Assembly (NCBI GenBank): GCA_965637545.1
Contig: OZ281499.1
Span: 9,982,001-10,046,000, forward strand
DNA length: 64,000 nucleotides
Origin: Phallusia mammillata
Taxonomy: Eukaryota
Reading direction: 5' to 3'
Shown: positions 1 through 64,000 of the stretch, piece after piece
Layout of the letters: each line of letters starts with the position of its first letter
Numbering within the stretch: the stretch's first letter is position 1
Notes under the pieces: model-generated
What the model saw: the letters and a program-made list of their open reading frames with translations, nothing else
Database searches by the model: none
Told to the model about the DNA's origin: nothing
Made by a program: the position numbers and the translations under genes

Positions 1-197
1 GTTAATTTACCAACCATTGTGTGAAACAAGTCATAAAGGCCCAAAATAAAAAACAAGTAGGAAATTTGATAACTGTACCATTAAGGGTATGGTATTTGTG
101 ATCAGTCATGTTCGCATTAGGCATGCTGCATTTAACACTTGTACACCAAATGTCAAATAAGGGTGTGTCTTTAATTATATGTATTTGTTTATTACAG

Positions 198-302
198 GCA
201 GAAGAATACCAAAAGAAAAACCGAAAACTAATGATAATTTTTGTTATGGCCATTATCGTTATCGTACTTGTCATCATTTTGGCTTTGGTAAAAAAACGGT
301 AG
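198..302 (+). CDS. STX16: Syntaxin-16, last coding exon (tail anchor); gene starts before the window
   Basis: Acceptor ttacag at 192-197, then AEEYQKKNRKLMIIFVMAIIVIVLVIILALVKKR*, matching the recognisable syntaxin-16 C-terminus (AEQYQKKNRKML...transmembrane). AATAAA at about 826. Confidence 0.85.
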   Translation, partial: AEEYQKKNRKLMIIFVMAIIVIVLVIILALVKKR

Positions 303-1536
303 CACCTGTTTATGAGGTAGTGTTGTACTTGCCCTTATTTCTTCACTATATTGCTGTTCTCTCCAACAGCTTGCCAAAGGCTTTTTGTACCTTCTGGACG
401 TACCATATTGTTTAAAAATATGTTGTTTGTGTTGACGGCCTGTCCAAAGTGTGCTGCCTGTACGGTGTGTATCTTTAAGTTAAGCAATTGAAGTTTTACA
501 GCCCATTGTGTGTTAAACAAAAATATTGCTGAATTGTTTTGGTGCAAAGTTAGACTATTTGATACCAACAACATATTTTATCAATTTAAAAAAAACATGA
601 AGCAAATTGGGCATGAAATGTTTGCAACAAATTGAATATTTCTGTAACTTATTGTTTGAAAGATCATGTTTGCTGGAACAACAGCATTTTTAGCATAGGA
701 CACTGTGCTGCTAGTTTGTTTTTTGTTAGCTTGTTTCAATGTCACTAATGGACTGGGGTTAGCACATATGTTAGTTGTGTTGTGTCTATTTTGTCTTGTT
801 TTTATTAAATATTTTTACGTAGTGCAATAAAGTAATTGACCTTGTTTGTGTACTTTTTTGTGATTTTTTTTTTAATCTGAGAAGAAGCTTGTCAGGTGCT
901 GTTAATGTCAGTATATACAAAAACATATATATATATAATTAGATGACAGATTGTTTTATCCAATTACCTTCTCTCACTTTTTTAACTTCCTCAACCCAGA
1001 AGTAGGTTATGAGTTAAACTTAAATCAGTGGCAGACCATGTCTACAAATATTGGTCGATCCACTCGTTTCCTTTTCATTCACAAAAACCAGCTATGAGAT
1101 ATTTATCCACTTGTAAAACAATACTCATGTACTATTAGCATAAAGTTAGGCCATAGTCTTTACATACCCGTATGTAGAGACTATGGTTAAGCTAAGCTTG
1201 AACAAAACTGAAGTCTGCAAATCCGCTAAAGTAAGTACAATTTACCCAAAACATTGCAATGGGAAGGGAAAATGAAAAGCGGACTCTGCAAACGAGACAC
1301 CAAATCAATCGTTGTTTCGTGCAAACACGCAACAAAATTGGACTGCTGATTGAATTGAACTTTTTAATTTTAAACTTATTACTCTTGTTTATTCTTTTTG
1401 TCGTCAGTAACCTGCAATCATTAGAGCGTGTAAGATAAATGGCAGTCATGCGTTCGAATGCTTACAAAGCGGAACATGTTTCTTGAGTAGCTGGTTTTCG
1501 TTGGTTTGTTTTTGTGCGACAAGTTGTTCCGCAAAT

Positions 1537-2867
<1,331 letters not shown>

Positions 2868-3488
2868 ATTTATTCCATGCTCTACAGTGGCCATGTACAC
2901 TTGCCTGTATAACAGATTGGCTGCAAATAAAATCATGTCTAGTGGTATTTGTCAAAAAAGTGTGCTCCTGTACTGTATATTTGCTCTTCTAGTGTGTTTA
3001 AACATTTGGTGTGGCATGCAGTATGGTGCAGTGACACAAAACAAGTGCTCTGCAGTGTGTTTTAAAACCACGAAGAAATGTTAAAAACCAAGAAGAAATC
3101 ATACACTAGTTCATTTTACTACAAGCGAACGTTGATGACCATTATACATATACATGTTTTCGAAAACCACTGTTTCTCAACAACAATGTGACTAGGAAAT
3201 TCTGAGACCCCGAAATAACGGAAATCTTTTCCTTTAACAGTTAATGTGTCGACAATGAATGCAAAATGTATCGTTCTTCAAATTGTTTTAAGCCAGAAAT
3301 ACAATGTATATAATGTATGCTGCAACAAATTAAAATCAAATCAAGCACAATTACCATTATAAAGCTGTATTGGATAACGTGCTGGGATTTAATCAGTTCT
3401 TTTTTCAACAAATTGGCTTAAAACTGACAGAATTGTGGTAGGTCGTAACTATCTTGTTTTAGCAAAACTTTGTGTTTTACGTCACAAG

Positions 3489-3667
3489 CAGTGGAGGAAT
3501 TCAATTTTTTTCCAGCTGGTTCTATCACAAAAGTCATATTTTTCAGCCGGTTCTGTTACAAAAACTCCATGGACGGTAACCAGTAATGCTAACCGGTTCG
3601 CTGATGTCATAAAATTCCATGAGACGGTTCTATAGAACCGGTGCGAACCGGCTGAATCCCACCACTG
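3489..3667. mobile_element. hAT-type MITE
   Basis: TIRs cagtggaggaattca / tgaatcccaccactg; perfect 8-bp TSD gtcacaag (3481-3488, 3668-3675). Confidence 0.85.
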
Positions 3668-4119
3668 GTCACAAGCGTATAGCTTAACTACGACTTATAA
3701 CGGCGTTACAAATCATTTGGTTTCGGTTCGAGAAATTAGCTTGTTTGGTGCATCGCTGGTGCAACCCGTTCATTCTTTTGTTTGTAAACACTAGAACTAC
3801 TGCCTAATTTAGCAAAAAAGTTGACCCTAAGGTGGTTGTAACTGGTCTGAATCTAACGGTTCAGTTGAAATCAACTAAAACAGACCTGACAGATCAAACA
3901 AAACAGAAACAGATAGTAATCTTAGCGATAAAAACAAAAATCTCGGTTGGGTAAAAAGGTCAAATGGGACATACAATGGTAATTGTTACCGAATAAGCGA
4001 GTATAAACCGCCAACAACATTTGATCACATGTGTCTTGTATTATGTGAGACCTTATGAACGACCCAGTTAGTTTGTAGAAAGAGTTGTTATTTAATAAGA
4101 AATGTGAACCAAGGACAAT

Positions 4120-5006
4120 ATGACGAAGGGTGCTGTAGCAACTGGCCAACGGCCATCACGGCGGCGTCAACGTCGTCGTTCGGAAAAGTCACCTGCTGAT
4201 ATGCTGCTGGAGAAAATAGCTCGTGAAAAGATGGCTGAACTTCGACAGGTCTTGTCAGTAAGTGGTAAGTAAATGCGTGTTGAAAAAGGAATATCATTGC
4301 ACATGTAAACAAAATCATGGGCTATTTAAATTTTAATGTTTATCAAATTCTTGCAGTTATCTCTAACGCACCGACATGGGTGGACCAAGTAGCTTGAGTA
4401 AAAAACTCCTTTTCCCCCTCACTGACTGGGGGACTTTGTTTGCGCAATTATTCTGCTAGGACTTTTAATAAGCGAAATAAACTCAATTCAATTCACTGTA
4501 TAGGTCGACTTTAATATTATAAGTACAGCTTCATTGCTAAAAAACGATGTTCTATCTCAAAAACTATATTGACTTGTCATATGTAGGCTACATGTAAAAA
4601 TTGACTTGGTGCATTTCGACGAATTCCGACAAGGCGACAAGGCGTATTTGTATATCATACGCCCCGGACTTTTTGGCCAGGTTGCTGCCAAACATAGTAA
4701 TTTTTTTGCATGGGTTCGAACCCAAGCGAATCCGATCATTTTTTGTCTCTATGTGGGTCAAGGACCATTCGGCCAAGTTCCTGCCCAAAACGTAAGACTT
4801 TTTTAGATGATTACGTGGAATCATTTCCACGACACCTAGCGGAGAATCTGGATGTGTCCAGCGACGTAGTAATGAAAATGATGGGACTGGAGGAGATGCA
4901 AGCACTCCGCAAGAGAGCGAAAATTCTTTCAAAACTCGAAGCTTGTAAAACGAGAATAGTAACTGCCCTTGAAATGGGAGACGACACGGTCGGTATTGAC
5001 ACATAG
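4120..5006 (+). CDS. Putative 2-exon orphan protein (about 114 aa) with Arg-rich N-terminus
   Basis: join(4120..4264,4807..5006): donor G|gtaagt and acceptor ttttag|at give one continuous frame, MTKGAVATGQRPSRRRQRRRSEKSPADMLLEKIAREKMAELRQVLSVS-DDYVESFPRHLAENLDVSSDVVMKMMGLEEMQALRKRAK...GIDT*. An alternative acceptor at 4356 gives a short product. Confidence 0.45.
4700..4790 (-). repeat. Degenerate tRNA-derived SINE-like fragment, related to 39185-39290
   Basis: Both loci share gggttcgaaccca...cgaatcc.gatca...gggtca.g...ccattcggccaag. On the minus strand this reads as an A-box (tggccgaatgg) and a B-box (gggttcgaaccc). Confidence 0.45.
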
Positions 5007-5541
5007 CTTTCGGTGTATACTAGGTGTGCAGAAAGAGCAATGTATGACTTGAACGGCGGTTTGGCTTGGATATAGGGTTACGAGACATTCGGAATTTCTC
5101 AGACGTATCCAGAATTATTGTCTTTTTTTGTAGAATTATCCAAAACAAATTACAGTTTGAGTCTGGTATAATGGGTGTGGAGAAAAATAAGTGTAGAAGC
5201 TGAACAGTATGTAGTTTACCAAGATGTGAAGCTATGTGCAACTTCACGAGTAAGGTGTCTCTTAAACTTAGGGGCTAGGGGTATGGTGATGTATATGTGC
5301 TAAACGAAGAAAGCAAGCAATAAAAGATAACCTATAAGCAACATGATATAATTACTCTGGCATCTTTTGGCAAATCAATGACGATTTGTTGACGTTTATT
5401 TAGTGTGCGATTTGCATTCCGGGTCAATTCTTTAAATAACCCTTTGGCAAGATATAATTTCTGTGTTCATCTTTTGGCTTTTTAAACTTAAACCATGTTT
5501 GGTCATGGTGTAAGAAATAAACGTGTGAAGCAAGATAACAG

Positions 5542-5721
5542 GCTGATGATATTCCATGGGAAAAAGAAGGTTTGGACGAAGATAATGATGGTACTGGTCC
5601 AGTTGTCTTCCAGGATCCCAACGACGAAGTACATACTGAGGAAGTTTGGAAACGAAAAGCTGAACAGTCTGAAATCATGTGCCAGATTGCTCAATACATT
5701 CAAGCCTGCAAATCAAAGTAA
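5542..5721 (+). CDS. Isolated putative terminal exon, acidic; upstream exons not identified
   Basis: After aacag the frame is open for 60 codons: ADDIPWEKEGLDEDNDGTGPVVFQDPNDEVHTEEVWKRKAEQSEIMCQIAQYIQACKSK*. The acceptor is weak. Confidence 0.3.
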   Translation, partial: ADDIPWEKEGLDEDNDGTGPVVFQDPNDEVHTEEVWKRKAEQSEIMCQIAQYIQACKSK

Positions 5722-6177
5722 GATGCTGTTTGATTTGCTCAGCCTTTAGAATTAAGTGATAACTGCTGTTACCAGACCACTTTTTGTGTCAATTGTAAGT
5801 TAATATAAAGCACTTTTTATGTGTATTTTACCGTCGTTCTCCAGCGTCTTATAGATCGGTCAAAGTTTGCTTAGGGGTGCATGTGAATTATGGTCATTAT
5901 TTGGTCCGTGTGCTTGTTGCAATAATCTTTCTAACAACGAAGCTTGGTAATAACTACTGATTTTTGAATTGTGTTACCTGGAGAAAAAAATGTTATTTAA
6001 GTGTAGCCTATCCCTATCACATCGTTTAAACAATTACCTCCTGAAATTATGGCTCAAAAACCTTGTATGTGACCTTCACTTCTGCAACAGATTACGTTTT
6101 GGGGCAATTTTTTTTAAGTGCAAAAGTACGATGTGGGACAAGATAGTTAATACTCCCTGGTTAATACCTTGTTGTAT

Positions 6178-9100
6178 ATGAACCAGCAGTAAGTCGGGTC
6201 GTGATCGAACTTCAGTTTTCCATAAAACGGGCACCTTGTCCATGGCGTCAATCTAGGCTACATTTGTGTCGTAGATTTACCTTTAACTTAGAAGATCTAA
6301 CTTTCTTAATTCGGCTTTATATTTCAATAAAATTTCGAATCGGTTTCATTTTATGGTTAGAGATCGATTTCTGGACTGCAGACGGTTACAACTCTGATAG
6401 CATCCATCGAATATTCCTTGTTCGAATGTCAACACACTTTATATTACACGACTTTTCGTGGGTAATTAATCTATTTCTATTCTTCCTTGGTTAGAGATAC
6501 AGATATGGTGGAATTGATCGACTGGATGTCCAACTTCGCATTCGATATCACTTGGGATGAGGTGGGAGTGAAACCGATTGACGAGAGAGAAAGTGAAGAA
6601 GCGGATATTTACCGGTGCGTATGTTTTCCTAAATCAGCGGTTCTCAACCAGGGCCCATGCCCCACCCAGGGGGAGCACGAGCTGTGTTCCGGGGGGCCAC
6701 GGGTGTAGATTTACCAGAAACACCCATTAAAAAAAATTATTTTTAACTTTGTTCCCTAATTTAATCGGCTTTTTCACATACTATTCGTCTATATTGAGTT
6801 TTTTCACGATTACAGATTCTTGTTTACTCTATTTCGACATGTTTTAGAGCCGAAATAATAATTTCAACACGAGTTTGCCATGTACATTTTTAAGGGGGCA
6901 CAGGTCCTACAAGGTTACTTGAAGGGGGTCACGAGACCCAAAAGTTACTTTTAGGGGGCCACCTTCCACGAAAGGTTGAGAACCACTGTGCTAAATGTTC
7001 TTGCTATGTGCCTAATGCCGTGAGTGTAATAATCAAATATATTTTAAGCGTGGTCTGTTTCCTATTGTTGCTTTAACCAGAGTTTCAATTGTTTAAAGTA
7101 TTGTCACGCTTCTTTGTTTTAAGAGCGCTGTATCTAAGGCATTAGTTCGATCGTTAAACATTAGTACATAATTTATTGTTTTGTTTTTAGTGGAATAGTG
7201 CTTGCGCTGCAGAAGGCGTGGCAGTGCGCCCGCAAAATCGAACAGCTCATCCAACTTATTGGATCGGATGACACATACGACGTACTTTCCAGCAAATTTC
7301 CTCCACACATCGCAGCAGCGCGCAAAAAGAAAAAGACTATGCCGAGTCGAAAACTTTGGTGCAGGTCGGTAAACATTTTGGAAATAGTTTTTCGATGTTT
7401 GTAGCATGCACGGCCGTAACACGTTTAAAATGCTGTAAACGTTGCTTAAGAAACCTATAAGGTTTAGGTGCATATATACAGTACCTATAGGTTGTATGCA
7501 AGACACAGACTTGAAGAGGAGCTTAACTATACACAATTTGACATTGATGTGACATCAAACGGGGACATTTTACTACTCAGATGTTTTGACAATACCAATT
7601 TCCATTACTTATATGAATCAGTGCACAGTTATTCATAGTTTAAAAACACCGTCCAGCGACTAGCAAAAAAGAGTGACTAACAATTTTAAATACCAAAGCA
7701 TGTTTGAAAGTTTCAAACAAATGACTTGCTTTCATTTAAAATGTTAGACTATTAGAGCATCAATTTTAGACACAAAAATGCGTTTTGGATACTCATTCAG
7801 ACGTATTTGTAAGCTGTGCAAAAATTCGAAAGTATTTTGTTTAGTCGAAAATAGTTCACGTCTGAAAAAAATGCGCTTTTTAAACGATTTATTCTCCAAA
7901 TCAAAAATCGTAGTACGTTTTAGCATCAAACTCCGGAACAAGATTGATCAGTACTGCAAGTTTAGAAGTGGTGCAAATAAGAAAAAACAAACTGTTGCCA
8001 ATAGTCAAGAAGTTACTGTATGGAAACAAGGTATAACACTTTATAAAGCCTACAATACTTTTTGAAAATTAGCAATATTGCAGCCTACTAAATTCACTAT
8101 TTCTGGAGATTAAATATACGTGAAGAAAATAGTTCTGAACCGCTTTTATTTAACTGTAGATGTATATATGACTTTATGCAGTTCGTTTTTTAACCTTTTT
8201 GGGCCGGGTTCAGGCTTTAGTATAAATCGTACCTGTCTGCACACATAGCATGAGTTGGTAAATTTGTTCCGCATTGACAACTTTTGCATCTAATACGGGA
8301 ATCGTATCTACAATAAATCGGGTTCGGGCCGCCCGCTAACAACTTTCTGTAACGATACCCAGCAGTCTATTCTGTTTTAGTTATTTGGTCGTCGTTTTCT
8401 TTCACCAAGCGAAATAAATTTAACCTGCACTGATAACTGTATAGGTGAAGAAGTCCCTGAAAATAATCCATTAAAGGAAGTGGAAGCGATAATTTTTCGG
8501 GAAATCAGTAACTCATGGAAGGAGGCCAGTCTCGACATTATGTTCTATGTGCAAGAAGTGATTGGTCATCGTTTTACGAAGGTAATTGACCTTTTTACAA
8601 ATAAAAACTAGCAGATTGAGATTTATTCTTTTGGTTTCGACGCGTGTATATTTTCTGTGTTTAAAAAGTTGGATTGAAATTGCCTTCAATTCCCTGCTCT
8701 AGATGTAATTTTATTTTTAAGTTTCTTTCCTATGACGATCTGTGTGCAATTTTTAGTTCCAATTAATAAAGTAAACCTAACTACATTCGGAAAATATTAT
8801 TCAAATTTAAAAAGTTATTCCAATAAATTTTAAAAGCGACAAATTGTTGTTTACGCCTAAAATGTTTTTTGAAGCCTTCTTGCAAAAAGCGTTTGCAACG
8901 AGCCATGTTATTGTTGGAATTTATAAACGCAACCATTGAAGGAAAAATAAACGAAGCTGGGCAAACGAAAACTCTGCTGAGAGAATCACAGGGAACTGTT
9001 AACAGGTACAGAAAAAACACAGAGAACAAAAAGTATTTTTTTGGGCCATCGAGCGCAACGGCCCATCGAGCGCAACGTAAAACTTTTTGTGGGCAAATTC

Positions 9101-12100
9101 TCAGTTTTAAGTTTACATATATTGTTCAGGATGCAGGAAGAAGCCGCGCAAATGCAGAAAGAAATAACCGATCTACAAAAACTCGTACAACAAGCACGAC
9201 GAAAAATTGCAAAGCAAAAAAAGCAGGTACACCGGTTTATCGTTACCCAGATCAGTGGTTCTTAGTCTTCCATGAGTCGTTGCCATCTTAAATTAACCTT
9301 CAAGCCCTGTGGTTACCAACAAAACGCATAGAATTTGACCCCTTGATAACACTTACAATTTAGTACAGGCTATATATTAAACCTGACTTCTAAAAAATTA
9401 TCCGCACGATGTTTTTTAATTACAATTTTGTTTTCAGGCCTGTGGTCCATGGTCTAAAACCAGAATCACTGCCATTGGCAACCCTAGGCTAATTGTCAGG
9501 CGACCCACAGGATGGGAACCGCTGTCCTGTAGGTGGATATAAAAGCAGTTTTGAAAAACGTTGGTCTAGTTCTAGATCAGTGCTCTTCAACCGGGGTTCC
9601 GTACAATCTTACAGGGGTTCCGTGAACTTTAAGGGTTGCACAGGGGTTCGCAGCGGTTAGGTGTTGCAAGTCAAACATGAATGATTCATAATATCACTGA
9701 ATGCTCGCCTGTTCAATATTGTTAACCTTGGTTACACCATTGATCAATAGTGACGTAATAAACACAGCCATGATCCACTCCAAATTGCGAGATAATATAG
9801 AAACGACTGATCCAAGTAACATAGCAATGTGTTTCAAAGAATCATTCAACTGATATCAACTTTTATTATGTGCTTTGGGTGTGTTAAGAAAAAATGAAAT
9901 ATTTTTCTTTGACCTAGCCTACTTCTTACACTCATTAAAGTTATTTTATAGGGGGTTCCGCAAAGTTTGACTAAACACCTTGGGGGTTCCGTGCCACTAA
10001 AAAGGTTGAAGAGCACTGTTCTAGATTGTGCGTTGCAATAAGTTTAATATTTTTGATTCAACGTTGTCGCATTCGATTACAGTTGGATTCGTCAGTAAAA
10101 GAAAACGAAAAGTTGTCATTGAAAATCGGTGCACTCCACGATGATATTGCCAAGCTTCAAAAACACGTTGAAGAACTCCAGGACCTTCCGAATCAGTCTG
10201 AGTTCGATGGTAAGTCATAGATTAGAGTTGTAAAGTTGAGTTGTAAACGGGCCTAAAACTGGCGCCCGAACCCGGCCCGATCCCCAAATCGTTTTTGAAA
10301 AACCCGATTAGGCCTGAAAGTTTGATTGACAGGCCTATACACTGAAGTCCCAGGCAAGCATAAGACAACAAACACAATAGACAATTGGTCTTAAACAAGG
10401 CGTCTTAGGGTTGTTTGACATTAGGTCAGATCCAGCAACTAGCTCCTCAGCTTGGTAAATTTATTTCAAAAAAAGACTGACACGAAGTGTAATGTCAGGC
10501 CCGTGTTTTTGAACAAACCCAAGCCCAAATCCGGTTCGAACCCGGCCTAAATTACAACACTGGTTTGACTAATACTCATTCCCTTTTATGTAAGTAAAAT
10601 TCAGATTTTAAGGAGCCTAAGTCAATCCAGATTGCATTTATGTCACAGAATGCAAGGAAAGATTGGAAGAACTCGAAGAGGACTACGCTGAGCTTGAAGA
10701 AGAAGTAGAAGAGGTGAAAACTTCTTTGAACACGAAAATAGCAGAGTGCGACAGTTTAAAGAAAAAGTAAGCGCGTATTTTGCCTGCAAATATTTTATCA
10801 TGTTTAGTTTAAATTTTTTTCAAACAATGTCTTTTGCGACAGGACATGCTAGAAGGTTGTGACCGACTTTCTAAGAGAGTTTTTGTAACTTATAACAGGG
10901 CCCCGATTCAATTGAGACTATTGTGTGTTTTTTCAGGGACTTTATGTAACTCAAACTCTACAAAAGACTCGAATGACAAAAACAACAATTTTGCGACGAA
11001 TAGAACTGCTTTCTAAACACGTTAAACTTGAAAACCAATCAATTTTGTTCAGTTCAAGATTGTCTCAGTTCGTATGACTTATTAAAAACAATTTTCAAAA
11101 CTTGGGGATCTTAATGTTTATGACGTGATTTTGCACAAATCTAATTTACGTCTCTTAACAATTTCTCGCAATGCATTAAAAATAAATTGTTTCACCTTCC
11201 TGTAGGCTGGACGAGGAAAAAGAGGTCAGTGCCAATCTTGCTGAAGAAGTTCAGGCAATGGAAGAAGAAAGTGAAAAGGCAGCGAAACAAATACAAGAGA
11301 TGGAAGAAAAATTATCGGCACAGGAAAACAATATAATGTCGTTGCGACTCATGGTTTATTACAAAGACGAGGTAAACTATATTTTATGTACACAACTGCT
11401 GATTTCTTTATTGAAATGCCCGTTTCCAGCGCACGTTGTCGTATTAGCCGTGAAGTCCTATTAGGAGTATAGGTATATTTTGTGTCAGTACATCAGTCAA
11501 GCGGCCGAAAGTTGAAGATAATGATGGACAATCTCCGTTAGCATTTTATACATGTCTGGGTATACACACATACTCCAATATACGCCAGAATGGACTGTGG
11601 GCCATAGATCACTTACTCATGATGTGGCCACACACTATGGTTTCATGCACTGCATAGGTGTTATCCTCGATGGGTGGACAACGCCTCAATGCCTCATGGT
11701 CACAGTGAATCCGCCGTAGAGCTACGATCATTTTTGTTACAGTTTTTTGACTTTTAGAGAATGTGACTTTGGTTTTGCTTTATCCTTTGTATGGGTGCAC
11801 TTGGTTGGAATAATGCCGCTCAAGTTATTGCTAACGGAAACACACGTAGTCAAGACAGGATCGGAACCGTCACTGTGGGAGCACAAGGCGGTTTTGCCAA
11901 CCACTCGGCCAAATTATTGACCACATTAGTAATTTAACTTTAACGAGTCGTTTGAGATGAAATGAGATGAGATGAGACGAGTTTATTTCGCTTGGTGAAC
12001 ATAGCGACAAAATAGCACTAAAGCAATCACAAAGCCGGACATGGTTATGTAACGCAAAACAGTAAAGGAGACAATTTTATTTGTGTTGTTTATCGCATGC

Positions 12101-12282
12101 AGGTGATTAGACGCTTAAAACAAGCAGCGATCGAGTTGAAAACAAGCGAGAAACAACAAAAAACGCCAAAAAGGCCACCACCGTCCCCTGATGAGCAACC
12201 GAAACGATCGACGGAATCAGTTGTCGAGGGACCAAAGATATCTCCAACCGATCTGCAACAAAAACCCACAGTGAAGGTTTAA
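6178..12282 (+). CDS. Uncharacterised coiled-coil protein, 11 exons, about 441 aa
   Basis: join(6178..6188,6495..6614,7191..7364,7966..8030,8445..8581,8875..9005,9130..9226,10083..10209,10649..10766,11206..11371,12103..12282) = 1326 nt, GT-AG, phases consistent, no stops. The C-terminal half is E/K/Q-rich heptad-like (MQEEAAQMQKEITDLQKL..., ERLEELEEDYAELEEEVEEV). Confidence 0.8.
6635..6988. mobile_element. hAT-type MITE (same family as 60143-60490)
   Basis: TIRs cagcggttctcaacc / ggttgagaaccactg; 8-bp TSD tcctaaat/tgctaaat with 1 mismatch. Confidence 0.85.
9253..9524. mobile_element. Degenerate hAT-type MITE
   Basis: Ends cagtggttctt and gggaaccgctg; no clean TSD. Confidence 0.45.
9578..10018. 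mobile_element. hAT-type MITE
   Basis: Perfect TIRs cagtgctcttcaacc / ggttgaagagcactg; perfect 8-bp TSD ttctagat. Confidence 0.92.
10223..10562. mobile_element. Member of the cagagttgcaa-TIR / ccgaacccgg MITE family
   Basis: Ends agagttgtaaa...ttacaacactg with internal cccgaacccggcccg, as in 38633-39088. Other decayed copies lie at about 8200-8335, 14790-14985, 20157-20294, 36185-36371, 49120-49165, 55318-55447 and 63310-63665. Confidence 0.65.
11560..11912 (-). mobile_element. tRNA-derived SINE-like element (intronic); 3-prime limit approximate
   Basis: Minus strand begins tggccgagtgg (A-box, 11901-11911) with ggttccgatcc (B-box, 11858-11868) at tRNA-like spacing. Confidence 0.5.
11965..12060 (-). 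repeat. 3-prime tail of a LINE/SINE family with a pentamer microsatellite end
   Basis: Motif (gagtt/gagat)n-gagtttatttcgcttggtga...acatagcgaca recurs at about 32503, 46309, 51722 and 60527, and in the opposite orientation at about 4468 and 8400 (aagcgaaataaactcaattc). Confidence 0.55.
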
Positions 12283-13580
12283 CAATTGTTTGAATTTTGT
12301 TTTATTTAAGATTTTAAGACACTTGCCTTTAGTTTGGAGGAATTCCTTCTGTTTCTGGTTTAAGATATTAGTTTTGCTTGGTGGCTTTTTAATGTTTTGA
12401 ATTTTTCGATTAACAAATTATATAAAGCGCGAATATAAACTGTATGAAAACAAAACAAAAAAAACTAATTCTAAAGTATATTTTTTTATTAATTTGCTTT
12501 TATAAAAAAAATGGAAAATATACATGGATAAAACCTAAGCCCAATATCTATGTTCGACATCACCTAATTTGTCAAAAATAAATTCGGCATCATGCAATCT
12601 GAAAAAAAATCACTTGATATATAAAAACTGTATTGTAAGTTTAGACAAAACCTATTCCTTAGCAAAAGAATACTGCGTGCTATAACTTATTTGGTTTCAC
12701 ACTTACAATAAGATTGTAACAACTGTAGTTTCTTATCAGGCTGAAGAGACAACACCCCAAAAAACAAAGGTTGTTGAAGTACCACTCGTGGAAAAAATAC
12801 CAAGTGATGTTGTAACTGTTCCCACAAGTGAAGAGGCGGTCGTAAAGTATGATCAGAAATCCCAAAGCGACCGACTTACTCAACGTAATTTCTTGTTTTA
12901 TATTTAGGGACATTTTTTAGCGTAAAGAATTTAGGAAGTCTAGTAATGATGACATTGGTACTTAACGTAAACTTGTTCTTGTTTTTAACTTTTTTGTTTG
13001 TTCATGTTGTTTTGCACATTGTTACTTTTGGGTCCGTGGGTCGTTTTAGCGTTGAGAATTGAAGTCCCTAATTGTGACACGAGTGCTATACTGTTGTGAT
13101 CTCAAACTGTAACTTAATATTCTTTACTGGTTGCGTGCTTACACATACAAATTGTACTAAAGTAAGAACTCATATCACAATAAGTGTGGTAATAACCAAT
13201 AGATGGCGTAAAGAGCATGAAAGATAATTAGGTAAATTTTCTGAAAATGCTAACGGTTAAGGCTATTTGGGTTGCCGTCAGGTTTTATAATATTAATAGC
13301 AATGACCTGACTTATAAACTTTGTTTCTAATCCTACATTTGGTTCCTATCCTTGTCTTCAATTTTTCATTGTGTGCTTGGTGTAGTTTTTGCTCATTAGA
13401 TTAGGTACCTATTATTTGAATTTTTTGTTATTGTCTCATTATTTTTTGCTTAACGCACTATTTGTGTATTTTCTGCCCACAATGCAACATTATACGTTCT
13501 AGCAAATTTTAGCTAGTTTGGAAGTTTTTTTCTTTTACGTCCATAAGCAACGTTGTTTCTTAGTTTTTTTCGCATTTCAG

Positions 13581-16500
13581 CCAGAAAAAGTATTCAAACT
13601 TCCGTTCCGACTCGAGTCATTTTCAAACCGGATGAGCGACAGGAATTGATCGAAAATTGTCAGCGAGCTCATGGTGAGATTGATGAGCTGAGGGACAGAT
13701 TGGAACGTATGGCGGATGATTATAAGTTGAAGATGAAAACAGCGGTTGATCAGGAAAAACACAAATCGGTGCGAAATATATTTTGGCTCATAAGCTTCGG
13801 TTAAGCTAAAAAAATTACTCGTACTAATAATAACAGTTTGTTAAGTTAGACTTTATGGCGGATTTTAAAATAGAGGGATGTTTATATAAGCTGTTGCTGC
13901 TATCAAAATTATAGAGCTCTTCTGGCAATGGTATTTTGTACCGACATTTTGACGTCCTATACAGGTCGCCTTCATCAGGGTAAATTACACTTAATGCACA
14001 CATTTTATATACAAGTCCTGTATATAAAATACAATTGCCAGAAGAGCTCTATAAAAAGAGGGTTGTTTATTTAATTAATTGTCGTTTGAAAGTTCCAATT
14101 ACTTGCTAAAATTTCTCAACCTCTAAACGTTTTACATGTATAAAGCATTGTTATTTGATTATACGCCTCAACCAATTTATAAAAACTTTATGTGACAACA
14201 GCCAACTTGTATTACTGTATAAGTGCAAAACTTTCTTAAAAAAGGGAAAAGTTCAGCCATCAACTTTAATTTCAGCCACGAATGTTGGGAAGAAAAAATG
14301 AAATGGAGAAACGACATTTAAAGCTTCATGTAAAGCCAAAAAACGCACCAAACCACCTTAAAAATTAAATTTCACCCCTGCGGGTCGTTCGCCTAACCTT
14401 ACCAACCATTTGGTAACAAGTAACATTTTTATTATAACTTATTAATACAACAGTTGTATGACCTGTTAAGGAATGGTTCGTTTACCTCGCAGCTTAAATT
14501 ATCTGGTAACTTTTTTGCCATTTACTGTACAACTTTTAATTCAAATGGACAGGTATTGGACAAGATGAAAAACGAAGAGGAACTACAAAACCTATGCTTT
14601 GCAGTTTGCGACGAAACGATGAGAGTACAGAAGGAAATGAGAAAGTTTAACGAAAGTTTAAGCGAAGAACTGGGGATGATTATTGGGCTGAAAGGTTAAC
14701 ACTTTGTTTAGTTTTATGCGACTCAAGTGTATATAAACAGGTATGACACATATGGCCGATTATGGCTCAAGCATTTTCGGAAAGTCGGACTGGGCTTTTT
14801 GGGTCGGTATCGGGTTTCAGTTTTCATTAAACGAGCCTGACTTCAAATTAAACCAGATTTGTGTCGTAGATTTGCCTTAGAATGTCGTAGACTTACGTTG
14901 GAATCTCACTTAATTCGCCTAATTCGGACTTTGTTTTAACAAAATTTTGGGTTTGGGCCCCAATATCAGGCCCGCTTACAATTATGTTTTAAACAAAAAA
15001 AGCGTGTCGCTTTGTATCTCTATTTGGGCCGTTTTTTTTTCTGTAAACTTGATTTTATATGTAACCGGTTCGTAGATATATTTCACCGAATGTTGACACA
15101 ATTTTATCATTATTTTCACATAAATGTTTTACCCACATCTACAAGTGCAAATAGAAGTCTTTTACGAAAGATTGGTCAGCACATTTAAACAGGATTCCAT
15201 AATTTTAAATGCTCTCCCAGTTGTTTTGTCTTGTCACTTTTAACAAGTTTAATTTCTTTTTTGTGTAGGAAAGTTGTTTGAAGAGTCGAGTGGGGACAGA
15301 AAACGGAAAACCACAGGACTAATGACAATGCAAGCTTCAGGCTTTGACGGGATCGGCGCTACCCAAACACAACCGCAACCCAAACATGGCGGAACTATGC
15401 AAGGCATAATGGGTGGCGGGGCGCCTCCAGGTGGCCAAGGTGGTGTGGCAGATATGATGGCTATGATGGACGGAGGCATGCAAGGCGGCATGGGTGGTTT
15501 TGGAGCCCAGGGCATGTCTTTTGCTGGTGGCAATGAGCCAACCAGTGATGAAAATTCTGAAGACTTACAGCAGGAGATAGTCAAGCCCGCTGATGGGAAT
15601 TACTGGAAGTCGTTAAGAACCGCTGTGGTGGGAAAAGATGCAGCTTCTCCAAAACCAAAACCTGAAAAGCGTAATTCTTTAGCGGCTAAAGTGTTAGCTG
15701 AAAAGCAGCGACGAGCCAGTATGGCTGTGCCAAGAGAGCCGGATTCAGTGCCTCATTTTAGCAGCGGCTACAGCGCAGACTTTGAGTCGATAAGCGAATG
15801 TGACGATCCCTGTCTTATTGTACCTTCTTCCGGAATTAACCAGGATGACACTTCATCCGTTGTTACCATACGCCTTGAAACTCCTCCAACTGACACTGAT
15901 ACCGCCAACATAGCACCCCAAGTGGGTATTGTTGTGACCAATGCTACTGATTCAGAGGCTCAGCAAGGAGGAGATGAAAATACAGACGAAAATGCTCCGA
16001 AGATGTTGTCTGTCGTTGACCGAAGGATGGCCAGGTTAGGTCAACGTAGAAGGTCGTCTATGATCCCCTTGCAAGATGTACTTCAGATTGCACGAAGATC
16101 GAGCATTCGAGCACCACCTCGTCCAAAGGTCGTAAAATTTCGTGGTTTCTTCCCCGAGTTCGGAGATGGAAAATCAGCCCTTGACAAAAAGAGAGACGCT
16201 CTCTCCCGCGAGGCGGCTGTGCGGAGAAGAAAAGCAAAGTTGGAAGAAGAGGAAGCGCAAAGAAAGAAGGCTAGAAAAAATGCTTTAGCTGCTGCAACAG
16301 GAATAGATGATGATCCACTGAAACAAGCAGAAGTATTTGTCAGAAATATTTCAACAAAGGTTCATCTTTTTTTGTTTGAAAGATTTGACCAAAAGTTATC
16401 GCGGCAATCTCATTTATTAATGTAGTGTATGTTGGGACAAATGTTTTAATATTACTTTTAACAACAAACCCAATCTCGATAACACGGTGCCATTTCTTAT

Positions 16501-19500
16501 CCTTAATCTTAACGGACATGATGCTTTAAATAAATTGCTTGATAGTTTTTTGTTTTAAGTAGACATTTTAGATCATTTAACTGTCTAAGGATTGTCGCGA
16601 AACAGTTTAAAAAAACACTGATCTAGCGTCCTTTATCCTTTGTTTTATATGATCTCCTATACTGTCCTAATGTTTTCGTTAGAGGCGTATTACATTTAGT
16701 TGTCACGTCAGGTATACCCAGAACGATTCACTAAGAGCTAATTATACTTGTGTGTTGAATGCTGCTACACTGACATCTAGCGGTGCCAGTAAGTGTCTCT
16801 TAAATACAAATCTAACTCGTTTATTCACTCGGTTGCTACACCATAGTGCTTCCAACATCGCACTGATGTAGGAAGCACTACATCACTTAAATCTAGAGAG
16901 TCGTACAAGTAAAAACACAAGCATTGAAATGTTCGTAAACCCAGTTTTTCCGTGATAGTGGTGTATAGTATGAAATGTGGAAACAATTACGAAATTCTCG
17001 ATAGAATGCTAATTGATTCCCACAACCAATTTTCCGAACAACACGCAAACTTATTTTTATTAGGTCATGAGCTTTTTATCGGGTATGAGCACAAACTTGG
17101 TGGACGCCATCAAAACAGAGAAGCTCCAGACTGGTGCAAAACTGCAACAAGTTGAGCAAGATCTGGTGGCAGTGAGGGTGCAAGCTCAAGCCGAGGTGGC
17201 AGCAGCAAAGAAAGAAAAAGATAAGAAAGCTATGGAAGCTAGAAAAGCAAAAAAGGCACTGATCAGCTTTATCACAGGAAGTGATGATCTAAAGGTAGAT
17301 GACGTTTTACCTTAAGCCCCACTATTAACCTAAGCTATAATTTTAAATATATTCTTTGTTGGTATTCCTTATAGAATCTTGAAAATGTGATAGGCTACTT
17401 TTAAAACACGTAGAATGGCAGAAGTTCTTGTTATGTGCGACATTTTGGGTAAGTTTAGGTTTTAAATTGGATTTCAGGCTTTCTGCCAGGCAGATACACT
17501 TTTAAACATAACTGTTTTGGACGACAATGTACGTCTATGTCATGTTATCTATGTTAATATACAGCCCTTATTAAAAAAGGTAATAAGTAGCTTACCGTAA
17601 AGCTGAAGTCAACGAGAAAATGTTATATACAGCAGCAAAGTCAATGGACATCAGAATCAAGTGGATCGGATACGAATCTCATTCCAGCAAATATATTAGC
17701 CGGTTTGAAACAGGCAGAAGACGAGATCGTTACGATTCAAAATAGATTGCTAAAAGCCGCAAAGAAACATTCAAGACTTGCTGAGGACTTTCAGTAAGTT
17801 TTCTGCATGCCGTGTAGGCTCAGTAAAGATTCATAATAACAATGTAAAGTATCCTTTAAATTTGACAATTTTTATAGAAATAGCCACGTAACATATGAAA
17901 CTTTAGTCTAAATTTGGTTCTAGGACTTTCAAATGACAAGTTGCTTTTTTTAGTTTTATTAATTAACGTTTTGGGATATAACCATGCTTTTTATTCAAGC
18001 TGATGTATGACATTGTCTACAAAAGAGTTCACTTTGAACCACAAATACAGTGTTTCAGCACACAAATCTGCACCACAACATATAAGAACACATTAAAATA
18101 TCTGTAACCCTAATCCTTTTGCCCCAATTATGTTGCCTTAAAGAAAGAAGTACATGGTGTGTTCGAGAAATAGTGTTTTGTCTGATTCAGACATCGATCG
18201 TTTGAGCTTTCGTCCAAAGTAAGGGACAACGAACGCGCAAGAGCAAAAGCACAAGCTGAGCTCAAGCGCAAAGAGGCAGAAAACAAGGCTTTGCGTGTAC
18301 AGTTGCACGAATTTCGGAAAGCTGAAACACAAAAGATGTTTATGAGCCTTCAGGAACACCAAACTAACCAATGCTGTTTGGAGGGCTGTACTGGTCTCGA
18401 CGTCAACATTAAGAGGGTGGGCACTTTGTTGTAGTAACGTCGCTTGATTCATAAGTAATTACCTGTGCGTATGTTGCAAAGAGTAAGCCATGGATTTTAT
18501 TGGACTTGACTTTATCTCAGTGACATTATGTTTTGTAAGGACCCGTTTTGAATTGGTAACTTTAAAAAATTTTTTTTTTTTTTACATAATCCACATTTGG
18601 TTTAAACACATTATTTCACAATTACTTGGACTTGATTTGAGTGTCCGTTAAGGACTCGACTTGACCTGAGTTAGATACTTACAAGACTCGGACTAATTAA
18701 GTGACTCAACTTGTGACTCGAACATGAAAATATTTTGTTTAGTCATTTCCATCTAGTGTCCTACTCAAGTCACATACTTTTAAGACTCGAATTAAGTGAG
18801 TAACTCCACTTGGTCTTGGTTATGAAAACATTTTATCTAATCTCCCCATGGTTTATAATCCACAAATTAAACTGATTATCTCTTAACACGAGTGTCACTG
18901 TATGCTTAAAAGACGTAAACTAAAAAGTGAATTCACTTGTAACACGGATAGGCCTAAGAAAGCTTTGGGTACAACTCGGTGCTTGCTAACCCTTTAAGAC
19001 TGGACCCACCACTCACAGTTCAGTCTTTCATCAGCTTGGTTTAGCACTGCTCAAAAAGTCTATGATGTATCCGCGCATACGACTTCAAAACCTGGTAGTG
19101 AGATACAAGCAACATTGCGTGATACAGAATTGCATTAACTCGTTACGACGCAAGCTGAAGGAAGAAGAAAGTTCGAGAATAAGGATCTACGGTCATAGGG
19201 AGTCGGTAAGATGTGGATTGTTATACAACAAACCTTAAAAGATTTTGATTTGAAATCGATATTTTTGGGAATTGCATTGTGAGTGTAGTTGGTAGTGGAC
19301 TGATCAAGGAAAATCTCATTTTTACCACCATGGTAGGTTTTTTTGCTTTGCAAATGAAATTAATGTTGTTGTTTTTTACTTTGGAGAACTTTCTAGAGTC
19401 TAGACTGTGACATTTAAAAAGGATAGGCCTACGATTTTATGAATTAAATAATTACAATAATTATTGTTCCAGGAGAATTATGTGCTGATTTTTGCGCCGT

Positions 19501-20897
19501 ATCTTTAAATTAAAGGTTAATTCCCAACACAATAATACCAGAATTATTTATTTTTTGATTTCACGTACAGCTATCACTCAAGTAAAACGTACCCTTATTC
19601 TCGATTGTTTCACCGCTTTCGGTTTAAATTAGTCCTAAACATTGTACTTTTTTGTACTTGCGACCCTTATACGTATTCGGTCTTTGCTTTGAAACTTCTT
19701 TTCAGAGGGAAGTCAGAAACGAGAGGAAACTTCTTTACGATCTTCTTCGCCGCTTGGAATGTCGTCATGGGATGTTGGGACGGGAGTGGGAACAAATTCG
19801 ACGGAACTTAGAGGAGAACAGACAAAAAACTCTAATTAAACTCACTGTTCTCTTTCACAAACTTCGACAGGAACGAAGAGACATCAATCTCGTACAACCA
19901 ACGATATTAAGAAGTAAGTCAACGATTAGAACAATACATTATCTGATTTTTGTTTTGCTTTTTTTCGCTATGTAGAGGCCCCTCCCCGCCTAAACCAGTG
20001 ACGACCAACCGATCGCAAGGTATCAATGTCACCTCCTTCCTAGTTCAAATCTAAGAAAACGCATCAGGCAGAATAACGAGAAAAAAATAATAAACCAGTT
20101 GTGTCAAATTGTAACACCCCCGTGGTTTTTATTTTTTTGTTAAAATCACTCTGTACAGTTTAGGGCCTAACTTCACATGTGGCGTATTTGGGCAGCAATT
20201 TTATCAGCTTTCGTGCCTAGTTTGGGCTTTGTTTTGGGATTCGAGACAGGTTTCGGGTTTGCACTTTCGGATTCGGCCCCACTTACAACTCTGGTACAGT
20301 TTATTTTAACTTCAAAAAAATTTCGATTTTTTTTAAGTAGCTTTGAAAATTTGGCGCAGCCTCTTCCAATGGGTTATAAACCCGAAACGCCCAACAAGAA
20401 ATCTAGGGAATGAAATTACTATTTATTTTAAATAACCCAATTAACCAAGAACAATTAACACAAGATATGTTATCCTTGCAGTCACAGGCCATGGTGGAGA
20501 AAGAAGACACCACAATTCTCCAGAGCCGGATAATTTCAAACCGCCATGCAAAGATTACCGTGTGGTTTTTCCACATAGCGCATACGGGATATGTGGCCAG
20601 CGCGCCGCCCCAAATACGCCTGTGTCGACAGCCAGCGACACCACCGAAAAGTTGCCGCCGATAGAGCCGACTGTTCCGATCGTTGCCCCCTCCAACAGTT
20701 TTGATATTGTTGGCACCAAGCCGCCTGAAGACAAGACGAAATTAAAGCAACCAGCTACTGAATGGTGCCCACAGGATAGCCTGTTCTGTCCCTTTTCAAA
20801 CAGGTTTGCTGTTGAAATATATGGCTGGGTTTGCGAGGACATACTCATGTATCAGTCCTACAGCGTTTGTGTAGAAAAAAGACTGCACATTTACTAA
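13581..20897 (+). CDS. Uncharacterised large protein (about 970 aa) with coiled coils and a Gly/Met-rich low-complexity segment; first coding exon not found
   Basis: join(13581..13768,14553..14694,15269..16359,17064..17294,17633..17793,18191..18416,18999..19205,19706..19913,19978..20019,20482..20897), phases consistent. This needs the distal tandem acceptor at 19977. Confidence 0.75.
13910..14052. mobile_element. Penelope-like palindromic remnant with a decayed hammerhead motif (13939-13982, minus)
   Basis: Inverted arms atagagctcttctggcaat / attgccagaagagctctat. Minus strand reads tacc-CTGATGA-a-stemII-AAAAT-GTC-ggta, so GAAAC is mutated. Confidence 0.6.
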
Positions 20898-21304
20898 CTT
20901 ACAATACACTAGGCCTGAATAGAAATGTCTTGAATCTAAAATGTCCTGATTTCTAATTGCGTAAAAACTTGGTCTGATTCGGTATAACCCCTCGTACTAA
21001 AATTTCGATTTGTTGTAGAATTCACTAGTTGTAGGCCTAATCATATTTATTTGCTGCAACGTATAAAAACCATTCATTTGCGCTGTATGATTTCTACTGT
21101 TAACATACAATGTATCATTTACAGTAACTTATTCTGCTGCTTATAATCTTACCAGAAGAGATACTTAACTTATACTTTGTTTGTTAATTTTTTTTAGATG
21201 AATTTCTTTCCACTTTAAATATTTTATATAATTTATACGTGTTGGTCATCGTAAGTATAAAAATTCACTTCTAGAATTAATCACAAACAGAATAAATACT
21301 ATGA

Positions 21305-22911
21305 ATGGCGTTTGTGAGCAGATCTGGCCGTTTGGTGCCTGTGAACTCCCGGCAGAGTGCGATGCTTGAAGCTGAAGCTTACAAAAATCATAAACGGTAC
21401 GGAGTAGCCCTTCCACGCCTCACACCAGCCACTAAAGCCAGCCTGCGAAGACATAAGCGATCTCCTCAACTCATAGAATTTCCTCGAATTCTAGAACTGG
21501 ATGTGCAAGCGCGACTTAGGCAGGCCAAGCTTACTGTTGCGAATAATATACAGCTGTATGCCAATGAACGGGCTCAAATGGACGTAACTCACGCCTACAG
21601 CAGCCAAATACACATTCGAGCTTCGGATGCCAGTTCCAGTTGGAATTCATCAATGTCTTGGTTCGGGTCAGAGAGTCTAGGAGAGTTGGGAGAGTTTAAC
21701 GATGACAGCGGTAGAGTGTGATTTTGTTTAGCAGCGGTTTTGTAGAGTTTTAAGTTGGAGAGGTTGCATTGGCGTAGAGTTGTAAATTGGTGTGGTTCTG
21801 CAGTGTTGCAGTTTGTATAGTGGTATTTAAAATTGATTTCGACCTAAATATAAATGCTATATGCACAGGATATGTTTCTCTAACGGTAGGTAAGTTAATG
21901 TTGTCCAAGATCACAAACTGTTTCAGTAAATAATAATTAAAAAAGCAAATGCTTCTGACTCAAAATCAGTAGACACGAAGTTGTTAAAATCGAGATATAT
22001 AATTCACTTATACAGGCGTTGTTTCTTTTATTTGCAAATCAGGGCTCACGAACTCAATCCCTTAATAGAGAAGCTGATTGCAAGTTTGTAGTGAAGTCAT
22101 CACCATTTTGTCTCAATGTGTTTTATCTTTGTAAAACACGTATCTATGTTTTCCTGCAGAGCTTTGCTTTCCACCGTTGGTCACTGATCTAAAGCGGCCC
22201 TCGTCAATTCCAAGCCCACAAAAGAGCAGCAAGCGGAAAGTAGATAAGGAACCATACAACGTTCAGTCATCCTGGTTATTTGCCGATACAAAGCCTACAG
22301 TGTATGTAACTTACATAAAAACCTGGTAAACTATTTATAATGGTCCATGATGGCTTTTGGGCGGCCCACTACTTTTTGATAAACTGGAGATAGCTTCATA
22401 TTAACACACTGAAAGAAGGTCAAAATATTAGCTGTCAATAATTTTGTCACTTTTTACATTTGGGTTTAAAGAAATAGGGTTAAAACGCTTGTTGTTCATG
22501 CTTTCTTACGCACCATGACATTTTTTTGATTAGGCTGGGTGTCCATGGGCTGACACTTGCAGTTGAGAACCACTGACTTATAATGAAAACAACTATACAA
22601 ATCGTGATTAGGGGTATTGCTGTTTTAACCCACTCTTCCTAAAGCCAAAAGCAAGGTACAAATGAGGTAACGATAATAAAAACCTCTCACCATCCACGCA
22701 GGTAACAAATGTTTACGACGTCATAATTGCCTAGTATTTGAGAATTAATTTGAGAACACACCCATTGTCATCACCCAATCCCTGCGTAAATGCGTATATT
22801 TGCAGAAAAACTCCAGCTGCTGAAAAGGCTCCCATGGCAGAAACCACCGCAGCATCTTCACCAAGCAGTGACAGTACATCAAGATCCTCAACCACCTTGC
22901 CACCAATTTAA
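21305..22911 (+). CDS. Orphan 3-exon protein, about 217 aa, Ser/Thr/Pro-rich C-terminus
   Basis: join(21305..21710,22160..22301,22806..22911) = 654 nt. Donor G|gtagag and acceptors ttcctgcag and atttgcag give one open frame ending ...SSTTLPPI*. Confidence 0.65.
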
Positions 22912-23232
22912 TAGTCTTTTTTAGTTCGGTTTTTATTTCAGTTTGAACATATAACACAGAGCTATTGAACATTGTAAAAGAAAATATAAATAGTTCTGCT
23001 GTTTCGGGGTACAGTTTTCACAGGCAAAATGAAATATGGGCTCTCACCAATGTGCATTTTCTGCTGGATTGGTGAATGTGTGTGAATTATCAAGCTGGGT
23101 TGTAAATAGCCGTTTATTGATAGTTGTGTAGGCTAATCCCAGAACAAAAACAGAAGCAACATGTATAGTACAGTGGAAAAACTGTTTGAGGAAAAATAGA
23201 AAGTAGATATTTCGAAAATAATCAACAACAAC

Positions 23233-23784
23233 TTAACTTTGACGTCGACGACTAGGTTGATCCACTACAACTCTCTCAAAGGTATCAGACCGACTGTCAG
23301 TGTTGTGTGACTTTAATACCACAGAAGAGCGACACACAGGGCACGAGTTTCTGTTTTTTAACCACTGTTCGATGCATGGTGTATGAAAACTGTGTTTACA
23401 AGATAAAACGGTCGTTAACTTGAACTCTTGACCCCCGTGTTCTTTGTTGTTTATGACGTCGAGACAAATGGCGCATAAAACTTGGATGCTGCTAGTTGCT
23501 TGCTGTTCTGTCGGTTCAATCTTAGGCCTGGGTGCTTTTTCTGTTGCATAGTTGTGATCGTAACTTCGAGGATTGTAATAATTGTTTCTAACTGTCCTTC
23601 GAAAGCCTCTTTGTGGGGTTGCTGGATTTCCAACTGCGTTTCGTTCGACTGGAATGTTATACCACTGCTGTGGCACATAGTGGGAATATGGAACGACCAT
23701 ATTGCGCACCCAGCATTCTTGGACGTTGTATTCTTGACATCTGTAGCGCACCCGCCGCTGATAATCTGTTTTTAGTGAATACAT
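23233..23784 (-). CDS. RING-H2 zinc-finger protein (putative E3 ligase), intronless CDS, 183 aa
   Basis: CAIC-x19-C-K-H-S-F-H-TP-CIEQWLKNRNS-CPVC is a C3H2C3 RING-H2 pattern. Confidence 0.85.
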   Translation of the reverse strand: MYSLKTDYQRRVRYRCQEYNVQECWVRNMVVPYSHYVPQQWYNIPVERNAVGNPATPQRGFRRTVRNNYYNPRSYDHNYATEKAPRPKIEPTEQQATSSIQVLCAICLDVINNKEHGGQEFKLTTVLSCKHSFHTPCIEQWLKNRNSCPVCRSSVVLKSHNTDSRSDTFERVVVDQPSRRRQS

Positions 23785-26605
23785 ACATAGTTTAAGAAGA
23801 ATGTTCTTGTAAGAATAGGTAGCAGGTATGTTTCGTTTCTCAATTTTTAGTTAAATACAAATGATAAGGACAGCTTCTGTAGGATTTTGTCTACACTGAA
23901 AGCAATAGCTGTCAGTTACTAAAATTACAAAGTCATGGAAATGTTGCTTTGTGTTCCGTAAATTGACATGTAGGCTAAAGATGAAACGTTGTCTGTATAA
24001 CACCATTTAAGAAGTAATAATGTCAAATTGACAAGGTTAGCCAGCCCTGTCGTTTTGCACACAATAGCTAATGAAGCTATTTTGGGGAAAACGGGCAAAA
24101 ATGTTGCAAGTCAAGAGTACTTATACACTCAGACAAACCGTTTCTTACCTTGCCTCGATGATCTTGAACCGTACATATCAATTGTAGCATACATGCAGAA
24201 CAGAGTCCTGTGCTAATACCTATTAAAACAACAACAACACAAAACCTCAGCCCCTTCTTTTGCAAAACGGAAAGCGTCAACGAAATTATACGCGACTGCA
24301 CATGCGTCAAATTGCAAGCTGCGTGACAAAGCAACGCGGTTCGCATTTTTTTTCTCGCAGCGATGTTGTTGCTATAAATTATTAAACACAGCTCTGGGGT
24401 TGGCTTTTGCGTGGAGCGATAAATTTGCAAGGTCGGGCGTCAAAAATACCTGATTAGGTCGTGTTCCAGAAGGTTGAATTAACAGATAACAAGTGTTTGA
24501 CTGCCATGTAGCATTTCCACTTAATAACTAGCGTGCTGGACCATTCTTGCAAAATTAAAAGTTTGATGTTAGAAACATTTTTTGTTACATACGTTGGTTA
24601 ATATATGCCACTTGTTTCGGCTATGACGTCAAATGTGACGTTTTTGTCGTCATTAACGGGCAAATAACTGTACACTAGCTTACTTTGGGTCCATTTGTTA
24701 CACTGTTACAGCAATCGATTTTAGGAACTCCAGAAATCCTTAAACTGAAAAAATAATTCCACTTGTCGTACATCCTATTGCTTGTATGGATGCGAATGCG
24801 TCAATCTTCTTTGACAGGTGAACAATATAGGCGCCGTTGTACGTAACACTTTATTGCTACCATGATACATGACGTCATAACAGGGATGGCACGTCACAAA
24901 CCGGTAAGGGCGACGTAAAAGTGACAAGCAGGTGTTGAAAGATTCACAAACGCGAAACGATGTGAGTTGGCATAAATGAACAGGGTACATTGGTATACAC
25001 ATGGGGCACTTGGTAAAAAATGTACAAGGAAAATGTAATAGGAAATGGGCAAATAGCAGGCAGTGCTTTGCTTAATACTGACAAGTGCCAATTAAGGTAA
25101 CAGGCCAATTGATCTCCTTGAGTTGCAGTAAGCATAGCTCATCATGGACAAAAATGCGTGTGTTGTAATGTTGGCTATCTTGGTCCAAGCCTACTGAATT
25201 TTTTTTCTGGTGGACAAAATACTTTGTCATGCAAAGGCAAAGGTACCAATATGACAGTGAATAGTCAAAATTTGCTTTGGTATTATCAGTTCAAAGCTAT
25301 GTTCAACCAATTTCATGCTGAAGGTAAGAAAGAATCAAATAGTCTGTTAATAGTTTTTCAGGGACCCACCAAAAAGGTACCGATACCAAAATTGTTCCTT
25401 TTAAACAGGGTAACGATTTTTGACCAAAAATCTGCCAAAATGGCGGTAGTTCAATCATATATGTGCCAGATAATGCACAATTAGTTCATTCCTGCAAATA
25501 ATAGTTCATTTTTTTAACTGTCATCATACAAGTACATCATAGCAAACGGCCACTGTAAATTTAGATACTAGGTACATATACGATTGATAATATAAATGCC
25601 TTACGCCGCACTAGACGTTAACAGTTGGTGGTGGATTTACATAGTGCAAACATATATTCGTCAGGGCTACTGCTATAAAAATACGACGATGCTGACAAAA
25701 AGGGACAACGGTACTATATGTTGAAAGCGGTACACGATTTTTACACAAAAGCAAAAAACAAGATCGATTTGATTGAGTAATGTATAGTGTACGCGAGTTA
25801 AAGAGAAACGTACTATTGAATGGTGTATGTTTTAAAGTGAAACCGAACATTGTTTAAATGCATATCCTAGTTTGTCTGAGTTTGCACTGGCAATTACAAA
25901 TAAAAAAGTGTGTTTAGGGAACAATGTTTACCTTTTTTCGCGGGCCAAAGTTTGTTAAATTACAATTTATGGCGAATATTTAACTGCATTTAAGTAAACT
26001 CACAAGATGTTTTCCTGCGAATTCGGATTTTGATAAAAAAAGTATTTGCTTGGTGCTAACCTGCGGTAAGTAAACCCATTAAACTGGTCCAATGTCAAAA
26101 TATAGTTTTAAAATGTGGTTAATTTTACGTTGGGCTCAACAGAGTTGATAAAATTTCAACAGTAGTTCTTTACTGCAAAAGAGTTGGAAACCACTGTCTT
26201 AGAAGAAACTTACGGACTAAAACACTCAAATGTAGTATTATGTATGTGGCGAGTTTATACGTTGCCTAATACAAGTTCAAATATAGTCCATAAGGGAAAA
26301 ATAGCCACAAACCGTTCCTTTAAAACTGACACGCTTTTTCGCAGCCATTTTTCACTGCACAAAGCTCTGCAAAAACCAGCTTTATGGCCTGAGTGTAGAC
26401 AAACGATTGTCAAATTTAACGAGCTGTTTTCATGGAGATATACAAGTTCTCAAAACAGTACCTTCTTAACGCAGCTGTCAACGGTTCACTTGTACATTTA
26501 ACATTAGGACAGTGATTTCAATTCCGCGCCTGAAAGCCAAACCTATTATCAGCAGTGTCCACGATGTTTCAGTGTGGAAAATATTGTCACACCTATTGGT
26601 GGAAG

Positions 26606-32004
<5,399 letters not shown>

Positions 32005-33085
32005 ATTGACTGGTAAATAAATTTCAGGAATACAAAAATACAGATGTCTTATTTAAGTACAAAAGTTGCTGGATCTACATGATGTGGAGCCTGTTACACA
32101 TATACAGGCAAAACATAACAAACGCCTAAAAATGGATTTGGTAAAGAAATATTATCACGTTGGGTACAACTACAAAGACATGCTAGGCTATAGAGCTTTC
32201 GACTCTTAATTTTATACAAATCTTTTTAATGCAGAAAATGTGCATTTTTACTTTAAAGTTGAACGTGGTTTATGTTAGCAAATTGCGTAACTATTTATTC
32301 ACTAAAACAATAATTTCATTACCATAAAAAATACAAATAAGAGCTTCACAACACCAAATTAATCAACACACAAAACGCCTTAAACTCAAGAGTCTCCGAC
32401 TCACTCAGAGTCCGACACATTTTTCTCACGGATAACACAAAAATCATATTTCAAATATGATATCTATGCAAACTGTAATTATTTCGGATTTTTTGAGTTA
32501 AGTTGAGTTGAGTTTATTTCGCTTGGTGAAAGACAACATAGCGACACAATTGCACTAAAACAATCACCAAGCCGGAAATAGCTGCGCAACGTTAAAACGT
32601 TATGGAGCGCATAAAAGTGTCGCAAACGATATTGTCAACAAAGATATGTTGCTATTTTTTACCGTTCTTGTTTGGTAGTGTGTCTTGTTTTGTTGGGTTA
32701 GCTTCGAGTTTAATGCTCATTGTTATCACGTCACCCCCTTTGTACATGATAAGGTGGCTTCGTTGTACGGCGTACAATGTACGCAGTCACTCACACACGT
32801 CATGTCGAAGAGCTAGCCTACTTGCGTAGGAGCCACATGCACCCTCCCCCAAAAAATCCTTTAATTTTATTTGAGGCTATGCCACTGACACGATGACTTG
32901 ATTTTGCAAGATAATTTTTTATTGCAACATTGTATTGATTCAATTCGATACTATTGAATACGTACAGTCATAAATGCAAACGGTGCATACAACAGTTAAA
33001 AATGCTAAAAAGGCTCAAAATATATATTTATAAATTCCACACGCAAACAAAGATAAATAACATAACTAAAATTGATATGTTTAAA

Positions 33086-34494
33086 TTAATTTTTCCTTGA
33101 ATGACTAAGTGAACAATGGCAGCTTGATAAGATATGCTTGCATAAATGTTCGACGGATGGCAAATTGTACCTCTTTTTGCCTGGCCGACGAATGTGAAAT
33201 GATAAGTAATACGAAGTCTTTGCGACGTTCACCAGGCAGGAGGGTTTGAAACTGCCGTGTGTCTCAAAACGTCTAATCATTACCTAAAAAACAATCATTT
33301 GTGAAAAAGTAAATCTAACGACGAGAATGGTATGCAACAGTGCATAATGGTCTTTCAGATATGGTTAGGTAAATCAAATCGTTAAATAACCAAAGAAATT
33401 TATCAAAACTTACGCAGTCTCTAGGAATAAGATTTGTCATCGAATCTCGGAGATTTTTAATATGTTTTGTGAAATGAACTCGATGCGTTCTTGAGTGAGT
33501 GTAATGCGTATGTTCCTTTTGTAAAATGTACTGTAGAAGGCTATAAAGAAAATATAAAGAGTTGGAGAACGCTCCCTTATGCAAAAAACACATCACTGTT
33601 CACCTTTGATCTCTTAAACTCACATAACCTATTATCAAACTTTTGTATTATTAAAAAACACATGGCGGTTACACTTTAAGATAAAAACATACTTTTCGAA
33701 AACGCCAAAATGTTTCCAAATTAATTTACTAAGTTGCGCAATCCAATTTCTTGCTTATGGTACCGTCTATATTTTAAAATACGCCTGGCAATTGTAATTA
33801 AATGGTATAATTGCAATTAACATGTCCTACCTGAGAAGGTCACTCACTCTTTGAAGTTCATACATAGAACCACGAGTAAAACTATTGTTGTTTGTGCCGG
33901 AAAAGTGCTTCACTGTGATCTATAATATAAATAAATTTTACTAGTCCTTCCCAAATAGAGGTTATAGGTGAACAGAACATTAGACAAAAATACAGTTTGA
34001 AACTTCTGAAATATTTTTTTAACATTGATTTGAAAATGCGCGGTATCTAAAAATAATAAAATATGTTTGTAAGTTTAAAATGCTAGAAATAATTTCGACA
34101 AAATTACCATCAGTTTGTCGAAGAACGTAGGGTATTTTTGCCTTTGTTAAGCCGAACTACATATTTAAAGTGGTTTAAATTTACTACCAAATAGACGATT
34201 TATATAAGACACTGATTTTAATATATACACCACAATTTATCAAATCACGAATAAATCAACTGTGAATTTTCCAAGAATAATACACATTCTCAATATAGTT
34301 GCTATGAAACTAGTTCTTACCTGCGAATGTCTATAAAGAGTCTCGTCCATAAGCATCTTCGCTGTAATGCGAATTTGCTTTGAAACAGAAGACCAATGTT
34401 TTTTAAACTTGCGGGAGCAGTTACCGGATAAAGCAGGCGTCGGTAGAAGGACAAAAATCAGAAAAACCAATACGTAATAACTTGGACTACTCAT
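33086..34494 (-). CDS. Orphan secreted protein, about 186 aa, with three phase-0 introns
   Basis: Exons 34321..34494 (MSSPSYYVLVFLIFVLLPTPALSG signal-like), 33848..33919, 33414..33530 and 33086..33283. The first three exons are multiples of 3 with GT-AG borders and no stops. A possible extra donor at 33170 makes the C-terminus uncertain. Confidence 0.55.
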
Positions 34495-37400
34495 TATTGC
34501 AACGAAGTCAATATAATTTAGGATTTACCTAAGAAAAAAAAATTTGCATAATTTGGGCTCCGATATTAAACACCAACCATTTTTTTCGTGATATGGTTTA
34601 GCGTAACTATTATTTACTATGCATGTCTGTAGGTATTTGTTTATACTCGAAGCCGTACGAAATAAGACTATAACTTAGTTTGGGCCTGTACTTATTTTAA
34701 TTTCTACAAGCGTTTAAATAAAAAAAATTTAAAGCTCAAATTTAGTTTAAGAAAAACAAAAGAACTAAAACTACACAACCTAAATTACTAAAAAATTATG
34801 CGTCAAGTTTAAAATCAAAACATTTTTTCTGCGAAAGTTGTTACCCAACGTTTCATTATTTTAGAAACTCTTGACATCCACGGGGCGCCAGTACCCTAAC
34901 TGATCTCTTCCCATTAACGTCGGGTTCTTATATACTTGCCACTACGAGGTCCTGCATACCTGACTGCCTGTTTACAAGCACGTGGCCGCCGCAAAGGTTC
35001 AGAAGACCTCGCGACAATAGATGTTCGGTTCACATGCTCTTGGGTGCAGACAGAAACAGATTAGGAAAATGTAAATAAATCGTGAGTTCAGTACAAGCTG
35101 ACTTCGGGGTCTATCTAGATTTTTAATACGAACAGACCATTTTGACAACTTGTGCCATCTGCATTTTGTGCGTTTTTCAGCTTTGCTTGTATCTTCAATT
35201 TCGCATTTGAAAGACCTATATGGGTATGGATGGTTGTCATTTATCACAAATACACATTTTGCATAATCGTTCAATTCAACTTCTTGGAACGAGACACAAC
35301 TGCTGCTGCTTCAGACGTATAGCATATAGGATTTTACAAAAAAACAATCGTTATAAGTTATGTTAACGTTTTGCTAGCACTTAATCCGACTTCTAAGCCT
35401 TGGCGAAGTTACTGGAGTCAAGGCTGTATGCACCGTCTTTGCATTACATTTTTCTATATTTGTTTGCACATTTATTTTTTATGTTATATTCTTTTTTGGG
35501 TTATTTTACTCGAGTGTGTGGTAAAATAAAAAAAAAGTTAGAATTAGCTGCTTTTGTTTTCATAATCTTTATTGGTTTTTGTTTACTTTACTTTGTGTGT
35601 GTGTTAATATTTTTTTATTCGGTTTCAAGTGTGCTTTGCAGCTCCGAAACTTTGCGGTTGCAGATACGGAATGGGTCATTGCAAACCTCATTGTATGCTT
35701 GGTCGGTGGACCACAACCGTTCAAGGAATTAATCCACCATGGGTCATACCGACGACAAACAAATCGCTATAGCAACTCGACGCAAAATTAATCCGAACAA
35801 ATTTATTTAGAACCAATCCTACTACAATGCCATGTAAAAACTTTCTCCCCATTTATCCATAGAAACTTGAGCGAAAAAGATGTCTTTAAATTGACGATGC
35901 AGTTACGCTGGATTTGACGGACTGTTTTGCGTGACCACGTTACGTACTGTGCTGAGATTTTCCTGGCTTTGGTGGAGTAGGCGTCGCAAGCTATTTTGGA
36001 GCAGGTATCTGCGTGACCTGGCGACTATTTGAACTGGGCGGCGAGTTCACACAATCTGCTGCCGACAGCAAATTGTTTTTATTTGCTTGACATGCAATAA
36101 TATTTGCTCGGGTCACTGAAATTTGCTGTGCTCTATACTTACACTTAGCACTTTCTCACACTATATTATTACAACCACAGTTGCGTATACCGGACCGGGT
36201 ATGAGCTGGGTTCGGGCTTGATTTAAATAAAATGTGTTTGAGCCCGGCCTGACTTTACCAACTATCATTCGGGCTTTGTTTCAAACAAATTTAGTTCGGG
36301 CTAGGTTTTATACCTGTACTGTTTGGTTCCGGTTAAGTTTGAGCTCCGATTTCGAAACCCCTTACAACTCTGATTACATCACTCTACAACTCGTTCAGAG
36401 AAACAATCATTTTGCAAAACAGTTAGGGATAATATACCTTCTCATCAAAGTAGTAATACGATAAATACAAACACATACACTATCAGATGAGGAATGGGTG
36501 GAGCATGTGTGGAAAACAAAACAAACATCGATGGACTATGAAGAAGAGTACAATAGATCACATATTTTTTCTGAAAACCATTTCTTGTAATTTGTTTAAT
36601 GTTAATCTATATGCACTTCAAAAGCAGAAATTTTCGGAGAGGTATTATTTTGTATTTCTTGTCTGAAATGCATTAATGGCGATTAAACGAAAGAAAGCGT
36701 AACACAATGAAAAAAAAACTAAGGCTTGTTATAAATGTGAAATAAACGTCCTGGCAAAAGAGGTGAAATCCATTGCAGTAGGTTGTAATTTCCATCCTAT
36801 CAAGCCAAATTTTCCATCGAAAGTTTATGAAATCTACAATGTTTGGTGTTAAACTGATTTTGCACAGCCTTTACAAACTTTAACATTTTGAAAAACGCTG
36901 CTTACCAAGAAATAACTCGTTTGGTTCTGAATATTTAACTTCAACTCTACAAATGCAAAAAAGGTTATTTCAGTTAAAGTGTATTGTAAAAGCTAGACTC
37001 CAAAGAGTTAAAACTGCGTTTGATATTGATCACCTGGTGTTGTCCAAAGAAGCTCAGATCTGTTAAATCAAACAACACAGTGGAAAAACCCAAACTAATC
37101 ATTTTGTTGCAGTGTGTTGAAGCGTAATATCCATAAATACCCCGCATGGGCTCTAATTCGACTGTATGAAGGCCTATTTTTTTATCATCAGAAAGCAATA
37201 AGCGCTAAAAGCCAGACGATTTGGGTTACTGTGGTAAGATAGGGACATTTGTACTTTACCGTTAATTCATTAAAAATGTTTTTTTTATTGGTTTAGCTAC
37301 AAATACACGATATAGCAAATATGTTCTCACCCCCAAAAAGCATTTTAGTTGTACGCCTTTTCTACACCTGATTTTAAATATTTGGCATGGATTTCATATT

Positions 37401-38009
37401 CAATCGCGAAGGCTCGCATTGGGCTAAACACTTAGGGTCAATCGATTCAGGATTGAATCAAATTATAGCTTTGGTGCCATTGCCCTTTTCACTATATTTG
37501 ACGCAACGTCGTGTTTTGCGTGACCACGTTGCGTGTGGAGAGATTTGCTGGCTTAGGTTTATAGAAGGTCACGCAACTTGCGGACTGGGTGACCTGGCGG
37601 CTATTTGACCTCTACGTCGAAGTTCAAAACTTCTTAACCGATTCGCCAAACCAGTGTGCCGGCTATTCAACTTTTATGTGGTTAATTTGGTAATAAAAAT
37701 TGTGAACAAAATGAAATTGAGTTCAATTTTACCTTAAAAAAATAGGTTTTAGACTTTTAGACGAATTGTAGCCTGTATATTGTTGTGATTTGTCCATGTT
37801 GACGCTTCCAAACCGTTTTGTTGTAACTCAACCTTCAACAAATTTAGATTGTAGATTATGTTTCTTTTGATAAACTGAAGTGAATATATCTTAAACCCAA
37901 AATGGGTAAACCATAACGGCGAAAAGAATAGTAGTCCTAACCACATTTTTCAAGAAACTTGTTTTGCAATCTTTTGCATTTTTTTCAGATCTGTTTGTTT
38001 CCATGAAAC

Positions 38010-38219
38010 CCAGATGGTAAAACATTTGGTCAAATATACTCAATGTTACATGGTGTGTGATCAAACATACATTAACCACGAATCTAAAAAAGTATCATAA
38101 TAGACGATTGTATAGCGTTTCTACTTACCCGCCGTTACTGAAGTTAGAGGCTCAACTGTGGCAAATCTTGCTGTAATGCTGACTAGCAGTAAATGCATCA
38201 GAAACATCACAAGTTTTAT
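38010..38219 (-). pseudogene. Peptide family locus D1 (start codon lost, frameshift)
   Basis: Exon1 38129..38219 is the paralog of 55930..56021 but has ATA instead of ATG and a 1-bp deletion in TSVNGG. Exon2-like 38010..38083 reads FVVNVCLITHHVTLSIFDQMFYHL. Confidence 0.6.
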
Positions 38220-38632
38220 TGCGAATCAAAAGGCTACATAAAATAATCCAAACCTTGGTAACTTTTTGCTGCAAAAAAACTAAAAAATGCAAACATTGAA
38301 CAACGCAACACACAAAATACAAACTCTGAAAATAATATTTTCAAGTTATTACACTTCACCGCCACAGTAAGTTTAACACAAAGGTCTACTTGGTGATTAA
38401 AATGGATTCACATCCTAATGGTTTTCCATTAATTTGTGGGATGGCGACGTTGAACCGTAAACAATATTAATGTCTTCTTATCTTTACTAGAAAATTTTGT
38501 TTAAAGTTGTCATAATTAAGTTACATAACTTGAAAATCTACTAACACCACGGCAAACCCACACTTAGAAGAGCAAAAATACCTATTTAAAACGGCCTGTC
38601 TAAAAAAATGCTGACTATAAGGGCTATCAGGG

Positions 38633-39088
38633 CAGAGTTGCAATCGGGCCCAAAATCTGAGCCCGAACCCGGCCCGAACCCGGCCCGAACCCGGCCCGAA
38701 CCCGGCCCGAACCCGGCCCGAACCCGGCCCGAACCCGGCCCGAACCCGACCCGAACCCGACCCGAACCCGAAAGTATAAGCCCGAAGCCCGGCCCGAACT
38801 CGAAACGTTTTTGAGAAGCCCGTTTAGGCCCGAAATTTTGATTGACAAGACAACAAACACAAGACAACAAACACAATGAACAATAGTAGACAATGGCGTA
38901 AACAATATGTTTTAGAGTAGGGTGGGCATTAGAGCAAAGCCAGAGACTTGTTATTTAGCTGAGTGATTTTTTTCAAACAAAAATGGCGGACACGGAACGT
39001 AAAGTCAGGCCCGTTTTAGCCCGTTTTCTCACAAATACCTAAGCCTGAACCCGGCCCGAACCCGAACTCGGCCCGACTTGCAACTCTG
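38633..39088. mobile_element. MITE with cagagttgcaa TIRs and an internal 11-bp minisatellite (cccgaacccgg)n
   Basis: TIRs cagagttgcaa / ttgcaactctg; perfect 8-bp TSD tatcaggg; empty site in the paralogous block at about 56860. About 9-10 tandem 11-mers at 38662-38770. Confidence 0.92.
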
Positions 39089-40258
39089 TATCAGGGTTGA
39101 AGTAAGGTATTATCATTAAAACATTCAACGAAACTAACTTTAAAACTTGTTTTCCAACCCTGTCCTCTTTATTATTTTTTTTCACGGGGTTCGAACCCAG
39201 GACACTCCAGGGGACGAATCCCGATCAAGGTTTTTTTCTATGTCTGTATATGGGTCAGGCGCGCCAGGCCATTCGGCCAAGGGTGCTAAATCAATAATTC
39301 AGTTCTTTGCGCCACCTATCGAAATTTAGCTAAGTTGGGGTCCGTCGTGAGGTTTGGTCTTATTGGTTCCACCATTGAAATCAAGAATCTGTACCGGTGA
39401 ACAGTGTTTTTTTTAAGGTGTTTTGGGGGACCGAAACGGTCCCCCAAATTTCTCCAGCGGTTTCCCAAAATTTGGACTTGCAACTACAGTGGCTATTTTT
39501 TGGTATTTAAATGAAACACTTGCGGTCTCTTAAAACTACTTAGCGGTCACCCAAACCAAACCTTAAAAAAAACCTGCCGGTGAACTTTTATAATGCTCTG
39601 TCCATTAGATAGATGAACATTTACCATGTCCATTTATAACAAAAGGCCTTAAAACGTATGTAAGGGCAGAATTAGAAAATTTTTAGACCGCCTCTTCACA
39701 ATGTGTCCAGTGGGTAGCGCACTCCATTTTATTTTCAGAAAAAGGATACTACCACTAAGTATAGTCAGCACCCGCTTCCATATCATCGTTTTTTGTCGGG
39801 AAATTGCTAAAAAAATTCCAAGTAATTGGAAGGAATTATCTGGGATTTTTTCAGTAAAGTCGAGCTTGCGTTTGAGGACATATCTGTCCGCTGCCCCGTG
39901 AGTTATTAGTAGTTGCTATGCATCTGATATTCAATGTGTAATAAAATGCATATTTGTGTGCATAGTTGGTGTAAGCTGTTGTTGTATTTGTTTGCTTTCC
40001 ATCAACGTGGACAAAGCTGACATTGAAATATAACTTACATGTTACAATATATTTTACGACTTTTTCTAAGATAAACTTTAATTCATAAAAAAAACTTTGG
40101 TAACTGACGCGACTGGTAATCATGCAAGTTTACAGGTTTTAAGCGAAGTTTTGGGTTTTTAGTTTATTGGCAATTTCAATTTTAAACATGTGATAAATAT
40201 GGTTTTCTAACTTTGCTTTTCTTTTGTTAAGTTTCAAAGTTAACATTTGAGATAAAAC

Positions 40259-41390
40259 ATGACTAAAATACTTGCGATTTTGCTGATTTCATCAGTCATG
40301 TTGATGCGTGCGTCATTGGTCTATGCCCAGTTTCCAAACTCGGATGCAGAGTAAGAAACTCAGTTTGTTTTCTTTAAACATTTTATGTAATTTGGAACAC
40401 TATATACGGATCTGTTCATAAGTTTAATGGTGAAAATAACGGCCCAAATAGACGTAAAAAGCGACATGCTTTATTGTTCAAACGTTTCGGCAAATGCTCA
40501 TGCCATCATCAGTGATATATTTTTACGTCTATTTGGGCCGTTATTTTCACCATTAAATTTTATGTAATGATACGTCAGTGAAATCCAACGTGTGTCGTAA
40601 TTGTGTACCTAGCTAGCATTTACTTAACATCAGTGGTCGGCAACCACCGGTCCGCGGCCCGGTGCTGGTCCGTGAGAAGTTTGTTACCGGGCCGTAAAAA
40701 CTTGCTCAAGGTTCACATTGATCAAAGTTGTAATAACTGTAATTAGTTTTCAGTGTTGAACATTTGTGGTTTCAAATCGGTCCGTAGTGTAAAACAGGTT
40801 GCCGACCCCTGCTTTACATTGTATAGTCCTTGTTTGTATTGGTTACGAGAAATTAAACACAGAATTGTTTTATCACCGGTCCTAACGAAGCTACAACGGT
40901 TTCCACTAAAGCAGCGGTTCCCAAACTGGGGTCCGCGGTCCTTTAGGGGTCCGTGAGGCAATTTTGGGGGGACCGCGAAGCGGTTGAAGTAATTCTATAA
41001 TCTTATTTGGCGTCAGTTTGTGCCACTAAATAAGTTTAAATCAAAGTAGAATTGAGAATCGATTGTCTCCATTGCTAAACAATGGCCTTTATTGAATGAC
41101 AACTAGCAAAAATGCAATTGTTCGCGTTTGTCCTGTTAATGTTTTTGTCCTGTTTGTGATGTCGTATGCTGTCTTTGGATGATTGTTATGCGCAATTTTG
41201 CATAACTAGCTGAAATCCTGCAATCAACTTTCGTTTTTATGAAATACACATTTAGGCTTAACGACCGCGAGCCCTCGAAATAATGGCAAAGGGACCGTTT
41301 TGAAAAAAATATGAAAAAGTTTGGGAACCACTGCACTAAAGGGTCCTCTGTTTTACATCGCTTTCCGCATAGAAAATAAATGAAATAGTG
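40259..41390 (+). CDS. Peptide family locus E1; putative exon 2 interrupted by a MITE
   Basis: Exon1 40259..40350 MTKILAILLISSVMLMRASLVYAQFPNSDA (phase 2). Exon2 from 40827 reads PCLYWLREIKHRIVLSPVLTKLQRFPLK, then MITE 40912-41333; the original frame resumes GPLFYIAFRIENK*. Confidence 0.5.
40392..40557. mobile_element. Penelope-like palindromic insertion with an intact minimal hammerhead motif (40478-40515, minus)
   Basis: 37-bp perfect inverted arms (40423-40459 / 40521-40557); 11-bp TSD ttttatgtaat; absent from the paralog at about 57870. Minus strand reads tca-CTGATGA-t-GGCA(8 nt)TGCC-GAAAC-GTT-tga. Confidence 0.75.
40631..40811. mobile_element. hAT-type MITE
   Basis: TIRs cagtggtcggcaacc / ggttgccgacccctg; TSD cttaacat/ctttacat; absent from the paralog. 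Confidence 0.85.
40912..41333. mobile_element. hAT-type MITE (family also at 60586 and 47619)
   Basis: TIRs cagcggttcccaaac / tttgggaaccactg; perfect 8-bp TSD cactaaag. Confidence 0.92.
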
Positions 41391-41466
41391 TTATCTGTAA
41401 AAACTAAAGGAGTGTGGTGATGTACTATTGTTCCTTGATATTAATGACTAAAACTAGTGGTTAAAC

Positions 41467-41961
41467 ATGGTTAAATTACTTGCAATTTTGCTGATGACAG
41501 TCCTGTTATTAAGTTTATTGTCAATTAATGCCGATGTAGCAATAGGTGGAGTGTAAGAAGCACTTACTGTCCCATTTTTAATACTTGTAACATTACTGCA
41601 AGACCTTTGGGTTCTAAATCGTTTACGTAGAGAACATTCAAGAGAATTAAAATGCCATCTTTTTTGCAGTCAAAGTCTTTTCTACGACAATGTTAAGAAC
41701 AGGTTCGAAACTTTGCAGTTGGAAGAAGAAATGGGGGAAATGTTTCATGGTTAGTATCAGCATAGGCCACAGTTTTGTTTTCCAACTTTTCAATAGTTGC
41801 TAAGTAAAGATGGATTAAAGTATAAGAGATCTCTTCACCGATAATCCAAAACACAATTACAACTTTCATGGTGTTTTGCTCAACCATGCCTCAACCACTA
41901 ATAACATAGTTTCAAACTTTTATGTTTCGATCTTTTAGATTTGAAGCGAAGCAGAGGATAA
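41467..41961 (+). CDS. Secreted peptide precursor B1 (62 aa)
   Basis: join(41467..41552,41670..41749,41939..41961): MVKLLAILLMTVLLLSLLSINADVAIGGVQSLFYDNVKNRFETLQLEEEMGEMFHDLKRSRG*. The 80-nt exon 2 has phases 2/1, as in the other members. Confidence 0.75.
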
Positions 41962-43734
41962 TTAACGCTGAAAGCAAAAACTTCTCTGGATGTTGAAAAC
42001 ACAAGGAAATAGTTTTTTTTGCCTTAGATCACTTTTGTTTTGCTGTGTGACTAAAATAAATAAATAACACGGTTAATGTTGGATCTGTCTCTGTCTACAA
42101 GTGTAAGTTTTATGGTTACTACCATTTTAAATGTTCTGTTTCAAGAGTCCAAAATCCAGCGCCTAATTTTGAAACAAAAAATTGAACATTGCACATATGT
42201 AGCTTTTCAACCGCACTCCTCTAATTTTTCCCTCACCAGCGGGGACGTGTTTTCGATAATTTTTAGAAAAAAACGTGGAAAATTATTATTAAACTATTTG
42301 CTTGTTTTGCATTAATTGCATAATGTAGCGAAGTATTTAAAGATAAATTGTTTGTTTAGAGTTTAAATTATTGGTCATGTAAGGACAGGGTCACAAGCTT
42401 GTCAAATTTTAGCGATTTACACAGCAGTACTATAGGCGGGGTTGCCATACCGTCCTTATTTCTAAGATTTGTCCTTATTTTGAAGGGCTGTGTCTTAGAA
42501 AAGTTCATTGTCCTTATTTTTGACTGTAGTCCTTATTTTGCCTTATTTTTTACAATTTCTATAGTCAAATCCCTGCAACAAGTAGAAGTGAACCTAGACC
42601 CGGCCCGATGTGAGATGCACTTAGTATTTTCTACGAACAACGAGTTGCTGTAACAGATTATTTCTGGCCAAAATATTGCAAATATTATGTCATGGCTCGT
42701 ATAAAAGCAAAGATTTGTTCAAAAACGTTTGTTTCGTTTCGCATGAAAAATTAATTTTACGGTTGTCCTTATTTTTGATTTCAAGTAGATGGCAACCCTG
42801 ACTATAGGCCTTTATTAGAAGATTAATTCTAAATCAAACTTGTTAACCAAGCATTTCCATATGGCAGGATCAGGCAAAAAGAATTTAGACCAACAAAAGG
42901 AGTTCAATGTAGTTTTGAAACCAACATGTAGAATTACTTTGATAAGCAGAACAAACACGAAATAAAACTTATTCTATAATTGAACACAAACTTTGTACTT
43001 TGCCATATCGTGCAATGCACCTTTAGCCTAAGTGTTCCTGCCATTTCAATTGGTTTTGATTTTGTTGTCTGATGGACACATTACTACTTTTTTTCAGTTT
43101 CAAATTTAGATTTATTCTAAACATGTGAAACTTTCAGGTCTAATACAAATGCTTACCATAAATATATTTGGGTTTGAAATTAAAGTTCACAATCAGAATA
43201 AAAAAGTTGTCTATGTATGAGTGCAGCATCTTTGTCGACATTTGTCTTATAACTTCAAAAGGTGTATGGGCCAGGCTTGAAGAAATATCTTAACCAGCAG
43301 CAACCGGCACGTCTATCTCACTTTGTGCAGGGTGCTGCGTCTCAAATATCTCTGTTATTCTTTTGTTGATCTGTAATGATCGATTTATGTTAACGGTCGC
43401 TAATAATTCTCAAGGTTATTACTTCGTCACTACAAATTAAAGAGCTATACTACTGTCCTTAACCTCCCAAGCTCCTGAGATTGCCAGGATAGAGTCCTGG
43501 AAACTCCACACAAATGTCTTGCACTTCAGTTTGTTAGTTTATGACAAGAGAAAGAGAGAAGAGAGATCGAAATGAACGAGTGCGGTTTTATATATATTCC
43601 GGACAAAGGCGTTAAATAATATACATGTACTCTAGCGATTGGCTCTTGCACAATTACCACATAAAGCATCGTCCAATCACAGCACAGCACAAAGCACGAA
43701 GTGAAATTCGTAACCACCATATCACAAAGTCGCA

Positions 43735-44190
43735 CAGAGTTGCAAGTCGGGCCGGGCTTTTCGGGCCGGGTTCGGGCCGGGTTCGGGCCGGCTTCGGGCC
43801 GGCTTCGGGCCGGCTTCGGGCCGGCTTCGGGCTTAGGTATTTGTGAGAAAACGGGCTTAAAACGGGCCTGACTTTACGTTCCCTGTCCGCCATTTTTTTT
43901 GAATAAAGTCACTCAGCTAAGTAACAATTCTCTGGCTTTGACCTAATGCCCACCCTCCTCTAAAACGTATCGTTTACCCCATTGTCTACTATTGTTCATT
44001 GTATTTGTTGTCTTTCTCTTTTTTCTTTCTCATCCTTTGTTGCAAGGCTTTCGTGGATAGGTCTGTCAATAAAAATTTCGGGCCTAAACGGGCTTTGCAA
44101 AAACGTTTCGGGTTCGGGCCGGGCTTCGGGCTTATACTTTATGGTTCGGGCCGGCTTCGAGCTTAGATTTCGGGCCCGCTTGCAACTCTG
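43735..44190. mobile_element. Inverted copy of the 38633 MITE family with a (gggccgggttc)n tract
   Basis: Same TIRs and internal sequence in reverse orientation; no TSD seen. Confidence 0.85.
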
Positions 44191-44300
44191 GGCTGATTCC
44201 AGTTATAAATTTCAATGTGGCGATTCCCTACTATACGAAGCTGACATCTTCAACATAGGAACGTGGCTTGTGATTCGATATGTGACGGGCTCACGGCTGA

Positions 44301-44372
44301 ACCTGGTAGCTCAGTTGGTAAAGCCCGACTCACGGCAAAGCTGTCGGCGTGGGTTCAAGACCCACCGCAGGT
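44301..44372 (+). pseudogene. tRNA-like module (pseudo-tRNA or SINE head) inside a dispersed repeat of about 280 bp
   Basis: A-box tagctcagttggta, perfect T-arm GTGGG-TTCAAGA-CCCAC, acceptor ACCTG/CAGGT; anticodon arm non-canonical. A second copy is at 55149-55221 and a decayed one at about 49320-49385. Confidence 0.6.
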
Positions 44373-45514
44373 TATTTTGTCATGTGGGAATGCCTGGTCA
44401 GCGGCTGATTCGGTATGATATGCCTTCAATGAGCCTGGTGTACTATGGTTTCTTGGTAGAGCATGCTTTCGACTAATGCAATAAATTCATAATAAATCGA
44501 AGGCCCTAACTGGTAGGCTGCGGTGTTATCTGCAATGTTTTTTTACTGCAAAAGTTCCAAATGGATTCCAACGCATTCCTGGAATTTTCTCAGTAAAATC
44601 TGCTTCATAGCAGAATAATATAACGGCGGCTATGATTTAGTACTAATATCGTGTTGTGTTAAGTATAAAAATTAAGACTTTTAAATAGCGGTACAATATG
44701 CTGCTTCTATTTTTTATAATCATTCCGCAGAAAACTCTCCCTAATAAAGGAAAAATCTTTTGTCTGTATATACATTTTTATGCCACATGCGAAAAAGTCA
44801 CAGAAATGGTCTTTACGTTTCTGTACACTTAAACAGATAAGCAAAGGTTAGTTTCCAAGCCTCTGCTGGATAAGAAAATTTCAGACATATTAACATCATT
44901 TATCAGCTCCGCCAATAAAAAATGTGTGCTGGTTGATTGTAACAGACAAATCAAGTTCAAGTTCACAATCACAATAAAAAGTTACATGGAAGAGTTGTCT
45001 TTGTATGAGTTTGCAGCAAGTTTGTTGACATTTGTTTTATAATTTCAAGGTTGTCTAGGCCAGCCTTGAAGAAATCTCCTAACATACCGGATCCACTGTG
45101 TAGGTTGCTGCGTCTCAAAACTCCCTGTTGACCTGTTGTAAATCAATGATCCTTTTGACAACACCCACATTTACGCGTTGTAGCATAAACCACCATTTCA
45201 TTCGTGGTATAATTCGCTTGGTACATTTCTTAACTGTTATTGTTTCGCCTGTTGGGTATTAACTTCCGCGAGCCTATGGGTTATTTGTTGGAAAGTAGAT
45301 CCTATTTCTGATAAGTTTTAGTGTTTGCTGCCCTGGTCGCATAAACAAAGGCACAATTATGATAACTGGGCCATACGGTTGGCAGTCAGTATTTGAGTAT
45401 AGGTTAAGTTAAGCCATCACTTCGTTCAGTAAAGCATGGTATGAAGTATTGGAACAGTAAAGCTGTAGAACAAAATAAAATGAAATTCTTGCATGTTTGG
45501 GTTAGATAAAACTC

Positions 45515-45521
45515 TATAAAA
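45515..45521 (+). promoter_or_regulatory. Candidate TATA box of peptide gene A1
   Basis: TATAAAA 140 bp upstream of the ATG, conserved before A3 (59389-59395) and changed to AATAAAA before A2 (about 50382). Confidence 0.4.
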
Positions 45522-45654
45522 CAGAAGCAAGTACTATCGAGTGTGTTTTAATGTAAAATAAGAACAATGTTTAAACAATGGGGACATAGGCGAACATAGG
45601 ATACTGTCACAATGCAACAACTTTTTGACATTGCTTGCAGAAATAAACAATAAT

Positions 45655-46074
45655 ATGAATAAACTTGTTGCATTGTTGTTGCTGTCAGCGTTGCTGGTCA
45701 ATGTTACATCTGGTAAAAGATTAGTCCATCGATATGGTTTTGCAACCAGCATCAATGGCGGGTAAGACGTAAAGTTATCTGATTCGTTTAGTTGCATATT
45801 AAATATGTTCACTTTTTAGTGTCTCAGTTGCGTACGACTCCCGAAACAGGTTTGAAACAACTGCCTTGGAGCATGCCCTGGAAAATATGTTCGATGCTGG
45901 TATGAAAAAAAAAATAATTCTAAAACTATATTTTTCAGTTAAATTGTTCCATGACCTATATGTGCCTGTGTGAAATACGGAAACTGTTTGTATTCATTAC
46001 CTTGAATACAAATGTACATAAGGCTACAATTAACCAATTATTTTTGTTTTTCAGAACTACATGAAAGAGTCTAA
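45655..46074 (+). CDS. Secreted peptide precursor A1 (68 aa)
   Basis: join(45655..45761,45820..45899,46055..46074): MNKLVALLLLSALLVNVTSGKRLVHRYGFATSINGGVSVAYDSRNRFETTALEHALENMFDAELHERV*. Splice sites and frame are conserved in three copies. Confidence 0.85.
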
Positions 46075-46424
46075 GAATAAAAAGTTGACCTCAGTGTTTG
46101 TTTTAAAGAAATAAAAAAATTGCTATTATTTCACACTGTTTGAATGACAGTAATAAACAGACAAACAGAACAGTTTTGTGTGATTGTTTTGTTGCTTACT
46201 TTGCTTCAAAAGTATCATATTAGATCAAAATGGAACAAAAATCTAATACAGACAAATATAGCTCGTTTGAGGTATAGGCTATACTGACATGTGGACTGTT
46301 GATTATCAGTTGAGTTTATTTCGCTTGGTAATAGACAACATAGCGACATATTGATATTGGTTTAGCAGATATATTTTTATGCCCGTTGGTTACAAAATGT
46401 ATATTTACTACAGTGGCCCTAGTG

Positions 46425-46641
46425 CAGTGGTTCTTAACCTTTTTTCCTTGCTGCACCCCTTTCAAATCACCAACCAATTTTCGCACCCCCTTGCAAATCA
46501 CTAACCAATTTTCGCTCCCCCTTCTGTAATTGCTTAAATAGAATAGACCTAACCAACCTTAATGATTCAGCATCCCCGCACCCCCTAGGAACAGTTCTCG
46601 CACCCCTTGGGGGTGCGTGCACCCCTGGTTAAGAACCCCTG
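46425..46641. mobile_element. hAT-type MITE with internal caccccc repeats
   Basis: TIRs cagtggttcttaacc / ggttaagaacccctg; perfect TSD ccctagtg; absent from the paralog at about 51830. Confidence 0.9.
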
Positions 46642-47618
46642 CCCTAGTGGGTATTGAAATAGCATATATGCAGACTTTTTTTTAATGTAGCCTACTTCAT
46701 AATGCCACTAACGCAACATCAACAAAAAAGCCTTGATAATTATTATTTACTATACTTTTTCTATAGATTAATCAAACATTAGCTTTTCGATGGTAGCCTA
46801 CAGCAGCAAATTGGGAAGTCAGTTTTAAGAAATGTACACCTTGACTCTGTCACGTCAAAATCTTTAAATACATGTTGGAATAATTTGTGCTATAAGTTTT
46901 TTTTTTCGTTTCAACTTCAAGTCTAAACCCAAAACCCGATTTTTTCGGCGGATTTCAAATAAGGTTGAAATATTTGAACAAACAAATGTTGCGTTGGACT
47001 CATTTCTTGTCGGTAAATGGAGTCTTTAGAACCAAAAATTTTAACTAAGAATTGACTGACTTAAACTAGGTTGATAAGAATTACAGCTTGAACTTTTATA
47101 GGCTTTAAAATCAGCTTAAAACAACATTTAACCTTAACTTTCGAATACATTTTGAACTGACGTAATTCAGTTGGTAGTACTTCAAGAAATGAACTACACC
47201 TTAAGTATGTAGAAATACTTTTCACAGGATATGTCCTTCTAAAAGTGGGCATGTTAATGTAAAACGATCACCAAGTCGAACGTTTTCAGTATTTGATATG
47301 ATAGAGAATACAGGCATCGACGAAATAAACATCTCGATTGTTACAACTTCGTTTAAGCCGATTTTAAGGCAGAAGCATTTACTGCTTTATTTTTCCTAAT
47401 GTTCATATAATTGGTTTGTTTAATTCTATCTTAACCTAAATAAGCGACAATAACGACTAAAAAAAACAAATTCGGCCAAATTCGACAGCCATTGCAACAA
47501 ACTTGTTTTATTATTCTTTATTGCTGTACCGATTTTGCTGTTGCATTCAAAAACACACTATGCATAACATAAACATCGGTTTCGTGTCCTTCCATAAACT
47601 AGGGAGCTTCTATCCTTT

Positions 47619-48007
47619 ATAGGGTTCCGTGAGGCAATTTTGGGGGGACAACTAGACTGTTGAAGTAATTCTATAAACTTATTTGGCGTCAGTTTGTGCC
47701 ACTAAATAAGTTTAAATCAAAGTAAAACTGAGAATCGACTGTTTTCGTTGCTAAACAATAGTCGTGAATGCATGACAACTATCAAAAATGCAATTGTTTG
47801 TACACAATTGTAATGTTTTTTGTCTTGTCGGTGATGCCACATGCTGTCTTTGGATGATTGTTATGCGCGATTTTGCATAAACAGCTAAATCCTACAATTA
47901 ACTTTCGTTTTTCTGAAATACACATTCAAGCTTACGGACCGCGAGCCCTCGAAATAATGGCAAATGGATGGTTTTGAAAAAATAATGAAAAAGTTTGAGA
48001 ACCAGTG
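47619..48007. mobile_element. Truncated copy of the 40912 MITE family, abutting the exon 3 remnant of C1
   Basis: Internal sequence and right end (aagtttgagaaccagtg) match; the left TIR is missing. Confidence 0.75.
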
Positions 48008-48046
48008 ATATAGATTATATTCTAGACTAGTGAAGTGTATACTTAC

Positions 48047-48129
48047 CACGAAGGATGTTTTTCATAGCTTCTTCAAGCTTCAAAGTTTCAAACATGTTCT
48101 TCATATTGTCCCATGCATTAATGTTTAAA
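48047..48129 (-). pseudogene. Peptide family locus C1: intact exon 2, exon 1 absent, exon 3 disrupted
   Basis: cag|T-LNINAWDNMKNMFETLKLEEAMKNILR-G|gtaagt. The exon 3 remnant at about 47608-47618 is cut by the MITE, and the block carrying exon 1 in C2/C3 is missing here. Confidence 0.7.
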
Positions 48130-49687
48130 CTGCAAAAACAAATTAGCATTCAACTAACTTTTTAAAAGCAGCAAAACTCATCGAAATAAAGTTGACCCAC
48201 TCATACATCGAGAAACCCTGTCTTAGAATAACTGTGTGCATGTTGTGTAAAAAAGGGTAAGTGTAAATAGAAACAAATTTTGTTTCATCAGAATAGAACG
48301 ATGTAGTGAATATTTGTCTTTGTACGGTTTGGAAATCATGTTTTTTGAATAATGTTTTATAATTATAAATATCAAAGATCTTGAAGAAAACCCGATAAGT
48401 TTGGCCACAACAGAGTTGTGATTCGGCAGATAAGTTATATTTGTTAATTATTTGCTGGAGCCAAGTCAAACTGCAACTGATAACAGCATAAAAAATAACA
48501 AAGATTTATTAAACAGGATTTCCAACTAATCTCTGGGATTATTTCAGCAACATCTGCTTTGAAGATCCTAATCCGGAAACTGTTAAGACCAAACATGGAG
48601 GAAGTGGTTAGTATTGCAATGATAAAACGGCTGCTAATTATGATTTAATGTTTGGTGTAAGTATAAAAATGAAGACTTTCAAACCAAATATAAAAAGATG
48701 GTTTGCTTTTTTAAACATTTTTTATGTCATATGCGAAAAAGTCACTAAAATAGTCGTTTATATTGTCTTTCAACAGATAAGCAAGGATTTTTTTTAACCC
48801 TCCACACTCTACAGTCTACAGGATCAGAAAATGCTAGAAGACTTGTTTACATTATTTACCGACGACCTCCAACAAAAAAAGAAAAAACAAGGATAATAGA
48901 AATTGTTTGTTGACTATTTACTAATGCCTGAAACACAAGGACGCGACCTTATTTTAAGACATTGGTGTTTTTGCAGATTTTTATTTGCCGAGGAGATGAT
49001 GCTGCCATGCAACAACTTTAAAACGCCGTGTTTATTTCTGTTCTGTCCAATGTGACGTTTGTAAGCCTTTAAGCAGAGTCAAACAAACTTTCGGGGCTAA
49101 ACGGCTTCTGAACAACGATTCAGGTTGAAGCCGAGCTTCGGGCTTGTACTTTCAGGTTCGGGCTTAACATACCGTAATCGCCGGTTGGCATGAACGCTGA
49201 TGGCTGATACCGGTAACGAATTTTTGTCCATCTTAACCTATTAATGGTCAATCTGGACACCCATACTAGGAAGCTGAAATGTGCAGCATACGGGGCAGAC
49301 AACGATGCTTGTAATTCGATATGCGAGTCCCCGGCAAAACTCCAGGCGTGGATTTAAAACTCATCGTAGGCTGCTTTGCCAAGCTGGCATGCCTGGTCGG
49401 TGGTCACCGGCACATTCGGTACGATGCTATCAATGGGCCTGATGTACTATGGTTTGCTTTTCGACTAATGTGTTTTTCGACTAATGTTTTATCTATAAAG
49501 GTCTTCTATCTGAACCTAATTAGCGACTATACCAACCAAGAAAACCAAATGTGACGGAACTCGGCAAAATTCAGCAGCCATTGCAACAAACCTGTTTTAT
49601 TACTCTTTTCTTTGCTGTCGCGTACCAAAACAAACTTAAGCATAACATAAACAACGATTTCGTTTTCTTCAACAAACCAGGGAGCTT

Positions 49688-49704
49688 TTATCCTCTGAGG
49701 TGGT
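49688..49704 (-). pseudogene. Orphan exon 3 of a C-type peptide gene
   Basis: tttttttag|ac cac ctc aga gga taa, matching exon 3 of C3; no exon 2 in the adjacent sequence. Confidence 0.5.
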
Positions 49705-50498
49705 CTAAAAAAATATTCAAACCATTAAATTAAAAAAATCTGGTTAAAATTATTACAGCGGGTGTCGCATCGAGAATTTAAGGTCTGATACAAATGCTTC
49801 CGTCAATAGATTTGGGTTTGGGACTCAAGTTCACAATCACAATAAAAAGTTACGTGGAAGAGTTGTCTCTGTATGTGTTTGCAGCATTTTGTCGACACTT
49901 GCTTTTTCTTCCAAGGGTGCAATATAGGCCAAGTTTGAAGAAATATCTTAGACAGCCGCATGCGACATGCCGGTCACACTTTGTGTAGGGTGCTGCGTCT
50001 CACAACTCCTTGTTGTAGATCAATGATTATTTGACAACACCCACATCGTAGTATAAATCATTTCATTCGTGCTATAGTTTATTTAGTATTTCGTAACTGT
50101 TATTGTTTGGCCGGTTGGGTATTAACTTCCGCAAGTATATGGGGTATTTTTTGGAAAGTAGATCCTCTTTCTGATAAGTTTTAGTGTTTGCTGCCCTGGT
50201 CGTATAAACAAAAGCACAATTATGATAACTGGGCCATACGGTTGGCAGTCAGTATTTGAGTATAGGTTAAGTCATCACTTCGTTCAGTAAGCATTGGTAC
50301 GAAGTATTGGAACAGTAAAGCTGTAGAACAAAATAAAATGAAATTTTTGGAAGTTTTGGGTTAGATGTCTAAATAATAATCAATAAAACAGAAGCAAGTA
50401 CTATCGAATGGGTTTTAATGTAAAATAAGAACAATGTTTAAAAAATGGGGACATGGGCGTACAGGATACTGTGACAATTCAACAACTTTTTGAAATTG

Positions 50499-51019
50499 TT
50501 TAATCATAAACATTACTGCCAAGGTAGTGGTGTATATAGAATACATCGTGTAGACGTTTCGACAATCTCTGTTGTCATCATCAGTACATGTTTTCAATCA
50601 AGCTGTGGAACAGAGATTTTGGACGCAAACCAAAACCGCGTGAGACTGTTGTTTCTCGAATCGCTTTTTACTCAAAGGCATGAACCCGAGCTCAACATCG
50701 ACACAGTTTCCATGCCCTTGCGTCTGTTCAACACCTGACCCATATCTCCGGTTCTTATCTTTTCGTCTACGCCACCGTTCTAAACGTCGTTCCCTGTTAT
50801 CGTCTGTGACGTCACTTCACACATCTGCCTTCCCTTTCTTTTCTTTTTTTTTCCTTAGTGCTTTATATACCGTGTTCCACAGCTTGATTGAAAACATGTA
50901 CTGATGATGACAACAGAGATTGTCGAAACGTCTACACGATGTATTCTATATACACCACTACCTTGGCAGTAATGTTTATGATTAAACTACTTTTCAAGTC
51001 CGTGCATAGTGTTCCTAAG
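50499..51019. mobile_element. Penelope-like foldback insertion: 114-bp perfect inverted repeats, each with a minimal hammerhead motif
   Basis: Arms 50499-50612 and 50873-50986; 12-bp TSD tttttgaaattg (50487-50498, 51020-51031); empty site in paralog A3 at about 59495. Confidence 0.88.
50897..50936 (+). ncRNA. Minimal type I hammerhead ribozyme motif (mirror copy at 50549-50588, minus)
   Basis: tgta-CTGATGA-t-GACAA(cagaga)TTGTC-GAAAC-GTC-taca: intact core, 5-bp helix II, loopless palindromic helix III (ACGU), 4-bp helix I, GUC cleavage triplet. Confidence 0.7.
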
Positions 51020-51052
51020 TTTTTGAAATTGCTTGCAGAAATAAACAATAAC

Positions 51053-51486
51053 ATGAATAAACTTGTTGCATTGTTGTTGCTATCCGCGTTTCTGGTCAAT
51101 GTTGCATCTGGAAAAAGATTAGTTCATCGATATGGTCTTGCAACCAGCATCAATGGCGGGTAAGACCAAAAAGCTGAAAGTTTTCCCGAATCGTTTAGTT
51201 GCGTTTGAAAAATGTTTACTTTTTTATCTTAGTATCTCAATTGGCTACGACGCCCAAAACAGGTTCGAAGCAACTGCCTTGGAGCATGTCCTGGAAGATA
51301 TGTTCGATGCTGGTATTAAAAAAATTAAACAAATAAATCCTAAAAGTATATTTTTCAGTTACATTTTTCCTTGACCCATATGTGACTTTGTCAAATACGA
51401 GGACAATTTGTATTCTTTACCCTGGCTACAAATGCACAGTACAATTAACACGATTTTTTTTTTCAGAACTACATGAAAGAGTCTAA
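51053..51486 (+). CDS. Secreted peptide precursor A2 (68 aa)
   Basis: join(51053..51159,51233..51312,51467..51486): MNKLVALLLLSAFLVNVASGKRLVHRYGLATSINGGISIGYDAQNRFEATALEHVLEDMFDAELHERV*. Confidence 0.85.
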
Positions 51487-53052
51487 GATTAGAAAGATGA
51501 AAACCTCAGTGTTTGTCTGAAAGAAATAATAAATTTGCTATTATTTCGCACTCTTATAATTATAGTAATAAATAGACAAACAAAACGGTTTTGTGAGATT
51601 GTTTTGTCGTTTACATTACTTCAAAACTATTATATTAGATTAAAATGTAACAAGAATCTAACATAGACAAATGTAGATCATTTTAAGTATAGGCTATACT
51701 GACATGTCGACCTTTGAGTATTAGTTGAGTTTTTTTTCGTTTGGTGATAGACAATATAGCGACACGTTGACATTGTTTTAGCAGGATATATTTTAAAATG
51801 TCCGAATAGGTTACAAAAAATTCATTTACTAGTGGGTATTGAAATAGCATGTATCCAGACTTTCATGTTTCACGAATATACTTCATAATGCCACTCACGC
51901 AAAATCAATATAAAAACTTTGATAACTTATCTGCCCTATATTTTTCTATGAATTACTTAAACGTCAGCTTTTCAATGGTGTGGCAGCAAGTTGGGAAGCC
52001 AGTATGGAAAAAATGTACACCCTGACTGTGCCACGTCAATATATTTAAATACATGTTTGAATAATTTATGCTATAAGTTGTTTAAATAATTCCGTTTCAA
52101 CTTCAAGTACGAACCCAGAACCCAAACTTTTTCGGCGGATTCAAAGTAAGGGTAAAGGGTTAACTCGGACAACAAGTTTAACCAAGATATTTTGCTTTGG
52201 ACTCGTGTCTAGTTGTTAAAGCGAGTCTTTCTAAGAATTAACTGACCTAAACTCGTTTGATAAGAATTACAGTTTCAGCTTTTGTAGGCATAAAATTCAT
52301 ATTAAAACAACATTCAAACCATGAAGAGCAAGAGCATGTCCAAACATTGATTTTTGTCAAAACAAATTCAGCAGTTAAAGGGTTAACCACCTTAACTTTC
52401 GAACAAATTTTGAATTAAAGTAATGCAGGTGGTAGTACTCAAAGATATGAGCTACACCTTAAGTTTAAGTAAGTAAAAGTACTTTTCACAGGATCTGTCC
52501 CTCTAATAGTAGGCATGTTAATGTCCACTATCACTGAGTCAAACGTTTTCAGTAATTGATGATAAAGAATACAGGTATCGACGAAATAAATATTTCGATT
52601 GTTACAACTTCGTGTAAGGTGATTTTATGTCAGACGCATTTGCTTCCTTATTATCCCCTTAAGTTTAGCTCCTTTGAATAACACTATAGTGCCGTCCCTA
52701 GCACATGCCCAAGTACCCGACTGTCTAAAGTTGCAGAAATGCCTATAAAATGCACTATAAAAGCCGATTTTTAAAATTGCTCAGCAGGTTTTTGGCGAAA
52801 TATAATATAATTAAAATATATGATTGGTTTGTTTAATTCCATTTTGAACCTAAATTAGCGACTATACCGACCAAAAAACAAACAAACAAACAAATGGGAA
52901 TGAATTCGGCCAAATTTAACACACATTGCAACATTGTTTCATTAATCTTTTATTTGCTGAACCGATAATTTTGCTGTTGCATATCAAAACAAACTATATG
53001 CGTTAACATAATCAACGATTTCGTTTTCTTCAACAAACTATAGGAGGAGCTT

Positions 53053-54529
53053 TTATCCTCTGAGGAGGTGATCTAAAAAAAAGATTCAAGCTATTGAATT
53101 TAAAAATGCTGCTTAAAATTAATACAGTAGGTAAGCACTTACAAACGTACAAAAATTGGTAAGCTTAATTGTCGACGAAACATTTAGATTATATTCTAGA
53201 TTTGTCAAGTATACTCACCACGAAAGTTTTTTTCCCTTGCTTCTTCAAGCTTTAAAGTATCAGACATGTTCTTCATATTGTCGTGCTTAACGTTTCCAGT
53301 GCTAAAACATATTAACATTTAACTTTACAAAACCAGCAAAAATCATCGAAATTAAGTTAAAGTTGGCCCTCTCAAAGATCGAGAAACTCCGTCTTAAGAA
53401 TAACTGTGTGAATGTTGTGAAAAAAAGCCAAGTTTAAGTAGAAACAAATTTCGTTTCATTAGAATCAAGCGATGTAATGAATATTTGTCTCTGTGTGGTT
53501 TGGAAAGCATGTCTTTTGACTAATGTTTTAGAATTATATAGAAGATCTTGATGATCGAATAACGAACCACTGCCGCCTGTCTTTACTGCAAAGCAAGATA
53601 AGTCAAGAAAATCTGATATGTTTGGCCATGACAGAGTGTAGATTCAGCAGAAAAGTTATATTTGTTAATTATTTGCTGGAGCCAAGTCAAACTGCAACTG
53701 ATAACAGCATAAAAATAATAAAGCATTATGAAAAAGGAATTCCGACCAATTTCTGGGATTATTTCAGTAACATCTGCTATGAAAATCCTAATACGGAAAC
53801 TGTTGAGACCCAACGCGGTGGAAGTGGTTAGTATTGCAATAATATAACGGTTGCTAAATATGATGTAATGTTTTGTGCAAGTATAAAAATGAAGACTATC
53901 AAACCAAAAAAATGATTTGCGTTTTTATACAATTTTTTATGCCACATGCGAAAAAAAGTCACTGAAAAAAACCTATACATCTTTGTTGCTTTAAAAAGAC
54001 AAGGAAGGGTTTTGTTTCCATCCCTGTTTTGGCCACGTCAACATCATTTACGACATGTGTTTTTTTAAGGCATTTGCAAGTTCAATTTGTACCTTTTACT
54101 GCGTGTTTCAACATATGCGTGACGCATATTCGATTTGCCGAGAAAGATTTTGCTGCTTTCTTCAAACAAAACCGTGCTAACTAATTAAATCTAATGCATA
54201 AACGTCATTTTGAACTTGTTTGTATACTTCAGTACAATAGTACGCTTTGTAAAATGTAAAGTTCCATGCATAACTTTTGTCATGAACCCAAATTACGGAC
54301 GACACAGACTGCTAAGACCGCACTTTTGAAGGAATAACCTTATTTAAAACACTAGTTCAGACACAATGTTTTGCTAATTGCAAGTATCGTAAAAGTATCT
54401 TGCACAACGTTCGATGTAAACTTCTTACCCTCCGTTGACGCTGGTGAGCTGGCCAGGTGGTCTTCCATAGATTGTTGACAAGTTCATCAACAGCATCGAC
54501 ATCAGCACAAATGCAATAAACCTGGACAT
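53053..54529 (-). CDS. Secreted peptide precursor C2 (67 aa)
   Basis: Exons 54429..54529, 53219..53301, 53053..53072: MSRFIAFVLMSMLLMNLSTIYGRPPGQLTSVNGGTGNVKHDNMKNMSDTLKLEEAREKNFRDHLLRG*. Confidence 0.8.
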
Positions 54530-55148
54530 TTTTTTGCTTTTTAAAGCTTAAGAAAAGAGTCAGCTTGTGAAATATATAAAGCTGTTACTACAAGCCCAAA
54601 CCAAACTGTTAATGAACACAGATTGTGCAATTTTAATGACTTAACTTGAATTTTACACATTAAGCCAACTTCCACTTGTCCAACCAGTTTCTTCAAAATA
54701 TATCACCATTTTTTGAATAGGCAGCAAATTAAAAAAGCAATTCAAACCGTTTGTGATTTCAACCAATATATCTTGAACTTCTACGTCCTAGAGAAAAGTC
54801 AATAAAACAGCACATGAAGACAATTATACTCTCCAATGGGTTTTTTAGGAAGTGACAAAAAGGCAATCAAAACTTCCTTCCACCTTTTAAGATGTTCAAA
54901 GGCAATTGCAGGCTAGAATTTTCTATCCTACGCCTTGCCATATGGGAATGCTTGGTGACCAGCTGATTCGGTAAAACGGTTTCATGCCGTGATCGCTAGT
55001 GCATGAACGCTTCATGGCTTATCCCAGTAACGAAATTTTGTTCATATTAACTGATTAATGGACAATGTGGCGATCCCCTACTACGAAGCTGACATCTCCA
55101 ACATAGGAACGTTGCTTGTAATTCGATATGTGACGGGCTCACGGCTGA

Positions 55149-55221
55149 ACCTGTGTAGCTCAGTTGGTAAAGCGCGACTCACGGCAAAACTCCTGGCGTG
55201 GGTTCAAGACCCACCGCAGGC
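55149..55221 (+). pseudogene. tRNA-like module, second copy
   Basis: 73 nt; 6/7 acceptor pairs, D-stem GCT/AGC, perfect T-arm, unpaired anticodon stem. Confidence 0.6.
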
Positions 55222-55857
55222 TATCTTGCCATGTGGCAATGACTGGTCACCGGCTGATTCGGTATGATGCCTTCAATGGGCCTGGCGTACTATGGTTTCT
55301 CGGTAGAGCATTTCATTTAGGCCGAAGTTTCACCAACTATAATTCGGGCTCTGTTTTAAACAAATGTAGTTCGGGCTCGGTTTTAGTCCTGTACTTTTTG
55401 GTTCCGGTTAACTTTGAGTTCAAATTTCGAAACCGCTCACAACACTGGTTACGTCACTCTACAACTCGTTCATAGAAACAATCATTTGGCAACCAGAGTT
55501 AAACAATATATATCCTTATCAAAGTTGAAATACGATAAATACAAATACATACAGTAACAGATGAGGAATGAGTGGAGCATGTGTGGAAAACAAAACATAC
55601 CGAAGAGTACAATAGGTTACATGTTTACTGAAAGCAACTTCTTGTAATTCTTTAATGTTAATCTATATGCACTTCAAAAGCCTGTTAAATTCAATTTTGA
55701 AATATTCGGAGAGGTATTATTTTGTATTTCTCATCTGACCACATTTTTCAAGAAACTTGTTTTGCAATCTTCTGCATTCCTTTCAGATCTGTTTGTTTCC
55801 GTGAAACCCAGATGGTAAAAAATTGGTCAAATATACTCAATGTTACATGGTGTTTGA

Positions 55858-56021
55858 TCAAACATTAACCATGAATCTAAAAAAGTATCATAACAGGATG
55901 ACGATTGAAAAAAAAGCGTTTCTACTCACCCGCCGTTAACTGAAGTTAGAGGCTCAACTGTGGCAAAACTTGTTGTAATGCTGACTAGCAGTAAATGCAT
56001 CAGAAACATCACCAGTTTCAT
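55858..56021 (-). CDS. Peptide family locus D2: intact exon 1, early stop in exon 2 (about 36 aa product, or a pseudogene)
   Basis: Exons 55930..56021 and 55858..55876: MKLVMFLMHLLLVSITTSFATVEPLTSVNGGFMVNV*. Exon 2 has a 4-bp deletion relative to D1. Confidence 0.55.
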
Positions 56022-57741
56022 TCCGAATCAATAGGCAACTTAAAATAATCTAAACCTTAGTAACTTTTTGTTGCAAAAAAACCTTCGTGAATAAACAACG
56101 CAAAACATAGAATACAAACATTGAAACAAAACTGATGTTTTTGATATTGATCAAGTAAGTGTATTCCAACATTTCTTGAGTTGCGCCCCATTAAGAAACT
56201 ACACTTCTGTTTGTGGCGAACTTTGCAGGAAAAATACACAATGTATAACAAAATCTTCAAAATAATGGCTGCATAAAGTGTGTCGCGGCACAATGGTTGA
56301 ATAACACCAGATCAAGCAATTTTTAAGACCGTGGGTATTAAAGCCAATTTTTGTTTTTTAATAACCTCGTTCTGAATTATCAACCTCCTGCTATACTTGA
56401 GTGTTTGGACGTTATACATATGTATGTTAAGATTTTGGCTGTTTGCTAGGTTGCACGTACACCTTAAACACCCAATTTAAGTTATAAAAACACAGTTTCA
56501 CAAAATCTTAATGCATTTTGGTTTGTTCTCAATAAACTTGTCAATGAGCATTTCTATACTAAAGCTTGTTATTACACCACAGTAAGTTTAACACAAAGGC
56601 CTACTTGGCGCGGTGATTAAAGTGGATTGACATCCTAATGGTTTTGCATTAATTTGTAGGATGGCGACGTTGAACCGTAAACAATTTCAATCTCTTTTTA
56701 CCTTTACTAGACAAGTTTGTTTAAAGTTGTCAAAAGTTATGTAACGTTTGAAAATCTACTAACACCACGGCAGACCCACATTTAGCTAAATTTCGATAAG
56801 TGGCACATAGAGCACAAATACTTTAAAGCGGCATGTCTTCAAACATGCTCACGGTAAGGGCTTTTAGGTTTGAGGTAAGGTATTATCATTAAAATTTAAA
56901 CGAAACTAACTTTAAAACTTGCTTTCCAACCCTGCTCTCTTTAAAGTTGCTAAATTAATAATTTAACTCTTTACGCCACCTAGGTATGGTGAGGTATGGT
57001 GTTAATGGCTCTACCATTGAAATCAAAAATCTGTATCGGTGCACTTTTATTATTGCAACTGTTGAAATGCTTTGTCCATTAGATAGAATTAACATTTCCC
57101 TTTGTCCATTAGAACAAAATGCCTTAAAATATTTGTAAGGGCAGACTTAGAACTTTGTAGAACGCCTTCTCACAATGTGCCTAGTAGGTAGCGCACTCTT
57201 TTTGCCTAGTAGGAAGCGCACATTTTATTTTCAGAAAAAAGGATACTATAGCAGTAAGTCTAGTCTGCTCCCGTTTCCACATCATCGTTTTTTGTGTGGA
57301 AATTGCTAAAAAATTTCAAGTAATTGAAAGGAATTAGCTTGCAATGTTTTTTTCAGTAAAGTCAAACTTGCGTTTAGGGACCTCTGTCTGGTGCCTCGTA
57401 GGTTGCTATTTATTCGTAGTTGCTATTTATCTGATATTGAACGTGTAATAAAATGCACATTTGTGTCCTAAGTTGGTGTTAGCTGTTGTTGCATATATTT
57501 GCTTTCCAACAGCGTGGACAAAGCTGGCGTTTAAATATACATGTTACGATTTATTATGACACAAACTTTGATTCATAACAAAAAATAAATTTTGGTAACT
57601 GATCTGGCTGACAATAAGCCTAAAAGCTTTAGACAAAGTTTTAGATTTTTATTGGCAATTAGAAATCTAAACCTGTGATGGATATGGTTTCCTAACTTTG
57701 CTATTCTTTGTTAAGTTGCAAAGCTGACCTTAAGATAAGAC

Positions 57742-58080
57742 ATGGCTAAATTACTTGCGATTTTGCTGATATCATCAGTCATGTTGATGCGTGTGTCATC
57801 AGTCTGTGCCCAGTTTTTAAGTTTGGAAACCAATGATGCAGAGTAAGAAACATAATTTGTTTTCCTTAACTATTTTATGTGATGGTCAAATACGTTTTGT
57901 GGAAATCCAATGGGTATCTTAATTATGTACCGAACCAACATTTACTTTACGTTTTATAGTGCTTGTTCATATTGGTCACGAAAAATTATAATTGTTTTGT
58001 TACCGGTGTTAACGAAGCTGCAACAGTTTCCGCTAAAGGCTCATCTGTTGTATTTGGCTTTCCGCATAGAGAATAAATGA
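57742..58080 (+). CDS. Peptide family locus E2 (73 aa, 2 exons)
   Basis: join(57742..57842,57960..58080): MAKLLAILLISSVMLMRVSSVCAQFLSLETNDADACSYWSRKIIIVLLPVLTKLQQFPLKAHLLYLAFRIENK*. The frame is shared with E1 across a 6-bp indel. Confidence 0.55.
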
Positions 58081-58171
58081 AACAGTGTTATCTGAAAAAA
58101 ACTAGGAGTGTGGTGTCCCAATTAATGTACTATTGTTCCTTAAGTTTAGTGACTCAAACTTGTGGTTAAAC

Positions 58172-58680
58172 ATGGTTAAATTACTTGCGATTTTGTTGAT
58201 ATCATGAGTCCTGTTATTAAATTTATCGTCTATTAAGCCGATGTAGCAATATAGGTTTGCACAGCAACAATGGAGGGTAAAAAGTACTTACTTTTGCATT
58301 TGTAGAACTTTTAACATTACTGCAAGACCTTTGGGCCCTAAATTGTTGACGTAGAAAACATTTAAGAGAATTAAAATGCCATCTTTTTTGCAGTCAAAGT
58401 CTTTTCTACGACAATGTTAAGAACAGGTTAGAAACTTTGCAGTTGGAAGAAGAAATGGGGAAAATGCTTAATGGTTAGTATCAGCATAGGCCACAGTTTT
58501 GTTTTGCAACGTTTTATTAGTTGCTAAGTAAAGATAGAATAAAGTATAAGAGCTGTTCTTATCAAAAATCCAAAACACAATTGCATCTTTTATGGTTGTT
58601 TGCTCAACCATACCCACTTATAACTTGGTTTTAACGTTTTATGTTTCGATCTTTTAGATTTGAAGCGAAGCAGAGGATAA
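58172..58680 (+). pseudogene. Peptide family locus B2, premature stop at codon 12
   Basis: MVKLLAILLIS* (TGA at 58205-58207). Exon 1 still ends ...LHSNNGG|gt; exon 2 (QSLFYDNVKNRLETLQLEEEMGKMLN) and exon 3 (DLKRSRG*) are intact. Confidence 0.75.
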
Positions 58681-59526
58681 TTAACGATGCAAACAAAAGC
58701 TGCCTGGATGTTGAAAGAGCAAGGAAATATTTTTTGTCTTTGGTGGCTTTTGTTTTGCTGTGTGACTGAAATATAAATAATAAATCAAAATTAAATAAAT
58801 AACACGGTTAAAGTTTACAATCACAATAAAAAGTTACATGGAATATAATTGTCTCTGTATGTGTTTGCAGCATTTTGTCGACACTTGCTTTATAATTCCA
58901 AGGGTGTATAGGCCAAGTTTGAAGAAATATCTTAGACAGCCGCATTCGACATGCCGGTCACACTTTGTTAAGGGTGCTGCGTCTCACAACTCCTTGTTTG
59001 TAGATCAATGATTATATAACAACACCCACATCGTAGCACTAACCATTTCATTCGTGCTATAGTTTATTTAGTATTTCGTAACTGTTATTGTTTGGCCGGT
59101 TGTGTATTAACTTCCGCAAGTATATGGGGTATTTGTTGGAAAGTAGATCCTCTTTCTGATAAGTTTTAGTGTTTGCTGCCCTGGTCGTATAAACAAAAGC
59201 ACAATTATGATAACTGGGCCATACGGTTGGCAGTCAGTATTTGAGTATAGGTTAAGCCACCACGTTGTTGAGCATTGGTATGAAGTATTGGAAAAAAGCA
59301 TTGGTATGAAGTATTGGAATAGTAAAGCTGTAGAACAAAATAAAATGAAATTTTTGGAAGTTTTGGGTTAGATGTCTAAATAAAACTCTATAAAACAGAA
59401 GCAAGTACTATCGAATGGGTTTTAATGTAAAATAAGAACAATGTTTAAAAAATGGGGACATGGGCGTACAGGATACTGTGACAATACAACAACTTTTTGA
59501 AATTGCTTGCAGAAATAAACAATAAC

Positions 59527-59941
59527 ATGAATAAACTTGTTGCATTGTTGTTGCTATCCGCGTTTCTGGTCAATGTTGCATCTGGTAAAAGATTAGTTAA
59601 TCGATATGGTCTTGCAACCAGCATCAATGGCGGGTAAGACTGAAAGTTATCTGATTCGTTTAGTTGCATATTAAAAATGTTCACTTTTTAGTGTCTCAAT
59701 TGGCTACGACGCGCGAAACAGGTTTGAAACAACTGCCTTGGAGCATGCCCTGGAAGATATGTTTGATGCTGGTATGAAAAAAATTAAACAAAAAAATCGT
59801 AAAACTATAGTTTTCAGTTAAATTTTTCCGTGACCCATATGTGCATGTGTCAAATACGAGGACAAAATTATTTACCCTGGCTACAAATGTACAGTACAAT
59901 TAACACGCTTTTTGTTTTCAGAACTACATGAAAGAGTCTAA
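59527..59941 (+). CDS. Secreted peptide precursor A3 (68 aa)
   Basis: join(59527..59633,59692..59771,59922..59941): MNKLVALLLLSAFLVNVASGKRLVNRYGLATSINGGVSIGYDARNRFETTALEHALEDMFDAELHERV*. Confidence 0.85.
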
Positions 59942-60142
59942 GATTGGAAAGATGACAACATCAGTGTTTGTTTGAAAGAAATAATAAGTTTGCTATTATT
60001 TCGCACTCTTATAATGATAGTAATAAATAGACAAACAAAACGGTTTTGTGGGATTGCTTTGTTGTATAGTTTAGAAGTATTATTAAATCAAAATGTTACA
60101 CAAATCTAACATAGAGAATTGTAGCTCATTTTAAGTCTAGAC

Positions 60143-60490
60143 CAGTGGTTCTCAACCAGGACCCATGGCCCCCCAGGGGGGCCACAAACTGTGTTCCGGG
60201 GGGCCACGGGTGTAGAATCACCAGAAACACCCACTGAAATCCATTTCCTTTTTAACTTTATTCCTTAATTTAATCGACTATTTCACGTACTATTTGTCTA
60301 TATTGAGTTTTTTTACGATTACGGATTATTGATTATTCTATTCGACCTGTTTAAAGTCGAAATTAGTACCGAATTCCAACATGAGATTGCCATTTACATT
60401 TTTTAAGGGGACCACAGGTCCTACAGCCTTACTTGAAGGGGGCAATGAGGTCAAAGAGTTAGTTTTAGGGAGCCACGGTCAACGAAAGGT
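60143..60490. mobile_element. hAT-type MITE (6635 family), right TIR truncated
   Basis: Starts cagtggttctcaacc; aligns along its length with 6635-6988. Confidence 0.8.
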
Positions 60491-60585
60491 TAGACTTTAC
60501 TGACACCCTTCGACCCTTAAATATCAGTTGAGTTTATTTTGCTTAGTGATAGACAACATAGCGACACATTGTCATTGTTTTAGTA

Positions 60586-61011
60586 CAGCGGTTCCCAAAC
60601 TGGGGTCCGCGGTCCTTTAGGGGTCCGTGAGGCAATTTTTGGGGGACCGCGAAGCGGTTGAAGTAATTCTATAATCTTATTTGGCGTCAGTTTGTGCCAC
60701 TAAATAAGTTTAAATCAAAGTAGAATTGAGAATCGACTGTCTCCATTGCTAAACAATGGCCTTTATTGAATGACAACTATCAAAAATGCAATTGTTCGCG
60801 CACAATCGTAATGTTTTTGTCCTGTTTGTGATGTCATATGCTGTCTTTGGATGATTGTTATGCGCAATTTTGCATAACTAGCTAAAATCCTGCAATCAAC
60901 TTTCGTTTTTATGAAATACACATTTAGGCTTAACGACCGCGAGCCTTCGAAATAATGGCAAAGGGACCGTTTTGAAAAAAATATGAAAAAAGTTTTTTTT
61001 GGGAACCACTG
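60586..61011. mobile_element. hAT-type MITE, nearly identical to 40912-41333
   Basis: Same TIRs; perfect TSD ttttagta. Confidence 0.92.
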
Positions 61012-62196
61012 TTTTAGTAGGATATATTTAAAATGCCCGTAGGTCACAAAATGTTTATTTACTAGTGGGTATTGAAATAGCATGTATGCAGACTTTCATG
61101 CTTCACAGAATAAGCTTACTTCATATATGAAGTGCCACCAACGCAACATCAACAAAAAACTTTGATAACCTATTTGCCCTGTATTTTTCCATGAATTATT
61201 TCAACGTCAGCTTTTCAATGGTGCGGCAACAAGTTGGGAAGTTAGTTTGGAAAACATTTACACCCTGACTCTGCCACGTCAATATGTTTAATAATGTTTA
61301 AATAATTTATGCTTTAAGTTGTTTAAATAATTCCGTTTCAACTTCAAGTACTAACCGAGAACCCGAATTTTATCGGCGGATTCCATACGGTTAAGAGGGT
61401 TAACACGCACAACAAGTCCAAGTCTAGTCTTTCAAGAAAGATATTTGGCTTTGGACTCGTGTTTGATTGGGAAAGCGAGACTTTTCAAGAATTGACTGAC
61501 TTAAACTCGGTTATTAAGTATTACAGCTTCAACATTTGTAAGCATAAAAATCATGTTAAAACAATACTTAATCACCTTGATTTTCGAGCAAATTTCGAAC
61601 TGTCGTAATGCAGGCGGTAATATTCAAGAAATGTGATACACCTTAAGTTTTAGTAAGCACACATACTTTTCACACGCTTTGTTTCTCTAATAGTAGGCAT
61701 GTTAATGTCCACGATCACAATCAAACTTTTTCAGTAATTGATGATAAAAAATACAGACATCGACGAAATATACATCACGATTGTTACAACTTCGTCTAAG
61801 CTGATTTTAAGTCATAAGCATTTGATTCTTTCTTTTTCCCTTAAGTTTAGCTCCTTTGAATAACAGTATAGTGCCGTCCCTAGCACAAGCCCACGTACCC
61901 GACCCGACTGTCAAACGTTGCTGAAATGTCTATAAAATGCACTATAAAAGTCGTTTTTTTATTACTCAGCAGGTTTTTGGCGAAACATAATATAATTGAA
62001 ATATATTATTGGTTTGTTTTATTCCATCTGAACCTAATAAGCGACTATACCGACCAAGAAAACTAATTCGGCGAAATGTAACTGCAACAAACTTGCTTTA
62101 TTACTCTTTTATTTGCTGTACCTGCGGTTGCATACCAAAACACACTATGCATAACATAAACAACGATTTCGTTTTCTTCAACAAACTAGGGAGCTT

Positions 62197-63840
62197 TTAT
62201 CCTCTGAGGTGATCTAAAACAAGATTCAAACCATTAAATTGAAAAATGCTGATTAAAATTATTACAGTGCGCAAGCATGTACAAACGTACAAAAATTGCT
62301 GAGCTTAATTGTAAAAAAATTGTAGATTATATTTTAGATTTGTCAAGTGTACTTACCACGAAGGATATTTTCCATTGCTTCTTCAAGCTTCCAAGTTTCA
62401 AACATGTTCTTCATATTATCCCATGGAATTTTTACACTGCAAACACATATTAGCATTCAACTTTTTAAAACCAGCAAAAATCACCGAAATTAAGTCAAAG
62501 TTGGTCCACTCAAACATCGAGAAACCCAGTGTTAGGATAACTGTGTGAATGTTGTGAAAAAAGGAAAAAAAAAAAATTTCGTTTCATTAGAATAAAAGGA
62601 TGTAAAGAATATTTGTCTCTGTATGATTTGGAAATCATGTTTTTTTGAATAATGTTTTATAATTATAAATATCAAAGATGTTGAAGAAAACCCGATAAGT
62701 TTGGCCACAACAGAGTTGTGATTCGGCTGATAAGTTATATTTGTTAATTATTTGCTGGAGCCAAGTCAAACTGCAACTGATAACAGCATAAAAAATAACA
62801 AAGAATTATTAAACAGGAATTCCGACTAATTTCTGGGATTATTTCAGTAACATCTGCTTTGAAAATCCTGATACGGAAACTGTTGAGACCAAACGTGGTG
62901 GAAGTGGTTAGTATTGCAAAAAAAATGGCTGCTGAATATGATTTAATGTTTGGTATAAGTATAAAAATATAAAAAACCAAATATAGAAAAAATGATTTGC
63001 TTTTCAAACATTTTGTTAACCCTCTACTGGATCAGAAAATGCTAGAAGACTTGTTTACATTATTTACCGACGTCCTCCATCAAAAAAACAAAAATGCAAA
63101 GACAATAGAATTTGTATATTGACTATTTACTAACGTCTAAAACACAAGGACGCGACCTTATTTTAACACTTTCGTGTCGTATATTTGCAAATATATCTGC
63201 AAATTACGATTTGCCGAGGAGATCATGCTTCTTCAAGCACAACTGTGCAAATGTATTAAATGTGCATGCCAGGACCACAAAAAAATAACTCATTATAAAA
63301 CAAGTTAGACTAGTAAGTCGGGCCGGGCTTTTGGAGATTTAAGTTCGAGCCGGGTTCGGGCTTAGGTTTTGTTACACAAACTGGCTTTATTCGGATCTGA
63401 ATTTAAATTCTGTGTATTTTTTTCAGATAAAATTAGCCCACTAAGTATATAGTTGCTGGACTTCACCGAATGCCCAACAGCCCTAAAACGCCATGTTTAT
63501 TTAAGTATTCTGTCCAATGGTACGTTTTGTAGGCTGTTAAGCAGAGGCCTGTCAAACAAACTTTCGTGACTAAACGACTTCTGAACAACGATTCAGGTTG
63601 AAGCCGAGCTTCGGGCTTGTACTTTCGGATTGGGCTCAAATTTCGGGTCGGCTTACAACTTTGATTTAGACGCAACGATTTGCTACTTGCAAGTATCGTA
63701 AAAGTTTTTTTGCTTAAACGTTTGATTTAAACTACTTACCCCCCGTTGTTGCTGGTCTGGTGGAGGGGTTTTCGTCCATGGACTGGTGACAAGTTCATTA
63801 ACAGCAACGAAATCAGCACAAACGCAATACACCTGGTCAT
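62197..63840 (-). CDS. Secreted peptide precursor C3 (65 aa)
   Basis: Exons 63740..63840, 62357..62436, 62197..62213: MTRCIAFVLISLLLMNLSPVHGRKPLHQTSNNGGVKIPWDNMKNMFETWKLEEAMENILRDHLRG*. Confidence 0.82.
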
Positions 63841-64000
63841 TTTTGGCTTCTAAAATAACAAAGAGCCTGTTTTAGAAACATAAAGCTGCTACTACAAGCC
63901 ATGACTAAACTTTAATTTGCACATTAAACCAACTTCCACTTATCAATCTGGTAAAATAATTGAGCTAACTAGTTTCTTCAAAATACACCACGATTTTAAA

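Follow-up and report, generated by a model that had tools for sequence, protein, structure and literature searches.

How can a cluster of small spliced genes lie hidden within 26 kb of an ascidian genome, and what would its peptides do? Gene callers overlook genes with exons of 17–107 nt, and to our knowledge the known ascidian peptide families come from only a few species. Ascidian defence relies on innate immunity alone, and salt-tolerant peptides are of applied interest. The stretch of DNA analysed here is 64 kb long and is referred to as the window. An earlier note on it had proposed a cluster of about 12 tiny spliced loci at positions 38010–63840, and every locus that it listed was recovered when the window was searched by tblastn with the exon peptides and read directly. 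The results demonstrate a real, fast-evolving family of tandemly clustered small genes with secretory-type N-termini, and this is probably a lineage-restricted family of secreted prepropeptides of host-defence type.

Organisation of the Cluster

The 26-kb cluster comprises 12 related loci and one orphan exon 3. Exon 2 is present in eight copies, which were matched by tblastn with E-values of 1e-5 to 1e-16, a similarity far above chance for 64 kb; no exon-2 match was detected elsewhere in the 64-kb window (outside 38–64 kb). The cluster was built by segmental duplication. One unit of about 5 kb, with the arrangement A-> <-C, occurs in three copies, and a second unit, E<- ->D,B, occurs in two. 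A search of the neighbouring elements with Rfam revealed no hammerhead ribozymes.

Six loci (A1, A2, A3, B1, C2 and C3) contain intact three-exon reading frames of 62–68 residues, as had been claimed. All six models have canonical GT-AG introns, with GT donors and polypyrimidine-AG acceptors, and the intron phases are the same throughout (phase 2 for the first intron, phase 1 for the second). Exon 1 encodes a signal-like N-terminus and ends in S-x-N-G-G, an end that is derived in B1. Exon 2 is 80 or 83 nt long and encodes the motif [YW]D..N[RM]FET..LE, which has drifted in C2; read together with micro-exon 3, it gives a tail with [YW]-D, then N-[RM]-F-E-T, and then L-E-E. The signal-like N-terminus, the exon-1 end and the exon-2 motif had been described in the earlier note and were found again in the models.

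The A-type genes are located on the forward strand and encode 68 residues each. A1 (45655..46074; exons 45655–45761, 45820–45899 and 46055–46074, of 107, 80 and 20 nt) was placed from the model, its splice sites and the sequence, and has a polyA signal less than 80 nt from the stop codon. A2 (51053..51486; exons 51053–51159, 51233–51312 and 51467–51486) rests on the model together with spliced RNA, and A3 (59527..59941; exons 59527–59633, 59692–59771 and 59922–59941) on the model.

The B and D loci also lie on the forward strand. The B1 model (41467..41961; exons 41467–41552, 41670–41749 and 41939–41961, of 86, 80 and 23 nt) encodes 62 residues. Direct reading of B2 (58172..58680) showed an exon 1 (58172–58276) that carries an in-frame TGA and is frameshifted, yet retains the ancestral S-N-N-G-G end, followed by an intact exon 2 (58394–58473) and exon 3 (58658–58680). 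The end of B1 exon 1 lacks 17 nt that are present in B2, and B1 is therefore the derived copy, in agreement with the earlier proposal. D1 (40259..40350) is a lone first exon that encodes a signal and a short head; it ends in a phase-2 donor and lies 1.2 kb upstream of exon 1 of B1. D2 (57742..57842), likewise a first exon on its own, is found 430 nt upstream of the broken exon 1 of B2, and an in-frame indel of 9 nt separates the two D exons.

The C loci are located on the reverse strand. The C2 model (53053..54529; exons 54429–54529, 53219–53301 and 53053–53072, of 101, 83 and 20 nt) encodes 67 residues, with the motif drifted from FET to SDT, while the C3 model (62197..63840; exons 63740–63840, 62357–62436 and 62197–62213, of 101, 80 and 17 nt) encodes 65. 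C1 (48047..48129) retains only an intact 83-nt exon 2; its exon 1 is absent, and the insertion of a repeat at 47613–48004 has destroyed exon 3. B2, C1, D1 and D2 had been classed as truncated or dead in the earlier note. We also identified an orphan C-type exon 3 on the reverse strand (49688..49704), absent from the earlier note, with an intact acceptor and coding for D-H-L-R-G-stop. It is homologous to the exon-3 region of C3, as 49504–49758 matches 62022–62267.

Two E-type loci of two exons each had been proposed, and both lie on the reverse strand. E1 (55858..56021; exons 55930–56021 and 55858–55876) is a two-exon frame of 36 residues with the family signal and an S-V-N-G-G end, without the exon-2 motif. 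E2 (38127..38219) is a dead copy of E1 exon 1, in which ATA stands for ATG and 1 nt has been deleted ahead of the donor.

Transcription and Splicing of A2

Four RNA runs formed the evidence base for transcription. A2 is transcribed and spliced as predicted: both predicted junctions were found exactly in spliced contigs from three runs (X3, X7 and X10) belonging to three studies, at a low depth of 3–12. The contigs were of the A2 form at 9/9 of the differences that distinguish A2 from A3. The contigs found at A3 are of the A2 type as well, so that transcription and both junctions are established for A2 only. At its 5' end the X3 contig corresponds to 50990–51019, and the start of the A2 transcript falls within an inserted repeat or beyond it. 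The contigs (251–341 nt) consist of the three exons and UTRs only, and the idea that the exons are parts of a larger gene was therefore rejected. Across the four runs there was no contig at B2 and essentially no coverage at C3, and the B and C types were not seen. The RNA mapping that the earlier note had suggested confirmed both junctions of A2 in three runs, leaving the B and C types unseen.

Peptide Features and the Favoured Reading

Signal peptides are predicted here, as judged by eye from the sequence. At the N-termini a basic n-region precedes a hydrophobic run of 12–15 residues, positions −1 and −3 are occupied by small residues, and sequence inspection revealed no later hydrophobic stretch after the predicted signal. 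None of the six intact models has a Cys after the predicted cleavage site, the sole Cys of C3 being within the signal. The heads, between the predicted signal and G-G, are 6–16 residues long with charges of −1 to +3. The A head is basic, with K-R directly after the predicted cleavage site (K-R-L-V-H-R-Y and onward). Heads of +3 are combined with tails of −4 to −6 in A1–A3 (+3 and −4 in A1, where the earlier count was correct). The corresponding head and tail charges are +2/−1 in C3, +1/+1 in C2, whose tail is not anionic, and −1/−2 in B1; the E1 head is −1, and neither the B1 head nor the D heads are cationic. A precursor of cationic head and anionic tail, as proposed, therefore describes the A type and does not extend to C3, C2 and B1.

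Between subfamilies, the head is unalignable and the tail motif is kept, a pattern that fits a hypervariable effector joined to a conserved propiece. A strikingly amphipathic helix in exon 2 was considered and rejected, as the helical hydrophobic moment of the tails was not above shuffled controls, C3 excepted.

The reading that we tentatively favour, while stopping short of calling it the expected outcome, is that the three-exon genes encode secreted, Cys-free prepropeptides whose head is cut from an acidic propiece to act as a host-defence-type effector. Exon 1 would provide a cleavable signal peptide and a short variable head ending in S-x-N-G-G, and exon 2 with micro-exon 3 a conserved, mostly acidic, helix-prone tail. 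Signal cleavage would release a peptide of about 40–48 residues into the secretory pathway, where a cut, most likely near the G-G/[YW]-D junction, may separate the variable head peptide from the acidic propiece, as proposed for the Ciona LCAMPs. Such a split would point to an effector family of host-defence type. We infer secretion, processing and any role in defence. Diversification would have proceeded through tandem duplication of the 5-kb unit and the birth and death of copies, and possibly through an exchange of the first exon (D or B) in front of a shared exon 2–3.

Alternative Functions

The conserved segment may itself be the product. The acidic helix of exon 2–3 would then be the functional secreted part, for example an extracellular matrix, tunic, adhesive or metamorphosis peptide or a binding partner of cationic molecules or metals, with the variable head as a spacer. 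The wide variation of the heads in length and charge is consistent with this, as is the confinement of the family-wide conserved residues to exon 2, where D, N, L and E occur unchanged in all eight copies. The Ciona look-alikes Ci-META4 and Ci-META6 are, moreover, listed simply as predicted peptides; the Ci-META names reportedly stem from a screen for metamorphosis-regulated genes. We nevertheless regard an acidic-helix product as unlikely, since in the A type conservation is higher in the head than in the tail (pN 0.03–0.06 vs 0.05–0.11), the constraint on exon 2 is only weak, and the E-type loci have retained the head and lost the tail.

A broader reading, which we consider rather doubtful, would make the cluster the Phallusia branch of an unrecognised phlebobranch superfamily that includes Ci-MAM, Ci-META and related LCAMPs, in which an acidic-helix 'follower' (exon 2–3) is combined with interchangeable signal/'warhead' first exons, the D and B first exons being alternatives on the B exon 2–3. 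D1 and B1 exons 2–3, when joined, form an in-frame ORF of 64 residues, and D2 with B2 exons 2–3 one of 67 residues, both joins being inferred. If the first exons are such alternatives, D2 plus B2 would be one intact gene and not two dead loci.

Precursors of receptor-acting signalling peptides (neuropeptide-, hormone- or pheromone-like) are also small, secreted and Cys-free. In such precursors the conserved peptide lies between mono- or dibasic cleavage sites, often with a Gly as amidation donor. The C-terminus of the B and C types reads R-G-stop and may be a signal for amidation, a K-R pair precedes the final three residues of B1, and the A heads begin with K-R. A signalling role is quite unlikely, however: no dibasic pair flanks the conserved exon-2 segment in the models, the A type has no terminal Gly, and no Pfam hormone family was matched even at E up to 10. 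In addition, rapid birth-and-death evolution and a dN/dS near 1, as seen in the C and B types, would be unusual for receptor ligands of conserved physiology.

Selection and Divergence

The frame of the eight exon-2 copies is never disrupted, with length differences of 3 nt only, and indels in the exons occur only in multiples of 3 nt, whereas the introns contain many arbitrary ones. Gapless exon alignments thus stand beside introns rich in indels. The three subfamilies have kept frame, splice sites, phases and motif at saturated synonymous divergence (pS 0.55–0.88). Purifying selection, named as a check in the earlier note, was evident in the A type, where the exons are more conserved than the introns and dN/dS is about 0.4–0.6; it was weak in exon 2, and the C2 and C3 exons have diverged as far as the C2 and C3 introns. 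Within subfamilies, differences were equal across the codon positions (0.148/0.142/0.164). Selection on the family is weak to moderate. Evolution of the C type is near-neutral to fast, as is frequently seen in immune effectors.

The weak constraint, the equal codon positions, the intron-like divergence of C2 and C3, the broken state of half of the loci, the low RNA depth and the transcript start inside or beyond a repeat would all suit young, functionless ORFs, transcribed chance frames in a duplicated segment whose A2 RNA is noise that the element inserted upstream perhaps drives, but the conservation of frame, splice sites, phases and motif across saturated subfamilies, the multiples of three among exon indels and the conservation of A-type exons over introns make this very improbable.

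Searches for Relatives

By sequence, the peptide family matches no named family, and the earlier note had recognised none. No relatives were detected among 5.8 and 1.84 billion proteins, Pfam or PDB sequences. The A2 peptide and a four-member alignment gave no match as protein-search queries, and an exon-2 profile (window-exact references) gave 0 matches at E up to 0.001 among the 1.84 billion proteins, a set against which its 26 positions have little power. Given this low power and the rarity of tiny spliced genes in protein sets, the blanks are not proof of absence in other tunicates. Pfam returned one sub-threshold chance match to an HTH model, and an ESM Atlas feature search with exon 2 returned unnamed chance-level clusters only.

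Comparison With Known Peptide Systems

The favoured host-defence reading can be set against known precursors. The closest known system is the Ciona LCAMPs, namely the Ci-MAM family (A, C, D and E), Ci-PAP-A, Ci-META4/6 and related KH models. Ciona linear antimicrobial-peptide precursors consist of a signal, a cationic part and a proregion that is anionic and helical (PMC7387483). The criteria applied to them are a precursor of 50–100 residues, a Cys-free mature part, a signal peptide without transmembrane segment, a stretch of some 18 residues or longer that forms a cationic amphipathic alpha-helix, and an anionic helical C-terminal proregion with a net charge of −3 to −10 (PMC7387483). The models here fall within the size range and have a Cys-free mature part. 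Their signal-like N-terminus parallels the signal peptide conserved within each Ciona family, and both are multigene families in a phlebobranch ascidian. The overall layout of the family resembles that of these precursors, and the A type shares the order of signal, variable basic part and C-terminal anionic helix. The junction is W-N-[EQ] or Y-D-Q in Ciona and [YW]-D-[NSA] here, aromatic-[ND]-[QEN] in both, and the following helix is rich in E, M and L (M-E-E-V-M-Q-K-I-M-D-H in Ciona, L-E-E-A-M-E-N-I-L-R-D-H here).

The differences lie mainly in the head, which has 6–16 residues here against 18–35 in the Ciona cationic helices and is clearly cationic in the A type only; no head is long enough for the helix, cationic and amphipathic and spanning 18 residues or more, by which the Ciona peptides are defined. 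The tails of A1–A3 lie within the anionic proregion range, while those of B1, C3 and C2 lie outside it. A weak resemblance in sequence centres on L-E-E-A-M-E-N-I-L here and M-E-E-V-M-Q-K-I-M in Ciona. Smith-Waterman comparison with shuffles against Ciona proteins gave a best p of 0.003–0.02 before correction for 44 tests, and Fisher's method over ten Ciona sequences, which are not independent, gave about 0.002. The family HMM scored at most 6.3 bits (empirical p 0.007 to 0.6), and profile-profile alignment with hhalign gave a P of 0.018 and a probability of 2.5%. The pairwise, HMM and profile-profile similarity to Ciona proteins is lost after multiple-test correction. Given this weak similarity and the missing 18-residue helix, the family is at most a candidate LCAMP member. 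If the link is true, the acidic propiece and junction motif would be the first cross-genus anchor and a search handle for further tunicate members.

The clavanins and styelins of Styela clava are also small, Cys-free ascidian precursors, in which the active peptide is followed by an acidic extension, and are comparable in this respect. Mature clavanins and styelins are amphipathic helices of 23–32 residues, unlike any segment here, and no sequence similarity to them was found. Their reported cleavage N-terminal to D or DD, for which PMC7387483 gives the citation, can be compared with the invariant D of [YW]-D in every member here.

The cluster is a partly transcript-supported example of genes hidden from gene callers, and its intact, drifting and broken copies form a natural series for the birth and loss of short secreted peptides. 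The orphan peptides of Hydra and the skin peptide loci of frogs offer a likeness of kind, not of relationship: there, as here, a conserved signal and propiece accompany a hypervariable effector, and the clusters evolve by tandem duplication and birth-and-death outside standard annotation.

Organisation of the Peptide-Gene Cluster

The window is AT-rich (G+C 34–41%), and its self-comparison showed that the region 36–64 kb is composed of duplicated segments. A unit of ∼5 kb was present in three copies (44955–49164, 49777–54613, and 58807–63916) and a second unit in two (36254–42067 and 55328–58783). Within this arrangement, A and C genes form convergent pairs, and an E locus stands divergent to D and B loci. 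A tblastn search of the window with the exon peptides of the earlier note returned 11 copies of exon 1 and eight of exon 2, with E-values reaching 1e-16 to 1e-20; all were located within 38–64 kb and none elsewhere in the window. Together with reading of the DNA and assembly of the exons, the search confirmed in detail the cluster of small peptide genes which that note had described.

Six loci carry intact open reading frames, namely A1, A2, and A3 (68 aa each), B1 (62 aa), C2 (67 aa), and C3 (65 aa). Their three exons measure 86–107, 80 or 83, and 17–23 nt; the donors read GTAAG, GTGAG, GTATG, GTATT, or GTTAG, and a pyrimidine-rich stretch leads up to the AG of each acceptor. Intron 1 is in phase 2 and interrupts the second Gly codon of an S-x-N-G-G motif, intron 2 is in phase 1, and polyadenylation signals (AATAAA or ATTAAA) lie 80–100 nt downstream of the stops. 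The loci previously listed as broken agreed with our reading of the DNA: exon 1 of B2 has a TGA and a frameshift, C1 lacks exon 1 and has its exon 3 cut by an inserted repeat, E2 has lost its ATG, and D1 and D2 are first exons standing alone. An orphan C-type exon 3 (49688–49704) is added to this list.

The D first exons carry the phase-2 donor typical of the family and differ from each other by a 9-nt indel that keeps the frame. They are located 0.4–1.2 kb 5′ of a B exon 1, and joining them to B exons 2 and 3 gave complete in-frame open reading frames in both copies (64 and 67 aa). D is a candidate alternative first exon of the B genes and, in the second copy, may be a replacement first exon. 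If D exon 1 does serve the B genes, D2 and B2 would make up a single live gene.

Neighbouring Elements

A dispersed repeat of ∼400 bp was found at 60586–60995, with copies at 40912–41322 (96% identical) and 47613–48004 (85–87%). One copy adjoins C1 exon 2 downstream and is the insertion that destroyed exon 3 of this locus. No other RNA in the stretch compared came near the repeat in abundance (contig depth up to 333), and the contigs exit it into many different flanks, which identifies it as a transcribed SINE- or MITE-like element. The foldback elements at 50499–51053 and 40392–40557 had been described as hammerhead-bearing; Rfam, searched up to an E-value of 1, detected a hammerhead in neither, and the palindrome at 40.4 kb matched only generic long-hairpin models, far under threshold. 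A tRNA-like Rfam match at 55149–55222 on the forward strand (33.8 bits) barely exceeded the gathering score, and ARAGORN made no call there. The match is part of a repeat that recurs with 91% identity at 44213–44464; it is therefore probably a SINE of tRNA origin, not a tRNA gene. Outside the cluster, a 183-aa open reading frame on the reverse strand (23233–23784) clearly contains a zinc finger of the RING-H2 type (Pfam zf-RING_2, E 2.6e-12) and appears to be an ordinary gene.

Transcription and Splicing

Between 5 and 11% of the words sampled from 45600–51599 were present in RNA-type runs of the same organism. Four RNA runs from four studies, picked by words of the A1/A2 region, were compared with 58000–63999. 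Three of these (X3, X7, and X10) yielded one contig each, 251–341 nt long and omitting 59634–59693 and 59771–59920, the second of which has GT..AG ends. The mismatches to A3 fell at exactly the nine positions that differ between A2 and A3, and the X3 contig overhangs at its 5′ end with sequence corresponding to 50990–51019, upstream of A2; the contigs are therefore A2 mRNA. In all three runs they are spliced at both junctions predicted for A2, and they consist of the three exons and short UTRs only. A further run, X1, gave an unspliced A2 contig passing from exon 1 into intron 1 (51160–51196), which could reflect intron retention, pre-mRNA, or DNA carry-over. No contig was found for B2, almost none for C3, and none for A3's own sequence in the four runs; contigs of this kind are evidence of presence and not of absence.

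The A2 mRNA contig extends to at least 50990, within the element at 50.5 kb (50499–51053), and this insertion may be the source of the A2 transcription start. A strong acceptor-like sequence, T-T-G-C-T-T-G-C-A-G, was also observed 14 nt before the ATG of all three A genes (45619–45636, 51018–51037, and 59493–59512). One RNA contig begins 1–2 nt past this site and another runs through it. Spliced-leader trans-splicing is common in ascidians, and the sequence could be a site for it.

Coding Constraint

The exons of the A paralogues aligned without gaps at 88–100% identity, compared with 76–95% and many indels in the introns. Whole-CDS dN/dS within the A type was 0.39–0.57, a value based on just 9–17 substitutions. 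The post-signal head of these A products tended, if anything, to be better conserved than the tail. In between-subfamily comparisons of exon 2 that include the A type, pS was 0.55–0.88, which is saturated, and pN was 0.39–0.53. Differences between subfamilies were most frequent at codon position 3, followed by positions 1 and 2 (0.52, 0.45, and 0.38). Within B, within C, and between B and C, dN/dS ranged from 0.3 to 1.2; the exons of C2 and C3 were 78–79% identical, no higher than their introns (68–85%). Every change in exon length was nonetheless a multiple of three. In sum, the reading frame and splice architecture have been kept over a long divergence, and the residues are fast-evolving. 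The earlier note had staked its proposal on spliced reads and on purifying selection on exon 2; spliced RNA was found, and constraint on exon 2 is present at a modest level.

Predicted Products and Their Possible Role

In the peptide specified by each first exon, a basic residue occupies position 2–3 and is followed by 12–15 hydrophobic residues and a small-x-small site (T-S-G, V-H-G, I-Y-G, I-N-A, V-Y-A, or S-F-A). Judged by eye, these N-termini look like a standard secretory signal. The predicted mature peptides comprise 40–48 residues without cysteine, in which a variable head ending in S-x-N-G-G precedes a tail with a conserved motif. Four residues of exon 2 (D, N, L, and E) are the same in every one of its eight copies. 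The charges of head and tail were +3 and -4 to -6 in the A type, +2 and -1 in C3, +1 and +1 in C2, and -1 and -2 in B1. The helical hydrophobic moment of the tails was no higher than in shuffled controls, C3 excepted.

We tentatively regard a host-defence-type prepropeptide family, working like the linear cationic antimicrobial-peptide (LCAMP) precursors of Ciona, as the most likely reading. On this view the variable head would act as the effector, with the acidic tail serving as propiece. That the conserved tail is instead the functional product is a doubtful alternative. A role in signalling seems unlikely, and open reading frames without function are quite improbable.

Comparison With Known Precursors

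A2 and a four-member alignment met no protein with enough common words in a set of 5.8 billion, no relative was found among Pfam and PDB sequences, and an exon-2 profile had no match among 1.84 billion representatives. The family is thus absent from the protein sets searched, in keeping with the earlier statement that it was not recognised as any named family.

In Ciona, a genome-wide search for antimicrobial peptides of the linear, cationic, helical type listed 22 precursors of 50–100 aa, including Ci-MAM-A/C/D/E, Ci-PAP-A, and Ci-META4/6, the majority of which run from a signal through a cationic helix to an anionic helix (PMC7387483). Their junction reads W-N-[EQ] in many and Y-D-Q in one, the acidic helices include A-E-M-E-E-V-M-Q-K-I-M-D-H, and ascidian precursors are apparently cleaved N-terminal to an acidic residue (PMC7387483). 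The Phallusia family has [YW]-D at the junction position, followed in C3 by L-E-E-A-M-E-N-I-L-R-D-H. Two Ciona proteins, P0001 and P0002, were retrieved, and the resemblance was tested. Smith-Waterman scores against shuffles gave p 0.003–0.02 for a few of the 44 pairs, the family HMM scored at most 6.3 bits on Ciona tails (empirical p <0.07 in 5 of 11), and hhalign returned a P of 0.018 with a probability of 2.5%. The resemblance is a lead, not proof, and could stem from common descent or merely from the common composition of acidic helices. Unlike in Ciona, no Phallusia head is as long as a cationic amphipathic helix and the charge split is confined to the A type; the family is therefore not classed as LCAMP. 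Of the interpretation first proposed, the small, fast-evolving family of predicted secreted precursors stands, whereas the charge split does not extend beyond the A type. The cluster belongs to an already known kind, the small, fast-evolving secreted peptide precursors of ascidians.

What the first reader, a model, noticed from the sequence alone, without database searches (positions are those of the whole stretch)
50499..51053. Double-hammerhead foldback element inserted 33 bp upstream of the A2 start codon
Seen: a 521-bp insertion with a 12-bp TSD, absent in A1/A3, made of 114-bp perfect inverted arms. Each arm has an intact minimal hammerhead motif, and the sense copy would cleave after GUC at 50932, about 120 nt before the ATG. 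It lies between the position of the candidate TATA (here mutated) and the ATG, so it may be in the 5-prime UTR. Established: Penelope-like elements carry minimal type I hammerheads with a loopless palindromic helix III that self-cleave as dimers. Inference: A2 mRNA could be decapped by self-cleavage or form long dsRNA, giving paralog-specific silencing. Perfect arm identity implies recent insertion or gene conversion.
Basis: partly seen in the sequence, partly recalled or inferred. Interest (0 to 1): 0.75.

Follow-up and report, generated by a model that had tools for sequence, protein, structure and literature searches.

The report
Truncated Penelope retrotransposon upstream of gene
The 521-bp "foldback" is real, but it is the ordinary head-to-head scar of a Penelope-like retrotransposon; the insert is still absent from some individuals, and the neighbouring secreted-peptide gene A2 is still transcribed and spliced, so the proposed silencing is not supported.

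Summary
Window 50499-51019 is a 521-bp insert with a 12-bp target duplication. It is absent from paralogs A1 and A3 and has perfect 114-nt inverted arms, each carrying a minimal hammerhead (HHR) motif.

It is not a separate "double-hammerhead element". It is a composite insertion of a canonical Penelope-like element (PLE). A 406-bp 5'-truncated copy holds the last 40 codons of the RT/GIY-YIG ORF, the 3' region with TATA and HHR, and a 32-nt tail. A 114-nt inverted partial copy is joined to it head-to-head. Ten other copies in this genome have the same build, with other arm lengths and target duplications.

The two HHRs lie on opposite strands, so any one transcript carries only one.

A DNA contig from another individual carries the exact empty A2 site, so the insertion is polymorphic and recent. 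A spliced A2 RNA contig runs into the insert's tail. No RNA contig covers the insert's interior. A template-switch tag puts a family RNA 5' end about 25 nt after the insert's TATA. I infer (about 0.5) that the PLE promoter now drives this A2 allele. Silencing is unsupported.

This scan had already identified such foldbacks elsewhere in this genome as PLE ends. This is a known kind, of modest interest.

The parts
50487..50498 (.). Left copy of the 12-bp target-site duplication, TTTTTGAAATTG
   Evidence: A1 and A3 have a single copy at the empty site.
50499..50612 (-). Inverted 114-nt partial PLE copy. It is the reverse complement of 50873-50986, ends tail-less at ...GATTAAA, and carries the hammerhead motif on the - strand (core complement at 50578-50584). 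It does not include the TATA.
50613..51018 (+). 5'-truncated sense copy of the PLE (406 nt): ORF end, 3' region (pLTR-like), and tail
   Evidence: 96-98% identical to the 3' ends of RT/GIY-YIG elements elsewhere in the genome.
50616..50738 (+). Remnant of the PLE ORF: last 40 codons plus stop (ILDANQNRV...PLRLFNT*)
   Evidence: Translation. 38/40 identical to the C-terminus of the 707-aa RT/GIY-YIG ORF in L031.
50807..50814 (+). CRE-like palindrome TGACGTCA within an invariant block
   Evidence: Invariant in 7 copies from subfamilies 86-100% identical. Its function is inferred.
50862..50869 (+). TATA box (TTTATATA) of the PLE 3' region
   Evidence: The 19-nt block CTTAGTGCTTTATATACCG is invariant across subfamilies. 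An RNA 5' end lies about 22-27 nt downstream.
50890..50891 (+). Inferred transcription start of the PLE family RNA, and possibly of the A2 insertion allele
   Evidence: An X7 contig carries a template-switch-oligo remnant joined at left-arm position 50594, which mirrors to 50891 (table 7). This is family-level evidence, not specific to this locus.
50897..50936 (+). Minimal type I hammerhead motif. Helix I is UGUA/UACA (50897-50900 / 50933-50936). The core CUGAUGA is at 50901-50907, followed by an extra U at 50908. Helix II is GACAA/UUGUC (50909-50913 / 50920-50924). GAAA is at 50925-50928, inside the ACGU palindrome 50928-50931. The predicted cut is after C50932.
50987..51018 (+). 32-nt PLE 'tail' (TACTTTTCAAGTCCGTGCATAGTGTTCCTAA), present at this end only. 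An extra G follows at 51019.
   Evidence: One tail-bearing and one tail-less end were seen in 10 of 10 other composites read clearly. Matches Craig 2021 and Frangieh 2024.
51020..51031 (.). Right copy of the target-site duplication
51053..51159 (+). A2 exon 1 coding part (ATG at 51053). The mRNA 5' UTR runs upstream at least to 50986.
   Evidence: X7 record 26 and X6 record 20. Intron 1 is 51160-51232, GT..AG.
51233..51312 (+). A2 exon 2
   Evidence: Spliced RNA contigs in X6 and X7. Intron 2 is 51313-51466.
51467..51573 (+). A2 exon 3, up to the end of RNA contig coverage
   Evidence: X6 record 22.

Best explanation
The feature is one recent, still polymorphic insertion of a canonical endonuclease-bearing Penelope-like retrotransposon (PLE).

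How it formed (inferred from the anatomy and from published PLE biochemistry). The element's GIY-YIG nuclease cut both strands of an AT-rich target 33 bp before the A2 start codon, staggered by 12 bp. Both DNA ends primed reverse transcription of the 3' part of PLE RNA. One cDNA started at the outer start site, so it carries the 32-nt tail; it reached 406 nt, into the last 40 codons of the ORF. The other started at the inner start site, so it is tail-less; it reached 114 nt. The two cDNAs were joined head-to-head. This gives perfect inverted arms, each with the element's minimal hammerhead, on opposite strands.

Effect on the gene (partly shown, partly inferred). The longer copy carries the element's own TATA promoter (50862-50869) pointing at A2. 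Family RNAs start about 25 nt after that TATA. A2 mRNA from the insertion allele is made and spliced, and its leader runs into the insert. So the most likely state is a chimeric A2 transcript that starts in the PLE at about 50891, carries a single weak hammerhead in its first ~45 nt, and is mostly not cleaved. It is not a silenced gene.
For: PLE identity:
- The ORF remnant is 38/40 identical to that ORF's C-terminus.
- The nearest Atlas clusters are HTH_animal/RVT_1/(GIY-YIG) proteins.

Composite form:
- Other small copies have inverted arms of 58, 66, 119, 141, 147 and 191 nt.
- Each of the ten other composites has its own 7-14 bp target duplication. The ten read clearly have exactly one tail-bearing and one tail-less end.
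- Literature: an adjacent inverted 5'-truncated copy and a 30-40 bp tail at one end are typical of PLEs (PMC8557442). A PLE protein cleaves and extends both strands, and the tail is the stretch between two RT start sites (PMC11167929).

Hammerhead:
- 2545 motif hits against 1 control hit.
- Several sequence families keep the core while helix II (4-8 bp) and helix I change in a complementary way. Real helices average 4.7 and 2.7 bp, against 1.8 and 1.0 in shuffles.
- One helix I pair changes U-A to C-G between subfamilies, with a U-G intermediate.

Polymorphism: X4 contig record 11 joins 50486 to 51020, with one mismatch on each side. It also carries the A2-specific CAATAAAA variant, so it is A2 and not A3.

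Expression:
- X7 record 26 (305 nt, 0 mismatches) covers 50986-51158, 51232-51311 and 51466-51517.
- RNA depth is zero over 50404-50487 and 50656-50823 in both RNA runs.
- A template-switch tag sits at the mirror of 50891.
- RNA contigs read out of both ends of another copy (L032) into its flanks.
- The TATA and CRE blocks are invariant across subfamilies.
- In Penelope the pLTR holds the TSS (PMC8557442).
Against: - All run data are assembled contigs, so they show neither true RNA ends nor levels. A contig can merge two transcript populations. The link between a PLE start and the A2 exons in one molecule is therefore not proven.
- The A2-linked contig stops at 50986, where the sequence stops being unique to this locus. 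A start between 50940 and 50986 cannot be excluded.
- The template-switch tag may come from any copy of the family.
- X6's A2 contig starts at 51022. This could mean a native start at the insertion site, or an empty allele in that sample.
- The left junction of the insert was not independently bridged by a listed contig.
- I did not find a full-length tandem copy showing this 3' region upstream of an ORF, so calling it a pLTR rests on analogy plus the RNA evidence.
- The RT was not placed on a tree.
Confidence: 0.85

Rival explanations
1. The hammerhead in the A2 leader cleaves the mRNA after C50932 and removes the cap, and/or the two arms form long dsRNA. Either route would give paralog-specific silencing of A2.
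For: - The core motif is intact, and its helices are supported by covariation.
- If transcription starts at about 50891, the motif lies in the A2 leader.
- The arms would form a very stable hairpin if both were transcribed.
Against: - A spliced A2 mRNA contig from the insertion allele exists.
- RNA contigs span the cut site: X6 record 18 covers 50905-50957, and X7 record 23 mirrors to 50894-50982.
- Only one sense hammerhead lies on any transcript.
- The catalytic fold of the monomer (-4.3 kcal/mol) loses to an alternative fold (-12.3).
- Published minimal PLE hammerheads show no monomer activity and low dimer activity (PMC4209133). One needed the PLE protein, and no reads ended at its cut site in vivo (PMC11167929).
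- No RNA contig covers the insert's interior, so a hairpin transcript is not seen.
Confidence: 0.1
2. The insertion is a neutral passenger. A2 is still driven by its native upstream promoter, and transcription either reads through the 521-bp insert or starts just downstream of it. The PLE promoter plays no part.
For: - X6's A2 contig begins at 51022, at the insertion boundary.
- Contigs cannot prove that PLE-initiated RNA and A2 exons are one molecule.
- Most TE insertions are neutral or mildly harmful.
Against: - Neither RNA run has any contig on the left flank (50404-50487) or the insert interior (50656-50823). A2 exons in the same runs have depth 5.7-14.9.
- X7's contig continues from exon 1 through the duplication and the whole tail with 0 mismatches.
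- A2's upstream CTATAAAA is already degenerate in both the filled and the empty allele.
Confidence: 0.3
3. It is a DNA foldback or MITE-type transposon with 114-bp terminal inverted repeats, or an assembly artefact of a long-read foldback chimera.
For: Perfect inverted arms flanked by a target duplication look like a MITE.
Against: - The interior is the 3' end of an RT/GIY-YIG ORF.
- Arm length differs in every copy, and the ends are asymmetric, with a tail on one side only.
- The right junction appears in an independent RNA run, and the empty site in an independent DNA run. So the insertion is a real allele.
Confidence: 0.02

Closest known systems
Canonical EN+ Penelope-like elements (Penelope/Poseidon type) and their composite tandem/inverted insertions
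   Same: - A single ORF with RT followed by a C-terminal GIY-YIG nuclease with Cys/His motifs.
- Heavy 5' truncation.
- An inverted 5'-truncated copy abutting the 5' end.
- A 30-40 bp tail at one end only.
- Target duplications of variable length at AT-rich sites.
- A hammerhead in the terminal repeat region.
- A TSS in that region (PMC8557442, PMC11167929).
   Different: - This copy is very short (406 + 114 nt) and non-coding.
- In this family the hammerhead lies about 165 nt after the stop codon and about 55 nt before the inner RT start site. In the Anolis element it lies at the pLTR-ORF junction.
- No Zn-finger-like motif was seen by eye in the RT-EN linker, which suggests Penelope/Poseidon rather than Neptune or Nematis. 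No tree was made.
Minimal hammerhead ribozymes of metazoan PLEs (min-HHR; Cervera & de la Pena 2014, PMC4209133)
   Same: - The core CUGAUGA...GAAA...GUC.
- An extra nucleotide between A9 and G10.1.
- A G10.1-C11.1 pair.
- No helix III loop, and palindromic 15.2-16.2 (ACGU).
- A short helix I of 4 bp.
[quoted passage not shown]
   Different: - Helix II is 5 bp here, against 7-8 bp in the Schistosoma families. Other families in this genome do have 7-8 bp.
- Activity was not tested.
- The two copies in the insert are inverted, not tandem, so they cannot dimerise on one transcript.
Non-LTR retrozymes (tandem hammerhead repeats giving circRNAs; PMC7229834; bioRxiv 10.64898/2026.07.22.740005)
   Same: Short, non-autonomous, hammerhead-bearing, and derived from or mobilised by PLEs.
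   Different: - Retrozymes are direct tandem repeats with canonical type I hammerheads, and they yield circular RNA.
- Here there are two inverted copies, an ORF remnant and a minimal hammerhead. Nothing suggests circularisation.
TE-derived alternative promoters (outward-reading promoters of retroelement ends driving host genes)
   Same: An element end carrying a TATA and a TSS faces a host start codon 162 nt away, and the host mRNA leader contains element sequence.
   Different: The one-molecule link is not yet shown. The leader would also contain a ribozyme motif, which is unusual for such chimeras.

Membership tests
Penelope-like element (canonical EN+) | Reverse transcriptase domain in the single ORF | tested here: met
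   RVT_1 hits in three relatives' ORFs, E 1e-10 to 6e-8 and above the gathering score. The window copy itself keeps only the last 40 codons.
Penelope-like element (canonical EN+) | C-terminal GIY-YIG endonuclease | tested here: met
   PF01541 scores 26.7 bits against a cut-off of 22.6, E 6.8e-6, on the last 130 aa of the L031 ORF. The motif VVYRLVCNCGASYIGETRRNLAVRIKEH is seen in the translation.
Penelope-like element (canonical EN+) | 5'-truncated copies with an adjacent inverted 5'-truncated copy (inverted pLTR-like repeats) | tested here: met
   The window insert and ten other composites, with arm lengths from 58 nt to several kb.
Penelope-like element (canonical EN+) | A 30-40 bp tail at only one end of the insertion | tested here: met
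   The 32-nt tail at 50987-51018 is only on the right. The same asymmetry holds in the 10 other composites that could be read clearly.
Penelope-like element (canonical EN+) | RT groups with PLE/telomerase RTs on a tree | not tested
   No phylogeny was made. The only support is feature-based Atlas neighbours with HTH_animal/RVT_1/GIY-YIG.
Minimal PLE hammerhead (min-HHR) | Conserved catalytic core CUGAUGA / GAAA / UH cleavage triplet | tested here: met
   50901-50932 on the + strand, with a mirror copy on the - strand.
Minimal PLE hammerhead (min-HHR) | An extra nucleotide between A9 and G10.1, a G10.1-C11.1 pair, and palindromic 15.2-16.2 without a loop | tested here: met
   U50908; G50909-C50924; ACGU at 50928-50931. 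The criteria come from PMC4209133.
Minimal PLE hammerhead (min-HHR) | Helices I and II supported by compensatory change across families | tested here: met
   23 distinct helix II sequences average 4.7 contiguous bp, against 1.8 when shuffled. Helix I averages 2.7 bp, against 1.0 with random partners. One helix I pair changes U-A to C-G.
Minimal PLE hammerhead (min-HHR) | Self-cleavage (as a dimer or with protein help) | not testable with these tools
   Only thermodynamics could be run. The catalytic monomer fold is -4.3 kcal/mol, against an MFE of -12.3. RNA contigs span the site.
Rfam hammerhead families (Hammerhead_1, _3, HH9, HH10, _II) | Score at or above the gathering threshold | tested here: not met
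   No hammerhead hit even at E up to 10. This is expected, because those models include helix III.
Foldback / MITE DNA transposon | Fixed terminal inverted repeats shared by all copies, symmetric ends, no retroelement interior | tested here: not met
   Variable arms, an asymmetric tail, and an interior that is the end of an RT/EN ORF.
Non-LTR retrozyme | Direct tandem repeats, each with a type I hammerhead | tested here: not met
   The two motifs are inverted.

The most novel reading that the evidence does not exclude
In carriers of this allele, the Penelope-like element's own TATA promoter has become the A2 promoter. A2's ancestral TATA is already degenerate. Every A2 mRNA from this allele would then begin with a minimal hammerhead about 5-45 nt from the cap. 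Because empty and filled alleles both occur in the population, this would be a natural matched pair. It could be used to measure what a PLE minimal hammerhead does to a capped Pol II mRNA in vivo, which remains an open question for these ribozymes.
Probability: 0.4. Interest if true: 0.45.

Novelty: new member of a known kind. Interest (0 to 1): 0.3.

Why it matters
As an object it is ordinary. PLE composite insertions with minimal hammerheads are described in the literature, and this scan has already met them elsewhere in this genome.

What is specific here is the position and the state. The insert is young and polymorphic, 33 bp before the start codon of a small secreted-peptide gene. The gene's mRNA leader extends into the element. 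If the element's promoter does drive A2, the locus gives filled and empty alleles of one gene that differ by a ribozyme-bearing leader. That is a convenient in vivo test of whether minimal PLE hammerheads cleave at all in a host mRNA, and an example of promoter donation by a PLE.

It also shows how regular the rule "one tail-bearing end, one tail-less end" is. That fits the two-start-site, two-strand priming model proposed from in vitro work.

Tried and rejected
- Rfam at gathering thresholds and at E up to 10 over the region found no hammerhead family, only chance snoRNA-like hits. I take this as a limit of the models, not as evidence against the motif.
- The sigma-70/terminator scan is irrelevant for a eukaryote and gave nothing above chance.
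- I looked for a full-length tandem copy of this family to show the 3' region upstream of an ORF. The N-terminal protein search found essentially one locus with a long frame (L031, 748 aa open frame) and many truncated or distant copies. The apparent tandem in L035 is two exact 641-bp duplicates around an N gap. I left the gap untouched and did not use it.
- MITE and assembly-artefact readings were rejected (see rivals).
- SL trans-splicing at the AG at 51038-51039 was considered, because ...TTGCTTGCAG looks like an acceptor. I rejected it as the main route, because the RNA contigs run through that site without a break.
The family of A2 is therefore taken only from an earlier, unchecked note.
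- The organism (sea squirt) also comes only from earlier notes and was not tested here.
A1 and A3 expression could therefore not be compared.

Full report
**Observation**

- The repeat finder reports inverted arms 50493-50612 / 50873-50992 (120 nt, 98%). A base-by-base check shows a perfect run of 114-115 nt.
- Aligning the two flanks with the corresponding promoter regions of paralogs A3 (about 59447-59560) and A1 (about 45575-45690) shows a single, uninterrupted ...CAACAACTTTTTGAAATTGCTTGCAGAAATAAACAATAACATG in both.
- In A2, TTTTTGAAATTG therefore occurs twice (50487-50498 and 51020-51031), around a 521-bp insert (50499-51019).
- The + strand of the right arm carries CUGAUGA-U-GACAA(CAGAGA)UUGUC-GAAA-CG-UC at 50901-50932. 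The left arm carries its mirror image on the - strand.
- The ATG is at 51053, which is 33 nt from the insertion site and 120 nt from the predicted cut after C50932.

**What it is**

A search of the window's own genome (240 Mb) with the insert gave at least 96 matches from 907 candidates.
- Nearly all of them match only insert positions 115-520. The repeated unit is therefore the 406-nt right-hand part, not the foldback.
- In longer copies that unit is the 3' end of an ORF. L031 holds two head-to-head ORFs of 614 and 707 aa, and L032 one of 527 aa. All hit RVT_1.
- The last 130 aa hit the GIY-YIG domain above Pfam's cut-off. The translation shows the typical ...VVYRLVCNCGASYIGETRRNLAVRIKEH....
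- RT followed by a C-terminal GIY-YIG nuclease is the architecture of canonical Penelope-like elements (PLEs). Atlas neighbours agree.
- Window 50616-50738 encodes the last 40 codons plus the stop of that ORF, 38/40 identical.

The insert is thus a 5'-truncated PLE copy (50613-51018) preceded by an inverted copy of 114 nt of its own 3' region.

**The foldback is a by-product of insertion, not an element**

- Other short copies have inverted arms of 58, 66, 119, 141, 147 and 191 nt.
- Larger composites are pairs of 5'-truncated copies joined head-to-head over 1.2-5.5 kb.
- Each of the ten other composites I examined has its own AT-rich target duplication of 7-14 bp. All ten that could be read clearly have one end that carries a 32-nt tail (...TACTTTTCAAGTCCGTGCATAGTGTTCCTAA) and one end that stops at ...GATTAAA. 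The window insert follows the same rule: tail at 50987-51018 on the right, none on the left.
- This matches the published picture. [quoted passage not shown] 2021, PMC8557442).
- A purified PLE protein cleaves and extends both DNA strands and starts reverse transcription at two adjacent internal sites. The stretch between those sites is the tail (Frangieh et al. 2024, PMC11167929).
- I infer that the two arms are two cDNAs made in one event, one from each start site. That also explains why they are identical.
- The junction at 50612/50613 shares at most one base with the full-length sequence.

**The hammerhead**

- Rfam does not score it. Its models require helix III, which this motif lacks.
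- The motif meets every sequence criterion given for minimal PLE hammerheads by Cervera & de la Pena 2014 (PMC4209133): an extra nucleotide after A9, a G10.1-C11.1 pair, palindromic 15.2-16.2, and a short helix I.
- A pattern for it occurs 2545 times in the genome, against once for the reversed control.
- Among the fetched loci there are 23 different helix II sequences from several families. Their helices are internally complementary: mean 4.7 bp against 1.8 in shuffles, and helix I 2.7 bp against 1.0 with random partners.
- Between subfamilies of the present element, one helix I pair changes from U-A to C-G, with a U-G intermediate. Old copies (86-90% identical) show core-killing changes, as expected for decay.
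- The motif is therefore a real, conserved PLE feature.

Two points temper the "double hammerhead" label.
- First, the two copies are on opposite strands. A transcript holds one ribozyme and one antisense copy. They cannot form the tandem dimer that these ribozymes are thought to need. If both were transcribed they would form a 114-bp duplex (MFE -243 kcal/mol, z -27).
- Second, the catalytic fold of the monomer is weak (-4.3 against -12.3 kcal/mol for the best fold). Published minimal hammerheads show no monomer activity and low dimer activity. One needed the PLE protein and left no reads at its cut site in vivo.

**Population and RNA evidence (all runs are assembled contigs)**

- In DNA run X4 (another study), a 748-nt contig joins 50486 directly to 51020, with one mismatch on each side. 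It keeps the A2-specific CAATAAAA at 50381-50388, where A1 and A3 have CTATAAAA. It is therefore the empty A2 allele and not a paralog. It is also the only contig covering the flanks in that run.
- The insertion is therefore polymorphic, which fits the perfect arms.
- In RNA run X7, a 305-nt contig with no mismatch covers 50986-51158, 51232-51311 and 51466-51517. This is spliced A2 mRNA whose leader runs through the duplication and the whole tail. It stops exactly where the sequence becomes shared with other copies.
- X6 gives the same splicing. The introns are 51160-51232 and 51313-51466, both GT..AG.
- Neither RNA run has any contig on the left flank (50404-50487) or on the insert's interior (50656-50823), although A2 exons have depth 5.7-14.9.
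- Family RNA coverage is concentrated on 50853-51015.
- One X7 contig ends, at the mirror of position 50891, in the complement of a template-switch oligo preceded by CCC. That is the signature of an RNA 5' end. It lies 22-27 nt after TATATA (50864-50869).
- That TATA block and a CRE-like TGACGTCA (50807-50814) are invariant in seven copies spanning 86-100% identity.
- RNA contigs also read out of both ends of the L032 composite into its flanks.
- In Penelope the pLTR is known to hold the TSS.

**Reading**

- Shown: the insert is a PLE composite; it is polymorphic; the filled allele is transcribed and spliced; its leader reaches into the insert; and uncleaved RNA spans the cut site in family transcripts.
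- Inferred (about 0.5): the A2 mRNA of this allele starts at the PLE's own promoter near 50891.
- Caveats: contigs can merge separate transcript populations. The 5' tag is at family level, not locus level. X6's A2 contig starts at 51022, which could mark a native start or an empty allele.
- Silencing by self-cleavage or by dsRNA is not supported (about 0.1).

**Comparison and novelty**

This is a new copy of a known kind of element, in a known insertion form, with a known kind of ribozyme. Earlier notes of this scan reached the same identification for other foldbacks in this genome (s1-399063, s1-408610). I re-derived it here independently. The locus-specific points are the polymorphism, the position at a gene start and the chimeric leader.

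**Limits**

- I did not fill the N gap met in L035.
- I built no consensus of the element.
- The host (a sea squirt) and the nature of the A genes come from earlier notes only.

Noticed in passing
window 40380-40568: A second tiny PLE composite from a different hammerhead family (CUGAUGA-U-GGCA...UGCC-GAAAC-GUU on the - strand, about 40475-40512). It has 41-nt inverted arms (40420-40460 / 40520-40560) and a 12-bp target duplication, ATTTTATGTAAT (40380-40391 / 40557-40568). Its left end, GGAACACTAT, is the reverse complement of the tail end ATAGTGTTCC of the 50.5-kb insert, so two PLE families share the tail terminus.
   Followed up: partly
window about 13930-13972, - strand: A decayed hammerhead of the long-helix-II family (CTGATGAAGGCGACCTGTATAGGACGTC, then AAAAT instead of GAAAC).
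   Followed up: no
G000 genome-wide; first 100 listed hits on contig C1: There are 2545 minimal-hammerhead pattern hits against 1 control hit. Among the first 100 listed, nine pairs lie less than 500 bp apart. All nine are in -/+ order (head-to-head) and none in +/- order. Three of the nine look like one segmental repeat with an 18-kb period.
   Followed up: partly
L031, L032, L033, L002-L004, L015, L019, L024: Every composite that could be read has exactly one tail-bearing end (...GTGTTCCTAA) and one tail-less end (...GATTAAA). This regularity fits priming of both target strands from the two alternative RT start sites.
   Followed up: yes
window 50381-50388 against 59388-59395 (A3) and the A1 equivalent: A1 and A3 have CTATAAAA about 115 nt upstream of the insertion site. 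A2 has CAATAAAA in both the filled allele (window) and the empty allele (X4 contig), so this change predates the insertion.
   Followed up: partly
window 55149-55222, + strand: Rfam tRNA hit (33.8 bits against a gathering score of 29), with 19 nt where the model has 17 in the anticodon region. ARAGORN finds no tRNA there. It may be a tRNA-derived repeat or a degenerate gene.
   Followed up: partly
window 40289, 57772 and 57796 (- strand), and repeats 40912-41318 / 60586-60990: Near-identical (98-99%) segments flank the A cluster on both sides, so the A1-A3 array sits inside a larger segmental duplication.
   Followed up: no
L035 3247-3446 (G000:C3, about 16100746-16100945): A run of N flanked by two exact 641-bp duplicates of a PLE end. 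It is probably an assembly join in a PLE composite. It was left as it is.
   Followed up: no
window 51019: A single extra G lies between the end of the tail (...CCTAA) and the target duplication. It is either an untemplated base or a variant of the source copy.
   Followed up: no
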